The position numbers were made by a program, and so were the translations under genes. Shown here one piece after another: positions 1 through 64,000 of a stretch of 64,000 nucleotides of DNA. The stretch spans positions 160,001 to 224,000 of the forward strand of contig CM000433.1 in assembly GCA_000165345.1 (NCBI GenBank), given 5' to 3'. How positions within the stretch are numbered: the first letter of the stretch is position 1; every line of letters starts with the position of its first letter. The notes under the pieces are model-generated. The model ran no database searches. It was not told the DNA's origin and saw only the letters and a list, made by a program, of their open reading frames with translations.

Positions 1-1260
<1,260 letters not shown>

Positions 1261-1391
1261 TTAGTGAAAGCACAAATTTCATATATTAATTTTCCTTGCT
1301 TCAACGTTGATTTTTCCTCTCAATAATTCATGTTGAATTTAAGTTCCTCTACACGGTTTTTATTATTTCCTTTAAATATACAAATTGACTA

Positions 1392-1399
1392 TGGCGCCC
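1392..1399. promoter_or_regulatory. E2F-like GC box TGGCGCCC, ~140 bp upstream of the RUVBL2 start
   Basis: A GC-rich octamer in an AT-rich intergenic region, with a nearby CCGCCAT at 1419..1425. Confidence 0.4.
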
Positions 1400-1702
1400 A
1401 CCACTTTCTTACTATTCCCCGCCATTTATTAATTATTTTTGACCAAAACGCCTTAAAGATTTAACAAATTTTATTGAGGCCATAAAGTATAAGATGGAGT
1501 CGTATAAAACTCAGAAACATGTATTGACTGCTACTGAAAACATGCTAGTAATGTTTTGCTTTAAAAAAAAAATAGTAACAACTTAAACTGATAGAAAAAA
1601 GAAATTTAATTAATCATTAAAAATAGAAAAAATTTTCCTCGAAATCTCGAAGTTAATTATTAAATATATATAGTTTTCTTGACTATTTTGTTGTATCACT
1701 AA

Positions 1703-2786
1703 TTAAGGGTCTAGTTTTAAATATTCATCATCGAAATGATTAATACGCACAAAGCCATCCTCTCCACCAGTAGTAAAACTCATACCATCAGGGGCATAGA
1801 CTAAGGCATTCATAGTACCAAAGTGACCTTTAATAGCGCCAAGCTCAGTACCATAAATCATGTGCATAATTAGAGTCTGAAATTTACCTTCTTGAGTACC
1901 AGTAGTCGTGACATCTTGTGCGAGTTGGCCACCTCCAAGTAAAATGTGTCTCTTTGGGTCTTTTTCTTTGTTAAAGTTTGGAGATATAGAACAGCCATTC
2001 AAAAGACGATTAGTTGTATACTTTCTAATTTCCTTTAAGTTTACCATATCCCATAACTTTGCTGTCATATCATGGCTACATGTTAACATTAAGGTTCTAT
2101 CCTCAGAGAATGAACAGCATGTGAGTAACTTAGAATGGGCTCTAAGAACCTCATATGGCTCCGAACTTTGCCTGATATCCCAAATGTAAATACCTCCATC
2201 TTCATGACCAGAAATAATATTTTGATCAAACATACCCCAGTGAGCTCGTGTGATTCTGCTGTTGATTCCTGTAATTCTAACGCCCTCCATATTTGGATCA
2301 CCGACTTTCTTTATAAGTAACTGACGAGGCTCTGGATAGAATTGGTCTACAGCAACAACAAACTTGTCTTGATTATCATACTTTCTATTGAACTCAACAA
2401 AACGGCAAGTACCGCTCATAGGATAAGAGGAGATTATCTCTGCTCTTTCGATATCAAAGCTCACGCACTTCTGGTCTGCTGAAGACATTATCAAAGTTTT
2501 CCCATCTAATGATGGGTCACAATTCCAAACTGCTGCTCTTCCGGCCTCGTATTTAGCAGCAACCTTTCCATCGGATGTAAATGAACATGCAACTGAACCA
2601 TCCTATAATTAATAATATTAATATTAGTTAAATTAGTTCTCAGTAATTTTCCCAGTATTACTTAAATGGAAAAATTTACAAAATTAAATGACTTACCTTG
2701 CCACATGAAAATACCAGATCTCCGTCAAAATTATAAGTTACAAATGTAATAGGACGCTCATGAGCTTGTAATACTATTGGCCTCAT
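1703..2786 (-). CDS. EIF3I: Translation initiation factor eIF3 subunit I (WD40), two exons
   Basis: Exon 1 is 2786..2697 ([30 protein letters not shown]), with a GTAAGT donor at 2696. The 94-nt intron 2603..2696 ends at acceptor ..attatAG. Exon 2 is 2602..1703 and continues [29 protein letters not shown]... with WD repeats. Both junctions are phase 0. The N-terminus MRPI(V/L)LQGHER is the hallmark eIF3i start. Confidence 0.8.
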
Positions 2787-3331
2787 TTTATTTATTCTTT
2801 TCAGAGTAAGTGTTTATTAAACTTTGAATATAACTCTTAATCAACATATAATTTTTTACTATTTCAAAAATCCCTCTCAACCCGGCAGTCTTCAATTTCA
2901 GGAGAACTCCAAGATTAAGCTAAAATTAGTTCCTGAATCCTTCCTGTATCAAGTATTAAAGTTGCGGCTGCTAAAAAGCCACCTTGATTACTCGAATATT
3001 TCTTTTTTCCCAGTCAAGAGGAAAAAATTTTTCAATAAATATTCCTCTGAATTTCTATTGGCATCTTTTACATTTAATGAGACGGACGTATTTGCCGCGC
3101 GCGGTATTATTGCTATTTATTTGTTATTCAATACCTTATTACAACCAATTTGGAATGCATGCAGAAATGCGGCTACAATTCATAAATATTAAAAATCAAT
3201 TATAAAAGCCTAAACCAAATAATTAAATAAATAAAAGACCACATTTAATCAAATCAAAAACTACGTGCTAAATCACAAATAAATGTGAATTTGCTACAAT
3301 TAATTCTGCTGATAGAACATCAAGCTAATTA

Positions 3332-5530
3332 CTACATATATGATAGCTTTAAAGGAATATATTTTTTAGGTTTGAATTTGTTTACATTCCAATGCTGGCT
3401 TGGATCATTTGGATCACAGTCCAATAGTTCTGCCTTATGCTTTGTTGAGGAATCATTGTCTTCAGTCAATGAAAGACATACATACTTATTGGGCTCAACA
3501 TTAGCCTTAATCATTTCATTTTCTAGCCTCCAAACATTTGTCATTTCACTATTAGAGCATGCAGCATACTTCAAATTAGATCCTATGCAATAGCTCTCCT
3601 TAGAAACAATACGAATTTGTTGTGTATGATTAGACATCATAAATGCTTGAGTACCTTTTTTCCCATGGCAATGGAACACTCCAATCTTGTCACCATCGGT
3701 TTGCCCCCCCATAGAGTCTAAGCAAATATTATCTAGTTTTTTGTTCCTAATTTCCCCCACGAAAAGTAGATGATCCAATTGAGTTATGTAAGTCTCTGGA
3801 GCAACATTATCCAAGAACCATCTAAATGGTTTGCATTTAAGTTTTTTCTTAAGATGTAGCATGTCATCAAATGAACCAAGTTTAATATTAGGATTAGGTG
3901 CAAGCATTTCAGTTATTTGGTAGAATTCGTCCATCCATACTCTGGCTGTACGAAGTCTATTGTGCCATAAGCTTTCCGGAGGTGAACTGTACCCAACGCC
4001 TTTCTTTCTGAAAATATGGAATACTCTAGAGCAAGGAGTGCATTCAATTTGACCCCCACACATCCATATCCTAAAGCTTATTTCAACATTTTCGGCACCC
4101 CAATGCCTAAATTTCTCATCATAACCACCCAAATGCCAAAAATAGTCTCTTTTCATTGCAAAAAGACCCCCTGCCATGACTGGAGATTTTATCGGAGTAG
4201 TATCATTTATAGGCCCAGTTAATGTAGCCTGTTCTAAAATTGAATATTTGAACCCGAGCCTGCATCCAATACCCGAAAAATTGCTAAATGCAAAGTTAAC
4301 CGGGTCTATTGAATCAATTTGTGGCATTACCACGGATTTCGGTGATTCTTTAAGCCTTAAAAGTTGAGGTTCGAGCCACTGTCTCGAAGTCTCAATATGG
4401 CTATCTAGTATTACAATCACAGGAGCAGAAGCAGCCCTGACACCGCTTAGTCTAGCACCTACGATACCTTTACGTTCAGTTAAATGGACAACTCGGACTT
4501 TAGGAAGAAGTCGAATATAATCGTCAAGAAAACCACCCGGAACTAAATCAATCATATCTGATCCGTCATTGACAAGAATAATCTCACGTAGTAACGGTGG
4601 TGGTGTATTGTTTAAAACGGAATGAACTGATCTTAATAAAGTAGAAAGAGGTTCATTGTAAAAAGTAATTATGACGGACGCATCATCAAGATCTTTTATC
4701 GGGTAAATCATGTTTCTGCAAATAGGGTCTCTAACTTCCAATGGAACTCTATCCAAAGAAAGGAAATCGGATAATTGTCTGTTGAAACCGCCTCCTTTTG
4801 CTAAAAAACTCTCCTCGTTGTTTTTATTAATTTCTGGAGGCTTTTCAATAAAAGCAAAAGGAGTAGTACCATTCGGAAAAATACCAAGAATACCATGTTG
4901 TCTTAAATCGTTATAACCTGGAAATACTGCAAGTGAATTTAAGTACTGACTTGAAGTATTTGAAAACAACGCTGAATACTCTTTGTGTTCAATATAAGGA
5001 AGTAATTTTGAGCCGAGGTCATATAGCTTTACAAGAGTAAGCCCCAAATCAGTGTTGTAATCTATTCCAGTATCCTCTGGGGATGCAAATGCTAAATTAT
5101 CAAAATATTTAGTAATTGCAGTGCTTTCCGTTAAGTTCCTAACATTACCATAATTTGTAAGATTATATTTATCTGGCATTGTTCTTAATTTAATAATATA
5201 GCTTTGATGTCTTGAATCAGACTCACCAACTAGCTTCATGAAATCTACATTAATGTCTTCATTAGTAGTATTAATGCAATTACCCTTAATTAAGCATCTG
5301 AAAACTTTCATGCCTCTTCCACTAATACCCCTTAAGCTCTTGCTAACCGAAGAAGACATATAATTACCTGTACTTGATATAACTAGTTGGTGCACTATTG
5401 TGAAAGATAATGCCCAAAGTAAAATAATTACTAACACTAAGTAGAGGAGCTTATTCCTACATACGAATGCTCTTCCAAGCTGGTAATGTATCCTTCTGAA
5501 AAATCTTCGAAATATATTTGTTTGGCTCAT
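3332..5530 (-). CDS. Polypeptide N-acetylgalactosaminyltransferase (GT27, type II membrane) with C-terminal ricin-B lectin domain
   Basis: N-terminal signal anchor LLYLVLVIILLWALSFTIV. The GT-A catalytic core carries VILDSHIE (DxH) and the Gal/GalNAc-T motif WGAENVEISFRIWMCGG. The C-terminal Cys-rich ricin-type lectin has QxW repeats (CLDSMGG..QHW). Confidence 0.85.
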   Translation of the reverse strand: MSQTNIFRRFFRRIHYQLGRAFVCRNKLLYLVLVIILLWALSFTIVHQLVISSTGNYMSSSVSKSLRGISGRGMKVFRCLIKGNCINTTNEDINVDFMKLVGESDSRHQSYIIKLRTMPDKYNLTNYGNVRNLTESTAITKYFDNLAFASPEDTGIDYNTDLGLTLVKLYDLGSKLLPYIEHKEYSALFSNTSSQYLNSLAVFPGYNDLRQHGILGIFPNGTTPFAFIEKPPEINKNNEESFLAKGGGFNRQLSDFLSLDRVPLEVRDPICRNMIYPIKDLDDASVIITFYNEPLSTLLRSVHSVLNNTPPPLLREIILVNDGSDMIDLVPGGFLDDYIRLLPKVRVVHLTERKGIVGARLSGVRAASAPVIVILDSHIETSRQWLEPQLLRLKESPKSVVMPQIDSIDPVNFAFSNFSGIGCRLGFKYSILEQATLTGPINDTTPIKSPVMAGGLFAMKRDYFWHLGGYDEKFRHWGAENVEISFRIWMCGGQIECTPCSRVFHIFRKKGVGYSSPPESLWHNRLRTARVWMDEFYQITEMLAPNPNIKLGSFDDMLHLKKKLKCKPFRWFLDNVAPETYITQLDHLLFVGEIRNKKLDNICLDSMGGQTDGDKIGVFHCHGKKGTQAFMMSNHTQQIRIVSKESYCIGSNLKYAACSNSEMTNVWRLENEMIKANVEPNKYVCLSLTEDNDSSTKHKAELLDCDPNDPSQHWNVNKFKPKKYIPLKLSYM

Positions 5531-6891
5531 TTTTTAAATATTCAATTTATTTGTGTATTAATACGTTTTTTTGTTTTTTTATTCTGTACTTTACGGTGCA
5601 GGATATTTTAATAAAATCAATTATGCAGAAATAATTTCTGGATTTACCTCTTGTCAGATAAATACTCAGGAATGTAATAATAACAGCAATTCACTCATAC
5701 AACGGTACAATACTCTTTAATCATCACTAATCCATTGAAAATATTCTCCAAAAAACTTCTCCTCACTTTATAAAACTTATTAAAAACTCTTCATCCATAA
5801 ATATGCCCCGCCCAATACCTGCATAAACTACATGTGGCAAGAAAAAAAAAATTAGGAAATATTTGCATAAATATTTGTAAAAGAATCCGATTCCTAATTT
5901 ACTGCTACTAAAAATATTTTTGGGGTATTAATTTAATTATTATTAGAAATATCACACTACAAAAAAAATGATTATAAGACTTCATTTTTCGAGTCTGCAG
6001 ATGCCCCCCTGCACATCCTAATTTGTGTACGAAATCAAAACTCCTACTCTACTCATCTTGAACTAAAAAAGTAAATAGTTTTTCTTTGAATTGGGAAAAG
6101 CAAGAAACATTTTTGGCTGAACCTAAAACCTTTAGCCTAATGCTTTTTGCAAATATTGATAAAAAAAAAAATGCGAAATATTTGTGTGAAATCAATTGTT
6201 TATCATCTCCCTTAATATATCTTTCCATTCATTTATCGTAAAAATCTAAGTAATAAAAGACTAATAGAATTACAAATATTATTTAAATATTTATTCATTA
6301 GCAATGATAAGAAAGCAATACGTACTGAACTGCAATAAGTGTAAGATAAAAGAATAGCCAAAAAAAATATAAACTTTGACAAAAAAAATAATACATTCAA
6401 ATATATCTTGTAAAAGTTTATCAATATTTCGTATTGCTTATCTTTCAAAATGCAGAGACGTCTCCAAAATAAAAATCTGGTCGAATTGCTTGTTACCATG
6501 CTTTTTTTCCTTTTAAAAGCAAATTACATGTAAAATTAGGGATCCCTATTTCAAACCATGTATCATTAACCGCAAGCAATAATGCGATAAACTGCAAAAA
6601 TTCTTACTTCGCATATTTTGCTTGTAAATATTAAATCAACACAGAAAGCCACAATTCTAATACAAAAGTAGAGCTGCTGATCTTATTTTTTTTTGCTAAT
6701 CCGCTCTTACAAAGATTCTTGAAATATGCAAAAAATTGAGTATTTTTGCTCAATGATGAAAATCTTGGTCAGAAAATCATGTAAACAAACCGCTTCTGAC
6801 ATCAAAATTCTGAAACACATCACTACACATTCTACTTTTTCCAACAACTTGCAATCTCTTTTCTTATTCATCTCTCAGAAAACCTATTTTG

Positions 6892-8400
6892 TCAATACAT
6901 ACCTCTTAGCCTTCCATGGGTTGGAACAGCGCCGGGTACCGAATATGGGAGAGCTCCTGAAGGTGCATACCTTCCTTGAGCATATGGTCCAGGGCGTGCC
7001 ATATTTGGAGCATACATATGTGGAGGGGGTATAGCAGGTCTAGGTGGATGAGCTCCAGGTGCGGCAGCCGATGAAGTGCTTGCTGTTGATGTTGCAGGAT
7101 GATGATATGGATGAACATTTGAATCAGATACCCCTTGTTGCTCCGAGAGGTAGTCTTCCTGATTGTCGTAATTTGGAGCGGAACTGGAATTATTATTACT
7201 TACATTACTTGCGTTCAAATTAGATGCATTAGAAGCGCCCGCTGATCCAGCAGTTTGGACCTGGAGATTGCCAGTTTGCTCTGGCGAAACGTCTCCATAA
7301 TGGGAGCCTAAATTTGGAATTACTGGAGGCATAGACACCGATACACTTGCAGATGACTGAGGTCCAGGTGCAGTTGCATGGTGTATAGGAGGAGCAATTT
7401 GGCCGTAGCCCCCAGTGGCATAAATATTTGATGAGTATCCAGAAGCATACCCTGTGTACATATACCTAGGGTCATGCCTGCCGTATCTTCCATAAATTTG
7501 CTGGCTTGGAACACCGCCAGCATGCACAGGTAAGTACGGGTTTCTGTAATAGTCAGCATAATTTGAATTGGCTGTGGTAGATGCTGCAGCAAGTGCAGGG
7601 TTCGTCCTAACTCTAGGATTTCCTAATGAGGGAGCGTGCCCCCCCGAATTAGATTGATTTGAGTTTCCTGCCATAATTTCTCTAGGAAGAGCTTTTTTAC
7701 ACTCAACCCATTTATTATCAATTTGATGATCATAATAATGCCTCATAACCTCCTCCACTGCATCCGGTGATTCATACTCAACAAATCCAAAACCCCTATG
7801 TCTATTAGTATCTCTATCTACCATAACACTAAGATTCTTAATAGTACCGTATTTCCCAAAATGCTCTCTAAGTTTCTCATCAGTACAGCTCTGAGGAAGT
7901 CCTCCAACAAATATCTTGGTTGCACTAAAACCTCCTGAAGAACCTCCTGCGCCCCCAATATGGGATCTTCCAGTTACATTAGAATTGCTATTTGCAGTAT
8001 TACTTCCACTATTTCCACTGATATTTGCATTATTCGCGTTAGTATTGCCCGAATTATTACTAGCCTGATTATTGCTATCTGCAGATTCATCTGCTTCATT
8101 TGCTTGAATTACACCTCTCGGGACTGCTCTCTTACAATCTATCTCTTTTCCATCAACAATCTGAGGAGAAGATAAAACTGCATCAACAGATTCCTCTGAG
8201 GCAAAAGTGATAAAACCAAATCCACGTGATCTGCCTGTAGTCTTCTCTGTTAACACCACTGAGTCCACTATCTCACCATATGGAGAAAAATGAGTCCTCA
8301 ATGAAGCATTTGTTGTGACATCACTTAATCCTCCACAAAATATCTTAGCAGGTACCGTAGGACCTCCACTGCTACCACCCTCTGTTTGAAGTGTCGTCAT
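6892..8400 (-). CDS. RNA-binding protein with two RRMs (hnRNP A/B / Musashi-like) and a long Gly/Tyr/Asn/Pro/Ser-rich low-complexity tail
   Basis: RRM1 reads KIFCGGLSDVTT..RGFGFITFASEESVDAV and RRM2 reads KIFVGGLPQSCT..RGFGFVEYESPDAVEEV. The stop overlaps a GTATGT donor-like site (AGAG|GTATGT at ~6895), so a short alternative 3' exon is possible. Confidence 0.7.
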   Translation of the reverse strand: MTTLQTEGGSSGGPTVPAKIFCGGLSDVTTNASLRTHFSPYGEIVDSVVLTEKTTGRSRGFGFITFASEESVDAVLSSPQIVDGKEIDCKRAVPRGVIQANEADESADSNNQASNNSGNTNANNANISGNSGSNTANSNSNVTGRSHIGGAGGSSGGFSATKIFVGGLPQSCTDEKLREHFGKYGTIKNLSVMVDRDTNRHRGFGFVEYESPDAVEEVMRHYYDHQIDNKWVECKKALPREIMAGNSNQSNSGGHAPSLGNPRVRTNPALAAASTTANSNYADYYRNPYLPVHAGGVPSQQIYGRYGRHDPRYMYTGYASGYSSNIYATGGYGQIAPPIHHATAPGPQSSASVSVSMPPVIPNLGSHYGDVSPEQTGNLQVQTAGSAGASNASNLNASNVSNNNSSSAPNYDNQEDYLSEQQGVSDSNVHPYHHPATSTASTSSAAAPGAHPPRPAIPPPHMYAPNMARPGPYAQGRYAPSGALPYSVPGAVPTHGRLRGMY

Positions 8401-8449
8401 TGTATTAGTAATTAGTTAATATATATATCATAAATATAAAAATATATAC

Positions 8450-8466
8450 ATATATATATATATATT
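8450..8466. repeat. (TA)n dinucleotide microsatellite
   Basis: catatatatatatatatatt, in the intergenic region upstream of the RRM gene. Confidence 0.8.
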
Positions 8467-9596
8467 TAATTAAATATACACATATATTTATTATACTTAA
8501 ATGTGATTTTTAAGTTATTCAATCAATATCTGTGATTTTTACGATAACGATGCTACTCACTTATACTCTCATTCTAAATTCTCGTTCGAATAATTAACCC
8601 TTCTTTAGAGCTTATGCTAAGTCTCTTCTAACTTATGGGATATCTACTTATACACACACGAAACTACCAAAATCCTTGAAATCTAAAAAATCACAATACT
8701 TTACTTGAACCAAGTTTCATATGTTAATTCCCCTTGTATTTATACTCGTACAAATACAAAAATAAATCTCAATATTTATATATAGCTAGTATATATACTT
8801 ATTTAGCCTTACTCGTACTGACTAATATAAATATTTTTCCGTACAAAAAGAAGAAACTAAACTCCCTCCTGCACTTTATTGCTTCCAACACCTCTGTCGT
8901 GAAGATAATAATTTATTTATTTCACAACTTCATTAATCCAAACTCAACTCTTTCTCGAGAGACCTCTCGTTATTGCGGCAAAGACGACAGTGGATGCGTC
9001 GGGTGCGCCGCCATCTCGTCTTTTATTATTTTATATATAAAATTAATATTAAATATATCTTTTTAATAAACCAAATTTTATTTAATTTTGCTTTCAATAA
9101 CTTTTCACTACGTTTTCTTCACTATTATTCCTTTAAATTTTCACTCCCAATGTTAATTTCAAGTTAATAAATACTTATTAATTGCCAAATAACGTTTGGC
9201 GCCCAAATGTTTGTTAACTTTCATTATTTTTGTCTATACGAAATAAATGGCTCGAATTATAAAAAAACATAATTTCGAAAATGCATGCCAATTTTTGTTA
9301 GTACATGCATTTTTATGTTTTGAATATTTGTCTGCAAAGCACCACATTTAATTCATGTTTTTCCTCCCTAGTACACAAAACACTTTTTGAATTATCTGAA
9401 TAAACTAATAAAAAATACATATATAAATATATCTGTTTTTCCTGTAAATTTTTTAAAGGATGTACAATTTCATTTCATTTCTAGTAGAATTCACAAAAGA
9501 ATGGTTCAGAAAAAGAAGATAAACCTATTGATATCTTCAAAAATTATTGAACTCGAAGCTTATTCAATTAAAATAGTTAATAAAAGTTATACTTCT

Positions 9597-10799
9597 CTAA
9601 ATGGAAGGTAAAAGAATCCAGCAAAGCGGAATCTGGACTAACGATGAAATAATGATTACAATCGTAAGGCCCGACTGTTGAATCATGCTGAATTGATTGC
9701 TAAAGCTTCGTGTAGATATTACTTTGAGCATCATATAAACTAATAAAGAAGATGAAATGGAAAAGTATATAAAAAGTGCCCAAAAGAGATAAGTTTTTAT
9801 TCCACCTGTGGATAAGAGTGCGAAATCACACAGAACAATCGAAGTATACTTGTATCCCAAAGTACTAATTAGGTCCAAAGTTGATAAAACCCTTGCGGCA
9901 AAAATATAAGCGACTAATTGGAAAAGAATTATCTCCGTTATTAATAGCACTATTGAAAATGTCGCAGTTGAACCAAGCATCTGGGGATTGAATTGAGAAA
10001 ACACACCATTAATTACACCGTCTGCCAAAATATATGTTATAAATCCCATCAATGGAATATAAAGATCGGAGAAAAGTGTTGGAAGGTTCACTCCTCCATC
10101 GTTTGCATTAGAGGAAATAGAAGTATGGTTTTCATAAGAAAATGATTTTCTTTTATTTTGAGTAAAAAATGTGATGTAAGGGCAGATAATCAAAAGTATT
10201 TTCTTTATTACATATTCATGGCTTACTGCAAAATGGGACCTTAGTGAAGCAATTGTTTGTGGAAACCAAAGCTGGAGTTGGCTGATCTTCTCAGAATTTA
10301 ATCCAGTTGTCTCTTTAACGGTATTTGACACAATACCCATCACAAGCTGGGATGTATTATTCCCGAAATTAAGCATATTATTGCCAGGGATAGAGCCTCC
10401 GTTATTCACTCCTCCAAATCCACCATTTGATCCATTACTGTTCATTTCTGGAGCATTGTAACTCTGATAGTTATCATTACTAAAGGCAGGGAATTGTTGG
10501 TTGGCATTATTGAATGTATTGAAAGTATTTGAATCCGCATCATTTGTATTTAATGAAAATGCTCCAGATCCAACGTTGAAACTATTATTGGTGTTACTAT
10601 CCCAGTTATAAAAATCCATCTGTTGGCCACTTAGATGTCCATTTTGGCTATAACTCATAGAGGGGTTATTGCTATAATAATTGTTTTCAGGAAAACCAGA
10701 AACATTAGCGCGTGCTCCGAAAGGATTATTTAATGGCTTATCGCCTCCATAGTTGTGCATATGCTCTGATGTATTGTTTACTTTTCTAATTCCGTTCAT
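9597..10799 (-). CDS. YIF1: YIF1 (Yip1-interacting factor) family Golgi membrane protein with an N/S/G-rich N-terminal extension
   Basis: Strong collinear similarity to YIF1: HFAVSHEYVIKKI (cf. YFAVDTAYVAKKL), DLYIPLMGFITYIL (cf. DLYIPTMAFITYVL) and GYKYTSIVL (cf. GYKYVGMIL), plus five C-terminal TM segments. Confidence 0.75.
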   Translation of the reverse strand: MNGIRKVNNTSEHMHNYGGDKPLNNPFGARANVSGFPENNYYSNNPSMSYSQNGHLSGQQMDFYNWDSNTNNSFNVGSGAFSLNTNDADSNTFNTFNNANQQFPAFSNDNYQSYNAPEMNSNGSNGGFGGVNNGGSIPGNNMLNFGNNTSQLVMGIVSNTVKETTGLNSEKISQLQLWFPQTIASLRSHFAVSHEYVIKKILLIICPYITFFTQNKRKSFSYENHTSISSNANDGGVNLPTLFSDLYIPLMGFITYILADGVINGVFSQFNPQMLGSTATFSIVLLITEIILFQLVAYIFAARVLSTLDLISTLGYKYTSIVLCDFALLSTGGIKTYLFWALFIYFSISSSLLVYMMLKVISTRSFSNQFSMIQQSGLTIVIIISSLVQIPLCWILLPSI

Positions 10800-11112
10800 A
10801 TGGATAGTATTATACTTAGAACAATCTATTTATATAAGATCAAACTTAAAAGGACTTGTATGCGTTGTTTTATTGATATAAACTTCCTGTTAGCTTTAAT
10901 TCATATATTTACAGTTATATTAAAATAAACGCCATACTAAAACAATAATATATTAATATACTCGAAATGTAAAATTTAATGTTGCCAAAAATTTTGAGAA
11001 AATAAGAATCTTTTAACAAAGCAGCGGATGTTAAATTTGTGTATTGTATTAGCAAATTACCTAATTGTTGTAATTTGTAAATACAAAAGAAGAAGCTGCT
11101 TTTTTGGAAATT

Positions 11113-11134
11113 AAAAAAAAAAAAAAAAAAAAAA
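11113..11134. repeat. Poly(A) homopolymer tract (22 A)
   Basis: An uninterrupted run of A in the intergenic region between YIF1 and the choline kinase gene. Confidence 0.8.
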
Positions 11135-11602
11135 CCTGATTATATTTTAATAGATTATGAACTTTATACTTTCTTTTAATTTTGAATAACTTTATAAATT
11201 AATAATATCAAATTAACGCATAACAACTTTGGAATTTTGAGCTAATGTAAACGTTCACTCATGCAAACCCCCATAAATATATTTATTTATTTTTTTATGG
11301 TCAACTTTCTTGAAAAATATGTAATCTCGGTGATTTTTTTTTCGTTTTGGAATTCACAAATATTTACCACTCACCACATAGAAACTAATTTGAATTTGGG
11401 CGGGCACAAAATATAGAGCAATATTTTTTAGAATTTTTTTGTTTGAAAAGATCTAAGCCTATAAGAAGAGGAAGGAGGGAAAAAATAACAAACTGTTGTA
11501 TGATAACTGCTTAAAATAGAATTGTGAGTTATTTTATATGGAGTTCGGCAATATTTTTTTTAATTCCTCTATTTTTTAAAGCAGTATTAATAATAAAACT
11601 TA

Positions 11603-13087
11603 TTGGCTTATATTTGTATACATCAATTTATACATGATATTCCGAACATTAATAAGATTGATTACGGCATAAATATAGCTATTCTGAAGAAATACAATAA
11701 AAATTTATTTTATTGTCTGATCACATTTTGTCATTTATTTCAAATTATCTTTAAAATGACTTGGAATACAAACTTGTTAGAAAGTAAGCTAAAGGAGGCT
11801 GAAAGAGTGTCATGGAAGCTCTTCAAAACTGGAATATGTAAATGTTGCGATCCTGATAAGCTAATTAAGTCCAAAATTCTGACAGGTGGCTTATCTAATA
11901 TTTTGGTTTTAATTTCAATTTCAATAGATTCGTTTTGTGAAGATATGAAAAGGGTAAATAAGAATATTTTGATTTCAAACCTTAAAGTTAGATTTTATTC
12001 TGAAGAAAGAAAAATCTTTGTAAATGAAAAACGTGAACAATTAATTCAGAATTTACTTGCAAATGCAGGAATCATTAAACCAATACTACAATATTTTCAA
12101 GGAGGGCAAATAGAAGAATTTGTTGAAGGTAGGACTTTAGAAGTAGAGGATCTTAGAAATCGAAAAACATATATTCAGGTTGCAAAAAAAATTGCAAGTT
12201 TACACTCGATAAAAATTTCTCAAGATATTTTGGAAAATATTTGTTTGGAATATAATTCCGAAATTCATCAAAGCTTGGGAGACGTACCGTATTCTGAATC
12301 TAACAAGTCTATATCTATTTTATGGCCCACTCTGGACAAATGGGCATCTCTTTCGGAAAAATCTTTTAAACTAAATCATGGCAAATACCAAACTTGTATT
12401 AATTTTGAAAAATTAAGAATTCTTATCTGTAAATTAAAGAAAAGCCTATATTCTGACACTCTTTCCAAGTTAACTTGCTCAATTGTTGTTTCTCATTCCG
12501 ACTTACTCCCAGGAAATATAATTGAAACCTTGAATAATAATTACACTTTTATTGATTACGAGTTTTCTGGTACAATGGAATGTGTGTTTGATATAGGAAA
12601 TCATTTATGTGAATGGGCAGGATTTACCTGTAATTGGGAATATCTGCCAAATGATGAAACGATTTCTGAATTTTTAAAGTATTATATTGCAGGTCTATCA
12701 AGTAATAAATTTAAAGAAAACAGATTTGAATCTAAGAAAGATGAAGCTGTTAGTAATACTAATTTAGGTATTAAGAAAGACGAATTAGAAAATAATTACC
12801 AATGTATTAATCATGAAAAAAAAGAAGCTTTTGAATTTGAAAATTCTGACTCATCTTTAACCATTAAATCTTACGTAAAAGCTGTAAAAATTTGCATGGT
12901 TATTTCGAATATCTTTTGGGGGCTGTGGGGAATTTGCAAATCTGACATTAGATCAAATAACTCTTCTAACTCAGTTTTTGACTATAGGTCTTATGCATAC
13001 AGAAAACTTGAGTCAATAAATACTCAACCATATTTCCGAGATATATTAAAAGGGATTGATCAAGATATTGAATTCCCTGTATTTTAA
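11603..13087 (+). CDS. Choline/ethanolamine kinase
   Basis: Brenner motif HSDLLPGNII and choline-kinase motif IDYEFSGTMECVFDIGNHLCEW. The true start is probably the in-frame ATG at 11756 (MTWNTNLLESKL...). The first 50 codons of the ORF look non-coding (MAYICIHQFIHD...). Confidence 0.8.
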   Translation: MAYICIHQFIHDIPNINKIDYGINIAILKKYNKNLFYCLITFCHLFQIIFKMTWNTNLLESKLKEAERVSWKLFKTGICKCCDPDKLIKSKILTGGLSNILVLISISIDSFCEDMKRVNKNILISNLKVRFYSEERKIFVNEKREQLIQNLLANAGIIKPILQYFQGGQIEEFVEGRTLEVEDLRNRKTYIQVAKKIASLHSIKISQDILENICLEYNSEIHQSLGDVPYSESNKSISILWPTLDKWASLSEKSFKLNHGKYQTCINFEKLRILICKLKKSLYSDTLSKLTCSIVVSHSDLLPGNIIETLNNNYTFIDYEFSGTMECVFDIGNHLCEWAGFTCNWEYLPNDETISEFLKYYIAGLSSNKFKENRFESKKDEAVSNTNLGIKKDELENNYQCINHEKKEAFEFENSDSSLTIKSYVKAVKICMVISNIFWGLWGICKSDIRSNNSSNSVFDYRSYAYRKLESINTQPYFRDILKGIDQDIEFPVF

Positions 13088-13636
13088 TCTTGAAATCAAC
13101 AATAATTTTTTAATAATATTTTGTATTATCTCACCATAATAATTTATTTAATTAACAGTGAATAAATAATTCTAAAAATAAGCTAATATCTTGGATCAAC
13201 TGAATATTAATTCCCTTTTATAGCATTATTTCAAGTTATAAAGCTACTTTATAATTAACAAATTACTTTAAATCACCAAATTTTCAATTTTGTAACAAAA
13301 TTTATACATCAATCATCACAAATTAACAACAGAATCCAAAGTAAAATTAATATCAGCTATGTTAGACTTAATTTGCTCTATAATCTTTGTATTTTTAATG
13401 AACTCTTGTCCATCTTAGGTGTTTTTTAATATATTAAATTATTTTAGGCTGTGATTTCTAAGTGGCCTTAGTATTTATCTGCAAAATAAGATTGTGTTTT
13501 TCATGAATTTTAATTTGTGAATTTTAATATTTGAACAATCCTTTTAATTGACCCAAATGTATTTTCTTGTTATTTCACATGTAATTTATTTTTCCAACTT
13601 GTCTTAGGCAACTCTGGAATTATCAGAAAGAATGCA

Positions 13637-13656
13637 TGGCGCCCGTATTTGCCGCC
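13637..13656. promoter_or_regulatory. E2F-like box TGGCGCCC plus GCCGCC, ~230 bp upstream of the RPA1 start
   Basis: catGGCGCCcgtatttGCCGCCttg in otherwise AT-rich upstream DNA. Confidence 0.4.
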
Positions 13657-13869
13657 TTGAACTAGTTATGAATGACCATTTTAATAAGATAGTAAAGTTG
13701 AATTTTAAAAACTGGATTAATTCCGTTTTTTTCTTTATAAAAAAGAAATGGATGGATATCAGGTAGGGTCAAACTAAAAAGGTAAATAGAGATTATTGTA
13801 AAATAGAGAAGAGTTGCCTGTTAATCATTTTATTTGGTAATCAGTTTGGAAGAATAAAAATATCGGAAA

Positions 13870-16800
13870 ATGAATTCAGCACCAATATGCTCTGACATTC
13901 ACAGTGCCTCATTTGACCTTTTGAGAGCATCCGAGGTTAAAAAGCTTTCTGTTTGTCATGTAACCTCAACAACAACTTTTGAGTCTACTGGTGAAAGCAA
14001 AGTTGGTGGTTTGCATGATTTAAGAATGGGGCCATTAAGTAACAGAGATTTCTGTGGAACATGTGGAAGTAGAAATGAATGCCCAGGTCATATAGGCCAC
14101 ATTGAATTGGAGCTTCCCGTATTTCATCCTCTTTTTTTGGGAAACTTGGTCAGAATTTTAAAATGTTGCTGTTGGCACTGTTGTTGCATAAGACTTTCAA
14201 AAAAGGTATGTAATGGTTATGTAAAAAGGTTTGAGTCCATTGGAAAGAATTCAAATGTAGGTTCCAAAGACTTGGAAATTTACAATGTAAATGATGCGCA
14301 ATCAACCGATGGGATTGCGTCTAACAGTTATTCACTGGAAATTTGGGAAGGAATTAAAAGAGAATTTTTAGATAAAGCATCTAAACACTCTTCTTGCAGT
14401 TCTTGTGGAAATGCATTTAAAGGCAGAGTCAAAGAATCTCAGCTTGGAATTGGTATTACTCTTTCTTGGCCTGAAGGCTCTAAACCCCCAGTAAGCCTAG
14501 GAAGTACTTGGAGCTCAAGCTTAAATCAAGAAGATACTAGGAGTGAATATAGTGACTCAGGATCTGAAAGTGGTAAAGAGCCAGATTCGTATAATTCTGG
14601 TGATTCTGACAACCAGGAAGAAGGCTCTATTAGCAGCAGTCAACAGAGTAATGAATCTAAGAAAAGGAAAAAGAATACAGAAACTAAAAATAAAAGTTCA
14701 GCAAAGTTGTTTAAACGTTCTTATTATGATGACTTCTCAATGAATATTCCTCAAGAGGCTAAGTCTCATACTAAACAAGGAAGAGGAATGATTACCCAAC
14801 ATTTTCAGGCTTTTCAAATAGTGCCAATAATTAAAAATATTTGGGAAAATAACAGAAAAATCTTCGAATTTATATTCCCTATATGTAAATCCCTAGGTTG
14901 GGAAGCGTTCTTTATGTTTACAGTTCCTGTTTCTGCAAATAAATTTAGACCTCTTGGAATGGCTATAGGAAGAAATATATCACTATTGCATCCAAGAACT
15001 TCAGGACTTCTCGAAATTCTAACTGCGAATGACAGGCTGAAGTTCTATGTTGATTTACAAAGAAAGGAAAATACTAATGAATCTTCAATTGAAGGAGAGG
15101 ACAGTTCCAAAACTGGAAAGGGGACAAAAACAATTAAAGAAGAAATTGAAGTTAACTCAAACAACTTGATTTCTTACGTATCTTCATTACAAGAAAAGGT
15201 TAACATGTATTTGGATCAGAGCAAAAGCTTCAAACCATCATCAGCCCCTCCAGGTATTAGGCAATGGCTTGAGAAAAAAGCAGGCGTAATCCGTCAGAAA
15301 ATGATGGGAAAAAGAGTTAATTATTCAGCTAGAACTGTTATTGGACCTGATCCATATCTTGATACCAATGAAATAGGAGTCCCCCTTATGTTTGCTTTGA
15401 ACTTAACTATCCCAGAACGTGTTGGTACTCATAATGTCTCATTAATGGCCAACTTGGTTGAAAATGGCCCAAATTTATATCCAGGTGCAAATAAACTTTT
15501 ATTAGGTGGAATTCTTTATGATTTATCAAGATTAGATCAAAATCAGAGAAAAGCAAAGGCCAGATTGCTTTTATCTTCTGTTTTATCAGCTTCAAACCCA
15601 TTTTTGGGAAACCATCATCCAATTGTTTATAGACACTTGATTGATGGAGATATTGTATTAATGAACAGACAGCCTACTCTACATAGACCTAGTATTATGG
15701 CTCACTATATAAGAATACAACCAAAAGATAACATTATGAGGCTAAATTACGTCAATTGTGGTACTTATAACGCAGATTTTGACGGTGATGAAATGAATCT
15801 TCATCTTCCTCAATCCCTTTTTTCTAGATCTGAAGCAAAATATATTATGGATGCTTCCAGGCAATATTCAGTTCCAAAAAGTGGTGAACCACTTAGAGGA
15901 TTAATTCAAGATTCTTGTATTGGAGGTGCATTTTTAACATCTAAATCAACCTTCTTGAATAGGGAAGAATACTTTCACCTTCTATATACATCTTTGTCAT
16001 TTATATTTGACAAGAAATCTTCTGCGCTTTCAACAAGTCCTATGATTTATTCTTCCCAAGGTCAAGTTATATTTGGATCAAATAACAGATTTTCTGAAGT
16101 TAATTCTCCCTTAGGAAAGGTCAAAATTGATGAATGTATTCTGAGAAATCAATCAAACCTAAATAGCAATGTTCAAAATGGTAATTTTGAAATTGAATTC
16201 TCTCTTGATTCATTGGATACTTGTATTGCTCCAAAAAACATACCAAAAAATGATTCATCTTGTAAAACCGATTTTAAAATCCATTCAAATATCCATAACT
16301 CACATATATTTAATAATTTAATCTTAGAGCCACCAACAATTATCAAACCAATCCATTTGTGGACAGGAAAACAAGTATTTACATCTCTCTTGAAAACTTT
16401 ACTATATAACCTTGTCAGCACTGAACCAAGTGTATATGCAGGGATTAATTTAATATCAAAGAGTAGAACTCCTGGTGATTCATGGAACGGAAAAGAAGAT
16501 GGAGAGAAGGAAGAGGCCGTAGTAATTATCAGAAACAGTGAACTTTTACAAGGAGTCATTGATAAGAACCAGATCGGATCCAACTCGTACTGTTTAGTTC
16601 ACTTATGTACAGAGCTTGTTGGTCCTCTAATTGGAGGCAAACTTTTATCTGCTATTTTCAACCTTTCACAGGTTTATCTTCAAATGAGAGGTTTTACTTG
16701 TAGTATTAGCGATATGTTGCTCACTCCCCAAGCAGAATCTGAGCGTATTGAATTAATGAAGAAATATAACCATGCTTCTGTCTTCATACAAGAGGCATTT

Positions 16801-19800
16801 CAATATTATATTTTTAAGGAGATTGGTGGTAAGAATGATTTAAATAACCAAACTTACTTTTCAGAGAAATTTGATATATATAAAGGGTTCAATTCAAATA
16901 ATGAATTTGAAAAAACTAAAAAAGCTATATTGGAATTGAGAGATTTGAAGAAAGACAAGTATTCTTCCAAAATTTCCAAACTAGGGCAAAAGAACGATAA
17001 TTATCTGGAAATCAATCCTTCAGAGTTGGTTGACTTTTCAGACAATAAAAATCTGACATCAACAGTTCTTGATGTACTAATTGATACGATCAGAAACTTT
17101 AGTGAAAATAGCAATAATAAACTAGAAAAGAAGCTTTTGCTTTTAGAACTTGTTAAATCATTAAAACAACAAAGACTTAGCATCGATGGTTTATTTAAAG
17201 TCGAAGAAAACCCCGATAAGTTCACTCATGACGACTCTGGGATACTTTTCCCAAAAGATGTGTCTACCAATAACTCAAATAAAGATTCAGATCCTTCAAA
17301 AGACTTTCATTCAAACCATGATGCTATTTTATACGATGGTAGTTGGCTCTCTATTGGTAAAATGGAAGAAAGTATTGAAGACAAATTCGATGACGAAGAA
17401 AATGAGTTTAATAACCATGGTGATTTCTTTGCATATCCAAATGAACTAACAAGACGTAAATTAGAGTCTTTGATAGGCAATAAACTTAATACTAAGAAAG
17501 ATTCTCTATTAAAAATCATGGATGCAATTTCAAAGATTGGATTAGGAGATATTACATCAAAGTTAGGTAACTTATTAAAAGGATCTTCTTCTAAGTTCCC
17601 TTTTCCATATAATGGGTTTTCTTCTATGGTTTTAACAGGAGCAAAAGGGTCAAGAGTTAATTATAATATGATTTGTGTTATGCTAGGTCAGCAAGAACTT
17701 GAAGGAAGAAGGGTTCCAATTATGCCAAGTATGAAGACTTTACCATCTTTTGCTACTTATGATTTGGGTTCTAGAGCAGGAGGTCTGATTACAGATCGTT
17801 ACTTGGACGGTCTTCATGCTCAAGAATTCTTCTTTCACTGTATGTCTGGAAGAGAAGGTTTAGTTGATACTGCAGTCAAAACCGCACGTTCTGGATATTT
17901 GCAAAGATGTATATTAAAAGGATTGGAAAGTATGATTGTTAATTATGACGGCACTGTTAGAAGTGAAGACGATACAATTGTTCAATTTATATATGGTGAT
18001 GATGGAATCGATGTCTCTAAATCAAGTTATTTGTCCAAATTGGAGGATCTAGTTAGAAATAAAACTTTGTTGGAAAGAGATGTGAAATTTGAAGAATCTA
18101 TGGGAAATAAATTTTTGAATAATTCTTTTGAGAAGGTATTCAAATATGAAAATAGGCAAAATTTGTTTAAGACGTGTCTAAACCAAAATATCTTATCAGA
18201 TGAAAAATCTTTCAAAAAAGTAAAAAAATCAGTAGAAAGGGATTGTTTTGATAACTTAAATATATCAGAGGATAATAATAAGACCAATGCAATTGATGTT
18301 GAAAATGTTTCATCTACATCTTTAAATGAAATGACTGTCAATTCATTACTACCTACAATCTTAAATGGAGGATCAGTTTCAGAATTATTCCTTAATAGCT
18401 TATCTGAGACAAATATCCAAAAGCTTACTAGAATTTCAAGTGATTCAAAATATTATTCAAACAACAATTATTCTTTCAAAGGAAAAAGAAAATCAAGAAA
18501 CTCGTTAGTTAATGATAAATATAGTGCTGAAGAATACGAATCCATGTTAAACATGGAGAAATTACTTCGTCTAAAGTATATGAAAACTCAAATTTCTCCA
18601 GGAGAAGCTGTTGGTTGTCTTGCTGCTCAATCTATTGGAGAACCGGCCACACAAATGACTCTTAATACTTTTCACTTGGCAGGTCACGGTGCTGCTAACG
18701 TTACTTTGGGTATTCCAAGACTTAAAGAATTACTTCAAACAGGAGGAGATTCAAAAACTCCATACATTTTTATCCCATTATTGAAAGATATTAATTCAAA
18801 GAAAGATAAATCATCCAAATTTGCTGATGAAGAAAATGACAATAAAGATTTTATTAATTATGCAGAAAAGGTTTTGGACTGTTTCAAATCAATCCCATTG
18901 TCAGATATTATTGAAAATGTTGGAGTTGAAAGTTCAATAGTATATGATGAAGATGGAAAATTTAAATCATCCCACAAAAAATCTGCATATTGTTGGAATT
19001 ACGAAATTTCTATCCAATTTTCAGATTTGGAAGTATTTTGTCAATCTTTACCTCATTACAATATGTCATCTTTAATGAATTTGACTCTTTCAAAATGTAT
19101 TAAACCTTTTTTGAGAAATGTAAGTTTAATTCTGGGAGATATTTTAAATAATTATTATTGGAAATTATTGTTATTTATTATAATTCGGAGGCATTCATTA
19201 ATTTTTTTTAAATTAAACTCTAAGTCAATTCTTTTAACTAATTTTACTCAATTAACCCTAATAAGGCTTAATTCTTCGAGATATTAGTTATAAGATTTCT
19301 TTGGTTTTAAAATATAATTTAAATTCATTATTAATGATGAAATAATATTAAAACTTTCGTTCTTCTGTAAAGTTGTCAAATTTCTAATTTTGGAGATTTA
19401 TTAACAGAATGATGGAGAAAACTATACTATTTCTGAAATATGATATAATTAAATTATATTTTAATAATTTTTTTTTCAGAAAAAATGAATTTTGATGGAA
19501 ATCTCCTTGTAATTAATAATATTTTAATTTCCAAAAATATTAAAATAAAATATCTCTATTGAAATTAATTAATAACTTTAATTTTTAGGTAAATAACATG
19601 TACACAATTTCATCGATAAGAAGTAGCAAATTTTCCAACCAAGAAAATGATGAGACAGACGAATTTGTTTCAAAATACGTCTTGGGACACAATAGTGATC
19701 GAAACATTGGGATTTTCAAAGGTGCTTTGAACTCAATGATTCAAAAAGGTAACTTTTCTTTTGGAGGAGGAGGAGGAGGAGGAGAAGGAGGAGAATTAGG

Positions 19801-21022
19801 ACAATATGAAGATGATTTTGATGGAGGGTCTCGGCCTGATCGCAAAAAAGAACCAAAGAGTGAGGATGACAGTGGAAATAATACTAAAAAGGAAGAAATT
19901 GATGATGTAGATAATGATATGAATAATGAAATGGATGGAGATGATAAAGATAAAAACGATGATGATGATAATTCATCGGTAGAATCTTCATCATCAACTT
20001 CCGAGGAGGAAAATGGTAAAGATGATAGTGATGAAGAAACTGAAATGAATAATGGAAAATTTACTGAAGAAGCTAATGAGAATGATGAATCTGGAAGTGA
20101 AGAAGATGGAGATTTAGTTAGGAGGAGTTTAAGTGCAAGGAATAGTTTTACTGGTGAAAATCTAATGGAGAATGATTCAAAAATACCATGCATAAACTTA
20201 AAAATCTTGACTAAAGATGTATTAAAACATGTCATTGATTTTAACATTGATAGAAAAACCAATATTTTGAGTATTAAATTGGGGTGGCCGGTTATAAGAT
20301 GCCCACATTATATTGATTTCTTACCTGTCTTAAAAAATTGTATTTTAAAGACAAATATCCAGTCAATTTCATGTTTGAAAAATGCAAGAATTACTAGGAA
20401 CCAGAAAGAAACTTCAGACAAAAGTTTGTCTCAGTTTGAAGTTACCGTGGAGGGAACCAATGTAGGGCATATTTTTAAGATTTCGCCACGTTACATTAAT
20501 CACGATAAAATTAGATTCAATGATATTCAAACAGTATATAAATATTATGGTGTTGAAGCTGCCAGGCATTGTATTATCAACGAGTTAAGGAACGTCTTTT
20601 CAGTGTATGGAATTAATGTTGATTATAGACATTTGACTTTGATTAGTGATTCAATTACAGCAAGTGGAAAATTAAGAGTATTCAATAGAATGGGAACAAT
20701 TTCATACAATGTTTCACCATTCTTGCAGATGTCATTTGAAACTAGTATGAAATTTTTGACAGAAGCATGCTTGAGAGGCGCTTTAGATAATTTAAAAAGC
20801 CCAGCAAGCTCAATTTCAGTTGGGAAAATGGTTAGTGTTGGTACAGGGATTTCTCGTACATATACTAATTTCTACCAAAATAGTTTTGGTGGAAAAAGAA
20901 AAGATAAAGATGGATCCATTCAAAAAAAGACCAAGGATAAAAAAGAAAAGAATGATGATGAGACAAAGAAAGGTAAAAAAACAAGTAAGAAGGAAATAGA
21001 AAACTATTTTAAGTTTCTTTAA
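13870..21022 (+). CDS. RPA1: DNA-directed RNA polymerase I largest subunit (RPA1/A190), two exons
   Basis: Exon 1 is 13870..19119. Its N-terminal clamp has a zinc ribbon (CGTCGS..CPGHIGHIELELPVFHP), then RQPTLHRPSIMAH and the catalytic NADFDGDEMNLH. A GTAAGT donor sits at 19120 (phase 0). The intron runs 19120..19588 (469 nt, acceptor tttttAG). Exon 2 is 19589..21022 and carries the conserved C-terminal domain (YGVEAARHCIINELRNVFSVYGINVDYRHLTLISD..SPFLQMSFETS). The start MNSAPICSDIHSASFDLLRASEVKKLS parallels the A190 N-terminus. The total of ~2228 aa includes lineage-specific Ser/Asp- and Gly-rich insertions. Alternative acceptor choices within ~30 nt cannot be excluded. Confidence 0.85.
19328..19442 (+). 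ncRNA. Candidate box C/D snoRNA inside the RPA1 intron (speculative)
   Basis: AATGATGA (C box) at 19333..19340, an internal ATGATGG (C'-like) at 19409..19415, and CTGA (D box) at 19433..19436. This gives ~105 nt from C to D, which is a typical size. The terminal stem is weak. It lies in the one unusually long (469 nt) intron. Confidence 0.2.
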
Positions 21023-21127
21023 TCGTTAGAATTCAGAAGTTAGGATAGTAATTGGGAAAATTTTTTCTTTTAAAAAAAAATTTAGTATGATTTATAATTG
21101 ATATTAATTAATAATTACTTATTTGAA

Positions 21128-22540
21128 TTAACTAAGGAAAGTATCAGAAAATTGCCAGAATTGAATAGTGTTGTCTTCTGAAGCGGATGCTACTAAAAGA
21201 GGGTCTCCGTGCTCATTTGGATTCCATGAAATACTTGTAATAGGAGCTGTGTGTCCATAATGGATAAAAATAGCATTTGGATCAAAGGAATCCTTTTGAG
21301 AATGAGCCTTGTTAGGATCTTCATATGTTTGGTTGTTCTGATTGATATTTTCGAGACCATTTTGTAAATATGCGTTATTTTCACTAGGATTGTGGTTTTT
21401 ATATAAATCCCATACAACTACCTTGTTATCAACTCCTCCTGTCATTAAGATATTTGGAGACCATTTAGACCATTCCATGCAAATGATAGGCTTTTTAGAA
21501 TGAAGGTTGAATGAAAATAGTTCTTCATTAAGATTCCTAAAATCCCAAATTTGAACAATTCCATCCAAATTACCAGTAGAAACCATGGTAGGAACAAATT
21601 GGTTAAAAGAAAGAGTGTTGATTCCAGATACTGTATTTTTAAATAGACTTGGGGAATTTTCGGATGAACTTCTTAGATCCCAAAGAGCAAAAGTTCCATC
21701 ATCTGATACGGACCCAAATACTGATAGAGAAGAAGGATGCCATTTTAAGTCATTAACATCAGAATTGTGCCAGGAGATACTTTTTATTGGCTCCAAAATG
21801 GGTGGAGAATATTCAGATGATTCTTGTGAATCTGGATCAGCTTTATTATTATAGATAAAATGATTTTTTGCACTTGAGTTCAGAATCCCATTAGTATTTT
21901 TATTAAAATCCCAAAGATTGATAATGCGATCGCTTCCGCCTGAGATCAAATAATCATTTGAAGTACTATTTCCCCAATCCATTGCATACCCTTCCTTTGA
22001 GTGACCTTTTAGAAGAAGCTGGGGATGCACAAATTCATCAGTTGGGAATGACTCATGCTTAGAATAATCAAAAACTAAAATATCACCATTAACAACTCTA
22101 CTGGCAATAATAAATGGATGTTCTGGCATATGTAATGCCTTATTAACTTCTTCTGGGTGATTTAATTTTGCCTTTACCTCAAATTGAACAATATTCATGT
22201 TTGTGTTTTCTGGATTATATGAATATTCAGCAAAGCTTTCAACATTCATTAAATCATCATTAGCTTCCAAGTCACCAATATGAACTTCAGCAATTATCAA
22301 ATAATTGGGTTCTTGGTCGCTAGTATGAGTTCCATAGATGATTTTGTGAACAGAATAACTGCCATCTGCTGATTTATAAGAATTTGGGAGCCAATCAATA
22401 GTCAATGTTGGCCATTCCAATGTATAAGATAGCATTGTATCATATAGATATGGACAATTCCTTCTCCAAATGTATTGAATATCATCATCCACATTGTTAT
22501 TAAGTGTCGTGGGTCCTTCGTTGCTCGTTAATGCTTGCAT
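21128..22540 (-). CDS. RBBP4: Histone-binding WD40 protein, RBBP4/RbAp48/MSI1 (CAF-1 p48) family
   Basis: The N-terminal helix IWRRNCPYLYDTMLSYTLEWPTLTIDWLP matches RbAp48 ([29 protein letters not shown]). Seven WD repeats follow. Confidence 0.85.
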   Translation of the reverse strand: MQALTSNEGPTTLNNNVDDDIQYIWRRNCPYLYDTMLSYTLEWPTLTIDWLPNSYKSADGSYSVHKIIYGTHTSDQEPNYLIIAEVHIGDLEANDDLMNVESFAEYSYNPENTNMNIVQFEVKAKLNHPEEVNKALHMPEHPFIIASRVVNGDILVFDYSKHESFPTDEFVHPQLLLKGHSKEGYAMDWGNSTSNDYLISGGSDRIINLWDFNKNTNGILNSSAKNHFIYNNKADPDSQESSEYSPPILEPIKSISWHNSDVNDLKWHPSSLSVFGSVSDDGTFALWDLRSSSENSPSLFKNTVSGINTLSFNQFVPTMVSTGNLDGIVQIWDFRNLNEELFSFNLHSKKPIICMEWSKWSPNILMTGGVDNKVVVWDLYKNHNPSENNAYLQNGLENINQNNQTYEDPNKAHSQKDSFDPNAIFIHYGHTAPITSISWNPNEHGDPLLVASASEDNTIQFWQFSDTFLS

Positions 22541-22825
22541 TTTGTTGTTTTGTATTCCTAATTTAATACAATATTATATCATAATCTTCTATTTGGTTTT
22601 AATTACAGATTTTAGTACAGTTTTAATCAGTAAATTATATATTAAAGTTGTTTATTTTCTTAAAGGTTGTTAGGAATTAAAATAAAACCCTCAAACCTGT
22701 TCAAAAAAGCCTCTACTGTATGTTAATAACTCAGAATCAATTAAATAGTATTATTCTACTTTTGTTTTAACTTGTTTGATTTTCTTGTTAATATTTAATT
22801 CGGAGGGTAACGTAAATCAAACTTA

Positions 22826-22833
22826 AGGCGCCA
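22826..22833. promoter_or_regulatory. E2F-like box AGGCGCCA in the divergent promoter between RBBP4 (minus) and the 23042 gene (plus)
   Basis: It is the only GC-rich island in a ~500-bp AT-rich divergent intergenic region. Confidence 0.4.
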
Positions 22834-23041
22834 ATGTGCATGTATTTAAATATGTAGTCAAAAATCTGAAAAATTGATAAATAAATGAATCTAGAGAAGT
22901 TTTTAAACCTTTTCCGGAAATTAAAAATATTTAAAGTTAAATTAGTTGCATTAAAAATAATAGGGTCTGTTTATATAAATTTCGTCCTTTTGAGTCTAAT
23001 TTTATCAAAGAGTATTGTGGGGTGAATAATATATATTAAAG

Positions 23042-24987
23042 ATGCATTATTTTAAAGGAAACAAAATAAAATGGAAGATGTTTAAAAAAAAACTTAACTT
23101 ATTTTTGTCATTTATTTTACAGTTTATGACACTTTTGATCATTATAAGATGCACAGAAAAAAATAAAGCTACGCATGTTAGAGTTCAAGATAGAATAGAA
23201 CCAATTAAATTAAATTTGGACGATAAAATGATAAAAAACTATACTACTTTAATAACAAGTGAAGCTTACCAAAGGTTAGTATTTTAATTAATCTGTTGGC
23301 TTTGATTATTTTTTTAATTTTTTTATTTTCAATTTAGTTTAAGCAACTATCCAATTTGGGAAGATACATCCGATACTGATATAATTGCCAGTAAAGAAAA
23401 CAATTTTGAAGAAAATAATGCAAAAGAAGATTACGACATTAAAAGAGGATTTATAGATTTAGCAAAAAACATAACGCATGTTTATGGCAATATGATTCAA
23501 TCTAATTTGGTTAATGAATTTCAAGATGATTATCAGATCCCAGAGCCCATTTTTGACGAAAATCCTGAATATTTCTCATTCCCTTATCAAAAGGATAGCA
23601 TAGGGAATGAAGCAAAAATACTGGATGGGCTAAATAAGGTAAGTAAAATAAACAAGAATTTTGATAATGCTTAATAATAAATAGACGAAAAATGCTGTAA
23701 ATCTTGGTAAAAATATTACAGTAATCAAACAAGATGATAGAGAGATGCTGAGAAATGCATTTCCAGAGGTAAGCTATAGTGCCAATAATTTTAACATCTA
23801 GAAATATCACTATATAAAGGACTTTTCAGTAAATTCAGGTGAAGAAGACTTTACGAATCAAAGTTTAAATTCTAAAAATGTAGAGGAGTTACTAAAGGTA
23901 TGATTATATTCAATAAAAAATACTTCTAACACCTTATTTAATTTTTTAAAAATTTAGGAAACTAGAGCGAATCACCAAGATGAGCATGAGAGGATTCAAG
24001 AGTATTTGCAGAGTTTAAATATTACTTCACCGGTAAGATGAATCATTAGTATTCTAATAGCTTATATAATTTACCTAATATTAGAAAGTTACATCAAAAG
24101 TTGGTGATTTGTATGATTCTTATATTTTACTTTCAGCATCAGCTCAGGAGTATAATGATATTTATAACAATACAGTAAGTTTATTATATTATTGAGATTA
24201 CAAATATTATTTCTTAAAAAAAGTTATATGGCAATAAGACAAAACAGCCTTTCTCAATTCCATTAAAGCCTTATTAGTAAGTGATAATGTTAAAATTAAT
24301 AATATATTTTTAATTAAGATATTTCAATACAGCATTTGGGAAGGGATAGACAATTTATGGGATATTAAAATGTCAAAAACAACAACTCCAAGTCCAAAAA
24401 CAAGAGAAGCATTAAACAAAATTGATAATTATAATTCATTCATTAGGTGGAAAAGAGAAGAACCATTCAGAGTTTATGATATGTGGTATGATGCGGTAAA
24501 AGAAAGAAAAGATGGGAGAAATTCAATCAGAAGAGAAGCAATCAAGCAAAGAGATAGAGTATTAGAAGAAAAAATGAACAAACAAAGAGCATTTTATTCA
24601 CCTGCAAAAGAAAAATTTGATGATATAGGAAATGTAAGTTAATTAATTTTACATAACAATCAATATTCCATTAAATTTAGGCAACAGAATTAATGGCAGG
24701 ACACATAGATAAAAGGTTTGGACAACTTTTCAATGAAGTCACTGAAATTATGGATAAAGAGGCAAAGGAAAGGTAAGATTAGACTAATTTATTTAATATT
24801 AATTGACTATTCGCTAATAATCAAATAATTTTCTATTATTTATAGAGAGCACAAATATTACGAGCATACTTTCAAAAATAAAATGGAAGAATTCTGTTCA
24901 ATTTACCCAAACTGCTGTATAAATATGTCACAATGCCCTGAATTTGTATATAACTACATTCAAAAGGCAAGAATTCTTTTTTAGATA
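23042..24987 (+). CDS. Multi-exon gene of unknown function encoding a secreted or membrane protein (signal peptide/anchor), with at least 8 short exons
   Basis: Exons traced by hand: 23042..23274 (donor AAAG|GTTAGT), 23338..23638 (donor GTAAGT), 23685..23768, 23820..23897, 23948..24022. After a region of ambiguous structure, one exon begins by hand at 24319 (acceptor AG at 24317..24318), read through 24642 on the strength of ORF 24370..24642 plus the GTAAGT at 24640. Two more exons begin near 24669 and 24845, and the stop lies near 24985..24987. Introns are 46-66 nt with GTAAGT/GTATGA donors. The internal structure across 24023..24318 is uncertain and may include a ~22-nt micro-exon. No recognisable domain. 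Confidence 0.35.
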
Positions 24988-25370
24988 TGTTTGATTAATT
25001 TCTTAGTTTTGTTTTCATGCACTTAAAAAAAAAGTTTTGGCGGGTAAATGCGCGCATCTAAAAAGAACTTAACGAAACCGATTTTAGCTGTAATATCCAT
25101 GATAAATATTCGTTGAAAATTCATAATTTGAAATAAAAGGTTTTCAAAACTAATCTATATTTCCCCAGTTTGAATTTGAGTACATTAATTGTTCAAAGAT
25201 CTCAAACATTACAAACAAAAATTAAGTTATTCTAAATTAAAATAAGCTCAAAAATATTATCAAAACTATTATTAATTCCAACAAAAAACTTTGTTAATAT
25301 TACGGCAAGTTCAGTATTTAGGAAAGCAACCCATAGATTATTTATTTGTACAAAAAAACATCTTTTTTTC

Positions 25371-27080
25371 TTGAATAATAAATATTTCAAAATGGCTCCT
25401 TCGCTCAGAAAAAAACCAATTGAATTAAAAGGCATTGAATTATTAAGAAACCCCTTCTATAATAAGGGGTTAAGTTTCACTATGGAGGAAAGAAAGGAAT
25501 ACGGACTTGAAGGTTTGCTTCCTGCGAAGTATGAGACTATTGATGAGCAAGTTTCCAGACTATGGACTGCAATAAACAAAATTGACTCAAATATTGGCAA
25601 GTATACTTTTCTTGAGAATATCAGAAGTTCATCCTTTATTCTTTTCCACTCTCTTCTTGATAAATATTTTAAAGATTTAACTCCTTTGGTATACACGCCT
25701 ACTGTTGGTGAAGGTTGTATCGAATTTTCAAGGAATCCAACCATTAGGAATTGGCTAGGTTCTGGCCTTTACTTGAATAAATCTCATAAAGGACGCATTT
25801 ATGAAATTTTAAAAGACTTTAAAAGCGATGATATAGAAATCATTGTATTAACTGATGGTGGGAGAATTTTGGGATTAGGCGACCTTGGTCTTAATGGTAT
25901 GGGTATTCCAATGGGTAAATTATCATTATATATTACATTGGGTGGAATAGACCCTTCTAAAGTATTACCAATTTCCTTAGATATCGGTACAAATACTAAT
26001 GATATTTTAAGCGATAAATATTATTTAGGTATTTGCGAAAAAAGGATAGATAATGATGAATACTTTCCATTGATGGATGAGATCACTAAAGCAATTTTCA
26101 AAAGGTGGCCAAACACCGTTCTTCAATGGGAAGACCTTACAACTTCAAGAGCAATTGATATTTTGGATATCTATCAAGATAAATTTCGTTGTTTTAATGA
26201 TGATATCCAAGGTACTGCAAGTATTGTTTTAGCAGGTTTAGTTAGCTCACTTAAAATTGCCGGGAAGAATTTCGAAGATCAAAGAATTCTTATTTGTGGA
26301 GCTGGTTCTGCATCAATTGGTATTGTTAATTTAATTATTAAATCTATGGAAATTAAGGGAATACCTTATCAGTCTGCATTGGAGAAATTTTGGCTTGTTG
26401 ATTCTAAAGGATTAATAACCAATTCAAGAGATTTAAATAGTTTAGACAAATTCAAAGTGCCTTTTATCAGGAAAAATATTGACAGGAGTATTACTGACTT
26501 GGTAGAAATTGTTGAATTGGTTAAACCAACAATTTTATTGGGTGTTTCTGGCCAAGGGGGAATTTTTAATGAACAAGTAATCAAGACTATGGCATTAAAT
26601 GTTGAAAGACCAATTGTTTTCGCTCTAAGCAACCCTACCAATAAAGCAGAGTGTAATGCCTCTGACGCGTATAAATGGACGAATGGTAAAGTTATTTTTG
26701 CTAGTGGGAGTCCAATGAACCCTATCAAGGCAATTGATGGCACCGAGTTTATTCCATCTCAGTGTAACAATATGTATGTGTTTCCTGGAATTGGTCTTGC
26801 TGCTCAAATCGGCCAGCTTTCTCACATTCCCGATATTTGCTTTATTGAAGCGGCATACTCAGTTTCTAACTTTATTCATATAGATTCCAATTCTAATATT
26901 TTATTCCCACCGCTTACTGCTTCTGTTGGAAGAGAAATTTCTGCATCAATTGCAGCTGATATTATTCTTAGAGCAAAAGAAATGAACATCATCAATAAGA
27001 GTGTATGCCCAGATTTACCTTTGGATAATAGGGAAAACATCCTCAATTATATTAAAGATAGAATGTGGCTTCCTTATTAA
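25371..27080 (+). CDS. NAD(P)-dependent malic enzyme
   Basis: Malic-enzyme signatures FNDDIQGTASIVLAGL and GAGSASIGI (Rossmann), plus the N-terminal LEGLLPAKYETIDEQ block. The likely start is the ATG at 25392 (MAPSLRKK), which has a better context than 25371. Confidence 0.85.
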   Translation: MNNKYFKMAPSLRKKPIELKGIELLRNPFYNKGLSFTMEERKEYGLEGLLPAKYETIDEQVSRLWTAINKIDSNIGKYTFLENIRSSSFILFHSLLDKYFKDLTPLVYTPTVGEGCIEFSRNPTIRNWLGSGLYLNKSHKGRIYEILKDFKSDDIEIIVLTDGGRILGLGDLGLNGMGIPMGKLSLYITLGGIDPSKVLPISLDIGTNTNDILSDKYYLGICEKRIDNDEYFPLMDEITKAIFKRWPNTVLQWEDLTTSRAIDILDIYQDKFRCFNDDIQGTASIVLAGLVSSLKIAGKNFEDQRILICGAGSASIGIVNLIIKSMEIKGIPYQSALEKFWLVDSKGLITNSRDLNSLDKFKVPFIRKNIDRSITDLVEIVELVKPTILLGVSGQGGIFNEQVIKTMALNVERPIVFALSNPTNKAECNASDAYKWTNGKVIFASGSPMNPIKAIDGTEFIPSQCNNMYVFPGIGLAAQIGQLSHIPDICFIEAAYSVSNFIHIDSNSNILFPPLTASVGREISASIAADIILRAKEMNIINKSVCPDLPLDNRENILNYIKDRMWLPY

Positions 27081-27287
27081 TAATGAATTATTTTCTAATA
27101 ATTTCTATTAACTAACATTTTTTTTCCTTATCTTTCATATTTTGATATTCGCACGATCTTATATTTATTTAAATCTTTGCTCATCCAAATACTACGTTGC
27201 TTAACTCCTTAGGTTCAATTCCTAGCACAATAGGCACCGGTACCCTTTCTGCAGAAAATATTGATTCCCAAAAATATGCAAAATGAT

Positions 27288-29692
27288 CTAAAGTTTTAGT
27301 TGGAAATTAGGAATAATGGATAATTTTTTCTTCTGAAGTTGAACTTCAGAGTAGTAATTTTTCAACTTACTAATTTCTATGCCATAAGCAAATATTCTCT
27401 CATTAATGCTAGGGCTAAACTCAAGAATTACTCCAACATCATCAAGTTGAGTTTGAAAGGATACTATTGGAACCATATCTCGGCCAATCCCTGCCCCTGC
27501 TAAAACGAAAGATCTTCCTAATCTTCCTGCTCCAGCTCTAGTAACAATTGTTGGGTCATCTTTCCCAGGAAATGTTGAACTTAATAATAGTTGCCACCCA
27601 TTTCCCCAATTACCTAAAAAATCAGTTGTTCTTGTCGAAAAATTTCTTACAACCGTAAATTGATATCCTCTTAATCCAAATGCAAAACCATATGATTTAT
27701 TTTTAACATTAGTTGCAACATCAACAAATAAAGTTTTGAAGGATGCAATTGCCTGAATAATTATTAGAATTTTGATAGCAAACAATAAACCATTAAACTT
27801 ACCTCTGTTGAAAATTGCTGTCCCACAATTACCTCTTTTTGTGAGAAACTATGTCTCAAAGATAGGCCTATTTCTCTAACAGAAATATGTTGTGCATATT
27901 CTCTTAAACCAAAAGAAACCAATGTTGATGAAATAAAGTATCTAGCTTGTAAATCAACTCCCCATGCATTAATTGTTGAAGATCTATCAACTCTTACTCC
28001 GTATAAACCTTGGGTATATCCAAAAGTTAAAAATCTGCCAAGTTGGGCTAACCTTTTTCCTGATAAATACGATAAAATTGCCCTATCGTAGGAAAACCCC
28101 AGAGTAGCAGCTTCTTCAACGTAAGATTCTCCTAAAAAAGCAAAAGCAAAATTGGTTCCAACTCTCACAAAGTTACCATTATTTCCGACAAGTGGTGCAT
28201 ATCTTATCAACCAATCTCTCCATAAAATGTTTTGGAAAACTGAATGTATCATTGGTTCGCTAGGCAATCTTCTACTATACAAGTTTGAATCAGATTTTGA
28301 CACAAATTGGTCATTTTCTCCATTACCAAGACTTTCAGGAAAATTTTTTTGTAAGTTTTGGTTATTCAAACTTTCAGCATTTTCCTTATTGAATAACAAA
28401 TATGATTTATTACCTGATCCTCCACTGATACTTTCTCTTCCAATTTTCGGAGTGTTCAAAATTGATTTACCAGTGATTTCAGAACGCAAACCAACAGTAT
28501 TAGGTTGAATGTTAATAACCTCAGTTTGATCTAGTCTTGAATTAGGATCAAAACTCCATTGCCCCTCCATAAGCATTCTTCTTGTTGGTGTATTAAAATA
28601 ATCACTCCATTTCCTCTCTGACCACTCTTTATGGTTTGTTTTGATCTCTTCCCTTTCAACTTTATTGTTAAATTCCCTGTTAAAGTCCGTCCATCTCTTT
28701 TTTGGTTCTGAATTAATATATAAATTTTTATTTGTATTGGAGTCATCTAATTTAGGAGGCAAACATCCTTGAGATTCTAATGTTTGCTTTTGTCTGTATA
28801 ACTTAATTGCACATCTCATTGTTATGTTTTGATTGGAAATATTTGGAAGAAGGCTCCATTTCTCATCTGATAGTGAAAATATTAGAAGAGTTTCAATATT
28901 CACAAGTATACTTAACTTGACTCCTTGCACAGGACACCCGTTTTTTACTATGATATTGAAATAATCTATAATAGACATTCTTTCAAATTCATTTTCAATT
29001 GTTCTCATCCCGGTTTTTTCATTGGTATTAACTGATTGATTATCATTTTTCTGAGTTAAATTTGTTTTGTATTCACAATAGCTTGGCCAAAGATAAATTT
29101 TTCTAATATAATCTGTATTTTCTCCATTATCTTTCACATCCAATTTATTGAAAAAAATATGTTCATCTTCATCATTTGGGACATTTATATTATTTTTTAT
29201 TCCAGCTGTGAAGATTGATGATAGCAACATACCAAACATGGAAGAGTCTCTTAAATCATTATCTATTAAATATTTACCATCTCCGACTATTTTTCCTTGT
29301 AATTTTCCGGATTCAGACCTGTACAAAAGTCTTCCCCTTACGGATTTATACCATCTAGCATTTGAATAACATTGAGAATGAAAGTCATCAAATTCTTCAG
29401 AATCGTCACTTATTTTGGATATACAAACTGATATTATTGATAATGCTGAAGGAAGGTCAATTTCATCATTCAGATTATTCTTAGACCTTGAGTCCCAGTC
29501 AACTGTTCTTACATTTCTTACGTTTGAAATATTCTTGTTTGTGCTAATTCCATTTCTATTTTTAACTTGATCTTTCTCTTCTATCCACAATCTTTTATCA
29601 AATGGATCTATTTTATATACTCTATACCTATATTTATCTGTAATAAATTCATATACAAATTCGCAGTCTTTGTTTTTTGGAAAGTTTAACAT
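27288..29692 (-). CDS. 784-aa protein: unknown ~450-aa N-terminal region plus a C-terminal beta-strand-rich domain resembling an Omp85/Sam50-type beta-barrel; two exons
   Basis: Exon 1 is 29692..27803, with a GTAAGT donor at 27802. The 50-nt intron 27753..27802 ends at acceptor ttattcAG. Exon 2 is 27752..27288. Both junctions are phase 0, which joins ORFs 27764..29692 and 27288..27785. The C-terminal ~330 aa show an alternating aromatic/Gly pattern (NFAFAFLGESYV, FLTFGYTQGLYGV, YFISSTLVSFGL) and FGLRGYQF, which resembles the Omp85 loop-6 (V/I)RG(F/Y) motif. No POTRA domain was recognised. Confidence 0.45.
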
Positions 29693-29768
29693 TAGTGAAT
29701 CAATTTTCTTGTTTCCTAATTGTTAATTAATAGAATTATACAATTTTTTTATAACAATTACTATTAAT

Positions 29769-30407
29769 TTATTTTTTGGAATTGTTATTTTTTCCCTCAA
29801 ACTTACCACTTATTTCGTAAAATGAATTCGAAATTACAGCCTTTCCGCTGCATGCAATATTTAAACCTTTAGAATAGAGTTGCCCATTATAATTTTGCTC
29901 AAAAAAATTGTCTAGAAAATCCTCGGTAATAACTGGAACCTCCCTACCATTAATTGATTTAATTTTTTCATTCAATATCTTAGAAACATTTTTAGTAATT
30001 GGTATACCCACAATTACACCATCTTCACTACACCATGCTGAAGGTGGTACTTCCTTTGGTATTCCGAGCTTTTTCAACCAATATTTGCTAAATTTATGTA
30101 GTTCATTTGTACTAGACCCTCTTGTACGATTTACAGTATTCTTTTCTTTGGTTTTAAATTTCTTCTCGAAATCATTTTTTTCATAAATTCTATTTGCTTG
30201 AATGTTTTCAGCGAATAAATTTAGTTCTCCCGAATTTGGTATATTTTTATTAAGTTCTTGAAAGTTTTTATAATTGAATAATGTACCAAAGTCTCTTGTT
30301 GGAGTAAAATTGTTGTTATTCGATAGACTTTTGCCAGATTTTATGGAAAAAATTATTAAATTAAAATACAAAATTAAATGTTTTTTACATTTCAAAAATA
30401 ATTTCAT
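29769..30407 (-). CDS. Small secreted protein (N-terminal signal peptide), unknown function
   Basis: MKLFLKCKKHLILYFNLIIFSIKSG is a signal-peptide-like N-terminus. It is followed by 185 aa with no recognisable domain but coding-like composition. Confidence 0.4.
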   Translation of the reverse strand: MKLFLKCKKHLILYFNLIIFSIKSGKSLSNNNNFTPTRDFGTLFNYKNFQELNKNIPNSGELNLFAENIQANRIYEKNDFEKKFKTKEKNTVNRTRGSSTNELHKFSKYWLKKLGIPKEVPPSAWCSEDGVIVGIPITKNVSKILNEKIKSINGREVPVITEDFLDNFFEQNYNGQLYSKGLNIACSGKAVISNSFYEISGKFEGKNNNSKK

Positions 30408-30689
30408 CCATTTGAATTACATTTGATTTATTTTTTTTACAATTACAATGACTGTAAAAACATTGAAATTGAAAAACTTTGAAATTCCAGCTTGATTATA
30501 ATTTCTAATTGAACTATTTATGCAAAATAAATCTACAAGTTTTCATTATATTTTATTTTTATAACTTAAATTTGCATGCTCGCATTTATGACAAGTATAA
30601 ATTAATATAATAATATATAAATCTACTCTATCGTTTTAGTACCTAAATAACATTTATTTTTTTTTTTAAATATTAAAAAGTTGATATTA

Positions 30690-33600
30690 CTAATCTTTAA
30701 AGTAATTTTTCTTCTTCTCTTTCTTCATTCTTGTTTCCAATTCATTTATATTCTAAAGAATTGTTATTTGATATATTTTTTCCTATAGTTGCAAAAACTT
30801 ACCGTCCACGGAATGTGCACCCCTAAAAATACCCAAGTTGATAATATTCCTCCAACTAGTGGAAATATTTTTGGATAGATAAAAAAATGAGCCTAGACAA
30901 ATAATAAAAATGCGATTTCAATGAATTAATAACTAACCTCATCTTGTGGTAATTCAATGAAAATTCGGAATCTTTTTGAACCAACAATAAATGATCGAAC
31001 ATCATTGGGATCAGCTGTAGAAAAATGAATAGGGAATCCAGTAAATGTTGACATAGGAAATGTTGGGAAATTAATGGCTTGCCAATCGTAATAAAGCTGT
31101 TCCATTCTGTAATACCAGTTCCATTTTGAAATCTGGTCATTAATGTACTTTAAGGGTCTATTCAATTTCCTCCAAGGGGGAGGTTCAATATCTTCATCCT
31201 CATCAATATCTTGTGATTCAGAATTAGCTTGAGTATTATTTTTTGATTTTTCGTCCTCTCTTGTGGTAGTTTTACTTTCTGATTCTTGCTCCGGAATATT
31301 TTCTTTTTGAGAATCTTTATTTGCCTTATCCTTTTCCTTTTCTGGTTTTTTCCAATTAGAGATTTTTGCCTTCATCCCAATTTTAGATAAATTTACCCCT
31401 TCGTCCGGCAATTCTGGTTCAATTTCTAAATTATCTGCCATTTCATCATCGACTAGAGCATTCCAATACTTCATGTCATTTTCTATCTTTTCTAAATCTT
31501 TTTCGTTTTCTAATAATTTTTTTTCCTCAAGGTCAATTATTTCATTCTCCATATTTTGTTTAATGTCAGTTTCCAAATTATTTTTCTTTGAAGGAATTTC
31601 TCCTAAGAAAAATGATGAGCTATTATTTTCATTACTTTTCGATTTTGAAATTATATTTGCACCCGAATGAATATTTGGGGGAATATTCGAAACATTGAAT
31701 TTTTGGTCTCCTTTCAGAGATTTAGTTAAAGCTTGGGTCTTATTTTCATTAGTTTGAATTGTATCTGAGTTATCGAAAAACGAATGATAAGAACTCATTT
31801 TATTTGGGTTTGCTGACTTATTTACAGGATTTTTGACAAATTGTTGGGCATTATTTCCAAAGTTGTTCATATTAATGTTCTGATTATTTAAGTTATTTGT
31901 TGCAAGTTGTGAATTTTGATCATACTGTAATGAAGGGAACTCTGATTTAAAGTCCCTTCCTACTGCATTTTGATTGTTCGAATTATAAGAAGCATTTATT
32001 GCCATATTTGTATAACATTGGGGAACTAAGTTATCATTGGATTTATTATGATTAGGATTACTTTCCGCTTTATTTTCAAGATTTCCATAGAAATTAGCAT
32101 TAAAGAAGTCAACTTGAGGATCTTGACCAGAATAATTACCCTCGCTTCCTAGAGTTATTTTTCTTGTAACAACCATATCCTCAAAGTTTGACTTTTTCTT
32201 CATCTTAAGGATCTTTTTCTGTTCCTTTTCTTGTTTTTCTTTCATTTCTTTTTCTTCTTTAATGATCATTTCCTTAGTCTTCAAAGCTGACCATGCTGTG
32301 TGGTTGTCTGGAGGACCAGGATCATACAAAGGATCTAAAGATAATTTGAATTCCAATAAAGTCAAATAAGCATTAATTCTTTCTTCAAGTTCTGAGCTTC
32401 TATCGAATAATGTATCCTTTCCCAATTTTTGTCTGTTTAATACAATATTTTCTTCAACTGAAACTGATATTGACTCTTCTAATTTTTCAACAGCTCTTCC
32501 TTGCAGCGGTGGTTCTATGATCAAATCCTGGAAGATATTTTCTGGTTTTGATCCACAGAATGTTCTCCATTTATAGGGATTATTTAAATCATATGTGATC
32601 AAAGCAGGGTGGTGATTGCCCAGATTACCCCAAACTTGCCTATTATTAAAAACCAATTCAATTGTACTATAGGGTACATATGAAATAAGTTCTGGAGTCA
32701 AAAATCTTTTATCTGGAATAATGGGTATATTCTTAATGTATTCTGTGATAACTTTTTTAATAATATCTAAACTAGTATTTTGGAACTTAATTTTGTCAGA
32801 TTTTCGATTGCCAATATCTTCTTCATCTTCTTCAGCAGGATTATTGTATTCTACCTCTTTTGGATCAATTTTTATGTCTGGAACCAAAAATTCACCCCAA
32901 ATATCTATACCCATGTTTTCATTGGCATGCGTTTCAACATATTTAACTTGCCCTGTTTGTTTCAACCATTCAAACCATTGCTGCAAATATAGCCCGTTGT
33001 AGTATTCTCTTTCCTTCTCAAACATTTCGACCCTTGAGCTATCGTCAGGAACTTCTACATCATTATTATCATTATTTACTGACGGCATGACCTCTGCATT
33101 TTGTTGAAATGGATTTCTCATTGAATAATACGGATCTATTCCATACCTACAAGGAAGTACATATCTTTGTTTATTTGTAACTTCCCAAAATTGAACATGA
33201 CCAAATCTGTGTCTAGTCATGACCCACATATGTTCTAGCGTCCCATTTTCGATTGTACCTTTACATACATATGCATCGAATCCGATCCCTAATAAACAAC
33301 TACAAAACATTAATACATGATCTCCAATACTTCCCTTTTTTGATAATAAGAACAAATTAGGAGGAGTAAGTTCTGGAATCTTCCCTGGTGGTTTAATTTG
33401 ACTTTCCAATGTTATATACATAAAATTGTTAATCCAATGCAACAAACTTCCTTCATTTGATATCAAATTTGGAACTGCAATAGGAGATATATATGAACAT
33501 AATGGAAAAATCTCTTCAGTTTGTGGATGTCTCTGTAATACATTGAAATTTCTTTTATCAGGCGCAGATGAAAACCATTGCTTATAAATCCCTTTCCATT

Positions 33601-35759
33601 TGTGAAAATCACGGTTCCATCTATTTCCTAGTTGTTTCCAAATATTGCTGATTGCTTTAGTTGATGGTGGAGCAGGAATCACAACATCAGCAGGGAATGG
33701 TGGAATAAAGAACATCTCAAAATGAATACTTGGTTTTATAACACTCTTCCCAAATCCTTTTGATTGTAGTAACATATTCATATTGAGTACTAAAGTATTA
33801 TAGGGAAGTGTATATAAAGTATTGTTGACAAAAATATTATCATCGTTTTCAGCTCTGTCACCTTCTTGATCAAAATTTGGTTTCCCATCAGCTCTTCTAG
33901 ATCGTTTATCTATTAACCCTTCAGCTAAACATCTAAAATCTTCTTTTCCAAGGGTGTAAATTTTATTTAGATTGACTTCTCCTGATCCCAATAAGATGGA
34001 TGATGTATCACTTCTATTCCAAACTTCAATCTTTAATGGGCCTTTACAGAGTAAGTCGATCGGTAAACATTTTCTCCTAAAGCTTGGAATCAAAAGTTCT
34101 CTTTGATCCAAAATTCTTACAGGAAAGTACAAATTTTGGTTATATACTGGCCTCCTTGTTTTTTCTCTGACTGAAGATGTATTAACAACTCCATCCCAAG
34201 TAACTTTTACTATAGGGTCAGAAGTACCCGTTACTCCATCTGCAGCAGCTAAATTATCACACTTGAAGAGCCTAAAGACCAAATACCTTTCATTTATATT
34301 TAACTGAGAAACCAATGCTGCTCCTGAAGCAACTTGAGACGGCCTACTTCTAATATTTTCATTAGGTTGGCCTGTGCTCTTTGAATAGCAAAAAACATTA
34401 CCAATGATTTCCCCTCCAACAATCTTGTAAATATCGATTGTTATTCTCTTAATTATCGTTTTAACTAAGGGATAACTTTCTACAGATGCTAAAGAAATCA
34501 TTGCAGCTCCTATTACAGAAGGTCCAAATTTTAAATAAGCTAACACTTCTACTATTATATATGCATTTCTTAACTGACATCTCGTTCCAGTAAATACAAA
34601 CTCGCAAACTGACTTCCAATAACCTCCAGTAGAATATGGAGTAATCATAGTTTCTGCATTGATAAATATTAATGTTTAAAGAAATTTATTACATTTCAAC
34701 TTACTCCTAGAAGACATTCCTGAAGTTATATCATTATTTAAAGGTACCTTTAGTCTCAAAAATTTGGGTGCTTTTTTAATTTCAATAGGAAGTTTCTTAT
34801 TAGGAATAAAACTCCAATTTTCCAAGGAAATATCAAAATCAAAAATTTCTTGTAACTGTAAAGTTACTCTGCTTCTATGCACTTCAAAACTTTTTTGGTT
34901 AAGATCTTTACGAGGTTTTCCATCCTTTCCCAAAGGTGCAGGAAGATGCTTTTTAAACATTAAATGAGTTTCTGGATCGTTTTCCAGTACATCTTTGAGT
35001 GTAAGTTTGACTGAAGCAAGCAGTTGGTTGAAAGTAAAGGTTCCAATTGTCCAGAGCTTAATGGATATTTGAAACATCTCTAATTCAGAATACGATATAT
35101 ATAAGATCTTTTTTGGCCAAACGATAATCGGGAAAGTTAATACTTTTACTTCTCCTGGTTTTAATAAAGTCGCAGCTGTATAAACCATCATTCTCTTTAA
35201 AGTTCCTTCGTAGTTTCTCTCTGGATTAACATGCCCAAATTCAATAACATAGAAGAATTCTTGTGGTGTATTTTCTAGATTTTCACTAGTATGAATAAAA
35301 AAAGAAGCTTCCCATACTCTGAGTTTCTTCATATAATCAACCTCGAATTCAAATCGTTTTTGCAGAAATCTGGATTCATCAACTTTTTGTTGCTCAACAT
35401 CATATTCATCAAAATCGTCCTCCGCAGCAGCATCAAAAGCTTCTGAATCTTCGCGTTCATCATCTGAGTCATGTTTTTTTTCCATTTCAATATCTTGTCC
35501 CATTGGTTTACCTATTTTTTTTTGACTTCTGTAACCCTTCAAATCGAATAAAGGAACTTCAAATCTACTTTGGTCTAAAAGATAAAATATAATTGATCTA
35601 TTTCAACTAATTCAAAGTAAACTTACCAATCACATTTTCTTCAAATTCCACCTCACCTTTGAAGTCTAACCTCCAAATCTCGCCTTCATCAAATCCTGCA
35701 TTTTTAAGCACTTCCTTATTTATTTCTTTTTTGTTTTTCTTATTCTTCTTTTTAACCAT
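30690..35759 (-). CDS. Large multi-exon protein (~1600 aa): C2 domain, then transglutaminase-like (TGL) fold, then long disordered N/S-rich region, then coiled coil, then predicted C-terminal TM helix. It is CC2D2A/CEP76-like only in its C2+TGL part
   Basis: Exons derived by hand: 35759..35627 (ATG, MVKKKNKKNKKEINK...), intron 35575..35626, exon 34705..35574, intron 34654..34704, exon 30938..34653, intron 30893..30937 (donor GAG|GTTAGT), exon 30803..30892 (encodes the hydrophobic AHFFIYPKIFPLVGGILSTWVFLGVHIPWT), intron 30753..30802, exon 30690..30752 (..KKEKKKNYFKD*). All phases are consistent. The C2 domain is LVFRLFKCDNLAAADGVTGTSDPIVKVTWDG..NQNLYFPV. The TGL-like core is GDHVLMFCSCLLGIGFDAYVCKG...EHMWVMT. 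The two 3'-most exons are inferred. If they are wrong, the CDS ends at 30926 (...PQDEVSY*). Confidence 0.5.
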
Positions 35760-36225
35760 CTTTAGATGCTTAATAACTTAAACAAAAACTAATCTATGGA
35801 AATCCTTTCAATTTTATATTTCTCTTATTTCGATTAATTTTTTTAATCTTATTATTCAACATGTAGATCAGCTTCATGTTCAGAACCCCACAGCTACCGC
35901 CAAATCCAGGTATGACTTTATTATTTTAAAAACATTGCATGCAGTTTTGCACCTAGAATAAATTGAATAGTTTTTTTTTAGAATGTTCATAGGATTAATT
36001 TAAAATTTTTATTCATTAGTGATTCTTATGTGTTAAAACAAACGATTATATCAGGGTTTGATTTATAAAACACTATATTTTCTGTAATATCATTTTCCAA
36101 ACATCAATATCAGAGAATTCGAATGGAAAGGGCTTACCATCTTTTCTGTTTTGGAAACTATTATTTCTCTAAAAGTTAGAATATAATTTCTTGGAGAGAA
36201 CTATACCATTTTATCTTGTTTTAAA

Positions 36226-37872
36226 ATGCAAAGTAAAGTCATTTTTAGGATCTTGGTATTGATCATTTCGGTGATTGGATCCTTATACTCAATAATTCAA
36301 TTAATGCTAAAGGAGCTATCAAGTAACAAAAATATTCAAGAGGTTAGTCATTCAAGGAGGCTAATAAGTGAACCTTACAGTGAAAGTATTAATGAACAAA
36401 ATGATCAAGATTGGAAAGAACTAAAGCTAATAATTCCAAATCATTCTCAAATTAACCAGCAGGAAAAAAATGGTAATTTGATTGAGTTTAAAGTTTATAT
36501 ATACTCAGCATATTATGATTGGAGAATAGATAGGATACGAATAAATTCACTTATCCCATCGAATTTTTATGATCGAATAGAAATGGAATGTGCAATAATC
36601 TTGGACAAAAATATTTACACAGGAACTATTAAAAAAGTGATTCATAAGGAGCACCATAATAAAGAATATGTATCATCGACTTTACTCTGCGAAATTGCAA
36701 AAAATGAAATTAAATTTGAGGATATTTCAAGGAAAGTTTTGATAACAATTTTGGAAAATGGAAACAGCACAAATAAATCAGAAATATGGATAACTCTAAA
36801 AAAAATTCCAAAAAATAGCTCTAATAATCATGAGCTGACTGTTTGTGTGAGACCTTGGTGGGGAGAGCCAATAAAGAATGGAAACTTGGGAAATAAACAA
36901 AAATTTAACAATTCAGGGTTAATGCTTGAATTTATTAATTCATATTTATTCTTAGGAGCAAATAAATTTTATTTATATCAAAATTACTTGGACATTGACG
37001 AAGATGTAAGAAATATAATAAATTATTATTCTAATATCAAAAATGTTTTGGAAATTATTCCATACTCATTACCAATAATTCCATTTAAACAAGTTTGGGA
37101 TTTCGCACAAACAACAATGATACAGGACTGCCTACTAAGAAATATTGGAAAAACAAAATACTTGTTATTCGTAGATACCGATGAATTTGTATTTCCAAAC
37201 TTGAAAAATTATAACTTAATGGATTTTTTAAATTTATTAGAAGCCAACAATCCTTATTATAAAAACAAAGTCGGGGCAATGTGGATTCCAATGTATTTTC
37301 ATTTTTTAGAGTGGGAATCTGATAAAAATAATTTGAAGAAATATTCAACAATTGAGAAAAAAATTAAGAAAAAGATGGCAAATATTGAGTTTGTTCTATA
37401 TCGTAAAACATGTAGAATGTTAAGTTCTGGAACAAAAAAAAGTGACAAGACGAGAAGAAAAGTTATTATTAGACCTGAAAGAGTTTTGTATATGGGTATA
37501 CATGAAACAGAAGAGATGCTAAGCAAAAAATTTCATTTCATTAGAGCTCCTGTAATTAATGTGGGTGGAGGAAACGAACTAAGTATATATTTACATCATT
37601 ATAGAAAAGCAAAAGGTATTGTAAACAATGATCCCAAACAAAGAGAACTTGTGAATATGTATTTAGAAAATGTTTGTTCAGATAAGCTGTTAGATTCAGG
37701 GGGAGATTCCATTCAAGATGGAGTAATTGTCGACAATACTGTTTGGGAGATATTTGGAACACACTTATACCAGATAATTTTTGAGCATATTAAAGAAATC
37801 CAAGATATGTACACAAATAAGGAAATAATTAATGGAAATAAAAATTTAAGTGTTGAAGAATTACATAATTAA
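36226..37872 (+). CDS. Type II membrane glycosyltransferase, GT92/DUF23-like
   Basis: N-terminal signal anchor ILVLIISVIGSLYSII. The luminal domain has CVRPWWGEP..MIQDCLLRNIGKTKYLLFVDTDEFVFP, matching the DUF23/GT92 pattern (DCL.R....Y....D.DEF..P, a DxD-type motif). Confidence 0.55.
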   Translation: MQSKVIFRILVLIISVIGSLYSIIQLMLKELSSNKNIQEVSHSRRLISEPYSESINEQNDQDWKELKLIIPNHSQINQQEKNGNLIEFKVYIYSAYYDWRIDRIRINSLIPSNFYDRIEMECAIILDKNIYTGTIKKVIHKEHHNKEYVSSTLLCEIAKNEIKFEDISRKVLITILENGNSTNKSEIWITLKKIPKNSSNNHELTVCVRPWWGEPIKNGNLGNKQKFNNSGLMLEFINSYLFLGANKFYLYQNYLDIDEDVRNIINYYSNIKNVLEIIPYSLPIIPFKQVWDFAQTTMIQDCLLRNIGKTKYLLFVDTDEFVFPNLKNYNLMDFLNLLEANNPYYKNKVGAMWIPMYFHFLEWESDKNNLKKYSTIEKKIKKKMANIEFVLYRKTCRMLSSGTKKSDKTRRKVIIRPERVLYMGIHETEEMLSKKFHFIRAPVINVGGGNELSIYLHHYRKAKGIVNNDPKQRELVNMYLENVCSDKLLDSGGDSIQDGVIVDNTVWEIFGTHLYQIIFEHIKEIQDMYTNKEIINGNKNLSVEELHN

Positions 37873-37924
37873 AGAATAATAACTATAATTAAATAAGAAT
37901 GAGTAATAAATCATTTTCTTGGTA

Positions 37925-39538
37925 TTAATTTGGTTTTTCTAGTTCTGAAACATTATGTGGATGGTTCAATAAGATGTGCCTAAAAAAGGAAAAGAAGCAA
38001 TCAATAGCTAACAGAATGATTACAATCCAAGTCAATCGGTTAGCATGTGTAGTTTGATACTCTTCGGTAATAACTTTCAAGAGTTCTTGCATCATTACTA
38101 TTCGTCTGTTAAGGACTTGAAGCCTCTCGGAAATTTCCAAGTATTCTTGGAGATTCCTCCAAACTGAATGAAATTTATAATTATGCCAAAAAATTTCAGG
38201 TATATCAAGAAAATCCTCAACTAAATTAACTGAAATTTGATAAGAATACAATTCAGAAAATCTTTTCCTTACTTGAGGAACCTCTACCTTAAATTCCTCT
38301 TCAATAACGCTAGAAGCTCCAACCTGGGCAAGTTTTAGTGGCAAATATTTAATGTTTTCAACACAATCCTCAATGAAGTCTTCAAACAAAGAAAGTCTTA
38401 TACTCTGACCAATTGCAAGGGAGGCTGCAAGTTTTTCCTCTGAGCTTCTAGTTTTCAAAGTAACAATATCAGAAATTACTTTCCGGTTATTTCTATAAAA
38501 TCTGCTGTATGCAAAATTGCCATAATTAAAAAGCATAGTGTAGTACTGACAATTTTTGGAGTATTTTCCAACAAACCCCCCAAATGAATATAGAGAGAGG
38601 AATGTAATAATATCTTCAAACCTTTCATCTGAATGCTTTGGAGAGTTCAAATGCGTTAGAGAGTCTGATGTAACTTCTTCATTGCTCCAAGCGACGATTA
38701 CTCCATTTTTAAATATAAAAATAGGGTTTTCAAGCCTTTTCCAATAATTTTCATCGTTCGAATAGCACTCCCCTCGTTCTATTATTTCGTCATTGTAAAT
38801 ATCTTCAAGTTTAGACGGAATTACGGGTTTTGATGGATTTTCATTCTGAAATAAAGAATATTCTTCATAACTGGAGTATTGTTTTGAATATCTGGAATCT
38901 AATAATTTTGCTCTATCTTCGATATTAGAGAATTTTTTTTCAGACCCTTTCCAATTGGTCATTTCATCACAACCAACCATGTGGTTTTTAGGATTATCCT
39001 CAATTGTACGCCTTCTACCAGACCTTCCGAGTATCATTTTAATTGACGGATATATACCAGCAGGAAAAAGAACCTTTCCTAGTCGCCCTTGAGTTGCCCA
39101 GGTAATTTCAATTTTATCGAAATATGGGTTTAAATCAAAGACTAATATACTTTTTTCCTTATCCACGTACCAGTGACAATAGTTATGTTTGTCAAGGGCG
39201 GATCTAATACTCTCTAAATTGTATCCTTCACACAAACAAAACCCTCGAATTACATTAAAGCTTTCTGATAACTCTGGGTATTGAAATTTAGGAGATTTAC
39301 TCTCTATTGGATTTATTGAGCCATTTCTATTTGAAAATTCGGATGCTTCTGAACTAAATTTAGTGCTACGCCATTTAGAAGATCTCCATCCCCTTCTTTC
39401 TGCTCTACTAGTAAAGTTTGTTCTATTTGATGCTATATTTGAATAGTTTGTTCTCTCATTGGGTGAACAATTATTATTAAATTGGCTACCTGCTATAATT
39501 TTGCCTTCTAAGTAATTATTTACTTTAGGTGTATCCAT
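37925..39538 (-). CDS. DUF155 protein (RMD1/RMND1 / Sad1-interacting factor 2 family), C-terminal TM helix
   Basis: NPIFIFKNGVIVAWSNEEV (cf. the DUF155 vFvFryGvvVfWnf block), YSRFYRNNRKVISDIVTLK...LQVLNRRIVMMQELLKVITEEY and the terminal TM WIVIILLAIDCFFSFF are typical of the RMD1/RMND1 family. Confidence 0.5.
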   Translation of the reverse strand: MDTPKVNNYLEGKIIAGSQFNNNCSPNERTNYSNIASNRTNFTSRAERRGWRSSKWRSTKFSSEASEFSNRNGSINPIESKSPKFQYPELSESFNVIRGFCLCEGYNLESIRSALDKHNYCHWYVDKEKSILVFDLNPYFDKIEITWATQGRLGKVLFPAGIYPSIKMILGRSGRRRTIEDNPKNHMVGCDEMTNWKGSEKKFSNIEDRAKLLDSRYSKQYSSYEEYSLFQNENPSKPVIPSKLEDIYNDEIIERGECYSNDENYWKRLENPIFIFKNGVIVAWSNEEVTSDSLTHLNSPKHSDERFEDIITFLSLYSFGGFVGKYSKNCQYYTMLFNYGNFAYSRFYRNNRKVISDIVTLKTRSSEEKLAASLAIGQSIRLSLFEDFIEDCVENIKYLPLKLAQVGASSVIEEEFKVEVPQVRKRFSELYSYQISVNLVEDFLDIPEIFWHNYKFHSVWRNLQEYLEISERLQVLNRRIVMMQELLKVITEEYQTTHANRLTWIVIILLAIDCFFSFFRHILLNHPHNVSELEKPN

Positions 39539-39755
39539 ATTATACTAAACTCGAATTCTACTTCGAGAATAATTCAATTTAAACCTGATTCTTTCAATTT
39601 TTTAGAATATTTTGAATAAAAATATTAACCATTATTCAGCATATAAACAAAATATTTTATTATTTAAAAAAGAAAAGTAGTTAAAAAGTATATTGGAAAT
39701 GAACTTTAATCCTATTTTACAAGTGACAAAAAAATTCAAATAATCAAAATAAACC

Positions 39756-39763
39756 TGGCGCCA
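39756..39763. promoter_or_regulatory. Perfect palindromic TGGCGCCA, ~220 bp upstream of the DUF155 gene start
   Basis: Exact TGGCGCCA between the LRR gene stop (39808) and the DUF155 start (39538). Confidence 0.45.
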
Positions 39764-39807
39764 AATCGTCAACTTGAAAATTTAAAACTAAATATAGATT
39801 ATTTATG

Positions 39808-42800
39808 CTAAAGTAAGAATGAGGAAAATACTGATTTATCATTTTTGTAGTTCTTTTGATTGACTTTATTGAGATTTGGAGGATTGAGTACAGGAACCAT
39901 TCTTCTCTTCCAATCATTGGAATTTTCAAGCTCATTAATGACTATCGCAATACCTATCTTGAATCTTTCTCTCGCTGAGTCATCGAGAAAAATGAGCTGA
40001 AGAGAAGTCAGCCTAGACAACTTCTTTCTTTCTTTACTAGTAGCATCCTTTGAATCGCTGACATCTCCATCGCTTTCGTCAGATCCTAGTAGGGGATCTT
40101 CATCACTACTTGTTGGTTTAAAAATTTTAGCCTTTGCATCATTTTCCGCATCACCTTTAGATTTCTCCCATTGATTCTTTTTCTTCTTTTTCTTCTTTTT
40201 CTTTTTTGGGCATAATTGATAAACTAGTTTGACTTCTGGTTCTTCTAGTGGGCCAAATTGTGCAATTCTTAAACGGTGAATCCTAAATACACGTAATTTT
40301 TGGAACAAATTTTCCTTTGCAAGCTTTAGCCTTGTTTCATACCAAGTAGCAAATTCAGATCTGAAATTCTTTAAAGAAATTCCAATGGATTTATTCTCTA
40401 ATTTTCTTGTATTGGTTCCCGGTTTTGAGTTTTTATTCTCTTCATTATTTTTGTCGATTGATTCATCATTCCCTTGAAATTTATCTTCAGATATATCTAC
40501 ATTTTGGTTCGGTATTTTATCCAATATTCCCAAAAAATTCATTAGTCCATGCTTTTGAACTCCAGAAATGCTATCACTTACTTCCTTTAAACTAGAAATT
40601 TCAACGCTTGGTGGTATTACCATTTCTCTTCTAAAATATAAATCCTCACCAGTTTCCAGCATATTTGAATCAGGGCAAAACCAAAATCTCCAATCTACAA
40701 GAAACTCATATACACTATTAATTGTTACTACATATAACTTTAGTTGTGCCTTTTCTGCGTCATGTAGCATTGCAGCCCTTGGATACGCAGAAATAGGAAA
40801 TCTACTTTTCCGCTTTGGAGGAAAAATTAAATCAGAAACTGTATCTATCATTTCATCAATGAAGAACTTCTTTTTTTTCAAATCTGGGGGCCTTAAAGAA
40901 TATAGCTTATCAATTTTTGGATTGTTTATTTCTTCTGGCTTTAATTTTTCACCTAAAGCAAATTGTATTGCTCTAACATTGTCAATCCTTAATAAATGGC
41001 TCAAACAAGTTCTACTCACAAAATCATTATATATATTCAACGGAATACTCAAAAACTCGGCAGACTTTTTTCTGATTCGATTAAGCATCTCATCTCTATC
41101 ATCAATTTTATCAAATATTATTATATCATAAATTGTACTTCTCCATGTAAAATTAGAATTTATCGCATCAACATTTTCTGACGTTTTATCGTTTTGAGAT
41201 GTAGAACCAGAATTTAAGTTCCATCCAAGCATTGCTGTTTGCTCACCCAATAAGCTTCTAACAATTCTCTTTAGATCCGAGTATTCCCTTTTAATTATCG
41301 CTGTTGGATCCTCTTTATACTTAAATTGTTCGTTTGCCACTACATTTCTCACGGTTTTTGGTCTTTCAAAAATATAATAAGCATTTGTAGTTAATATTAA
41401 AACGCTTCTTATACTTTGAGGAGGCCCTGGGTCTTCATTATCGGAATTACTCCCACCTAAAATCCCGGATAAATTGATCCCTGTCAATTCGGAAATACTT
41501 GAAGATATATCATTGCCTTTTTTAGTTGATTCATCATTTTTTTTGCTTCTTTCCTTCTTCACATAATCTCTTAGCTCTTTAGTCTGTATAAATACATAGC
41601 AAGGATAAACCCCAATAATTCTTTCATTTCTTTCGTAATAATATGATAAAAAGAGCTCCACTCCCTTTGAAAAATGTAAGGTATTAACATGATCCATTAA
41701 CTCAAAGACAAAAGAGCGTCTCAAAGGAAAATGTCTAAAAATTGTCTGAAATGTAAAACCCTCTACTACATAATACCTATATTTGGAAGATTTTTCCATA
41801 AGCAGAGATAGCGACTTAGAACTATATTGTCTCATTGACTCTCTCAATTTAATCATGGTTTCTGGCATTTCCTCCTTCTTTTCTTGTATGTATTTTCTAG
41901 TAAACATTAGCGGAATATGAGCCATATATGTGCCATGACTACTACCAATAGAAATCTGAATATCAAATAATACCATCTGTTGTAGACAGTTTAAAAGTAG
42001 AGGACTAATAAAATATCGAATAGACTTTTCCAGTCCATATTCATTTATGGATTCAACTCTAGAAAATTGAATATTCCCCAATAATTCCAACATTGAATAT
42101 ATTGCTTTACATAAGCAAGTGCAAAGTAGTTGCTCTTCTGGTTTTAAGTGCCTTCTTGTTGCTTGCTGTAATATATAGACAATGGCATCCAAAATTGAGT
42201 TAATAAACCAAAATCCAATATATAGAGGTATTAATAAATCCATAGATGCTGCATTAGTATTTGTTTCAAGCTCAAAAATATCACTTAAAATTATCAGGAA
42301 CTTTGAAGCTACGTGGGATTCTAATAATCCGCAACTTAGTACCAGCTTTGCAGTTCCATCCAAAATGTAAGGTTTCAGCATGACTTTCTTTGCATAACTT
42401 CTCAGTTTCAAGCTCGTATTTGATTTTATGCATACAAATATTATTCTCAAAAATGGTGCTACAGCAAGATGAATATTCACTGTTGCAGAAATAATGTTCT
42501 TCCAAACAGAGCCAGATCCTTCCAATTTATTTTGAGCTTTTACCGTTTCAGATGAACTTAGAGATGCAGAAGTTAAACTAATTGAGTTACTGGAGTTTGC
42601 ACCTCCAATATTATCAAAACTTAAAGAATTAGAAACTTTTAAATCACTTTCTATAGATCCAGTAGTTAGCGGCCCATATTTGTTGTAGACACCATGTAGA
42701 ATATTCCTTGCTCTTGGATGAATAATAATTGTTTCCTCGTTGGGATTTGCTTCGTAATCCAAATCTGCAACTTCTTCAATTTCAATATCAGAATCTGATA

Positions 42801-45800
42801 ATGATAGCATGCTTCCTTGATCATCGCTTCCTGAAAACAAGGGCAAATTAGTTTCATTTTCAATATCATCTTCTAATTCTTCGCCTACTACTTTACTGCC
42901 TTGGAAGTTAAGGATATTTCTCCATCCTTTATTCTCTCTATCTCTTTCATTGTAAGTTGTTGAATCATCATCTTCCTCTTCTTCAATTTTTTCTGAGACG
43001 CGTTTTTCTTTAGATAAAATGGACCCTTTTAATATTCCTGCCCAAGTATTTGCTGTTGAAATTATAGATTTTTTGTGATCGAAATTTTCAATTAAACCAT
43101 TTGAAGATTCTTTGATATCCTTGAATTCACTATCAATTAAATTTGATAAAAATAAGTAAACTCTAATAATTCCATCAGCTTCAACAAACATTTCGTCCTG
43201 AATTAATTTATCAGAAAACTCCATTTCATCCAAAAATAAAAGTTGTTCAATAAAAGGTTCTAAAGTTAAATCCCACATACTTGATTCCCTTGAAATAACA
43301 TTCATAAAAATACTCTCCAATGTAGAGATTCCTTCAATAGGCGAGGTTGTCTCTTTCTGAAATTGCAATGCGTAATCAAGCTGTGACTTTTCAAGCTCAA
43401 ATAATTCTTCATCAGAGACCCCAGTTAATACATCAGCCAATCTACATAAAACTCTGACTACAACCTTTTTTGAAGATGAAAGTCGGTTTTGACCTTTCAA
43501 TGTACCCAACAATATATTAACAGACCTCCCTGGCCATGAAATTTCCAACGCAGTATCGGGGTCAAAAGCAGCGAAATGTTTTTCCTCTTTTTTCAGAGAA
43601 TATTCGAATAGGGACTGTATTTCAGAAGTTCTTAAGTATTCTCTAAAGCCTTTATATCTAGATAATGCTCTTACAACTCTAGAAGAAGAAAGAATTGAGA
43701 ACATATCATGCGTCTGAACCTCATTTACATTGCTTAAGTGGTTAACTACAAGTTTAAAGGGGGAATTCAAAATAAATTGATTCCAGGAATATTTGAGACC
43801 TAGGAAGATGATTAAACCAATGTCTTTTGCAAATGTTTCTTTGAAAATATGCCAATTACTACTATCTTTATTGTTTATTAGCCTGCGAATATAATTAAGT
43901 ATATGTGTCCAAAGAGGCCCCAAAATACTAAATGTTAGATCATTTTCAGAACTAGAAACATCTTTGTTTTCAGACAAAGCAATATCATCTCCGTTTTCAT
44001 CTTTTTTTATTCCATCCTTATTAAGCGACTCTATCTTTAAAAGTCTTAGTAATTCATTTATAGATATTGTATCCATTTCTGTGATGTCTATCATAGAGAG
44101 TATCTGAATTGCTGAAATAGGAACCGATTCACCCGGAATCTCAAGTAGTCTCATGAAGAGAATACAATATCCTCTTTTATAAATCTCTTCAATTACTTTT
44201 GAGCAAATCCCTATTGTCTTATTCTTGAAAAGAAAAACAATCATGTTCAGTATTGCTTGAATACTTTTTTGAACTTTTTCCGAGTTTGCATTTTTTAATA
44301 TCTCCAATATACCTTCTGAAGAACTGTTTGAACCTTCAATATTTGAACTGTAAAATGAAACCATTTCTCTAAAATATTGGTTTCCGTTTAGAAATTCTAA
44401 CTGAGGATTTAAAAAATCCATTTGTTGGATAATGTAGTTGAGAACTTGAAATGATTCACCATTACCAAATATTCTAAATTGAGTTCCAAGTGGCATGTTT
44501 CCATTATATATGTTTAGAGCTTTCCCTATCAGCGATGAGCTTTCAGATATTGGGATATATTGTATAGATTCAACTTGCTCACTTCTATTGCAGATACTTA
44601 ATAACGTGGCCATACAAGCAAATACAACGTCCGGATCACCAAATGGGATTTCTTTTATTGGTATTAACATCCAATCAATAAGATGAAAATTTACAATCAT
44701 TTGCATTAAAGCCACTTTACTAGATTCAACAAAGCAATTTACAGTTTGAATCACCTCTGAACATAATATCGATGTCTTTTCATCAAATTTTGATGTGAGT
44801 CCACTAGATAAAAATTCAGACAGTATTGGCATTAGAAAATTTGAGTGCAATCCTAAATCAACACAGGCTTTTGACGCCTTTTCAGAAGCTAAACAACAAT
44901 TCCGGATTATTTTTAGGTAGAAAATAATTAATGTCTGCTGGAAATCTGTAAATTTGACAAAATCTGGTAGAATATTTAAGCTCAAAGTCTCTTTCTGCTT
45001 ACCTTTGTAAATAGTCTGCTTTTTATTGCGTTTTTTTGAAAGTAATTTAGCAATCTTGTGGATTGAAAATGAGTCTCCTCTTCCAAGCTGACCAGATGCA
45101 GAAATCTCACGAGAAATATAATCAAGTGCCTGATCAGACAATATATGTTCAGTTGATGACCATCTGAAAAATTGCTCATTTTTTGGTCTGTTTACTGTTA
45201 ATGATTGACCTTGGTTTCCCATCTCTCCATATCCACCCTTATTTATGTTTGCAGGAGTTGAATAAAGATATAAAGTAATTAGTGTTCCAGCAAGATCCAT
45301 GGGAACTCCATAACCTGACAATATGATTGCATTATCTTTGTAAAGGGAAACTAGTGCTAAAATAGACATTAATGGTCTATGAAACTCCGTTCTAACATAA
45401 GATGAGGTATAATCCAGTATCAATCCCATGTGGTCATTTAATGCCATTGCTAATAGCCTACTGTGCGGAAGAATCGACATAGATGCAAATACCGTTTGCA
45501 CTATAGGATCTGAAAAATGCCGACCTTTAAGAGCTGGGAAAACTAAAGTACTTATTATATAACTAACTTCACTTTGAACATCTTTCTTATTCATAAGACC
45601 TCCAAGTAGCCTGGAAACTCCAATTGCAAGGCCTCCTGATGGTATATGAATCAGCCTGACTAATGCAGTTAATAGCCAAATTCTACAAAAGTCAGAACTT
45701 TGAGTAATTGGGTTTTCTTCCTGCCGGTCAATTGCTAATGCAAAAAGTTCCAAAAATCTTTCAGTTTCTCTGGCTCTATCACTAGGTAGTCTCGCAGAAG

Positions 45801-46824
45801 GACTGAATACTTTGATAAACCTTCTTGCTTCAAAATGATCGATATCACCTAAGTCACCTCCATAGTCAGTTGTCCATGGTTTCATGGTTTCATTGTAAAT
45901 GCTCTCTGACCCTTGAAGAATATTGGCACAAAGCTGGATAGTTGGCCCCTCATCAATTAAATATTCAAGCAACTCTATTAGTATGTCAATACGCCCATAA
46001 TTAGTGCTACTTACATTTCCAAGTTCTAGGATCTTTGTAGCATCATATCTACTCCCTTGTCTTAATTCATAAACATCATCATAGTTATTAATAAGGCTGA
46101 AGTCAAAATTCATATTTCTCTTCCTTTGCAAAGCTGTCAGCTCACGCCCATTGAGATATCTTAAATTAGGCAAGCAAGAGATTATTAATGATTGGTATTC
46201 CGGGAAAATACTACAAAATGGGTTTCCTTGAATGGAAAATTCTCTTATAGAATCTTTAAACATCAAAGCTAGCCTTCCTAAGATACTTGGCAGTACATTT
46301 ATGTTGTTATATGACAAATCTAACCGTCTTAACTTATTACACTTACTTATGTTCTTCCAAGCTTCCTTACCAGAACAATTAATTTGAATATTGTTATTGG
46401 AAAGATTAAGATACATAAGATTTTCTAAAAATGTTAAATCAGGTAATTCAGACAAATTGTTTGAGCTTAAATTGAGATTAATTAAATATGGTAGAGAAAT
46501 TGGGCTCTCAAATTCCGAAATTTTGTTTCCCATCAAATTTAAGTTGATTAAGGAATAAAACCTCAGAGAGTCATCCATGCTAAACATGCCCTCTAAGCTA
46601 ACCAAATCATTATTACTTAAGTCGATTGTCTCAATTTCACTCAAATTTAGGTATTTGTTCATCAAACCATCTGATGTACCTCTAAGAGTTGTCAGTTTAA
46701 AATTTTGACCACTAAAATCTAAAACCTTATGACTTTTGTATTTCCACCCTTCGCCAAGGAGTTCACGAAACTCATACTTGGAAAGTTCGGTCACATATTC
46801 TGTCGTTTTCTTTTGTACTTGCAT
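39808..46824 (-). CDS. Very large (2338 aa) protein with N-terminal leucine-rich repeats, a long alpha-helical (ARM/HEAT-like) body and a C-terminal basic tail including a K10 poly-lysine run
   Basis: Single uninterrupted ORF. The LRR units are LDLSNNDLVSLEGM / LNLMGNKISEF / LNLSSNNLSELPD / LNLSNNNIQ / LDLSYNNINVLP. The poly-lysine run (40181..40210, mixed AAA/AAG) reads CPKKKKKKKKKKNQ. No specific family recognised. Confidence 0.65.
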   Translation of the reverse strand: MQVQKKTTEYVTELSKYEFRELLGEGWKYKSHKVLDFSGQNFKLTTLRGTSDGLMNKYLNLSEIETIDLSNNDLVSLEGMFSMDDSLRFYSLINLNLMGNKISEFESPISLPYLINLNLSSNNLSELPDLTFLENLMYLNLSNNNIQINCSGKEAWKNISKCNKLRRLDLSYNNINVLPSILGRLALMFKDSIREFSIQGNPFCSIFPEYQSLIISCLPNLRYLNGRELTALQRKRNMNFDFSLINNYDDVYELRQGSRYDATKILELGNVSSTNYGRIDILIELLEYLIDEGPTIQLCANILQGSESIYNETMKPWTTDYGGDLGDIDHFEARRFIKVFSPSARLPSDRARETERFLELFALAIDRQEENPITQSSDFCRIWLLTALVRLIHIPSGGLAIGVSRLLGGLMNKKDVQSEVSYIISTLVFPALKGRHFSDPIVQTVFASMSILPHSRLLAMALNDHMGLILDYTSSYVRTEFHRPLMSILALVSLYKDNAIILSGYGVPMDLAGTLITLYLYSTPANINKGGYGEMGNQGQSLTVNRPKNEQFFRWSSTEHILSDQALDYISREISASGQLGRGDSFSIHKIAKLLSKKRNKKQTIYKGKQKETLSLNILPDFVKFTDFQQTLIIFYLKIIRNCCLASEKASKACVDLGLHSNFLMPILSEFLSSGLTSKFDEKTSILCSEVIQTVNCFVESSKVALMQMIVNFHLIDWMLIPIKEIPFGDPDVVFACMATLLSICNRSEQVESIQYIPISESSSLIGKALNIYNGNMPLGTQFRIFGNGESFQVLNYIIQQMDFLNPQLEFLNGNQYFREMVSFYSSNIEGSNSSSEGILEILKNANSEKVQKSIQAILNMIVFLFKNKTIGICSKVIEEIYKRGYCILFMRLLEIPGESVPISAIQILSMIDITEMDTISINELLRLLKIESLNKDGIKKDENGDDIALSENKDVSSSENDLTFSILGPLWTHILNYIRRLINNKDSSNWHIFKETFAKDIGLIIFLGLKYSWNQFILNSPFKLVVNHLSNVNEVQTHDMFSILSSSRVVRALSRYKGFREYLRTSEIQSLFEYSLKKEEKHFAAFDPDTALEISWPGRSVNILLGTLKGQNRLSSSKKVVVRVLCRLADVLTGVSDEELFELEKSQLDYALQFQKETTSPIEGISTLESIFMNVISRESSMWDLTLEPFIEQLLFLDEMEFSDKLIQDEMFVEADGIIRVYLFLSNLIDSEFKDIKESSNGLIENFDHKKSIISTANTWAGILKGSILSKEKRVSEKIEEEEDDDSTTYNERDRENKGWRNILNFQGSKVVGEELEDDIENETNLPLFSGSDDQGSMLSLSDSDIEIEEVADLDYEANPNEETIIIHPRARNILHGVYNKYGPLTTGSIESDLKVSNSLSFDNIGGANSSNSISLTSASLSSSETVKAQNKLEGSGSVWKNIISATVNIHLAVAPFLRIIFVCIKSNTSLKLRSYAKKVMLKPYILDGTAKLVLSCGLLESHVASKFLIILSDIFELETNTNAASMDLLIPLYIGFWFINSILDAIVYILQQATRRHLKPEEQLLCTCLCKAIYSMLELLGNIQFSRVESINEYGLEKSIRYFISPLLLNCLQQMVLFDIQISIGSSHGTYMAHIPLMFTRKYIQEKKEEMPETMIKLRESMRQYSSKSLSLLMEKSSKYRYYVVEGFTFQTIFRHFPLRRSFVFELMDHVNTLHFSKGVELFLSYYYERNERIIGVYPCYVFIQTKELRDYVKKERSKKNDESTKKGNDISSSISELTGINLSGILGGSNSDNEDPGPPQSIRSVLILTTNAYYIFERPKTVRNVVANEQFKYKEDPTAIIKREYSDLKRIVRSLLGEQTAMLGWNLNSGSTSQNDKTSENVDAINSNFTWRSTIYDIIIFDKIDDRDEMLNRIRKKSAEFLSIPLNIYNDFVSRTCLSHLLRIDNVRAIQFALGEKLKPEEINNPKIDKLYSLRPPDLKKKKFFIDEMIDTVSDLIFPPKRKSRFPISAYPRAAMLHDAEKAQLKLYVVTINSVYEFLVDWRFWFCPDSNMLETGEDLYFRREMVIPPSVEISSLKEVSDSISGVQKHGLMNFLGILDKIPNQNVDISEDKFQGNDESIDKNNEENKNSKPGTNTRKLENKSIGISLKNFRSEFATWYETRLKLAKENLFQKLRVFRIHRLRIAQFGPLEEPEVKLVYQLCPKKKKKKKKKKNQWEKSKGDAENDAKAKIFKPTSSDEDPLLGSDESDGDVSDSKDATSKERKKLSRLTSLQLIFLDDSARERFKIGIAIVINELENSNDWKRRMVPVLNPPNLNKVNQKNYKNDKSVFSSFLL

Positions 46825-46914
46825 TATTATTGCAGCATTTTATTATAAAAATACCTTTTAAAATCCCACAGATTGCTTTTCAGTTTGCCATGCAAATAAC
46901 AAAAAAGCACACTT

Positions 46915-46990
46915 ACCGCCATCAAACGATTTTATTTTAGGGCCTACATGACCGCCACCCGATACTTTGGCGGCACAGTTTTGGCGGTGT
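46915..46990. promoter_or_regulatory. Cluster of CCGCCA / TTGGCGG boxes, 90-170 bp upstream of the LRR-protein start, in the divergent promoter shared with CDPK
   Basis: ACCGCCATC (46915..46923), ACCGCCACCC (46951..46960), TTGGCGGCAC (46967..46976) and TTGGCGGTGT (46981..46990). TTGGCGG occurs as a direct repeat 14 bp apart, alongside inverted copies. Confidence 0.4.
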
Positions 46991-47480
46991 CCATGCAAAA
47001 TAAATCTGAATAGACAGTGCGAAAAGAAATAAAGACATGTTAAAAGCTCGATGCAATCATTAATGCTCTCGAATTGATCGATAGATTATTTGATCTTGAC
47101 ATTATCAAGAAGCTTAACTGTTTTTTGTTGCAGAATTTTGTGAATCAACGGTTATAGTTATCAAGGTCAAATTATTTTACGATCGGCAAAATAACTGAAC
47201 GTCAAATAAAGAAAGCCAGATAAAATTGGGAAAAATTACTTCAAACTGAAGGTAGGGATTGAAATAAAAAGAATAGGTCTGGTACTTAAATTATGTAAAA
47301 AAAATAATAACAATAACTATTAAACTGTAAGTTAATTGTTAGATTAATATTTAAGACTAATCATTATTTGGAAATAAACCAAGACAATAGTCTATTCAAT
47401 ATTTTTTCTTATTGTTGATTTATAGACAAGTGATTTGAATAAATAGTTTTTTGTGAATATCACTTTTTATTCAAAAGAAA

Positions 47481-49028
47481 ATGGGTTGTACTCCTTCTAA
47501 AGGGAAAGTTGAATTTACTTCGCGGAAGCGTGAGGAAAACGAAAAGGAAGTAGAAATTAAATCAGTAGAAATTAAAAATGACCTACAAGCAACTCCTGGA
47601 ATGTTCATTACATCAAAAAAAGGCCATCTGTCAGAAATGTATCAAAGAGTTAAAAAACTAGGTTCTGGAGCTTATGGAGAAGTGTTGTTGTGCAGAGACA
47701 AGGTAACTCATGTAGAGAGAGCCATAAAAATTATCCGAAAAACTTCAGTTAGTACCTCTTCAAATTCTAAGTTATTGGAAGAGGTTGCAGTATTAAAATT
47801 GTTAGATCATCCAAATATCATGAAGCTATACGATTTTTTTGAAGATAAAAGAAATTATTATCTTGTTATGGAATGTTACAAGGGTGGAGAGTTATTTGAT
47901 GAAATTATTCATAGGATGAAATTTAATGAAGTTGATGCAGCAGTCATTATCAAGCAAGTATTGAGTGGCGTTACATATTTACATAAACACAACATAGTTC
48001 ATAGAGATTTAAAGCCTGAAAATCTTTTATTGGAATCAAAGGAAAAAGACGCATTGATTAAAATTGTTGACTTTGGTCTTTCAGCCGTTTTTGAAAACCA
48101 GAAAAAAATGAAAGAACGTCTTGGCACTGCATACTATATTGCTCCTGAAGTCCTCAGGAAAAAATATGATGAAAAATGTGATGTTTGGTCAATTGGTGTA
48201 ATATTATTCATTCTATTAGCAGGTTATCCTCCATTTGGGGGGCAGACAGATCAAGAGATACTCAGGAAAGTCGAAAAGGGTAAATACACATTTGATTCAC
48301 CCGAATGGAAGAATGTCTCTGAAGGTGCAAAGGATTTAATTAAACAGATGCTTCAATTTGACTCTCAAAGAAGAATTTCCGCTCAGCAAGCCCTGGAACA
48401 TCCATGGATCAAGGAGATGTGTAGTAAGAAAGAATCAGGTATTGAGCTACCAAGCCTTGCTAATGCTATTGAGAATATGCGTAAATTCCAGAACTCCCAA
48501 AAGCTTGCGCAGGCAGCTCTACTTTATATGGCTTCAAAACTAACTTCTCAAGAGGAAACAAAAGAGCTAACAGATATTTTCAGACATATAGACAAAAATG
48601 GCGATGGGCAGCTTGATCGTCAAGAACTAATTGATGGGTATTCAAAGTTATCTGGAGAAGAGGTTGCAGTATTTGATTTACCTCAGATTGAAAGTGAAGT
48701 AGATGCAATTCTAGGCGCTGCAGACTTTGATAGAAATGGTTACATCGACTATTCAGAGTTTGTTACTGTTGCAATGGATCGAAAATCTTTATTAAGCAAA
48801 GATAAGTTGGAATCAGCTTTCCAAAAATTCGATCAAGACGGGAATGGTAAGATAAGTGTAGATGAACTTGCTTCAGTTTTTGGATTAGATCATTTGGAAA
48901 GTAAAACATGGAAAGAAATGATATCTGGAATAGATTCAAACAATGATGGCGATGTTGATTTTGAGGAATTCTGTAAAATGATACAGAAGCTCTGTTCTAA
49001 TAATGAACCCCAGCTCAAAAAAAATTAA
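47481..49028 (+). CDS. CDPK: Calcium-dependent protein kinase (CDPK1-like): Ser/Thr kinase, junction domain and 4 EF hands
   Basis: MGCTPSKG is a myristoylation (Gly2) and palmitoylation (Cys3) motif. Kinase motifs HRDLKPENLLL, DFGLS and GTAYYIAPEVL are present. The junction/CaM-like domain NMRKFQNSQKLAQAALLYMASKLTSQEETKELTDIFRHIDKNGDGQLDRQELIDGY is near-collinear with apicomplexan CDPK1. There are four EF-hand loops (DKNGDGQLD, DFDRNGYID, DQDGNGKIS, DSNNDGDVD). The gatekeeper is Met (LVMECY). Confidence 0.9.
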   Translation: MGCTPSKGKVEFTSRKREENEKEVEIKSVEIKNDLQATPGMFITSKKGHLSEMYQRVKKLGSGAYGEVLLCRDKVTHVERAIKIIRKTSVSTSSNSKLLEEVAVLKLLDHPNIMKLYDFFEDKRNYYLVMECYKGGELFDEIIHRMKFNEVDAAVIIKQVLSGVTYLHKHNIVHRDLKPENLLLESKEKDALIKIVDFGLSAVFENQKKMKERLGTAYYIAPEVLRKKYDEKCDVWSIGVILFILLAGYPPFGGQTDQEILRKVEKGKYTFDSPEWKNVSEGAKDLIKQMLQFDSQRRISAQQALEHPWIKEMCSKKESGIELPSLANAIENMRKFQNSQKLAQAALLYMASKLTSQEETKELTDIFRHIDKNGDGQLDRQELIDGYSKLSGEEVAVFDLPQIESEVDAILGAADFDRNGYIDYSEFVTVAMDRKSLLSKDKLESAFQKFDQDGNGKISVDELASVFGLDHLESKTWKEMISGIDSNNDGDVDFEEFCKMIQKLCSNNEPQLKKN

Positions 49029-49659
49029 TATTCTCTGTTTCTAATATTAATGGCTTTTTTAACGGATCTTTTTTTTTTATTTATTGTATTTTTTTTCTTG
49101 AAAGATATTTTCAATAATTTCAGTCTAATTTTCTCATCCTTTATTATTTTAATTTAAATTGGGTTTTTGTTACTAATAAAATAATTATATAGTATTCTCT
49201 CCTAAATCTAAGTGACAGATTTACTAAAAATATTTCTAAAACTTGCATAATAAAACTATTAGCCAGAAATTATTCTCTTTAAGTTTACTCTTTTTTTATA
49301 ATAAGCTCCTGAAAACTTAGTCTTAAATATTAATTAATTCAATGATTATAACAATTCTCAACTTTAATCGCCAATTATGATCAAGACAGTAAGGCGATGC
49401 ATTCCAAATCATTACAAATACTTACATAACTAAAGTATATATTTGCATACAAACAAAAAATAAATAAAAATTAATTATTAATCAAATAATGCCTGAAAGT
49501 GAGAAGAAGTAGAAAATAGAGATAAAATATAAACTTTGTTTTGCCAAATGTTGAATTTGACACTTTAACTTAAAAATTCACACATTGAGAAATCATTTTA
49601 TTAAAGTTATCATCTTAGTTTAATGTTACATTATATTATATTTTATTATATATATATGA

Positions 49660-52365
49660 CTATGCGGAAATAAAGTTACTCTTGAAGCCCTGATGTTCTT
49701 TCATGTCTTCAGCCTTTTCTTTTCTATCCAGTATAATGATTATTATTCCAATAATGAGCAGCGCAAGCGTACACACAATCAGAACACCTCTTATGGTCTT
49801 TTGTGGGCTAACAGAAAGAACAAGTGTCCAGTGGTGTGGAGCATCTATTGGGTTAAGTTGCGCAATTATTTGAGTGTTTGGAATGAGACCTGTCCAAATA
49901 TTGGCGTAAGTAAACTGAGCACTTCCACTATTCCATCTTGAAACTCCATCACTGAATAATTGTCTATATTCTAAAATTGAATCACTTCCTGAAAGCAATT
50001 TTTTGTTAATGTAGTTAGTTCCTACATATAGCTCTTCTATATAATTGTTCGTCTTTCCCAAACCAAATAGTACAAAAGGAGTTTGAAGAACTCTCCCCGT
50101 AGAATGAGACATTTGCGTTGCAGTCATTAAAATATCGTCTCCTACCAATCCAGTCATTCTGATTTTGACTGTAGCACCAAAAAATGTAGTTCCTACTTTT
50201 TTTGAATTTCCAGAGAGTTGTTTTGATATGATTGGGAAGTTTAATACAGAAACTTTAACAAAAAGATTGGGGTTATCTGATGACGCAATATTCAATGAAA
50301 CTTTGGCTTTACCACTTTTTTCTGGATAAGAAACTGAAATAATATCTAAATTACCATCCTCGAAGAAGTCATAAAATGCTGCATATTCAACTGAAAAATT
50401 GGTAGATGTTGATATCGAGCTTGAGACAACAAATCTTCTGTAGAGAGGATCTCCGTTTTGGATTATGTCATTATTTGTTAAAAACCCGGACAACCATTGA
50501 AATGCATACTTAAACATTTTTGATATTTTTTCATATAGTTTGCCCTTTTCTTTTAAGTTTAAAGTATTAGAATTACTTGAATTTACGTCATATCCATCCA
50601 AATTAAATTGAGCTAATGGTTCGTTTGTTTTGTTAACCATCGTTCTTTCAATAGGTAAGTTTTCAATAAGTTTTGTTTGCCTTGTTCCATTCCCAAACTT
50701 TAATATTGCGAGTATATCTGGATATCCGTCCAAATTAAAGTCTCCTATATTGATTTCTACCTGATTGTTTTCATTTATTGCCCATTGCATGGATGATTCT
50801 TTAATGGATTTATTATTCGGAAAAAATGAAAAAAAAGATGCAACTTGGTTGGCAATATTGTTTTTCTGAGAATGCTCTAACCCTTCGTCAATAGAATTAT
50901 TAAATGTTTTATTTTGAGTATTGATTTCATCAATAATACTATCTGAAATGGCTGAAACAGTAAAATCATTGAAAAACGACCCCATTGAATGGCTGTCAAT
51001 CTTCTTTCCTCCAAATAGTGATGAAAAGAATCCAACTGCATTTTTATTACTATCGTATGATTCAAGTTCCTGAAATATAAGTTTAATATCTTCATCAGTA
51101 AAGCTATGAATTTTAAATGGAGATGCAGAACAATACATATTCGGACTCCTGCACTTAATAGTAAATTCACTATCGTTTTCCTTAATATTGTTTTTATATA
51201 TGGAAAAACCAAATTGATTTGTACTAGTACAGTCTTTATATTCGTGGATATTTGGAATAAAAACTAGACGGCTTTTTGACTCGCACCCAAAATTACCTAG
51301 GTGGCAAACAGGCACAATAAGATCTGTAGTTCCATCTCTATTAAAATCCGAGTACGAAATACCTAATGTACCAATAGGCAGTAGTATCAAACCTAATTTA
51401 TTATTTTTTTGATTCTGATGAAAATATCTTCTGAAAACTGAAATATCTCCAATTATTTCATTTGTCCAAATCTCTAAACCTTTCCTGACTGGAGAGCCAA
51501 AATCGTTATATTCTGTGTTTGGATCTTCATAATAAACTTCAAGAACTAAATCTGATCTACAATCTCCATCCATATCTACAAACGCTGATGAATGTCCTTT
51601 AACCAAGCGGCCATAGTTATAATTTGATGATTCAAGATCCACCCATTGACTAATCTCATTTCCCCACTCATATTTTTTTAAAAATATTTTATCAGGTAAA
51701 TTATGATTTTCAGAGTTTTTTTTATCAAAGGTAGATTCGATATTATTTTCATTCACCCAAATAAATCTTTTCCCATCGTCAGATTCTCCAAGTAAATCCA
51801 GCATTCCATCTCCATTGATATCAATTGCTAGAGGGTCAACCACAGAAAACTCGTTGTCCTGTGAAACCCATACGTTTTCCAGCTCCATGCTTCTAGGATT
51901 GTAAGAAAATAGCATCAACCCAATTTTATCGCGTTTATTACTTTTGATATTTTGCTCTTTGTAAAATGTTACCATAATATCAACCTTACCATTTCCTGTC
52001 CAGTCTGTGGCTATTAACGATGCCAATTTACCATCAAAATTCGCCATGGGGCCATTATAAAACTCTCCTTCAGTATTATTCCAAAGCAAGACTTTAATTT
52101 TTTTCTCTTGCTCATTGAATACTACTATATCTGTGAATTTGTCGCCATTAAAGTCCACAAAACTTTTAATTTTGCCAAGAACTTCAGGGAAATTAAACTT
52201 ATCCAGGCGACTTATGCCTGAAGAGTTCGATTTAAATGGCATTTGTGAATGTAACCATTCTAGATTCCACGTTGAATATACATTTGATAAGCACAGTATT
52301 ATCAGAAAAATATTTCCCAACAAAACTTTCCAAAAAGTGCTGAACTTCCTCCTTGGAAGTATCAT
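49660..52365 (-). CDS. ITFG1: Type I membrane protein with FG-GAP/integrin-alpha beta-propeller repeats (ITFG1 / T-cell immunomodulatory protein / LINKIN-like)
   Basis: Signal peptide GNIFLIILCLSNVYS. Repeated Ca-binding-like FG-GAP loops: DFNGDKFTDIVVF, DWTGNGKVDIMV, DINGDGMLDLL, DMDGDCRSDLVL, DFNRDGTTDLIV, DFNLDGYPDILAIL. C-terminal TM VLIVCTLALLIIGIIIIIL with a short cytoplasmic tail. Confidence 0.65.
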   Translation of the reverse strand: MILPRRKFSTFWKVLLGNIFLIILCLSNVYSTWNLEWLHSQMPFKSNSSGISRLDKFNFPEVLGKIKSFVDFNGDKFTDIVVFNEQEKKIKVLLWNNTEGEFYNGPMANFDGKLASLIATDWTGNGKVDIMVTFYKEQNIKSNKRDKIGLMLFSYNPRSMELENVWVSQDNEFSVVDPLAIDINGDGMLDLLGESDDGKRFIWVNENNIESTFDKKNSENHNLPDKIFLKKYEWGNEISQWVDLESSNYNYGRLVKGHSSAFVDMDGDCRSDLVLEVYYEDPNTEYNDFGSPVRKGLEIWTNEIIGDISVFRRYFHQNQKNNKLGLILLPIGTLGISYSDFNRDGTTDLIVPVCHLGNFGCESKSRLVFIPNIHEYKDCTSTNQFGFSIYKNNIKENDSEFTIKCRSPNMYCSASPFKIHSFTDEDIKLIFQELESYDSNKNAVGFFSSLFGGKKIDSHSMGSFFNDFTVSAISDSIIDEINTQNKTFNNSIDEGLEHSQKNNIANQVASFFSFFPNNKSIKESSMQWAINENNQVEINIGDFNLDGYPDILAILKFGNGTRQTKLIENLPIERTMVNKTNEPLAQFNLDGYDVNSSNSNTLNLKEKGKLYEKISKMFKYAFQWLSGFLTNNDIIQNGDPLYRRFVVSSSISTSTNFSVEYAAFYDFFEDGNLDIISVSYPEKSGKAKVSLNIASSDNPNLFVKVSVLNFPIISKQLSGNSKKVGTTFFGATVKIRMTGLVGDDILMTATQMSHSTGRVLQTPFVLFGLGKTNNYIEELYVGTNYINKKLLSGSDSILEYRQLFSDGVSRWNSGSAQFTYANIWTGLIPNTQIIAQLNPIDAPHHWTLVLSVSPQKTIRGVLIVCTLALLIIGIIIIILDRKEKAEDMKEHQGFKSNFISA

Positions 52366-53191
52366 TAATTACCATACCCTTTTGTTAAATCCCACTTGCA
52401 AATGATTTTTGAGTACTTTCACTTAACTTTGCGTAATCATAAAAACATTCACATAAATTAGTAAAACCCGCCATTATTCAATTCCTTAGGTTTAACTAAA
52501 ATACATGTAAATTACTTCTATTTGCAAAAATAAGAAATTAATCGATGGATTCCCTCAATATTCTGAATTTAGCATCACTATAAATTTTAATTAATCGTTT
52601 TATTCTTAAATCACTACTATTGTTGGAAAGAGGGGGTTTTGAATTATTTTATCTACCACAATAAATATAAAACATACTGAACAAGTTCGGATATTGAAGA
52701 TTATATAAAATGTGGCTCTTTATGCTACTTCAATCTATATGATTGTTCATATTTTAAATATAACGCAACTTTAGCAACTTTGTGTTAAAAAAAAAATTCG
52801 TTTTTTAATAATAGTCGGTTAACACATAGTTCCTATTGAAATTCATTTCAATTAATATTAACTTAATATCAACCTTCTAACAACTAAATAAAAAGTTAAT
52901 TTAATTTTAATTAGAAATATTTTTTGGGGGTGTTTTAATACATTTTCAAAGGTGGGGATAAGAAAAAAGGTGAGGGAAAAGTTGAGGCTTACCACAAGCG
53001 AGAAAATATTGCGGTAGGTTAAAAAATTATTACCTTTCCAAAATATAGCTGGGCAAGAAAGATATCTTTTTATTTGAATGAAATAGAGAAATGTCAGAAA
53101 ATTTACCCGTGTATACAGAGTTATTTGACGCTCCATGGGTATTTGGGAATTATGAGGTTACAATTGATCAGAATATAGGCAAGTATTACAC

Positions 53192-54221
53192 ATGAATTAT
53201 TCATTAACAAATATTTATCGAAAAACAATAGGCAGTAGAAAGACTCAGGAAGATCGTTTCTGTATTTGCAACAAACTGATAAATGGGCATGATGATGTCT
53301 GTTTTTTTGGTGTTTTCGATGGCACAGTAGGTAAGTTTAGTATAACTATTTATATTCGCAAATTGTCAATATTAATTCTGTAGGAGAATTTGCATCAAAT
53401 AATATTAAAGATATAATCATTCCTGCCATGCTGAGCACTCCAATATGGTAAGTTAATCTGCCTATGGGTCTCTGTTATTTAAACGGTTTTCAATCACCAT
53501 AAAATATAGGAAGTTAATTGTCGAACATATAGAAAAAGGGGATTTAAAATTAACTGAAGAGTTTAAGAATATTTTGAGAGATTTGATGGTAACCACATTT
53601 AAAAAAGCTGATAGTATACTTATTGAGAAGTGCAAAGCCGAAGAAAAACATTATTCTTCTTGCACGGGAGTTGTATTATTGTTTATTAAAGATATACTAG
53701 TAAATGCACATATTGGTGACTCACGCTCTGTTGCGTGCACTTATTCGAACTCTATCAACTTGGCACAGTTTCTAACAATTGATCACAAACCTGACCAACC
53801 GCTGGAATATCGAAGAATTGTAGAAAATGGTGGTTCAGTTGAATACCTACAAAACCACAATAACAAGCCATTTCTTAGGGGCGGAGACTTTACCCGGAGA
53901 AGAGCAAGAGGTGAAACTCCAATGCAACTACAATATTCTAGAGCGTTTGGAGGTAAAGACCTTAAGCCATATGGGCTCAGTTGTGTTCCTGATATTTCTA
54001 TTATTAGTTTGAATCAAAATAATAGACTATTTATTATTGCAACCGATGGAATTTGGGATTTGCTTTCAGCCCAACAAAGTTGTGACTTGTCTTTTTACTC
54101 GCAAGAACTTGGAATACAGCCTGCGAGATACCTTGTAAACGCAGTGCTTGAAGAAACACGCAATAGAAATACAAATTGCGACAACCTCACAGCAATATGT
54201 ATTATGCACATAAAAAATTGA
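53192..54221 (+). CDS. Protein phosphatase 2C (PPM family), three exons
   Basis: Exon 1 is 53192..53330 (MNYSLTNIYRKTIGSRKTQEDRFCIC..GVFDGTVG), with a GTAAGT donor at 53331. Exon 2 is 53384..53447 (GEFASNNIKDIIIPAMLSTPIW, donor GTAAGT). Exon 3 is 53510..54221 (..LVNAHIGDSRSVAC..IIATDGIWDLLS..). The phases (1, 2) are consistent. PP2C motifs: GVFDGhgG, GDSR, ATDGiWD. An alternative upstream first exon 53091..53178 (MSENLPVYTELFDAPWVFGNYEVTIDQNI) could splice via a GC-AG intron to an acceptor at 53231 in the same frame. Confidence 0.75.
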
Positions 54222-54516
54222 ATTCCCTTCGCTAATACTTGGAGCTTTTCTATTAACACTCACAACTAAAACATAAGTGAATCGCAGTTCATCTGAATCA
54301 ATATTAGAAGATTTTTTAAATAAGTAGTTACGCGATATTACTATTGCAGATGCAGTTACATACAAAAAATCTAGCTTTATAAATAGGTATAAATAAGCAA
54401 ATATAACTAGCAATAGGAATTACTTAGAGTACATTGGTAATTTCTATCAATTATTTTTTTTTTAATTTTATTTCTATCGTTGAGGGAGAAACATTTTTCG
54501 TTCCGATTGTTAGTGC

Positions 54517-54530
54517 TTGGCGCTAAGGCG
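54517..54530. promoter_or_regulatory. TTGGCGC..GGCG GC box, ~70 bp upstream of V-ATPase subunit F
   Basis: gcTTGGCGCtaaGGCGtattg, part of the same motif family. Confidence 0.3.
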
Positions 54531-54589
54531 TATTGCATCTCTTTTCGTATTACAATATTTATTAAAAGAAATAAATTGTTTGAAGCGAA

Positions 54590-54967
54590 ATGTCAGGTCA
54601 GAGAGCAAGTACACTGCATAACCTGAAGATATATATCATTGGCGATGAGGATACCGTTGCTGGATTTCTGCTAACAGGTATTGGAGCCAGGGATCCTCAA
54701 GGGAAAACGAATTTTTTAATAGTTGACTCAAAAACTCCTCAATCTCAAATTGAGGAAACTTTCAAAGACTTTATAAGCCAACAGGACTGCGGAATACTGA
54801 TGATTAATCAAACTATTGCTGAAGAAATTCGATACCTTGTTAATACTCATGACAAAATCATCCCTACAATATTGGAAGTTCCGAGTAAAGACAAACCATA
54901 CGACGCAGCTAAAGATTCTGTAATGCAAAGAATTAAGCTATTTTACGGCGGTTCTCTTCCAGAGTAA
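54590..54967 (+). CDS. VMA7: V-type proton ATPase subunit F
   Basis: Collinear with V-ATPase F throughout: [85 protein letters not shown] (cf. [24 protein letters not shown]). Confidence 0.9.
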   Translation: [125 protein letters not shown]

Positions 54968-55098
54968 AATATATTAAAGCACTAGCACTTTACCTTTTTA
55001 AGTGATTAATTAGGATAAAATTCTAATTTTAGATACATTAACCTTAGAGAATAAATAGTACCTATTAAACATTTCAATAATTAAATTTTTAATTTCTT

Positions 55099-55695
55099 TT
55101 AATTATTTTCTGTGTTATAGCAATAATTACCCTGATATACTCTTTTACAGACATTTAATGTGTTCTCTTTCATATTTTTATTTTGAACAAGAATTGGTAT
55201 AGCAGAAGAATTTGCGATTAAAAAGTTCAAGATTGCGCCGTATCTAGTTTTGCATTTGTTAACTCTATTTTGAATCCTTTTAGATTCTGAATGGAGTATC
55301 TCCCCTAGCCAATGGTTATCGTCTTGAATATCTTTTATTAAGTCGCTAATTAATATATGTTTCTTAGAGTTACCGTTTGAGTTGTTATCTGAGAATATCC
55401 ATGAATTAGGATCATCTCTTCTGTTGAAGCTCAAAACAAACTGTTTGTTATCTAAATAAATCTTTGGTTTGTCATCTTCAAAATTCATTAAAAAATTCTT
55501 TACTTGATGTGAAGGAACGCTTGAAAAGCAATTTATCATTATTTTACTTTTTTCTTTAATTGAATTAAAAAGCAAGTTTGCATTTGCTTTCTCTGTATTA
55601 TTATTGTAGGGAAAAAGTGTTCCACTAAGTAAAGGCCCCATCATATTAATCAATTCAGGTAAAAATAAATTGTTCTCTGAAATTCCAGAGTCCAT
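55099..55695 (-). CDS. Hypothetical protein (198 aa), no recognisable domain
   Basis: Uninterrupted ORF with coding-like composition, lying tandem on the minus strand just downstream of the syntaxin gene. No motif recognised. Confidence 0.35.
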   Translation of the reverse strand: MDSGISENNLFLPELINMMGPLLSGTLFPYNNNTEKANANLLFNSIKEKSKIMINCFSSVPSHQVKNFLMNFEDDKPKIYLDNKQFVLSFNRRDDPNSWIFSDNNSNGNSKKHILISDLIKDIQDDNHWLGEILHSESKRIQNRVNKCKTRYGAILNFLIANSSAIPILVQNKNMKENTLNVCKRVYQGNYCYNTENN

Positions 55696-55775
55696 TGTGA
55701 ATGTTTAGAATAATGTAATATGCTTCTAATTCTTTGTTATTCCTGATCTTGCGTATACGTGTATGCAAATTATTT

Positions 55776-55811
<36 letters not shown>

Positions 55812-56086
55812 ATATATATAAATATTTATATATTTGAATTATTGAACTTTATTAAAAGATGAAATTAGCTAAATACTCCAAGATGATTTGAAATATTAAG
55901 TTTATTTTTAAAAATAATTAAATATAATATTGAAATTTGAATTATTTATTTATTAAAAATATTACATGACAAACGTATTTATCACATAATCTGCATATTG
56001 CAAGTGGCCGCCACGCAATCTTCAAAATGAGAAGACCAAATATTCGGAAGTGAAAAAAATATAAATTAACTAATCAAAAATATTTA

Positions 56087-57166
56087 CTAAAATAATAGTT
56101 TAAAAAAAATAATCAGTATTTCCACTAATATACAAGCTATCAAAAAGTTTATTAACTTCGAAAAAATCTTGTTCTTAATACTTTTTTCTGCTTTTGAAAT
56201 TTGTTGGTATGCGTTTTCCACCCTTAACAACACATTATCAATATTGAAATCTATTCTGTCTATTAAAGAGCCCTGCTCAACAACCATCGATGACATTTCC
56301 TTGAAAATGGAATTGAGTTCTGCAATACTTCTTGTTATTTTAGTAATTTCCTTTAAAAATATGAGTTAATCGTCATTATTATATTCACAACTTACCTCGA
56401 TGTTAAAACCGTTTGCATCTTTAAAAATGAACTCCTTGCTCTGATTATTTGTTTGAGAACAAGAATAACTAGTTTTATTGAATTCTTGTTCTCCTATGAC
56501 AGAATCTTCAAAATTTGTTTGAACTCCATCTAGACGGTTAATATAATTTTTTTGTAGTTCTGACATATAATTTTTTTGTATAAATTTGAACTGCTGAGAT
56601 AAAGGATTTAGTTCATTTGCAATACTTATTTCAGCATTTTTCCTCAAAATCATATAGTTAATTAAACTTTTATGGCAAGGTAAATTTTCTTTGCTTTCAG
56701 CAGGTGAGTTTGAAATAGATTGGGCTAGACTTTCAATTCGTTTAAATAATTTACAAATAGAATATGTCAATGAATCCACCTCAATTTCAGATAATTTCAT
56801 TGTATTATCCTTTAGCACGCACATGAGCCTCTTTTGTTGAGTTTTTTGTAAAAGTGATATTAATTCTTTTGCTCTGGTTAGCTCCTCCTGTGCCTCAATA
56901 TGTAAGTCAACCCAAAAAGGTGGTAAAGTATTGCTTTTCATCTCAATAATAGCGTTATCGCTATTATCAGCATTTTTATTAAATTCGCTTAAATCTGAAA
57001 ATTATCCGTTTTTTTTTTATATTTCACATTATTATTAACAATTACCTTTATTGATTGAAGATGATCTGTTATTATTGAATAAACCAAAAAGATCAACCCG
57101 TCTTTTATACTCAGTTCTAAACCTCAAATAAAGATGTGTTAGATCAACTACTGAATTAATTGGCAT
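56087..57166 (-). CDS. STX16: Qa-SNARE, syntaxin-16/Tlg2-like, three exons
   Basis: Exon 1 is 57166..57046 (MPINSVVDLTHLYLRFRTEYKRR..), with a GTAAT donor. The 51-nt intron is 56995..57045. Exon 2 is 56994..56396 (..SNTLPPFWVD.., cf. STX16 LPPRWVD), with a GAG|GTAAGT donor. The 45-nt intron is 56351..56395. Exon 3 is 56350..56087 and carries the SNARE motif ITRSIAELNSIFKEMSSMVVEQGSLIDRIDFNIDN (zero-layer Gln) and the C-terminal TM LINFLIACILVEILIIFF. The phases (1, 0) are consistent. Confidence 0.75.
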
Positions 57167-57209
57167 GTTCAGTAATAATTAATAGAAAAATGTAGTAAAT
57201 CATGGGCGA

Positions 57210-57217
57210 TGGCGCCA
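57210..57217. promoter_or_regulatory. Perfect TGGCGCCA, ~45 bp upstream of the syntaxin start codon
   Basis: gggcgaTGGCGCCAgccatatg, immediately 5' of the ATG at 57166 (minus strand). Confidence 0.45.
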
Positions 57218-57372
57218 GCCATATGCAAAGTTAAAAAAAAAAATTATTTGCTACGCTACAATGAGATCTAAATCAGTTAGTTCAACCTTATTTGATTCTT
57301 CATCAATTTTATAGTGTATTTCAAATGAATCTATTCTAATCTGATATATCCCGCCATACTAAAAGTTTATTA

Positions 57373-58404
57373 TTAACGAATAATCTTTAAAGCAAATATA
57401 CTTACCTCATTTATTTTCCTTTGTCTGCATCTTACATCATAGGATAGAGATTGGGTTACAGTCTCGAGAAATTCTATCCTTGATTTGAAAAATATAAACG
57501 GCCATTTGCCCCCAAAAGATCTCAGTTCATTAAGCTTTTTTTCGTGCATATTAATTTTTTCTTGTGAAAGCAAACCATTTTTTTCTGTTATTTTATCTAG
57601 CTTATTCAAAATTTCATTTGGGATAGAAACTTTAAATTGGCCTTCAATATTATCTACGACCCATCTTGGGCACAATAATTCTTCCTTATCAATGATATCG
57701 CATATATGATAAGGTTTAATATCGATAATAGGTGTGCCATTAAGTAAATCTATCCCAGATATAAATATACGATTTCCAGAAATTGACTCAATCTTCACAT
57801 TAGAGATGCCTATTCTATTAACTCTATGTGGCGTCCTAGTGGAATATACTCCGGTTGATTTTCCATTCATTCCAGGAGGTCGAATTTTTGAATTTATTGT
57901 AATATCTTGAGGTACGTCATCAAAAATAAATATAATCCATAAATGGCTAAATTCATCCAAACCGAAAATGAAATCTGAATTGAATTCAGGCAATAGTTGG
58001 ATTACCCCACGTGAACTTGGAACTAATACAGATTGTCTTGGAACGCCAAATTTTTCTGTCCAACAGCTATAACAATAGCCAATGGTCCGTACAGGAAAAA
58101 ACTGAATATCATTTTTTGTAATAATGAGATCTTCCACTATTTTTTTATTGTAGACATCCGATACAATATAAAAATTGATGAAACCTCTGCTTCTGTTTTC
58201 TATTTTAAATCTGACTTCGGTATTATTCGAGTTTGAAGTTCCCTTAAATAAATAAATATCCGAGTCCTCTCCTTGTTTAAAGTCATTTATTATTATCGCA
58301 ACAATTTTTTCAATTAGCTTTTCTGATAAAAAATCAGCACTTAACTTTTCCTTTTTTAATTCGAACTCATCAGCATTACATTCCAATTTTAGCCATCTTT
58401 CCAA
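57373..58404 (-). CDS. TRMO: tRNA (adenine37-N6)-methyltransferase TrmO/YaeB family (TsaA-like)
   Basis: FFPVRTIGYCYSCWTEKFGVPRQS and TRTPHRVNRIGISNVKIESISGNRIFISGIDLLNGTPIIDIKPY match the YaeB/TrmO signature (RSPHRPNPIGLS..L.V.G.DLLDGTPVLDIKPY). Two short upstream exons (58512..58405 in frame, and 58628..58563 with a GTATGT donor and ttttatAG acceptor) may extend the N-terminus with MILELSNYLKEVIYKGINLLID+ELNFKIPSNIV.... This is uncertain. Confidence 0.7.
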   Translation of the reverse strand: MERWLKLECNADEFELKKEKLSADFLSEKLIEKIVAIIINDFKQGEDSDIYLFKGTSNSNNTEVRFKIENRSRGFINFYIVSDVYNKKIVEDLIITKNDIQFFPVRTIGYCYSCWTEKFGVPRQSVLVPSSRGVIQLLPEFNSDFIFGLDEFSHLWIIFIFDDVPQDITINSKIRPPGMNGKSTGVYSTRTPHRVNRIGISNVKIESISGNRIFISGIDLLNGTPIIDIKPYHICDIIDKEELLCPRWVVDNIEGQFKVSIPNEILNKLDKITEKNGLLSQEKINMHEKKLNELRSFGGKWPFIFFKSRIEFLETVTQSLSYDVRCRQRKINEVSIFALKIIR

Positions 58405-58735
58405 TTTTATTATTATATTTGTCGATAAGTCTCCATACTCTCTCCGTTTTGGTGCAACTAAACGAATTTGCTCATTTAAAACTATATTACTTGGTATTTT
58501 AAAGTTGAGCTCCTATAAAATTAAACGTTAGTTTAAAAATATTAGATATTTCCTAAACATACATCTATTAATAAATTTATTCCTTTGTAAATTACTTCTT
58601 TTAAGTAATTAGATAATTCGAGAATCATAATTGCTGAATTGAAAACAACGCTGCGCCATTAAAAACTTGATTGGTATGGTCAAAAAAAAAAAAAAAATAG
58701 TTTAAAATAAAATTAAACTCCTAGCCTCTGAATAA

Positions 58736-59094
58736 TTAATCTAGTTTAAAACCTCTTTTCTCTAAATTAGCTTGAGCTCTCAAAATATCTTCTGCAAGAT
58801 CTGCTTTTCCATTAGATACGTTTGAAAATTGAAGTAAAGAAATTGAAATAGATATCACTGAATATAACCCAAAGCCTAGCAAACAAACAAATGGAGACTA
58901 TTAATTACAGTCAATGAACTTTACTTATATATCGCCTTACTTACCGCAATCCAGTAAACTCTAGTGTTGTTCTTTGAATTTGTTCCAAAGTGAAACAAGC
59001 CAAAAATCCAAACAAAAACTGAAAACAATAAGATAGAAACTACTTTTTTTCCATACCCGAAGTAAGGGAGTTGATCTTTTATTTTTCTTTCCAT
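58736..59094 (-). CDS. DPM3: Dolichol-phosphate mannosyltransferase subunit 3 (DPM3)-like small two-TM protein, two exons
   Basis: Exon 1 is 59094..58941 (MERKIKDQLPYFGYGKKVVSILLFSVFVWIFGLFHFG...YWIA), with a GTAAGG donor at phase 1. The 65-nt intron is 58876..58940. Exon 2 is 58875..58736 (VSFGLYSVISISISLLQF..NGKADLAEDILRAQANLEKRGFKLD*). The C-terminal amphipathic tail resembles DPM3 (..QEARADLARRGLRF). Using the immediately upstream GTAAGT donor instead gives a truncated 56-aa product. Confidence 0.45.
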
Positions 59095-59246
59095 TTGAGA
59101 CTTGTCTTTAGAATTTATTTATTTATGGGACCTTTTTTTGTGCCCCTTATGTCATGCGCCTTCTAAATCCAAAGAACAAAAACATTTTTTTTGTATCATT
59201 TATAAATGAACATCATAATTAATAATAATTAAGAAATTTATAACAT

Positions 59247-62105
59247 ATGGAAACCCAAGCATCAGAAAATAACTATTCTCATAATTTTCAAAAAAGAATC
59301 ATGCTATGTGAAGACCCATCAGAGAATTTGACAAATCAGCTTATTGAGGAATTAATAGACCCCACAATATTTGTCAAAAGCTGCATTTTAAGGGGTTCAA
59401 AACATATTTCAAAGTGTATCGAGAATTTTGAAATTGCAACCAAGTATGTTAATGATCAATTAGAAAAACAGATTGTTGAATTAGGGCACATTAATACAAT
59501 TCAATGTATGTGCAGTGATATTGTAAAACTAGATAAATGTTCTAAAAATATTGGAACATATTTTTCCGGCTATAAAAGCTCTATTGAAATTGACACAATA
59601 CCAATCGTTCAGAAATATGATAGTATCAAAGATAATATACTAATTTCAAAACGTATACTTGAGATCCAGGGCCTTTGCAATAGAACAATTGAATTTATTT
59701 CGTTGATTTCTAAATTAAAGGCCCACTTTGGACTAAAAAAATCTGATAATGAAGAACAATATGAGAACTTCTTTATGAATTTTCAAAGTGGTATTCCCGA
59801 TTCAATTGATATTTATAAAACAAGTAAAATAATTGTTGAATTAGAAAGTATGATTTACTTTAACGAAGAAAGCGTTGCCGAATCTGAAACAAGTGAAAGG
59901 AAGATAAATAATTCAACAGTTTCAAGCCTTGAATTCCTCGAAGTTCTCCAAGAAGATATTAAATGGTTACGTAAAATTAGTGCGATATATAGACAAAATG
60001 GTCATAAAAAATTGTTGAACGGAATTGAGGAGCTGGATAATGCTTCAATTTATTCAGGCTGCGTAATTTTAGATCAATTTGGTGAACTATGGGAACATAT
60101 TGATATAATTGTTGAAGATGTAATGTTGAAAAGGCTAAATCATACGTTTCAAGTCTGTAACTTGCAAAAATGTATTGAAAAAGTAGATAAATCAGATGAG
60201 GTTTTTGCAGTTAGTATTCAATATGCCACTTTTTCTATACTAAAACTAGTAGAAGATGCTCTTAATCAAGTAATATTGGGTCTAAAACAACTAATCTGTA
60301 TTCATGATACATTGATTGAAAATAAAATCAATAATTATCAAAAAACTAATCAAATGAATTTTGTAGATGCATTTTGGGAAAAATGCCTATTATTTTTTGA
60401 AAGTGTGTTCAATAATATTTATTCTATTAACTCTAAGAACCCAAATATTCATCAAATTTCGTTTGGAAAAGAGATTATTGTGAATTCATCTTTAAAGCTC
60501 GAGCAATTATTTCATTTACTAATTAACTGTTATCCTGATATGTCGAATATGTTTAAAATTGCAACAAAGAATATTAAAGCATTGTTATCCTCTTCTTCAT
60601 CCAAGGTTATAGCTAATTCTATTGTTAACGACAAAAAAATATTTAATAGTATTTCAAAAATTAGAGAAGTGTATCTATCTTCAATTATAGATAAATTTAA
60701 TAGACTTTTTGAAACCATTATACCAAACAAAAATAATTTGTCTGATTCGTATGAAGAAATAAGCAGTCGAATATCAGAAATTACTCAAGAAATAATCGAA
60801 GAACTACGGAGAACAAGATCATGTGATGAAATTTATACTCAAATATATGATATTTTTAGAAATGAACTATTATGTTTCATGGTAACATGTGAAACAATCA
60901 TTCAACCAGAAGGAGGAATAATTGCTCATTTAGAAATAACCGAAAGCCAATCCAATCACAATTTTCTTATTGAAAGTAATGATTTAAATATTAAAAAAAG
61001 ATTACCTTCCCCAACTCAATCCCACATAATAAATGCAAATATTTCTATAATCGCAGCAATTTTGTCGATTGAAGTCAAGAAAATTTACGAAGTTGAATTT
61101 ATAGACAATGTTGATATTATTGAAAGAGATAGAATAATTGAGTTACTTAAGTCATTACAATATAAATCCGTTGGAAAGTGGTTTTCGCATACGTCCTTGG
61201 CAATTTTAGAATTAAACATTACAATTAACTACAATAAAAGCAATTCCAGATCAGAAATAAAAGACAATAGATTAAAAATTGGCCAATATTTTGTTACGCT
61301 TTCGCAAGAAATAGTAACGAATTTCATACAAAATTGGACTCCTCTATTGTATAATCATGATTTTTGGAGTAAATGTTACGTGTTATTTTGCAGAAATATA
61401 ATAATCATTTTTTTGGTTAACTTTACTTTAAGAAGCGAATTGGACGAAGAGAATTGTTTTGAAATAGCTGAAGAAATTGTTTCTCTTCAATCTATTATAT
61501 CCCATTTTATTTCCGATAATAACATCAAAAATCTATTGTCTAATGATATCAAGATGATCCAAGATTTCCGAAGAGTTCTTTTTTCAGATATAAAATCGAT
61601 TAGGGAAGCAATTAACTTTTCTATTAATACGAAAAATAGAGAGCCAGACAACAATGAGTTGTTATGGAAGTCTATCAATGATTTGGACAATATGTTATTT
61701 ATCGTGCACATTCTTAATCGAATATTTTATATCTTTAATAAGTCGAATCATTTTTCAATTCAAAGTTTTACTGAGCAATCTAAAATTTCAAACCCTCAAT
61801 TGTCAAATATCTTAAATTATTTATTATTTATTAAATTTAATAAATACCCAACGTGTGAATCAGATACAGACTTATTTATTATTTTCAATGTATTTAAGCA
61901 AAATGTAACTACTAGCGAATATATTAGTGATCCAAAAATATTACCATCAAAAATTCGAAACTATATCGATACAATTAAAGAAGAATTGAAAGCCTGTCAT
62001 TCATGTTTAGATGGTTTTATAGATATAGAGGATTTAGAAGTGATATTAAATTATATCGAGGAAAATTGTCAGAGTTACAATTGCCGCTCATATTGCTCTA
62101 ATTAA
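59247..62105 (+). CDS. Large helical protein, probably a CATCHR-family vesicle-tethering complex subunit (COG5-like), tentative
   Basis: A 952-aa single exon. The N-terminal LIEELIDPTIFVKSCILRGSKHISKCIENFEIATKYVNDQLEKQIVELGHINTIQCMCSDIVKLDKCSKNIGTYFSG resembles the conserved N-terminal coiled-coil block of COG/exocyst subunits. The rest is alpha-helical with no sharper signature. Confidence 0.4.
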   Translation: METQASENNYSHNFQKRIMLCEDPSENLTNQLIEELIDPTIFVKSCILRGSKHISKCIENFEIATKYVNDQLEKQIVELGHINTIQCMCSDIVKLDKCSKNIGTYFSGYKSSIEIDTIPIVQKYDSIKDNILISKRILEIQGLCNRTIEFISLISKLKAHFGLKKSDNEEQYENFFMNFQSGIPDSIDIYKTSKIIVELESMIYFNEESVAESETSERKINNSTVSSLEFLEVLQEDIKWLRKISAIYRQNGHKKLLNGIEELDNASIYSGCVILDQFGELWEHIDIIVEDVMLKRLNHTFQVCNLQKCIEKVDKSDEVFAVSIQYATFSILKLVEDALNQVILGLKQLICIHDTLIENKINNYQKTNQMNFVDAFWEKCLLFFESVFNNIYSINSKNPNIHQISFGKEIIVNSSLKLEQLFHLLINCYPDMSNMFKIATKNIKALLSSSSSKVIANSIVNDKKIFNSISKIREVYLSSIIDKFNRLFETIIPNKNNLSDSYEEISSRISEITQEIIEELRRTRSCDEIYTQIYDIFRNELLCFMVTCETIIQPEGGIIAHLEITESQSNHNFLIESNDLNIKKRLPSPTQSHIINANISIIAAILSIEVKKIYEVEFIDNVDIIERDRIIELLKSLQYKSVGKWFSHTSLAILELNITINYNKSNSRSEIKDNRLKIGQYFVTLSQEIVTNFIQNWTPLLYNHDFWSKCYVLFCRNIIIIFLVNFTLRSELDEENCFEIAEEIVSLQSIISHFISDNNIKNLLSNDIKMIQDFRRVLFSDIKSIREAINFSINTKNREPDNNELLWKSINDLDNMLFIVHILNRIFYIFNKSNHFSIQSFTEQSKISNPQLSNILNYLLFIKFNKYPTCESDTDLFIIFNVFKQNVTTSEYISDPKILPSKIRNYIDTIKEELKACHSCLDGFIDIEDLEVILNYIEENCQSYNCRSYCSN

Positions 62106-62140
62106 AATTAATTCTTTTAGGTGCTTAAAAAAAAGTGAAT

Positions 62141-64000
62141 ATGTTATCGGAATATTCAGATACATCTGACAATGAGATGGATCTAAACGATCAGGTATGT
62201 TATTTTTCTTATGAAGATATCTTTATTACTTTTTTTTTAGATTATTAGACAATTGAAAAATATTCATTTCGATCCAATTAACTCAAACATAAATCAAGAT
62301 GATAAATTAAGCAATATTATTGAGCAAAATATCATTAAAGACTACAAATATGATTACTATCGTGGAATAGTCGATGTTACCTTAACAAGCGATATTAATA
62401 AGAATGATAATATAAAAAAAGAATTGCTGGAATTAGGATGGGTCAATTCAGTCAATATTTTCGTTGAAAAAAAAATAGAAAGTCGCAAAAATGCATCAAT
62501 AGAAGATAAAAGGAACGAAATTTTATTATCTCTTAGTAAGGTTATCGACCCTGACCTAAATAAAGATATTGTTAGCTGTGGATTCGTTAAAGATTTATAT
62601 TTCGATCCAGAATCATCTGAAGTATCGTTTACTTTGGAGCTAACAACGCCAATTTGCCCACTAAAAGATTTATTTGAAAAAAGCTGCACTGAAATCATTA
62701 AAAATGATAGAATTTATGTGAAAGAAGTTAATATAAAATTTACCTCTAAATCAAGCAAAAAAAATCAAATAATTTCCAAAGAGAAAACACATAAAAATCT
62801 TGAAGCTGTATCTAACATTATCGCAATTAGTAGCTGCAAAGGAGGTGTTGGTAAATCCACTCTAGCTGTAAATATTGCATTTACTCTAAGTCAATTGGGA
62901 GCGAAAGTTGGTATTGTAGATTGTGATTTATATGGGCCAAATCTTGAACAACTTGTTCCTATGGAATCAAATACGGTATTTTACAAAAAACCTAGCAATG
63001 AGACAGAAGAAATAAGGACCAAACTAAACAAAAGAGGACTTTCTAAGACAAATAATGCAATAATACCAAATAACAATTTGAGAGAGGGCTTTATTCCTCT
63101 TATATATAAAGGCGTGCAATTAATTAGCTATTCTTATTTACTTAATACGAAAAGTGATTCAAATAGTTCAAGTAAGGTTTCAAGTATTTTGAGAGGACCA
63201 ATTGCAGGTTCAATTGTTACACAACTAATTACTGGAACTGTCTGGGAAGATCTTGATTACTTAGTTCTTGATTTCCCACCAGGTACGGGTGATATTCAAC
63301 TTTCAATTGCGCAATCAATAGCAATTGATGGAGCAATAATAGTTACAACCCCTCAAGATTTAAGTATTGCAGATGTGGAAAGGGGAATACATTTATTTAA
63401 TAAATTGAATATCCCAATTTTAACAGTTGTTGAAAATATGTCTTACTTCATCTGCGATGGATGCGAAAAGAGACACGAGATATTTTCTAAAGGTGATTTT
63501 TCCTTAATAACTGAGAAATATGGGCTCGAGCCAAACTTCAATTTTCCTTTATTTTCAAACCTTTCGAAATGTAAATTTCATTCCAATTCAAATGAGGTTG
63601 ATTTTCCATATGTTATTGCTGCAAACAAAAATGACAGTGTATATTTAGAGTTTGTAAAATTGTCAGAATTTATAGCAAGAAAATTGTCTAAGAATAGATA
63701 CAGTGACTATAAGCCAAATTTTGAATTTGATAATAATAGAAAGATAGTTATCTGTCAAATACCGAAAGATATTAAGGAAATTTTTGTACAAGAAAATACA
63801 ATTGATCCATTGGTCAAATTTAATGTTTCATATATTGATATTAGGAAATTATGTAGATGTGCAATATGTTATGATCCTGGGAAGGCTCGATTTAATGAGA
63901 CATATGAACCATCTACATTATTAATTGACCAAATAGAAACTATGGGCTCATACGCTATTATGATTAATTGGTCAGACGGTCACACAAGCATAATTTCATA
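62141..64000 (+). CDS. HCF101: HCF101-type Fe-S cluster assembly P-loop NTPase (DUF59/MIP18 + Mrp/NBP35 ATPase + DUF971); partial, runs off the window end
   Basis: Exon 1 is 62141..62194 (MLSEYSDTSDNEMDLNDQ), with a GTATGT donor. The 46-nt intron ends at ttttttAG. Exon 2 starts at 62241 and is open to 64000. DUF59 reads ILLSLSKVIDPDLNKDIVSCGFVKDL..TLELTTPICP. Mrp reads SSCKGGVGKSTLAVNIA, DCDLYGPN and the CxxC FICDGCEKRHEIF. DUF971 reads RKLCRCAICYDP...INWSDGHTS. Confidence 0.8.

What the first reader, a model, noticed from the sequence alone, without database searches (positions are those of the whole stretch)
1392..59160. Recurrent palindromic TGGCGCC(A/C) E2F-like GC box in 5' intergenic regions
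In a ~30% GC sequence the octamer TGGCGCCA/TGGCGCCC or close variants appears at 1392, 9197, 13637, 22826, 39756 and 57210, always in intergenic DNA. Related CGCCAT/TTGGCGG boxes appear at 1419, 9006, 25037, 46915-46990, 54517, 58654 and 59154. They are typically 45-250 bp upstream of a start codon or inside divergent promoters, and I found none inside coding exons. A palindromic E2F/DP-type site of exactly this form has been reported as the dominant over-represented upstream motif in Cryptosporidium. So this is both a likely cis-regulatory code and a lineage clue.
Basis: partly seen in the sequence, partly recalled or inferred. Interest (0 to 1): 0.55.

Follow-up and report, generated by a model that had tools for sequence, protein, structure and literature searches.

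The report
Known Cryptosporidium E2F-like promoter box
The recurring GGCGCC/TGGCGG boxes are real, conserved promoter elements of Cryptosporidium parvum, but they are the already published "E2F-like" upstream motif of this parasite, so the finding is correct and not new.

Summary
GGCGCC occurs six times, at the stated places. All six are intergenic, against about 0.16 expected there from shuffles. It is the top composition-corrected 6-mer in intergenic DNA.

With a wider definition (TGGCG[GC], GGCGGG or GGCGCC), 21 of 23 boxes lie in the 17.5% of the window that is intergenic. Each of the 21 is on the 5' side of an adjacent gene. None lies in the five 3'/3' gaps.

The window is Cryptosporidium parvum (99.96% identical to a C. 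parvum assembly). 14 of 18 boxes are unchanged in aligned C. ubiquitum intergenic DNA, against 19% of background 6-mers. Boxes also recur in the orthologous promoters of C. felis, C. bovis and C. serpentis.

This is the published E2F-like motif (5'-TGGCGCCA-3', DTTGSCGCCH, TTTGGCGGGAAV), the most over-represented upstream motif in C. parvum and the main motif in its open-chromatin peaks. I found no report of direct E2F/DP binding.

Two small additions:
- Asymmetric boxes read TGGCG[GC] on the sense strand of the downstream gene in 7 of 7 unidirectional promoters.
- The variant type (GGCGCC or GGCGGG) is mostly kept at orthologous promoters.

Verdict: real, functional, already known, low interest.

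The parts
1391..1399 (.). ATGGCGCCC palindromic-core box, 141 bp upstream of the TIP49/RuvB-like start codon (1254, - strand)
1418..1425 (-). ATGGCGGG asymmetric box, 165 bp upstream of TIP49, reading on the gene's sense strand
3091..3105 (.). TTTGCCGCGCGCGGT, a CGCGCG-core variant and the only E2F-like sequence upstream of eIF3I (start 2786, - strand); weaker candidate
5807..5814 (-). TGGGCGGG box 280 bp upstream of the ppGalNAc-transferase gene; CCCGCC is kept in C. ubiquitum and C. felis
9005..9014 (-). ATGGCGGCGC box about 610 bp upstream of the RRM-protein gene; the surrounding GGGTGCGCCGCCATCTCG is identical in C. ubiquitum
9195..9206 (.). TTTGGCGCCCAA, the site closest to the textbook E2F form and an exact match to the published DTTGSCGCCH; about 800 bp upstream of the RRM gene. 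In C. ubiquitum it is changed to AGCGCC
11396..11405 (+). TTGGGCGGGC box in the YIF1 | choline kinase divergent promoter; conserved in C. ubiquitum, with GGCGGG also in C. felis
13636..13657 (.). ATGGCGCCC plus TTTGCCGCCT, a pair 14 bp apart, 218-232 bp upstream of the RNA polymerase I largest-subunit gene. GGCGCC is also upstream of this gene in C. ubiquitum and C. bovis (two copies)
22826..22835 (.). ATTGGCGCCT (on the - strand) in the ~500-bp divergent promoter between RbAp48/CAF1C (start 22540, -) and a multi-exon gene (start ~23042, +). GGCGCC is kept in C. ubiquitum and C. bovis
25036..25047 (+). TTTGGCGGGTAA, one mismatch from the published motif 4, about 350 bp upstream of the malic enzyme gene. 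GGCGGG is kept in C. ubiquitum, C. felis and C. bovis
35896..35904 (-). TTTGGCGGT box in the C2-CEP76 | GT92 divergent promoter
39756..39765 (.). TGGCGCCAAA, a perfect palindromic octamer, 222 bp upstream of the DUF155 gene and 51 bp past the stop of the LRR gene. TGGCGCC is kept in C. ubiquitum and GGCGCC in C. bovis
46915..46988 (.). Cluster of four boxes in the LRR | CDPK divergent promoter. Two (46915-46922, 46951-46958) read TGGCGG toward the LRR gene and two (46966-46974, 46980-46988) toward CDPK. The 2+2 layout is kept in C. ubiquitum and 1+1 in C. bovis
52467..52474 (-). ATGGCGGG box 103 bp upstream of the ITFG1-like gene; CCCGCCA is kept in C. ubiquitum and CCGCCAAA in C. bovis
54516..54530 (+). 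CTTGGCGCTAAGGCG box about 70 bp upstream of the V-ATPase F gene, inside a 31-nt block identical in C. ubiquitum
56004..56014 (-). GTGGCGGCCAC box about 313 bp upstream of the 198-aa gene, inside a ~70-nt conserved block. AAGTGGCCGCCAC is also present in C. ubiquitum and C. serpentis
57209..57218 (.). ATGGCGCCAG, a perfect palindromic octamer, 44-47 bp upstream of the SNARE-like gene start (57167, - strand); TGGCGCCAGC is kept in C. ubiquitum
57350..57357 (-). ATGGCGGG box about 185 bp upstream of the SNARE-like gene. It is either just past the TrmO stop codon or inside TrmO, depending on the gene model
58652..58659 (-). ATGGCGCA box 24 bp upstream of the TrmO start codon; TGCGCCA is kept in C. 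ubiquitum
59154..59161 (.). ATGCGCCT, a weak half-box in the 152-bp DPM3 | 952-aa-gene divergent promoter; outside my strict definition

Best explanation
**What it is.** The boxes are cis-acting promoter elements of Cryptosporidium parvum. They belong to the published 'E2F-like' motif family, which has a palindromic form (T)GGCGCC(A) and an asymmetric form TGGCGG(G).

**Shown here.**
- Nearly every gene-upstream interval in the window carries one to four boxes.
- Coding DNA and 3'/3' gaps carry none.
- The boxes are held constant while the surrounding intergenic DNA diverges across the genus.

**Inferred mechanism.**
- Each box is bound by an E2F/DP winged-helix dimer. Among apicomplexans only Cryptosporidium has kept these factors.
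- Each subunit reads one half of the central GCGC/CGCC core, as in the solved E2F4-DP2-DNA complex (Zheng et al. 1999, as cited in PMC3734150).
- Binding marks or opens the promoter. This fits the published single E2F motif per open-chromatin peak.
- The symmetric GGCGCC offers two equal half-sites.
- The asymmetric TGGCGG(G) form is oriented, and in this window it points towards the gene it precedes.
For: **Enrichment.**
- GGCGCC has 6 intergenic sites against 0.16 expected and 0 genic sites.
- TGGCG[GC] has 20 intergenic matches against 1.5 expected and 3 genic against 6.1 expected.
- An unbiased k-mer scan ranks GGCGCC first among the composition-corrected intergenic 6-mers, with TGGCGG, TGGCGC and ATGGCG also among the top ten.

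**Location.**
- 21 of 23 strict boxes lie in the 17.5% of the window that is intergenic.
- All 21 are on the 5' side of an adjacent gene.
- The five convergent gaps hold none.

**Selection.**
- 14 of 18 boxes are unchanged in aligned C. ubiquitum intergenic DNA.
- Only 19% of all 6-mers and 23% of GC-rich non-box 6-mers are unchanged (binomial P about 1e-7).
- Two of the four 'changed' boxes are still present a few bases away.
- Boxes recur in the orthologous promoters of C. felis, C. bovis and C. serpentis.
- All four other species show 5- to 17-fold intergenic excess over shuffles.

**Identity with the known motif.** There are four exact matches to the published DTTGSCGCCH, all intergenic, and one near match to TTTGGCGGGAAV.

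**Literature.**
- E2F-like motifs lie upstream of 161 of 200 C. parvum co-expression clusters (PMC4117751).
- It is the main motif in ATAC-seq peaks.
- Two E2F and two DP genes are present in the genome.
- A binding survey of C. parvum AP2 domains recovered TGCAT, CACACA and G-box motifs, not this one.

**Orientation.** 7 of 7 asymmetric boxes in unidirectional promoters read on the sense strand of the downstream gene.
Against: - No experiment shows E2F/DP on these sites. The review says most Cryptosporidium regulatory components lack validation, and my searches found no binding assay.
- Only 2 of the 6 GGCGCC sites match the textbook TTTSSCGC form with its T-tract. The local consensus is [A/T]TGGCG[C/G][C/G].
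- The genes downstream are not a cell-cycle set. They include a SNARE, DUF155, a V-ATPase subunit and TrmO alongside TIP49, RNA polymerase I and RbAp48.
- In the literature the motif precedes clusters peaking at every time point. That fits a general promoter mark better than a classical E2F switch.
- Some boxes are 600-800 bp from the nearest start codon (9005, 9195).
- The 5'-versus-3'/3' contrast within this window alone is weak. Zero of 21 boxes in 1,126 bp of convergent gaps has P about 0.1 (my arithmetic from the lengths).
Confidence: 0.72

Rival explanations
1. The boxes are functional promoter elements, but a protein other than E2F/DP reads them. Candidates are a zinc-finger, Myb or untested AP2 protein, or a general promoter factor. 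On this reading the E2F label is only a resemblance.
For: - No binding experiment exists.
- The local consensus [A/T]TGGCG[C/G][C/G] usually lacks the T-tract of TTTSSCGC.
- The motif precedes most gene clusters whatever their timing.
- The published expression profiles of the E2F genes do not track some motif-bearing regulons.
Against: - The core matches the [C/G]GCGC[G/C] and GGCGGG sites defined for E2F/DP in animals and plants.
- Among apicomplexans studied, Cryptosporidium alone is reported to retain E2F/DP, and the motif's abundance was reported there.
- The AP2 domains tested on binding arrays did not recover this motif.
Confidence: 0.15
2. The box is a general promoter-defining or boundary element rather than a regulator of particular genes. 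It marks where transcription units start, whichever protein binds it. In a compact genome it would separate monocistronic and polycistronic units.
For: - Almost every 5' interval in the window has a box, whatever the gene's function.
- The two same-strand gene pairs separated by only 35 and 76 bp have no box between them. This matches the published picture of one E2F motif at the 5' end of a polycistron.
- Orientation tracks the direction of the gene.
Against: - This overlaps the main explanation more than it excludes it.
- The same preprint also reports E2F motifs between cistrons.
- The variant type (GGCGCC or GGCGGG) is conserved per promoter, which suggests more than a generic mark.
Confidence: 0.1
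3. The boxes are a by-product of composition or mutation in AT-rich intergenic DNA and have no function.
For: The counts within a single 64-kb window are small. The single 7-mer TTGGCGG is not significant on its own.
Against: - No shuffle out of 500 approaches the observed counts.
- Intergenic DNA is less GC-rich than genic DNA (26.7% against 32.7% under the ORF-based models), yet it carries the boxes.
- The boxes are conserved far above background over 79-83% DNA identity with C. ubiquitum, and they recur in much more distant species.
Confidence: 0.02

Closest known systems
C. parvum E2F-like upstream motifs: motif 3 DTTGSCGCCH (core [C/G]GCGC[G/C]) and motif 4 TTTGGCGGGAAV (Oberstaller et al. 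2013, PMC3734150; said there to have been noted earlier on chromosome 6 by Bankier et al. 2003)
   Same: - Same organism and same sequences, including four exact DTTGSCGCCH matches.
- Same upstream location.
- Same co-occurrence with the TGCATGCA (AP2_1) and G-box motifs.
   Different: Nothing essential differs. Three points from this window are not in the papers I read:
- cross-species footprinting;
- conservation of the variant type per promoter;
- an orientation bias of the asymmetric form.
Canonical E2F/DP binding site TTTSSCGC / TTTSGCGCSAAA of animals and plants (structure: Zheng et al. 1999, as cited in PMC3734150)
   Same: - GC core with a central CGC/GCG.
- Palindromic tendency.
- Promoter location.
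- Sites such as TTTGGCGCCCAA (9195) and TTTGGCGCCA (39756) fit exactly.
   Different: - Most sites here have A/T then TGGCG rather than a T-tract.
- GGCGCC is strongly preferred over CGCGCG or GGCGCG.
- The target genes are not a cell-cycle set.
- Most of the E2F partners known in animals are reported absent from C. parvum; only DP1, RPD3 and LIN-53 are retained.
ApiAP2 sites of C. parvum: TGCATGCA (AP2_1) and the G-box G[T/C]GGGG
   Same: - Short conserved upstream motifs in the same promoters.
- TGCAT/ATGCA lies within 30 bp of 10 of the 21 intergenic boxes.
   Different: - Different sequence and a different protein family.
- AP2 domains have been shown to bind those motifs on arrays; nothing comparable exists for the GGCGCC box.

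Membership tests
Published C. parvum E2F-like upstream motif (Oberstaller motifs 3 and 4) | Sequence matches DTTGSCGCCH / core [C/G]GCGC[G/C], or TTTGGCGGGAAV / core GGCGGG | tested here: met
   - Four exact DTTGSCGCCH matches (9195, 13648, 22826, 39756).
- Eight [GC]GCGC[GC] matches, all intergenic.
- TTTGGCGGGTAA at 25036, one mismatch from motif 4.
- Five intergenic GGCGGG.
Published C. parvum E2F-like upstream motif (Oberstaller motifs 3 and 4) | Organism is Cryptosporidium parvum | tested here: met
   The window is 99.96% identical over 21.5 kb to GCA_015245375.1 CP044418.1 and to GCA_031892065.1. The best protein hits are Cryptosporidium. The species name of the assembly is from my memory.
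Published C. parvum E2F-like upstream motif (Oberstaller motifs 3 and 4) | Over-represented upstream of genes relative to chance and to coding DNA | tested here: met
   - 21 of 23 strict boxes lie in the 17.5% of the window that is intergenic.
- All 21 are 5' of an adjacent gene.
- No shuffle out of 500 reaches the observed counts.
Canonical eukaryotic E2F/DP site | TTTSSCGC consensus with a T-rich flank | tested here: inconclusive
   There are 6 matches against 1.9 expected, five of them intergenic. Only 2 of the 6 GGCGCC sites qualify. Most boxes read [A/T]TGGCG.
Canonical eukaryotic E2F/DP site | Cognate E2F and DP proteins encoded by the organism | not testable with these tools
   They are not in this window, and no whole-genome search was available. 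The literature lists two E2F genes (cgd1_1560, cgd6_1430) and two DP genes.
Canonical eukaryotic E2F/DP site | Direct sequence-specific binding by E2F/DP | not testable with these tools
   This needs an experiment. I found none in the papers searched.
Canonical eukaryotic E2F/DP site | Targets enriched for cell-cycle, DNA-replication and chromatin genes | tested here: inconclusive
   GGCGCC precedes TIP49/RuvB-like, the RNA polymerase I large subunit and RbAp48/CAF1C. It also precedes DUF155, an RRM protein and a SNARE. There are too few genes to test.
Functional cis-regulatory element (any family) | Purifying selection relative to flanking non-coding DNA | tested here: met
   - 14 of 18 boxes are fully conserved in C. 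ubiquitum against a 19% background.
- Boxes recur in three more distant species.

The most novel reading that the evidence does not exclude
The asymmetric TGGCGG(G)/TGGCGC form may be a directional element that sets which way transcription goes. The palindromic GGCGCC form would then be a distinct, non-directional site. The two would be kept apart by selection because they recruit different dimers.

Support in this window:
- 7 of 7 asymmetric boxes in unidirectional promoters read on the sense strand (P = 0.016). The count is 18 to 3 over five species, which are not independent.
- The LRR | CDPK divergent promoter holds an outward-facing 2+2 arrangement that is kept in C. ubiquitum.
- GGCGGG upstream of malic enzyme stays GGCGGG in four species.
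- GGCGCC upstream of RNA polymerase I, RbAp48 and DUF155 stays GGCGCC in C. ubiquitum and C. bovis.

The papers I read do not report an orientation bias.
Probability: 0.3. Interest if true: 0.4.

Novelty: already known. Interest (0 to 1): 0.2.

Why it matters
Cryptosporidium is a major cause of childhood diarrhoea, and its gene regulation is poorly understood. Among the apicomplexans studied, it alone is reported to have kept E2F/DP factors. The E2F-like box is the main candidate for its promoter code.

This window adds no new element. It does give a clean local confirmation that the boxes are under selection across the genus. It also yields two cheap, testable refinements: orientation of the asymmetric form, and conservation of the variant type. 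Both could guide the design of promoter constructs and the interpretation of open-chromatin data.

Tried and rejected
- **Raw k-mer contrast.** Comparing k-mers between intergenic and genic DNA only recovered AT-rich words. I replaced it with a Markov-corrected scan and per-compartment shuffles.
- **GGCGGGAA with one mismatch.** Not significant (17 against 11.6 expected).
- **TTGGCGG alone.** Not significant.
- **Lost protein search.** A search with max_evalue 1e-80 returned nothing although the protein is in the collection. One of the three searches was wasted. The repeat with default settings worked.
- **Failed look-up.** The malic-enzyme ORF from its TTG start was not on record because the real start is the ATG at 25392.
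- **Non-coding RNA genes.** I checked whether the conserved intergenic blocks are RNA genes. There were no Rfam matches at gathering score and no tRNAs.
- **Composition artefact.** Considered and rejected on the conservation evidence.
- **Position relative to start codons.** In same-strand intervals the boxes sit anywhere from about 0.2 to 0.9 of the way from the downstream start codon (my arithmetic). There is no sharp positional rule without transcription start data.
- **Bankier et al. 2003.** The paper could not be opened.
- **E2F/DP proteins.** I could not examine the parasite's E2F/DP proteins. They are outside the window, and no eukaryotic genome collection was searchable.


Full report

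Yes.
- TGGCGCC[AC] occurs at 1392, 9197, 13637, 39756 and 57210. That is 7 strand matches against 0.46 expected, and no shuffle out of 100 reaches it.
- The hexamer GGCGCC adds 22827, giving 6 sites against 1.08 expected.
- The window is 31% G+C.

**2. What is the sequence?**

It is Cryptosporidium DNA.
- A calcium-dependent protein kinase ORF (47481-49028) finds Cryptosporidium orthologues first.
- Its exact protein lies on megabase contigs of assemblies GCA_015245375.1 and GCA_031892065.1.
- The window is 99.96% identical to those contigs over 21.5 kb. It is 79-83% identical to C. ubiquitum.
- From memory, GCA_015245375.1 is C. parvum IOWA-ATCC.

**3. Gene map**

I built the map from long ORFs and from gene calls on matching contigs.
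- It runs from a TIP49/RuvB-like gene whose start codon is at 1254 on the minus strand.
- It continues through eIF3I, a ppGalNAc-transferase, an RRM protein, YIF1 and choline kinase.
- Next come the RNA polymerase I largest subunit, RbAp48/CAF1C and malic enzyme.
- It ends with a series that includes the kinase, PP2C, V-ATPase F, a SNARE-like gene, TrmO and DPM3.

Two corrections to the naive ORF map mattered.
- The 2.85-kb stretch 22541-25391 has no long ORF. It nevertheless holds a multi-exon plus-strand gene, from about 23042 to 24981. Its short exons are conserved at protein level in four other species.
- Several adjacent minus-strand ORFs (27288-29692 and 29769-35542) correspond to single longer genes in the other species.

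With this map, 17.5% of the window is intergenic.

**4. Enrichment and location**

Using the gene models, before those two corrections:
- Dinucleotide shuffles run separately on intergenic and genic DNA give 0.16 expected GGCGCC in intergenic DNA (maximum 2 in 500). Six are observed.
- Genic DNA has 0.74 expected and 0 observed.
- TGGCG[GC] on either strand has 20 intergenic matches against 1.5 expected. It has 3 genic matches against 6.1 expected.

Other tests:
- An unbiased, composition-corrected scan of all 6-mers in intergenic DNA ranks GGCGCC first. TGGCGG, TGGCGC and ATGGCG are also in the top ten, along with the known TGCATG/GCATGC motif.
- Counting a box as TGGCG[GC], GGCGGG or GGCGCC gives 23 boxes in the window, 21 of them intergenic.
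- Every one of the 21 has an adjacent gene for which it is upstream.
- The five convergent 3'/3' gaps (1,126 bp) have none. That contrast alone is weak (P about 0.1), but it holds in every other species examined.
- Distances to the nearest start codon run from 24 to 800 bp, with a median near 190.

**5. Selection**

I fetched the orthologous regions of C. ubiquitum, C. felis, C. bovis and C. serpentis.
- In global alignments of 17 intergenic intervals with C. ubiquitum, identity is 64%.
- 19% of all 6-mers are fully conserved, and 23% of GC-rich non-box 6-mers.
- 14 of 18 boxes are fully conserved (binomial P about 1e-7).
- Two of the four 'changed' boxes are present a few bases away (46916, 13637).

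In the more distant species the DNA no longer aligns, yet boxes recur in the same promoters.
- Upstream of RNA polymerase I: ATGGCGCCC in C. parvum, ATGGCGCCA in C. ubiquitum, ATGGCGCCA and CGGCGCCA in C. bovis, and TGGCGCT twice in C. felis.
- Upstream of RbAp48: GGCGCC in C. parvum, C. ubiquitum and C. bovis.
- Upstream of malic enzyme: GGCGGG in C. parvum, C. ubiquitum, C. felis and C. bovis.
- Upstream of DUF155: GGCGCC in C. parvum, C. ubiquitum and C. bovis.

All four species show a 5- to 17-fold excess of TGGCG[GC] in intergenic DNA over shuffles, and fewer than expected in genes. The signal is weakest in C. serpentis.

**6. What is known**

This is the published E2F-like motif.
- Oberstaller et al. 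2013 list E2F (5'-TGGCGCCA-3') as the most over-represented upstream motif in C. parvum. Their motif 3 is DTTGSCGCCH and motif 4 is TTTGGCGGGAAV. They note it had been seen earlier on chromosome 6 (PMC3734150).
- The window has four exact matches to motif 3, all intergenic, and a one-mismatch match to motif 4.
- The motif lies upstream of 161 of 200 co-expression clusters. The AP2 domains tested on binding arrays recognise other motifs (PMC4117751).
- It is one of the top two motifs within 100 bp upstream of lncRNAs (PMC7840661).
- It is the main motif in sporozoite ATAC-seq peaks (bioRxiv 10.1101/2025.01.17.633476).
- A 2025 review lists two E2F and two DP genes. It stresses that most regulatory components in this genus lack experimental validation (PMC12246861).
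- My searches found no direct binding experiment.

**7. Mechanism**

Shown here: the boxes are promoter-side, selected, and of two forms.

Inferred:
- An E2F/DP winged-helix dimer binds the GC core, each subunit reading one half. This follows the crystal structure cited.
- Binding marks the promoter.

Fit to the textbook site is partial. Only two GGCGCC sites carry the T-tract of TTTSSCGC, and the local consensus is [A/T]TGGCG[C/G][C/G]. The downstream genes are not a cell-cycle set. A role as a general promoter mark is therefore at least as likely as a classical cell-cycle switch.

**8. Small additions**

- Orientation. In unidirectional (same-strand) promoters, 7 of 7 asymmetric boxes read TGGCG[GC] on the sense strand of the downstream gene (two-sided P = 0.016). 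Over the five species the count is 18 to 3, but orthologous sites are not independent.
- The LRR | CDPK divergent promoter has two boxes facing each gene. The layout is kept in C. ubiquitum, and as one plus one in C. bovis.
- The variant type tends to be kept at a given promoter.
- TGCAT/ATGCA lies within 30 bp of 10 of 21 boxes, against 3.2 for random intergenic positions.
- The papers I read do not report an orientation bias.
- The sample is small, and a genome-wide count is needed.

**9. Controls**

There are no Rfam families and no tRNAs in the window, so the conserved blocks around the boxes are not known RNA genes.

**10. Verdict**

The feature is functional but already described, so interest is low.

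Noticed in passing
window 23042-24981 (+ strand): A stretch with no long ORF holds a gene of about ten short exons. It has a signal-peptide-like N-terminus (MFKKKLNLFLSFILQFMTLLIII). Each exon is conserved at protein level in C. ubiquitum, C. felis, C. bovis and C. serpentis, and there is no Pfam match. It is unusually intron-rich for Cryptosporidium.
   Followed up: partly
window 13870-21022; 27288-29692; 29769-35542: Adjacent same-strand ORFs are pieces of single genes. The RNA polymerase I largest subunit is 1805 + 474 aa here against one 2227-aa product in the reference annotation. The others are a C2-CEP76 gene (1564-1819 aa in other species) and a 799-876-aa gene. The gaps between the pieces are probably introns, not promoters.
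   Followed up: partly
window, within 30 bp of boxes at e.g. 13630, 22838, 46886, 46995, 56000, 57225: TGCAT/ATGCA, the core of the known AP2_1 motif, lies within 30 bp of 10 of 21 intergenic boxes, against 3.2 expected for random intergenic positions. Several copies (CCATGCAAA at about 46995, TATGCAAA at about 57225) are conserved in C. ubiquitum.
   Followed up: partly
window 55960-56030: A ~70-nt intergenic block is nearly identical in C. ubiquitum. Its centre, AAGTGGCCGCCAC, is also present in C. serpentis. That is much more conservation than a single box needs. There is no Rfam match.
   Followed up: partly
window 52920-53020: Upstream of PP2C lies a conserved purine-rich block with G-box-like words (TTGGGGGTG, GGTGGGGATA, GGTGAGGGAAAA). 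It is nearly identical in C. ubiquitum and resembles the known AP2 G-box G[T/C]GGGG.
   Followed up: no
window 62106-62140 and 29693-29768: Same-strand neighbouring genes are separated by only 35 and 76 bp, with no box between them. They are candidates for the dicistronic transcripts reported in C. parvum.
   Followed up: no
window 55785-55830: A (TA)n / (TATA)n microsatellite is present here but largely absent from the aligned C. ubiquitum sequence. TATATATA is strongly over-represented in intergenic DNA generally.
   Followed up: no
window, all intergenic DNA: Poly-T/poly-A runs of 8 or more are about three times over-represented in intergenic DNA even after composition correction (90 against 31 expected). 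This matches the poly-T motif reported in ATAC-seq peaks.
   Followed up: no

What the first reader, a model, noticed from the sequence alone, without database searches (positions are those of the whole stretch)
30690..35759. Novel-architecture C2 + transglutaminase-like protein with predicted C-terminal TM exon
The hand-built five-exon model encodes a C2 domain followed by a TGL-like core (G..FCSCLLGIGFDAYVCKG ... HMWV). This pairing is otherwise characteristic of the ciliary/centrosomal CC2D2A/CEP76 family. Unlike those proteins, this one continues into ~600 aa of N/S-rich disorder and a coiled coil, and appears to end in a separately spliced transmembrane helix. A CC2D2A-like module in an apicomplexan-type genome, possibly membrane-anchored, is unexpected, especially if the organism lacks flagellated stages.
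Basis: partly seen in the sequence, partly recalled or inferred. Interest (0 to 1): 0.6.

Follow-up and report, generated by a model that had tools for sequence, protein, structure and literature searches.

The report
Known Cryptosporidium CEP76-like gene, not membrane-anchored
This is the already annotated Cryptosporidium parvum gene cgd5_780, a large soluble CEP76-like protein with C2 domains and an inactive transglutaminase-like domain, and its supposed C-terminal membrane helix is really the last beta-hairpin of a conserved globular domain.

Summary
The five-exon gene model is real. Splicing at four GT..AG introns of 45-52 nt gives a 1623-aa protein. It matches the public C. parvum protein CPHLJ_5g780 (= cgd5_780) at 1622 of 1624 positions. 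Pfam confirms a C2 domain and a CEP76-type transglutaminase-like (TGL) domain.

Two parts of the interpretation fail.

1. The architecture is not new. Pfam also finds the CEP76 C-terminal domain at the very end. The same full domain order recurs in Babesia, Theileria, Eimeria, Hepatocystis (annotated 'CEP76, putative'), chromerids, a gregarine and dinoflagellates. cgd5_780 was already listed as the Cryptosporidium CEP76 homologue in 2015. By sequence it sits on the CEP76 side (55-60 bits to fish CEP76) and gives no hit to a bona fide CC2D2A.

2. The 'TM exon' is not a membrane helix. It aligns with the last two strands of soluble fish CEP76, and AlphaFold2 models it as a beta-hairpin at pLDDT 94-97.

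The 'disorder' is two lineage-specific inserts (about 130 and 340-370 aa) that split a conserved TGL plus C-terminal unit. The catalytic cysteine is replaced by isoleucine, so the protein is probably a non-enzymatic scaffold. Its function in these parasites is untested. Interest is low.

The parts
35627..35759 (-). Exon 1 (ATG at 35759; 133 nt; lysine-rich N-terminus)
   Evidence: Sequence read and splice build. The N-terminus is conserved in C. felis and C. serpentis proteins.
35575..35626 (-). Intron 1 (52 nt, GTAAGT..TAG)
   Evidence: Read-through hits a stop after 7 codons.
34705..35574 (-). Exon 2 (870 nt). It encodes an acidic linker and most of N1, a divergent C2-like beta-sandwich at residues ~105-335.
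   Evidence: N1 is conserved in Babesia and in 30+ family members. hhalign of N1 against the family C2 block gives probability 91%, E 1.1e-6.
34654..34704 (-). Intron 2 (51 nt, GTAAGT..CAG)
30938..34653 (-). Exon 3 (3716 nt). It holds N2, C2, the pre-TGL linker, the TGL core, insert 1, the post-TGL block, insert 2 and the first part of the C-terminal domain.
33857..34291 (-). PKC-type C2 domain (residues ~456-600)
   Evidence: Pfam PF00168, 45 bits. AF2 pLDDT ~90-97. Foldseek and profile hits to ferlin, synaptotagmin and Munc13 C2 domains.
33137..33376 (-). TGL (CEP76 peptidase-like) core, residues ~761-840. The catalytic Cys position is Ile; the His and the acidic residue are kept.
   Evidence: Pfam PF24656, 67 bits. 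Alignment with fish CEP76: GDCEDH against GSIGDH. AF2 pLDDT >90. Profile hit to Tetrahymena DRC7 ('lobo-like') chain 8th8_H, E 1.7e-6.
32732..33136 (-). Insert 1 (residues ~841-975), acidic and Asn-rich, inside the TGL domain
   Evidence: Not conserved outside Cryptosporidium. AF2 pLDDT 38-63. Composition. In other family members the Pfam TGL match is split at the same place.
32282..32731 (-). Post-TGL conserved block (residues ~976-1125): the end of the TGL domain plus the first half of the CEP76-type C-terminal domain
   Evidence: Invariant PY..E..FN..W.N..HP motif across the family and in fish CEP76. The sub-HMM hits fish CEP76 at 438-496. AF2 pLDDT 89-97.
31172..32281 (-). Insert 2 (residues ~1126-1495): Asn/Lys/Glu/Ser-rich low complexity with two long helices, splitting the C-terminal domain
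   Evidence: Composition N 15%, K 13%, E 11%, S 9%. Absent or only 40-60 aa in compact orthologues. AF2 pLDDT ~30, helices at P0001 1122-1158 and 1371-1409.
30938..31171 (-). C-terminal domain, the part encoded in exon 3 (residues ~1496-1573; WNWYY...GFPIHFSTADP motif)
   Evidence: Pfam CEP76_C. Conserved in Babesia, Hepatocystis and chromerids. AF2 pLDDT 93-96.
30893..30937 (-). Intron 3 (45 nt, GTTAGT..TAG). Read-through gives ...PQDEVSY* and loses the last conserved strands.
30803..30892 (-). Exon 4 (90 nt, AHFFIYPKIFPLVGGILSTWVFLGVHIPWT): the terminal beta-hairpin of the CEP76-type C-terminal domain.
   Evidence: Inside Pfam CEP76_C positions 74-138. Aligns with fish CEP76 RLAVRVRVFVYPENACAVWIMFACKY. 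AF2 strands at P0001 1575-1585 and 1591-1602, pLDDT 94-97.
30753..30802 (-). Intron 4 (50 nt, GTAAGT..TAG)
30690..30752 (-). Exon 5 (NINELETRMKKEKKKNYFKD + TAG): a short basic C-terminal helix
   Evidence: A similar tail occurs in C. felis, C. serpentis and Hepatocystis. AF2 models a helix with pLDDT falling from 88 to 47.

Best explanation
The locus is cgd5_780 of Cryptosporidium parvum chromosome 5. It encodes a 1623-aa soluble protein of the CEP76 branch of the C2 + TGL superfamily.

Anatomy (shown):
- An acidic N-terminus.
- N1, a divergent C2-like beta-sandwich.
- N2, a second beta-rich domain.
- A PKC-type C2 domain.
- A helical linker.
- A TGL domain.
- A CEP76-type C-terminal alpha+beta domain.

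The TGL and C-terminal domains form one conserved unit. In Cryptosporidium this unit is interrupted by two lineage-specific low-complexity inserts. The last two short exons encode the final beta-hairpin and a short basic helix of that unit, not a transmembrane anchor.

Mechanism (inferred): the catalytic cysteine is replaced by isoleucine, so the TGL module most likely binds a peptide or protein partner rather than cleaving it. The C2 domain or domains would supply peripheral, reversible attachment to a membrane or protein surface. The protein would then act as a non-enzymatic scaffold. By homology with CEP76, the likeliest site is the spindle-pole/MTOC apparatus during nuclear division. The localisation and the partner are inferred, not shown.
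For: Gene model and identity:
- The splice build agrees with the public annotation at 1622/1624 positions.

Domains:
- Pfam finds C2, CEPT76_peptidase and CEP76_C, all above their curated cut-offs.
- All 37 scanned family members carry the same three domains.
- Sub-domain HMMs show the conserved order N1-N2-C2-preTGL-TGL-post-Cterm in about 50 proteins. In compact members the gap between the post-TGL block and the C-terminal domain is only 40-60 aa.
- hhalign of N1 against the C2 block gives probability 91%.

Distribution:
- Members occur in Babesia, Theileria, Eimeria, Hepatocystis ('centrosomal protein CEP76, putative'), Vitrella, Chromera, Digyalum and dinoflagellates.

Placement:
- phmmer of Cp against fish CEP76 gives 55-60 bits (E ~1e-17).
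- Cp against a bona fide CC2D2A (P0164) gives no hit.
- CEP76 against CC2D2A gives ~30 bits.

Structure and active site:
- The AF2 model has pTM 0.70, with 530 residues at pLDDT >= 90.
- The exon-4 peptide forms two strands at pLDDT 94-97.
- The catalytic Cys of fish CEP76 aligns with Ile/Leu/Val across the family.

Literature:
- PMC4348508 Table 1 lists cgd5_780 as the CEP76 hit.
- PMC3495828 describes the shared C-terminal alpha+beta extension that stacks on the TGL core. It also reports that most CEP76-clade TGL domains are inactive.
Against: - No localisation, interaction or knockout data exist for this gene or its Plasmodium orthologue in the searchable literature.
- The CEP76-specific N-terminal domain and the CEP76-type C2 are not detected. 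One-to-one orthology with animal CEP76 is therefore unproven.
- Toxoplasma appears to have a much closer CEP76: TGME49_226610, e-59 to human, against e-12 for cgd5_780. A review gives it no Plasmodium counterpart. This suggests the family here is a paralogue whose function may differ from CEP76.
- As far as I recall, Cryptosporidium has no flagellum and no canonical centrioles. A centriole-duplication role cannot simply be transferred.
- The C2 loop-3 motif in C. parvum (VWNRSD) departs from the family consensus VWDxD. Ca2+-dependent lipid binding is therefore uncertain.
Confidence: 0.8

Rival explanations
1. One reading: a CC2D2A-like C2 + TGL module with a new architecture, anchored in a membrane by a separately spliced C-terminal TM helix.
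For: - The exon-4 peptide is the most hydrophobic 19-mer in the protein (KD 1.83).
- It lies 20-50 residues from the C-terminus and is followed by a basic tail, as in tail-anchored proteins.
Against: - The segment lies inside the Pfam CEP76_C match.
- It aligns with the C-terminus of soluble fish CEP76.
- It carries a conserved Pro and Gly-Gly turn in its middle.
- AF2 models it as a beta-hairpin at pLDDT 94-97.
- The buried TGL helix also exceeds the usual KD 1.6 threshold (1.66), so hydrophobicity alone does not discriminate.
- There is no phmmer hit to a bona fide CC2D2A, and CC2D2AN-C2 and DUF5523 are absent in all 37 members.
Confidence: 0.04
2. It is the direct one-to-one orthologue of animal CEP76. 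It has a lineage-specific N-terminal extension and inserts. It does the CEP76 job, licensing and limiting duplication of the spindle-pole organiser.
For: - Best non-family similarity is to CEP76.
- A crude neighbour-joining tree without bootstrap places the myzozoan family as sister to animal-type CEP76.
- Database annotation in Hepatocystis/Plasmodium is 'CEP76, putative'.
- It is listed as the CEP76 homologue in PMC4348508.
- The P. berghei gene is transcribed in dividing stages (blood stages, ookinetes, oocysts) and falls in sporozoites.
Against: - CEP76_N and CEP76-C2 are missing.
- Toxoplasma TGME49_226610 is far closer to human CEP76 (e-59), and a review gives it no Plasmodium counterpart. 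This points to a separate canonical CEP76 in coccidia.
- Vitrella carries three family-related genes, so duplication has occurred in this lineage.
- CP110, the partner I recall for human CEP76, has no hit in Toxoplasma, Plasmodium or Cryptosporidium in the PMC4348508 table.
Confidence: 0.3
3. It is an active thiol peptidase or transglutaminase acting on cytoskeletal substrates such as tubulin modifications.
For: - The TGL fold is confidently predicted.
- The His and the acidic residue of the triad are retained.
- PMC3495828 proposes such activity for active ciliary TGL proteins.
Against: - The nucleophile position is Ile in C. parvum and Ile/Leu/Val across the family.
- PMC3495828 reports most CEP76-clade TGL domains as inactive.
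Confidence: 0.03

Closest known systems
CEP76 (centrosomal protein of 76 kDa; Pfam CEP76_N + CEP76-C2 + CEPT76_peptidase + CEP76_C)
   Same: - It has a TGL domain of the CEP76 type and the CEP76 C-terminal domain, both above the Pfam cut-offs.
[quoted passage not shown]
- The terminal beta-hairpin is homologous.
- Best outside-family sequence similarity is to CEP76, at 55-60 bits.
   Different: - It is 2.5 times longer.
- It lacks CEP76_N, and its C2 matches the generic PF00168 model rather than CEP76-C2.
- It has one or two extra N-terminal beta-sandwich domains.
- Two low-complexity inserts split the TGL/C-terminal unit.
- The catalytic Cys present in fish CEP76 is Ile here.
CC2D2A / MKS6 (ciliary transition-zone protein)
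   Same: - Similar overall size.
- Several C2-type domains followed by an inactive TGL domain and the shared C-terminal extension.
   Different: - There is no detectable pairwise similarity to a bona fide CC2D2A (P0164).
- CC2D2AN-C2 (PF15625) and DUF5523 (PF17661) are absent.
- No N-terminal coiled coil was detected; no coiled-coil predictor was run.
DRC7 / CCDC135 / FAP50 (nexin-dynein regulatory complex subunit)
   Same: It is the only relative with solved structures. The family profile hits the Tetrahymena 'lobo-like' chain 8th8_H (E 1.7e-6). Foldseek also hits chains in axonemal 96-nm repeat entries.
   Different: The similarity is distant and confined to the TGL region. DRC7 is axonemal and has a different domain context (PMC3495828).
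Plasmodium 'centrosomal protein CEP76, putative' (PF3D7_0603800 / PBANKA_0102600) and piroplasm 'C2 domain-containing protein'
   Same: The Hepatocystis protein carrying the same 'CEP76, putative' name matches across the whole core in one stretch (E 4e-228). It also has a long insert before the C-terminal domain. I link it to the two named Plasmodium genes only through that shared name and the PMC4348508 table.
   Different: The inserts have different sequence and length. None of these proteins has been characterised functionally.

Membership tests
CEP76 family | CEP76-type TGL/peptidase-like domain (PF24656) | tested here: met
   67.2 bits against a 27.8 cut-off, residues 768-835, plus a second stretch.
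CEP76 family | CEP76 C-terminal domain (PF24652) | tested here: met
   26.1 bits against a 22.5 cut-off. P0001 residues 1536-1600 match profile positions 74-138. By alignment with fish CEP76, the first half lies before insert 2.
CEP76 family | CEP76-specific C2 domain (PF15627) | tested here: not met
   No hit at E <= 1 in Cp or in any of 37 family members. The generic C2 model PF00168 hits instead. One distant relative (P0086) hits both models on the same region.
CEP76 family | CEP76 N-terminal domain (PF24654) | tested here: not met
   Absent in Cp and in 37 members. Present in fish CEP76 P0157.
CEP76 family | Closer to CEP76 than to the sister clades by sequence | tested here: met
   phmmer gives 55-60 bits to fish CEP76, no hit to CC2D2A P0164, and CEP76 against CC2D2A ~30 bits.
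CEP76 family | One-to-one orthology with animal CEP76 | tested here: inconclusive
   The neighbour-joining tree is crude and has no bootstrap.
CEP76 family | Centrosomal localisation and restraint of centriole reduplication | not testable with these tools
   No experimental data were found for the apicomplexan genes.
CC2D2A / MKS6 | CC2D2AN-C2 (PF15625) and DUF5523 (PF17661) | tested here: not met
   Absent in Cp and in 37 members. Present in P0164.
CC2D2A / MKS6 | Sequence similarity to a bona fide CC2D2A | tested here: not met
   No phmmer hit at E <= 10 in either direction.
Catalytically active TGL / papain-like thiol peptidases | Cys-His-Asp/Glu catalytic triad | tested here: not met
   The Cys position is Ile (GSIGDH against fish GDCEDH). 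The His (EHMWV) and the acidic residue (FWEV) are retained.
Tail-anchored / single-pass membrane proteins | A C-terminal hydrophobic alpha-helix of about 20 residues that is not part of a globular domain | tested here: not met
   The segment is hydrophobic (KD 1.83). However, it lies within CEP76_C, is homologous to strands of soluble CEP76, and is modelled as a beta-hairpin at pLDDT 94-97. No dedicated TM predictor was available.
C2 domain (PKC/synaptotagmin type) | C2 beta-sandwich recognised by profile and by fold | tested here: met
   PF00168, 45 bits. Foldseek top hits are C2 domains with target TM-scores of 0.7-0.8. Profile hits to ferlins and synaptotagmins.
C2 domain (PKC/synaptotagmin type) | Complete set of Ca2+-coordinating aspartates | tested here: inconclusive
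   Loop 1 aspartates are present (AAADG..SDP). Loop 3 reads VWNRSD against the family consensus VWDxD. This was judged by eye, without a structural alignment.

The most novel reading that the evidence does not exclude
The cgd5_780 family is not the CEP76 orthologue. It is a separate, ancient multi-C2 + inactive-TGL paralogue, with distant relatives in a jakobid and a metamonad. On this reading, Plasmodium, piroplasms and Cryptosporidium kept it after losing canonical CEP76. It would have been kept because it works at a non-ciliary membrane-cytoskeleton interface, such as the nuclear-envelope-embedded spindle pole or the apical secretion apparatus. That loss is my inference and was not tested here.
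Probability: 0.3. Interest if true: 0.45.

Novelty: already known. Interest (0 to 1): 0.15.

Why it matters
There is little new here. The gene is annotated, its C2/TGL content is in Pfam, and its link to CEP76 was published in 2015.

Three things are useful:
- The finding needs a correction. The protein is not membrane-anchored, and the last two small exons are needed to complete a conserved globular domain.
- Several public Cryptosporidium models (C. bovis, C. canis) miss those exons.
- This CEP76-like family persists in Cryptosporidium and piroplasms, which as far as I recall lack flagella. It remains completely uncharacterised, so it is a reasonable tagging target for anyone studying apicomplexan spindle poles.

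Tried and rejected
They returned almost only Cryptosporidium proteins. The exhaustive HMMER search was what revealed the family. One search did by luck return one bona fide CC2D2A (P0164).
- The first AlphaFold2 run used a 5-sequence alignment of residues 105-1130. It gave mean pLDDT 41.8 and was discarded. As a result N1 and N2 have no reliable model.
- The afdb50 fold library was unavailable, so no structural ranking of CEP76 against CC2D2A models was possible.
- phmmer of the full protein against PDB sequences gave only noise.
- hhalign of N2 against the C2 block was not significant.
- Literature searches for PF3D7_0603800 and PBANKA_0102600 gave no functional data.
- I considered CC2D2A orthology because of size and multiple C2 domains. 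I rejected it.
- I considered a tail anchor and rejected it.


Full report
**1. What is in the sequence**

The window is AT-rich (about 28-35% GC) and carries long ORFs on both strands. On the minus strand between 35759 and 30690 there are three collinear ORFs of 50, 288 and 1240 aa.

Reading the sequence and splicing it gives five exons:
- 35759-35627
- 35574-34705
- 34653-30938
- 30892-30803
- 30752-30690

They are joined through four short GT..AG introns of 52, 51, 45 and 50 nt.

A homologue search returned the public protein 'hypothetical protein CPHLJ_5g780 [Cryptosporidium parvum]'. It is 1624 aa and matches at 1622 of 1624 positions, with one substitution and one single-residue indel. 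The window is therefore C. parvum chromosome 5, the gene is cgd5_780, and the 'hand-built' model is the existing annotation.

The short last exons are supported by homology:
- The exon-4 and exon-5 peptides are conserved in C. felis, C. serpentis and Hepatocystis, and the exon-4 peptide also in Babesia.
- Read-through of intron 3 would end the protein at ...PQDEVSY* and delete conserved residues.

**2. Domains**

Pfam finds three families above their curated cut-offs:
- C2 (PF00168, residues 458-522, 45 bits)
- the CEP76 peptidase-like/TGL domain (PF24656, 768-835, 67 bits)
- CEP76_C (PF24652). P0001 residues 1536-1600 match profile positions 74-138 of 140, at 26.1 bits against a 22.5 cut-off.

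The very end of the protein, including the 'TM exon', is the second half of the C-terminal domain that CEP76-type proteins share. Zhang and Aravind (PMC3495828) described this as a C-terminal alpha+beta extension likely to stack on the TGL core in CEP76, CC2D2A and CCDC135.

**3. The family**

An exhaustive HMMER search used a profile of residues 105-1130 from four Cryptosporidium species and Babesia. It found 856 proteins at E <= 1e-3 and 99 at E <= 1e-30.

Sub-domain HMMs show that about 50 of the listed proteins share the whole order N1 - N2 - C2 - preTGL - TGL - post - Cterm. In compact members (1050-1300 aa) the C-terminal domain follows the post-TGL block after only 40-60 residues. In C. 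parvum a 370-residue insert sits there, rich in Asn, Lys, Glu and Ser. A second insert of about 130 residues sits inside the TGL domain. In other members the Pfam TGL match is split at the same place.

Named members are:
- Babesia bigemina, B. ovata, B. duncani and Theileria equi
- Eimeria intestinalis
- Hepatocystis ('centrosomal protein CEP76, putative')
- Vitrella (two close copies plus one distant) and Chromera
- the gregarine Digyalum
- the dinoflagellates Gymnodinium and Heterocapsa

More distant relatives occur in the jakobid Andalucia and the metamonad Anaeramoeba. All 37 members scanned carry C2 + CEPT76_peptidase + CEP76_C. None carries CEP76-C2, CEP76_N, CC2D2AN-C2 or DUF5523. hhalign of the N1 block against the family's C2 block gives probability 91% (E 1e-6). 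N1 is therefore probably a divergent C2 domain. N2 is unresolved.

**4. CEP76 or CC2D2A?**

The searches happened to supply one bona fide example of each:
- a fish CEP76 (P0157: CEP76_N, CEP76-C2, peptidase and CEP76_C, all strong)
- a CC2D2A (P0164: DUF5523 + CC2D2AN-C2 + peptidase + CEP76_C)

The phmmer results were:
- C. parvum protein against fish CEP76: 55-60 bits (E about 1e-17)
- C. parvum protein against CC2D2A: no hit at E <= 10
- CEP76 against CC2D2A: about 30 bits
- every family member scores higher to CEP76 than to CC2D2A

A crude neighbour-joining tree, without bootstrap, places the myzozoan family next to animal-type CEP76. The protein is therefore CEP76-like, not CC2D2A-like.

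Whether it is the orthologue or an old paralogue is open:
- Suvorova et al. 2015 (PMC4348508, Table 1) list TGME49_226610 (e-59), PF3D7_0603800 (e-13) and cgd5_780 (e-12) as CEP76 hits.
- A later review lists TGME49_226610 with no Plasmodium counterpart (PMC8705618).
- The Eimeria member of the present family scores only 60 bits to fish CEP76.

Together these suggest that coccidia have both a canonical CEP76 and this long form. I could not obtain the Toxoplasma sequences to test that.

**5. The 'TM helix'**

The exon-4 peptide AHFFIYPKIFPLVGGILSTWVFLGVHIPWT is indeed the most hydrophobic 19-mer in the protein (Kyte-Doolittle 1.83). The buried TGL helix also passes the usual threshold (1.66).

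In the family alignment the peptide matches the C-terminal RLAVRVRVFVYPENACAVWIMFACKY of fish CEP76, a soluble protein. Many members, including all the apicomplexan ones shown, have a Pro and a Gly-Gly turn in the middle.

A second AlphaFold2 run used residues 430-1624 with a 60-sequence alignment. It gave pTM 0.70, with 530 residues at pLDDT >= 90. It models the following:
- two beta-strands at P0001 1575-1585 and 1591-1602, which is exactly exon 4, at pLDDT 94-97
- a third strand at 1537-1546 listed among the confidently modelled elements of the same domain
- a short basic helix after the hairpin, encoded by exon 5

There is no support for a membrane anchor. No dedicated TM predictor was available.

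**6. Fold and active site**

Foldseek against the PDB returns C2 domains (target TM-scores of 0.7-0.8 for many of the best). It also returns chains of axonemal 96-nm repeat and N-DRC structures. A family profile hits the Tetrahymena 'coiled-coil lobo-like' (DRC7) chain 8th8_H at E 1.7e-6 over the TGL region. This fits the three-clade TGL picture of PMC3495828.

In the TGL helix the fish CEP76 motif GDCEDH aligns with GSIGDH in C. parvum. The nucleophile is Ile here, and Ile, Leu or Val in the other close family members shown. The His (EHMWV) and the acidic residue (FWEV) are kept. The domain is therefore predicted to be non-catalytic, as PMC3495828 reports for most of the CEP76 clade.

**7. 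How it most likely works**

Shown:
- a soluble multi-domain protein with a PKC-type C2 domain (plus a probable second, divergent C2 in N1)
- an inactive TGL domain locked to a CEP76-type C-terminal domain
- two disordered inserts

Inferred:
- it is a scaffold in which the C2 domain or domains give peripheral attachment and the TGL/C-terminal unit binds a partner peptide
- by homology with CEP76, its likeliest site of action is the spindle-pole organiser during nuclear division

The only related expression data concern P. berghei 'cep76', which is transcribed in blood stages, ookinetes and oocysts and drops in sporozoites (bioRxiv 10.1101/2022.03.06.483110). No localisation or knockout data were found.

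The family is retained in Cryptosporidium and piroplasms. From general knowledge, not tested here, these lineages lack flagella. That argues the function is not ciliary. PMC4348508 also lists Cryptosporidium hits for SAS-6, SAS-4 and CEP120, so this retention is not exceptional.

**8. Verdict**

The two claims that made it interesting, a novel architecture and a membrane anchor, do not survive. The residual novelty is the possibility that this is a distinct, uncharacterised paralogue of CEP76 conserved across Myzozoa.

Noticed in passing
window 13870-19287 (+) and 19598-21022 (+): An RNA polymerase largest-subunit gene is split across two ORFs. Rpb1 domain 5 profile positions 1-149 end the first ORF and positions 150-259 lie in the second. 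This implies an intron or frame break of about 310 nt at 19288-19597.
   Followed up: no
P0003 (C. canis), P0006 (C. bovis), P0002 (C. ubiquitum), P0005 (C. ryanae), P0009 (Babesia sp. Xinjiang): Public gene models of the orthologues are inconsistent. The C. bovis and C. canis models lose the conserved terminal hairpin, apparently because the last introns were missed. Three models are much too long (1819-2608 aa), apparently fused to neighbouring genes. The Babesia model fuses NSF/sec18, dihydroorotate dehydrogenase and the CEP76-like gene.
   Followed up: partly
window about 33950-33990 (-), residues ~545-557: C2 loop 3 reads VWNRSD in C. parvum, where the family consensus is VWDxD. Two of the usual Ca2+-coordinating aspartates may therefore be lost in this species.
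   Followed up: no
window 27764-29692 (-) and 29769-30407 (-): The two ORFs immediately downstream (642 aa and 212 aa) have no Pfam match at E <= 0.01. The 212-aa one starts with a hydrophobic, signal-peptide-like N-terminus.
   Followed up: no
window 36226-37872 (+), 37925-39538 (-), 25371-27080 (+), 47481-49028 (+): Neighbouring genes are ordinary housekeeping-type genes. They are a GT92 glycosyltransferase transcribed divergently from cgd5_780, an RMND1/DUF155 protein, a malic enzyme, and a calcium-dependent protein kinase with four EF hands. No tRNA genes occur in the window.
   Followed up: partly
P0017, P0018, P0092 (Vitrella brassicaformis): The free-living chromerid Vitrella has three genes of this superfamily branch, two close to cgd5_780 and one distant. 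This shows duplication within the lineage and is relevant to the orthologue-versus-paralogue question.
   Followed up: partly

Follow-up and report, generated by a model that had tools for sequence, protein, structure and literature searches.

The gene cut by the end of the window (the whole stretch of DNA analysed, 64,000 nt) encodes the single-copy Cryptosporidium parvum ortholog of HCF101, of the apicomplexan 'cytosolic' type, which probably serves as a late [4Fe-4S] carrier of the CIA pathway and is not a plastid relic. The protein consists of an acidic tail, a Cys-less DUF59-like domain, a DUF59 domain (TTPxCP), a P-loop ATPase, a DUF971 domain (CxCxxC...H) and a tail ending in Leu-Thr-Trp-COOH (Table 1). 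The first-pass annotation, made from the letters only, had taken the source for a Cryptosporidium-like organism, and the window is indeed C. parvum: no mismatch was found over 4754 bases compared with C. parvum chromosome records (100% identity), and the protein is matched exactly by QOY41525.1, 'MRP like MinD-like ATPase [C. parvum]'. The gene was already annotated, and the Cryptosporidium homolog has been discussed by Pyrih 2021 and Renaud 2025, the latter showing the C. parvum protein in Figures 1A and 4A (PMC11838916). As a discovery it carries little weight, since the presence of HCF101 in the plastid-less Cryptosporidium has been explained in print by a cytosolic, CIA-linked paralog with no plastid relic involved; one small addition is the extra Cys-free copy of the first domain. 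A spliced multi-domain eukaryotic gene proved recognisable from raw sequence. The existing annotation, the published identity of the Cryptosporidium protein, the tryptophan of the tail and the degenerate DUF59 in the N-terminal ~100 aa had gone unnoticed in the first-pass annotation.

Table 1. Features of the C. parvum HCF101 gene and protein (coordinates are those of the window)
Feature	Coordinates	Strand	Residues	Remarks
Exon 1	62141..62194	+	1-18	18 codons, MLSEYSDTSDNEMDLNDQ; net charge -6, no basic residues; ATG at 62141
Intron	62195..62240	+		46 nt, GT..AG; phase 0 after codon 18; agrees with the public 629-aa gene call
Exon 2	62241..64000	+	19-604 of 629	cut by the window end
Cryptic Cys-less DUF59-like domain	62177..62474	+	~13-96	spans the intron; profile similarity to DUF59
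DUF59 / FeS_assembly_P (PF01883)	62514..62702	+	110-172	Pfam E 2.9e-10, 40.7 bits (cutoff 23.5)
TTPICP motif in DUF59	62643-62660	+	Cys157	invariant in the alignment
Mrp/NBP35-type (ParA/NUBPL, PF10609) P-loop ATPase	62808..63572	+	208-462	Pfam E 2.5e-68
Deviant Walker A, CKGGVGKS	62835..62858	+	217-224	invariant in 10 aligned sequences, conserved across 121
Apicomplexan-specific insertion in the ATPase domain	62970..63095	+	~262-303	gap in plant and bacterial rows; predicted disordered
CDGC (CXXC)	63453..63464	+	Cys423/Cys426	aligns with the CXXC of ApbC, archaeal Mrp proteins and Cfd1
DUF971 / GBBH-like_N (PF06155)	63816..63992	+	544-602	Pfam E 7.3e-11 (604-aa windowed protein)
CRCAIC, CxCxxC of DUF971	63852..63869	+	Cys556/558/561	putative metal-binding; aligns to CPCAEC...SDGH of PDB 3luu
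Partner histidine of CRCAIC	63981-63983	+	His599	conserved in the alignment

The gene has to be spliced, because an in-frame TAG precedes exon 2 and the first in-frame Met of exon 2 lies inside the ATPase domain. The same two-exon model is found in the public C. parvum annotation (L001 8895-10830, 629 aa), and it corrects an older 611-aa partial model. The frame of exon 2 is open up to the window end, so that 604 aa of the 629-aa protein are encoded in the window, and the last 25 codons, which specify the tail YNNLIKIFVNKEDEVKLCQNELLTW ending in L-T-W, and the stop lie beyond it. In C. ubiquitum and C. serpentis both the length of exon 1 and its peptide are conserved, and conservation of the peptide extends to C. 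canis and C. felis. The intron occupies the same position in C. ubiquitum and C. serpentis (45 and 60 nt, respectively) as in C. parvum, and the gene order COG5, HCF101, a 361-aa gene and PRP1 is kept from C. parvum to C. serpentis. Within the genus, the identity of HCF101 ranges between 47-48% in C. serpentis and 79% in C. ubiquitum, which is what purifying selection would lead one to expect. A 113-aa ORF on the minus strand (62357-62698) sits inside this strongly conserved coding sequence and was rejected as a shadow ORF. No RNA was detected when the window was scanned for tRNAs and for members of Rfam families.

The DUF59-Mrp-DUF971 architecture that had been read from the sequence was borne out by three Pfam matches, all above the gathering scores and far beyond chance. 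When the C-terminus beyond the window was included, as the first-pass annotation had advised, the DUF971 match on the full-length protein covered residues 544-603 (E 3.7e-11) and the domain aligned to the DUF971 entry 3luu of the PDB; since this match ends at residue 603, DUF971 is complete and all three domains are inside the window. Each of the cluster-related motifs (TTPICP, KGGVGKS at residues 218-224, CDGC, and CRCAIC with its partner His599) is conserved and intact. In the Mrp/NBP35 ATPase family a [4Fe-4S] cluster is bridged by the CXXC motif where the two subunits of the dimer meet (Renaud 2025, PMC11838916), and the CxCxxC motif of DUF971 is discussed in Pyrih 2021. The AF2 model was confident (mean pLDDT 84.4), with the ATPase-domain insertion as a segment predicted to be disordered (pLDDT < 50 at model residues 254-274), and the predicted ATPase fold matched those of ApbC and Cfd1. 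Among the homologs listed in a search of 5.8 billion proteins, DUF59 and ParA were present in 120 out of 120, and according to a precomputed Pfam list DUF971 was present in all of them but two, the C. felis model, which is truncated, and the entry from Toxoplasma; in the latter, DUF971 was detected by a fresh Pfam scan. The search did not retrieve the C. parvum protein as its own match, and the 90% cluster of that protein was represented by a COG5 protein. The missing self match looks like a clustering artefact, the likely cause being a fused 1570-aa model of C. meleagridis that bridges COG5 and HCF101.

The three-domain architecture is shared with plants and bacteria, and a plastid-type protein (chHCF101) surviving from an apicoplast that has been lost, and now functionless or decaying, could in principle show it too. 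The plant HCF101 (Arabidopsis, represented here by Apostasia P0094) has the same three domains, the Walker A motif and the TTPxCP cysteine, and is 37% identical to the C. parvum protein. However, it differs in having a transit peptide, in lacking the first cysteine of the CXXC motif (D-I-D-G-C), in carrying D-R-S-A-Q-S in the place of CxCxxC and in ending without a tryptophan tail; both cysteine motifs are retained in C. parvum. Plant HCF101 acts in plastids, where it serves photosystem I and ferredoxin-thioredoxin reductase (Renaud 2025, PMC11838916), and the location that the first-pass annotation had given, plastid in plants and cytosolic and CIA-linked in apicomplexans, is accurate according to the literature. 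A charge and hydropathy composition test of the first 60 residues of the C. parvum protein found no stretch resembling a plastid transit peptide, a bipartite signal or a signal peptide; this test counts charge and hydrophobicity and is not a trained predictor. Furthermore, the frame is open, the intron and the synteny are conserved, the identity within the genus follows the range given above, and in the tree described below the C. parvum protein clusters with Toxoplasma and gregarines, outside the plant-type clade, which has 88% support as a group that excludes it. A plastid relic is thereby effectively refuted. The bacterial DUF59-Mrp-DUF971 proteins (from the PVC group and others, e.g., Lentisphaera marina P0102) resemble the C. 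parvum protein in their domains, in their cysteine motifs and, extensions apart, in length, with 40-42% identity in a 10-sequence alignment; they differ in their size of 440-460 aa, in the absence of both the extra N-terminal domain and the insertions, and, in most cases, in the absence of a Trp-ending tail.

The relationship to the other ATPases of the family was analyzed with a neighbor-joining tree of 159 ParA-core columns, with 100 bootstraps scored as unrooted splits, which included one Cfd1 and no NBP35 or Ind1. In 100 of the 100 bootstraps the tri-domain proteins, including that of C. parvum, stood apart from HypB-type proteins, ApbC, Cfd1 and archaeal Mrp, so that in this phylogeny, which the first-pass annotation had called for, the ParA core falls with HCF101-type proteins. 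Cryptosporidium grouped with Toxoplasma, Gregarina and other Trp-ending proteins in 93 of them. The identity of the ParA core was 43% to Cfd1 versus 53-62% to HCF101-type proteins. Published trees with NBP35, Cfd1 and Ind1 as outgroups also place Cryptosporidium in HCF101 (PMC7980591, PMC11838916). The ATPase fold, the deviant Walker A and the CXXC motif, in register with that of C. parvum HCF101, are common to Cfd1, NBP35, ApbC and Ind1, but Cfd1 and Ind1 are without DUF59 and DUF971. NBP35 is defined by an N-terminal ferredoxin-like motif of four cysteines, and this motif is absent in C. parvum HCF101, in which residues 1-130 contain no cysteine and the first one is Cys131.

The kinship with Cfd1 bears on the level at which the protein might work. 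HCF101 could replace Cfd1 and form a hetero-complex with NBP35 for the de novo assembly of [4Fe-4S] clusters, in which case its role would be an early one and not a late one at the targeting complex. SAR lineages lack Cfd1, and for C. muris just two family members, Nbp35 and HCF101, are listed (PMC7980591); the Plasmodium HCF101, with its CXXC and ATP motifs, was presented as the CFD1 homolog by Shrivastava 2024 (PMC11476691). In C. parvum the CXXC and Walker A motifs are intact, and superposition of the predicted fold on that of Cfd1 (6g2g) gave a target-normalised TM-score of 0.80. Nevertheless, we consider an early scaffold unlikely, given the split of the ParA core from Cfd1 and given that in Toxoplasma NBP35 is on the mitochondrion whereas HCF101 is cytosolic, is found with the targeting complex and ABCE1, and needs a C-terminal TCR signal of the client/adaptor type, of which the Leu and the terminal Trp are conserved in C. 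parvum.

A destination in the mitosome was also weighed. Apicomplexan HCF101 was placed by Pyrih 2021 in the 'mitochondrial' mHCF101 clade, in which the apicomplexan and ciliate proteins are grouped with the mitochondrial paralog, and the protein is mitochondrial in diatoms and Tetrahymena; moreover, the C. parvum mitosome hosts ISC machinery, as reported by way of a citing paper. A member of this clade might then be imported into the mitosome and act there like Ind1 or the late ISC carriers. This is very improbable on the evidence of the N-terminus, for which the first-pass annotation had given the correct peptide and had seen no presequence. The net charge is -6 over the first 18 to 60 residues, the first 18 contain no Arg or Lys, the maximal 10-residue hydropathy in the first 60 is 0.7, and neither an amphipathic nor a hydrophobic leader is present; instead of a presequence, the extension at the N-terminus consists of a folded DUF59-like domain. 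In addition, the C. muris protein, as the representative of Cryptosporidium, stands in the cytosol column of Pyrih 2021, where TgHCF101 is also shown to be cytosolic, and the free C-terminal Trp signal suits a partner of the cytosolic CIA pathway.

The Trp motif, which is predicted to be decisive for function, lies just outside the window. All full-length orthologs from Cryptosporidium end in L-x-W, as do the Gregarina and Toxoplasma proteins, and the plant protein and most of the bacterial ones do not. The tripeptide is LTW in C. parvum and LVW, LIW or LNW in other Cryptosporidium species, so that Leu and Trp do not vary within the genus and the residue between them (T, V, I or N) falls outside the [LIM]-[DES]-[WF] consensus. 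Binding depends chiefly on the terminal Trp and on its carboxylate and does not require the residue before it (bioRxiv 10.64898/2026.04.06.716496). We counted the non-consensus middle residue of the tail against a late CIA carrier, together with the placement in the mHCF101 clade by Pyrih 2021 and the view of the Plasmodium ortholog as an early CFD1 equivalent with NBP35 (PMC11476691).

The late CIA carrier remains the preferred reading, and its model is Toxoplasma HCF101 (TGGT1_318590), which resides in the cytosol, depends on its C-terminal LEW, is found together with the CIA targeting complex and binds ABCE1 (PMC11838916). The two proteins are alike in their domain order, in the CXXC and CxCxxC motifs, in the absence of a targeting peptide, in the site of the ATPase-domain insertion, in the aliphatic-x-Trp tail and in the ParA-core clade (93/100), and they differ in that the identity is 36%, the tail is LEW in Toxoplasma and LTW in C. 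parvum, the insertion is much shorter in C. parvum, and Toxoplasma is without the extra N-terminal DUF59-like domain. No experiments on the Cryptosporidium HCF101 protein were found in the literature searched, and localisation, cluster binding and clients are extrapolated from Toxoplasma. By homology to TgHCF101, the C. parvum protein would stay in the cytosol, and, as in the Mrp/NBP35 family, an ATP-dependent dimer would hold a [4Fe-4S] cluster bridged by two CXXC motifs. Docking on the CIA targeting complex (CIA1-CIA2-MMS19) might then occur via the C-terminal aromatic residue and the carboxylate, so that clusters could be passed to late cytosolic clients, the best candidate being ABCE1. Such a transfer from HCF101 to ABCE1 would stand in for the Yae1-Lto1 adaptor, which is missing in alveolates. 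The CIA1 gene of C. parvum is cgd1_2230 (PMC12674569). The two-exon model, the non-canonical L-x-W tail and the extra DUF59-like domain provide constructs for testing HCF101 as a vulnerability linked to Fe-S clusters and translation.

The existence of a degenerate, Cys-less DUF59-like domain ahead of the genuine DUF59 is well supported. Residues ~13-96 resemble DUF59 at the profile level, and their helices and strands follow one another as in the DUF59 fold; no cysteine is conserved in the segment, and the position of TTPxCP is occupied by T-S-D-I-N-K-N in C. parvum. The Pfam profile PF01883 did not reach threshold on the N-terminal extension; a Pfam match to NCH1 (E 0.005) was sub-threshold noise, and the profile-profile result was preferred. 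Among the sequences retrieved, the extra domain was found only in Cryptosporidium. A distinct function for it is speculation. We tentatively raise, with more doubt than conviction, a four-domain variant in which a genus-specific, Cys-free DUF59/MIP18-like module, derived from an internal duplication, might give a client, or CIA1 through mimicry of CIA2, a built-in docking or adaptor surface in a pared-down CIA pathway.

The tri-domain HCF101-type gene (DUF59-Mrp-DUF971) that the first-pass annotation had placed at window positions 62141-64000 is real and its coordinates are right, since all three Pfam domains exceeded their gathering scores when the spliced 604 residues were run, and the top NCBIfam models were those of the ApbC and MrpORP Fe-S carriers. 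An in-frame TAG precedes exon 2, and the first in-frame methionine of this exon lies deep within the ATPase domain; the splice is required, because without exon 1 there is no start codon for the N-terminal 250 residues. Three C. parvum chromosome records matched window 59247-64000 with zero mismatches, and the same two-exon gene is present in the public annotation (positions 8895-10830 of the C. parvum record L001), whose 629-aa product equals the present splice exactly. The spliced full protein is QOY41525.1, 'MRP like MinD-like ATPase [Cryptosporidium parvum]', whereas XP_626042.1, an older model from Iowa II, is partial: it has 611 aa and lacks exon 1. Only 25 residues, YNNLIKIFVNKEDEVKLCQNELLTW, lie beyond the window end, and the DUF971 match on the full-length protein stops at residue 603, so that this domain, of which the first-pass annotation had wanted to see the end, is complete. 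The observation and the interpretation of the first-pass annotation are both right. An annotation of this gene already exists, and that Cryptosporidium has HCF101 has been reported and explained in print; what is left of value is the correction to the gene model, together with the non-canonical tail and a cryptic extra domain.

Features of the HCF101-type gene and its surroundings (residues numbered on the 629-aa spliced protein)
Feature	Window position	Strand	Residues	Remarks
Upstream ORF	59247-62105	+		952 aa
Spacer	62106-62140			35 bp, from COG5-like stop codon to HCF101 start codon
Exon 1	62141-62194	+		ATG at 62141; 18 codons, MLSEYSDTSDNEMDLNDQ
Intron	62195-62240	+		46 nt, GT..AG
Exon 2	62241 onward	+		open as far as window end
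Predicted cryptic Cys-less second DUF59-like domain	62177-62474	+	~13-96	profile-profile, HMM, structure models
FeS_assembly_P / DUF59			110-172	Pfam, E 2.9e-10
TTPICP (DUF59)			153-158	Cys157 invariant
ParA / NUBPL			208-462	Pfam, E 2.5e-68
CKGGVGKS			217-224	deviant Walker A
PPGTGD			364-369	motif
CDGC			423-426	in register with CXXC of ApbC, archaeal Mrp, Cfd1
GBBH-like_N / DUF971			544-602	Pfam, E 7.3e-11
CRCAIC + His599 (DUF971)			556-561, 599	aligns with CPCAEC...SDGH of PDB 3luu
Apicomplexan-specific insertion 1	62970-63095		~262-303	in ATPase domain; 272-292 (model residues 254-274) pLDDT <50
Apicomplexan-specific insertion 2	63573-63620		~463-478	just past ATPase domain; block means 64-78, confidence merely reduced
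Antisense ORF	62357-62698	-		113 aa; entirely within conserved HCF101 coding region

Homologs were searched for among 5.8 billion proteins. DUF59 and ParA were found in all of the matches listed (120/120), and DUF971 in all but two of these 120 according to the precomputed Pfam list, the exceptions being a truncated C. felis model and a Toxoplasma entry, in which a fresh Pfam scan did detect the domain. A neighbour-joining tree was built on 159 ParA-core columns from 19 tri-domain proteins together with ApbC, Cfd1, two archaeal Mrp proteins and a HypB-type outgroup (PDB-derived). In this tree, from which NBP35 and Ind1 were absent, every bootstrap replicate (100/100) set the tri-domain proteins apart from the rest, and 93/100 put Cryptosporidium in one group with Toxoplasma, Gregarina and three further proteins that end in Trp; the plant-type proteins formed a separate clade. 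Identity over the ParA core was 53-62% to HCF101-type proteins versus 43% to Cfd1. Published trees that have NBP35/Ind1 as outgroups cover C. muris in one case (PMC7980591) and C. parvum in another (PMC11838916). Placement with canonical NBP35/Cfd1, the other outcome that had been considered, is thus borne out neither by our tree nor, for NBP35/Ind1, by the published ones, and orthology to HCF101 is near certain. The NBP35-type N-terminal cysteine cluster is absent from the C. parvum protein, whose first Cys is at position 131.

The cysteine motifs follow a bacterial/alveolate pattern: CXXC and CxCxxC are both kept in the Cryptosporidium, Toxoplasma, gregarine and bacterial proteins, whereas in a 10-sequence alignment the plant (Apostasia) HCF101, P0094, lacked the first CXXC cysteine and the entire DUF971 CxCxxC, with which the motif survey of Pyrih 2021 (PMC7980591) is consistent. 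(The source record of P0094 carries the wrong label 'NBP35'.) That the gene is a plastid relic is contradicted by phylogeny, motifs and conservation alike, and is scarcely credible.

The architecture is shared by the orthologs of four other species, namely C. ubiquitum (at 79% identity), C. canis (at 70%), C. felis (at 66%) and, from the gastric clade, C. serpentis (at 47-48%), and the intron follows codon 18 in 3/3 species examined (46, 45 and 60 nt in C. parvum, C. ubiquitum and C. serpentis). The AlphaFold2 model of exon 2, built from 121 aligned sequences, had a mean pLDDT of 84.4, with low confidence limited to linkers and lineage-specific insertions; the nearest solved folds were ApbC (8zkc) and Cfd1 (6g2g, target-normalised TM-score 0.80). 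Conservation of sequence, intron position and gene order, along with the predicted fold, thus indicates a real gene that is under constraint. Toxoplasma carries insertions at the same positions as both Cryptosporidium insertions, but much longer. The C. felis model P0006 (547 aa) ends ...HYVVSK after the ATPase domain, without DUF971 and Trp tail, probably because the gene model is cut short or the assembly contains a frameshift, and not because the domain and tail have really been lost.

An N-terminal extension of ~100 residues is specific to Cryptosporidium in the alignment; the aligned homologs of gregarine, Toxoplasma, plant and bacterial origin have none. It went undetected by Pfam, and profile and model evidence identifies it as a degenerate second DUF59-like domain. 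The extension profile, made from 8 Cryptosporidium orthologs, aligned with a DUF59 profile over 75 columns (probability 95.9%, E 6e-9), with a score of 46.4 versus 10.7±2.2 (maximum 19.2) for 100 column shuffles of either profile and 8.5-9.2 for reversed profiles. The extension HMM matched, in register, the genuine DUF59 of non-Cryptosporidium HCF101s (P0077, 6.6e-10; Gregarina, 8e-8; P0020, 3e-7). In the full-length AF2 model the extension was confident (10-residue block means 67-94), with a helix-strand-strand-helix-strand order resembling genuine DUF59, and the best eight Foldseek matches of a stand-alone model (pLDDT 72) were DUF59 proteins, at query-normalised TM-scores of 0.58-0.67 and weak E-values (0.009-0.08). 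The TTPxCP cysteine is gone. This extra domain is not described in the HCF101 papers cited here; a docking role for it is speculation.

The extension does not constitute a presequence. The N-terminus is acidic (net charge -6 over the first 18 to 60 residues), and by composition there are no basic residues in exon 1 and no hydrophobic segment at the N-terminus. Pyrih 2021 (PMC7980591) placed apicomplexan proteins within an 'mHCF101' clade, as would suit a mitosomal carrier, but the N-terminus is acidic and carries a folded domain, and the Trp tail is free, all of which speaks against import and makes this reading very improbable.

The full protein ends in Leu-Thr-Trp. The C-terminal L-x-W is invariant among full-length Cryptosporidium orthologs and occurs in Gregarina and Toxoplasma, but is missing in the plant protein and most bacterial proteins. 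The Toxoplasma gondii protein, TgHCF101, is cytosolic and depends on a targeting-complex-recognition signal, the LEW tripeptide at its C-terminus; it is an associate of the CIA targeting complex and directly binds ABCE1, its depletion lowers ABCE1 and translation, and the Yae1-Lto1 adaptor is absent in alveolates (PMC11838916). In CIA-tail binding the terminal aromatic and the free carboxylate are dominant, with help from an aliphatic residue at -2, and the residue at -1 is not needed (bioRxiv 10.64898/2026.04.06.716496), so that the non-consensus Thr is not a strong objection. The CIA1 of C. parvum is cgd1_2230 (PMC12674569). Extrapolating from homologs, Cryptosporidium HCF101 would be a cytosolic ATP-dependent dimer carrying a [4Fe-4S] cluster bridged by CXXC; its tail would dock it on the targeting complex, where it would serve late clients, e.g. 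ABCE1. We regard orthology together with this late-CIA carrier mechanism as probable. HCF101 might otherwise stand in for Cfd1, which is missing from SAR (the C. muris family members listed are Nbp35 and HCF101 only; PMC7980591), and one group has treated the Plasmodium ortholog as CFD1 (PMC11476691); the client/adaptor-type tail and the Toxoplasma data favour a late role, however, and the substitution seems unlikely.

C. parvum chromosome records encode the product of the upstream ORF without a difference; it is a C. parvum 'hypothetical protein' whose counterparts are annotated as COG5 in C. meleagridis and C. hominis. Its Pfam COG5_C match is sub-threshold (E 0.0018, 18.7 bits vs cutoff 24.7), so that it is a very divergent COG5. 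Given the short spacer, the promoter or transcription start of HCF101 has to reach into the 3' end of this coding sequence; the spacer itself shows no obvious E2F-like box. C. ubiquitum and C. serpentis have the same gene order, COG5 - HCF101 - 361-aa gene - PRP1. The 90%-identity cluster of C. parvum HCF101 also contains neighbouring COG5 proteins, one of them as representative. Another member is POM85681.1 from C. meleagridis, a model of 1570 aa, a length that suggests fusion of the COG5 and HCF101 genes. This may explain the missing C. parvum self match in the homolog search. The antisense ORF is most likely a functionless shadow ORF. Across the whole 64-kb window (1-64000) neither tRNA genes nor Rfam families that reach the gathering threshold are present, and GC content ranged from 27 to 38%.
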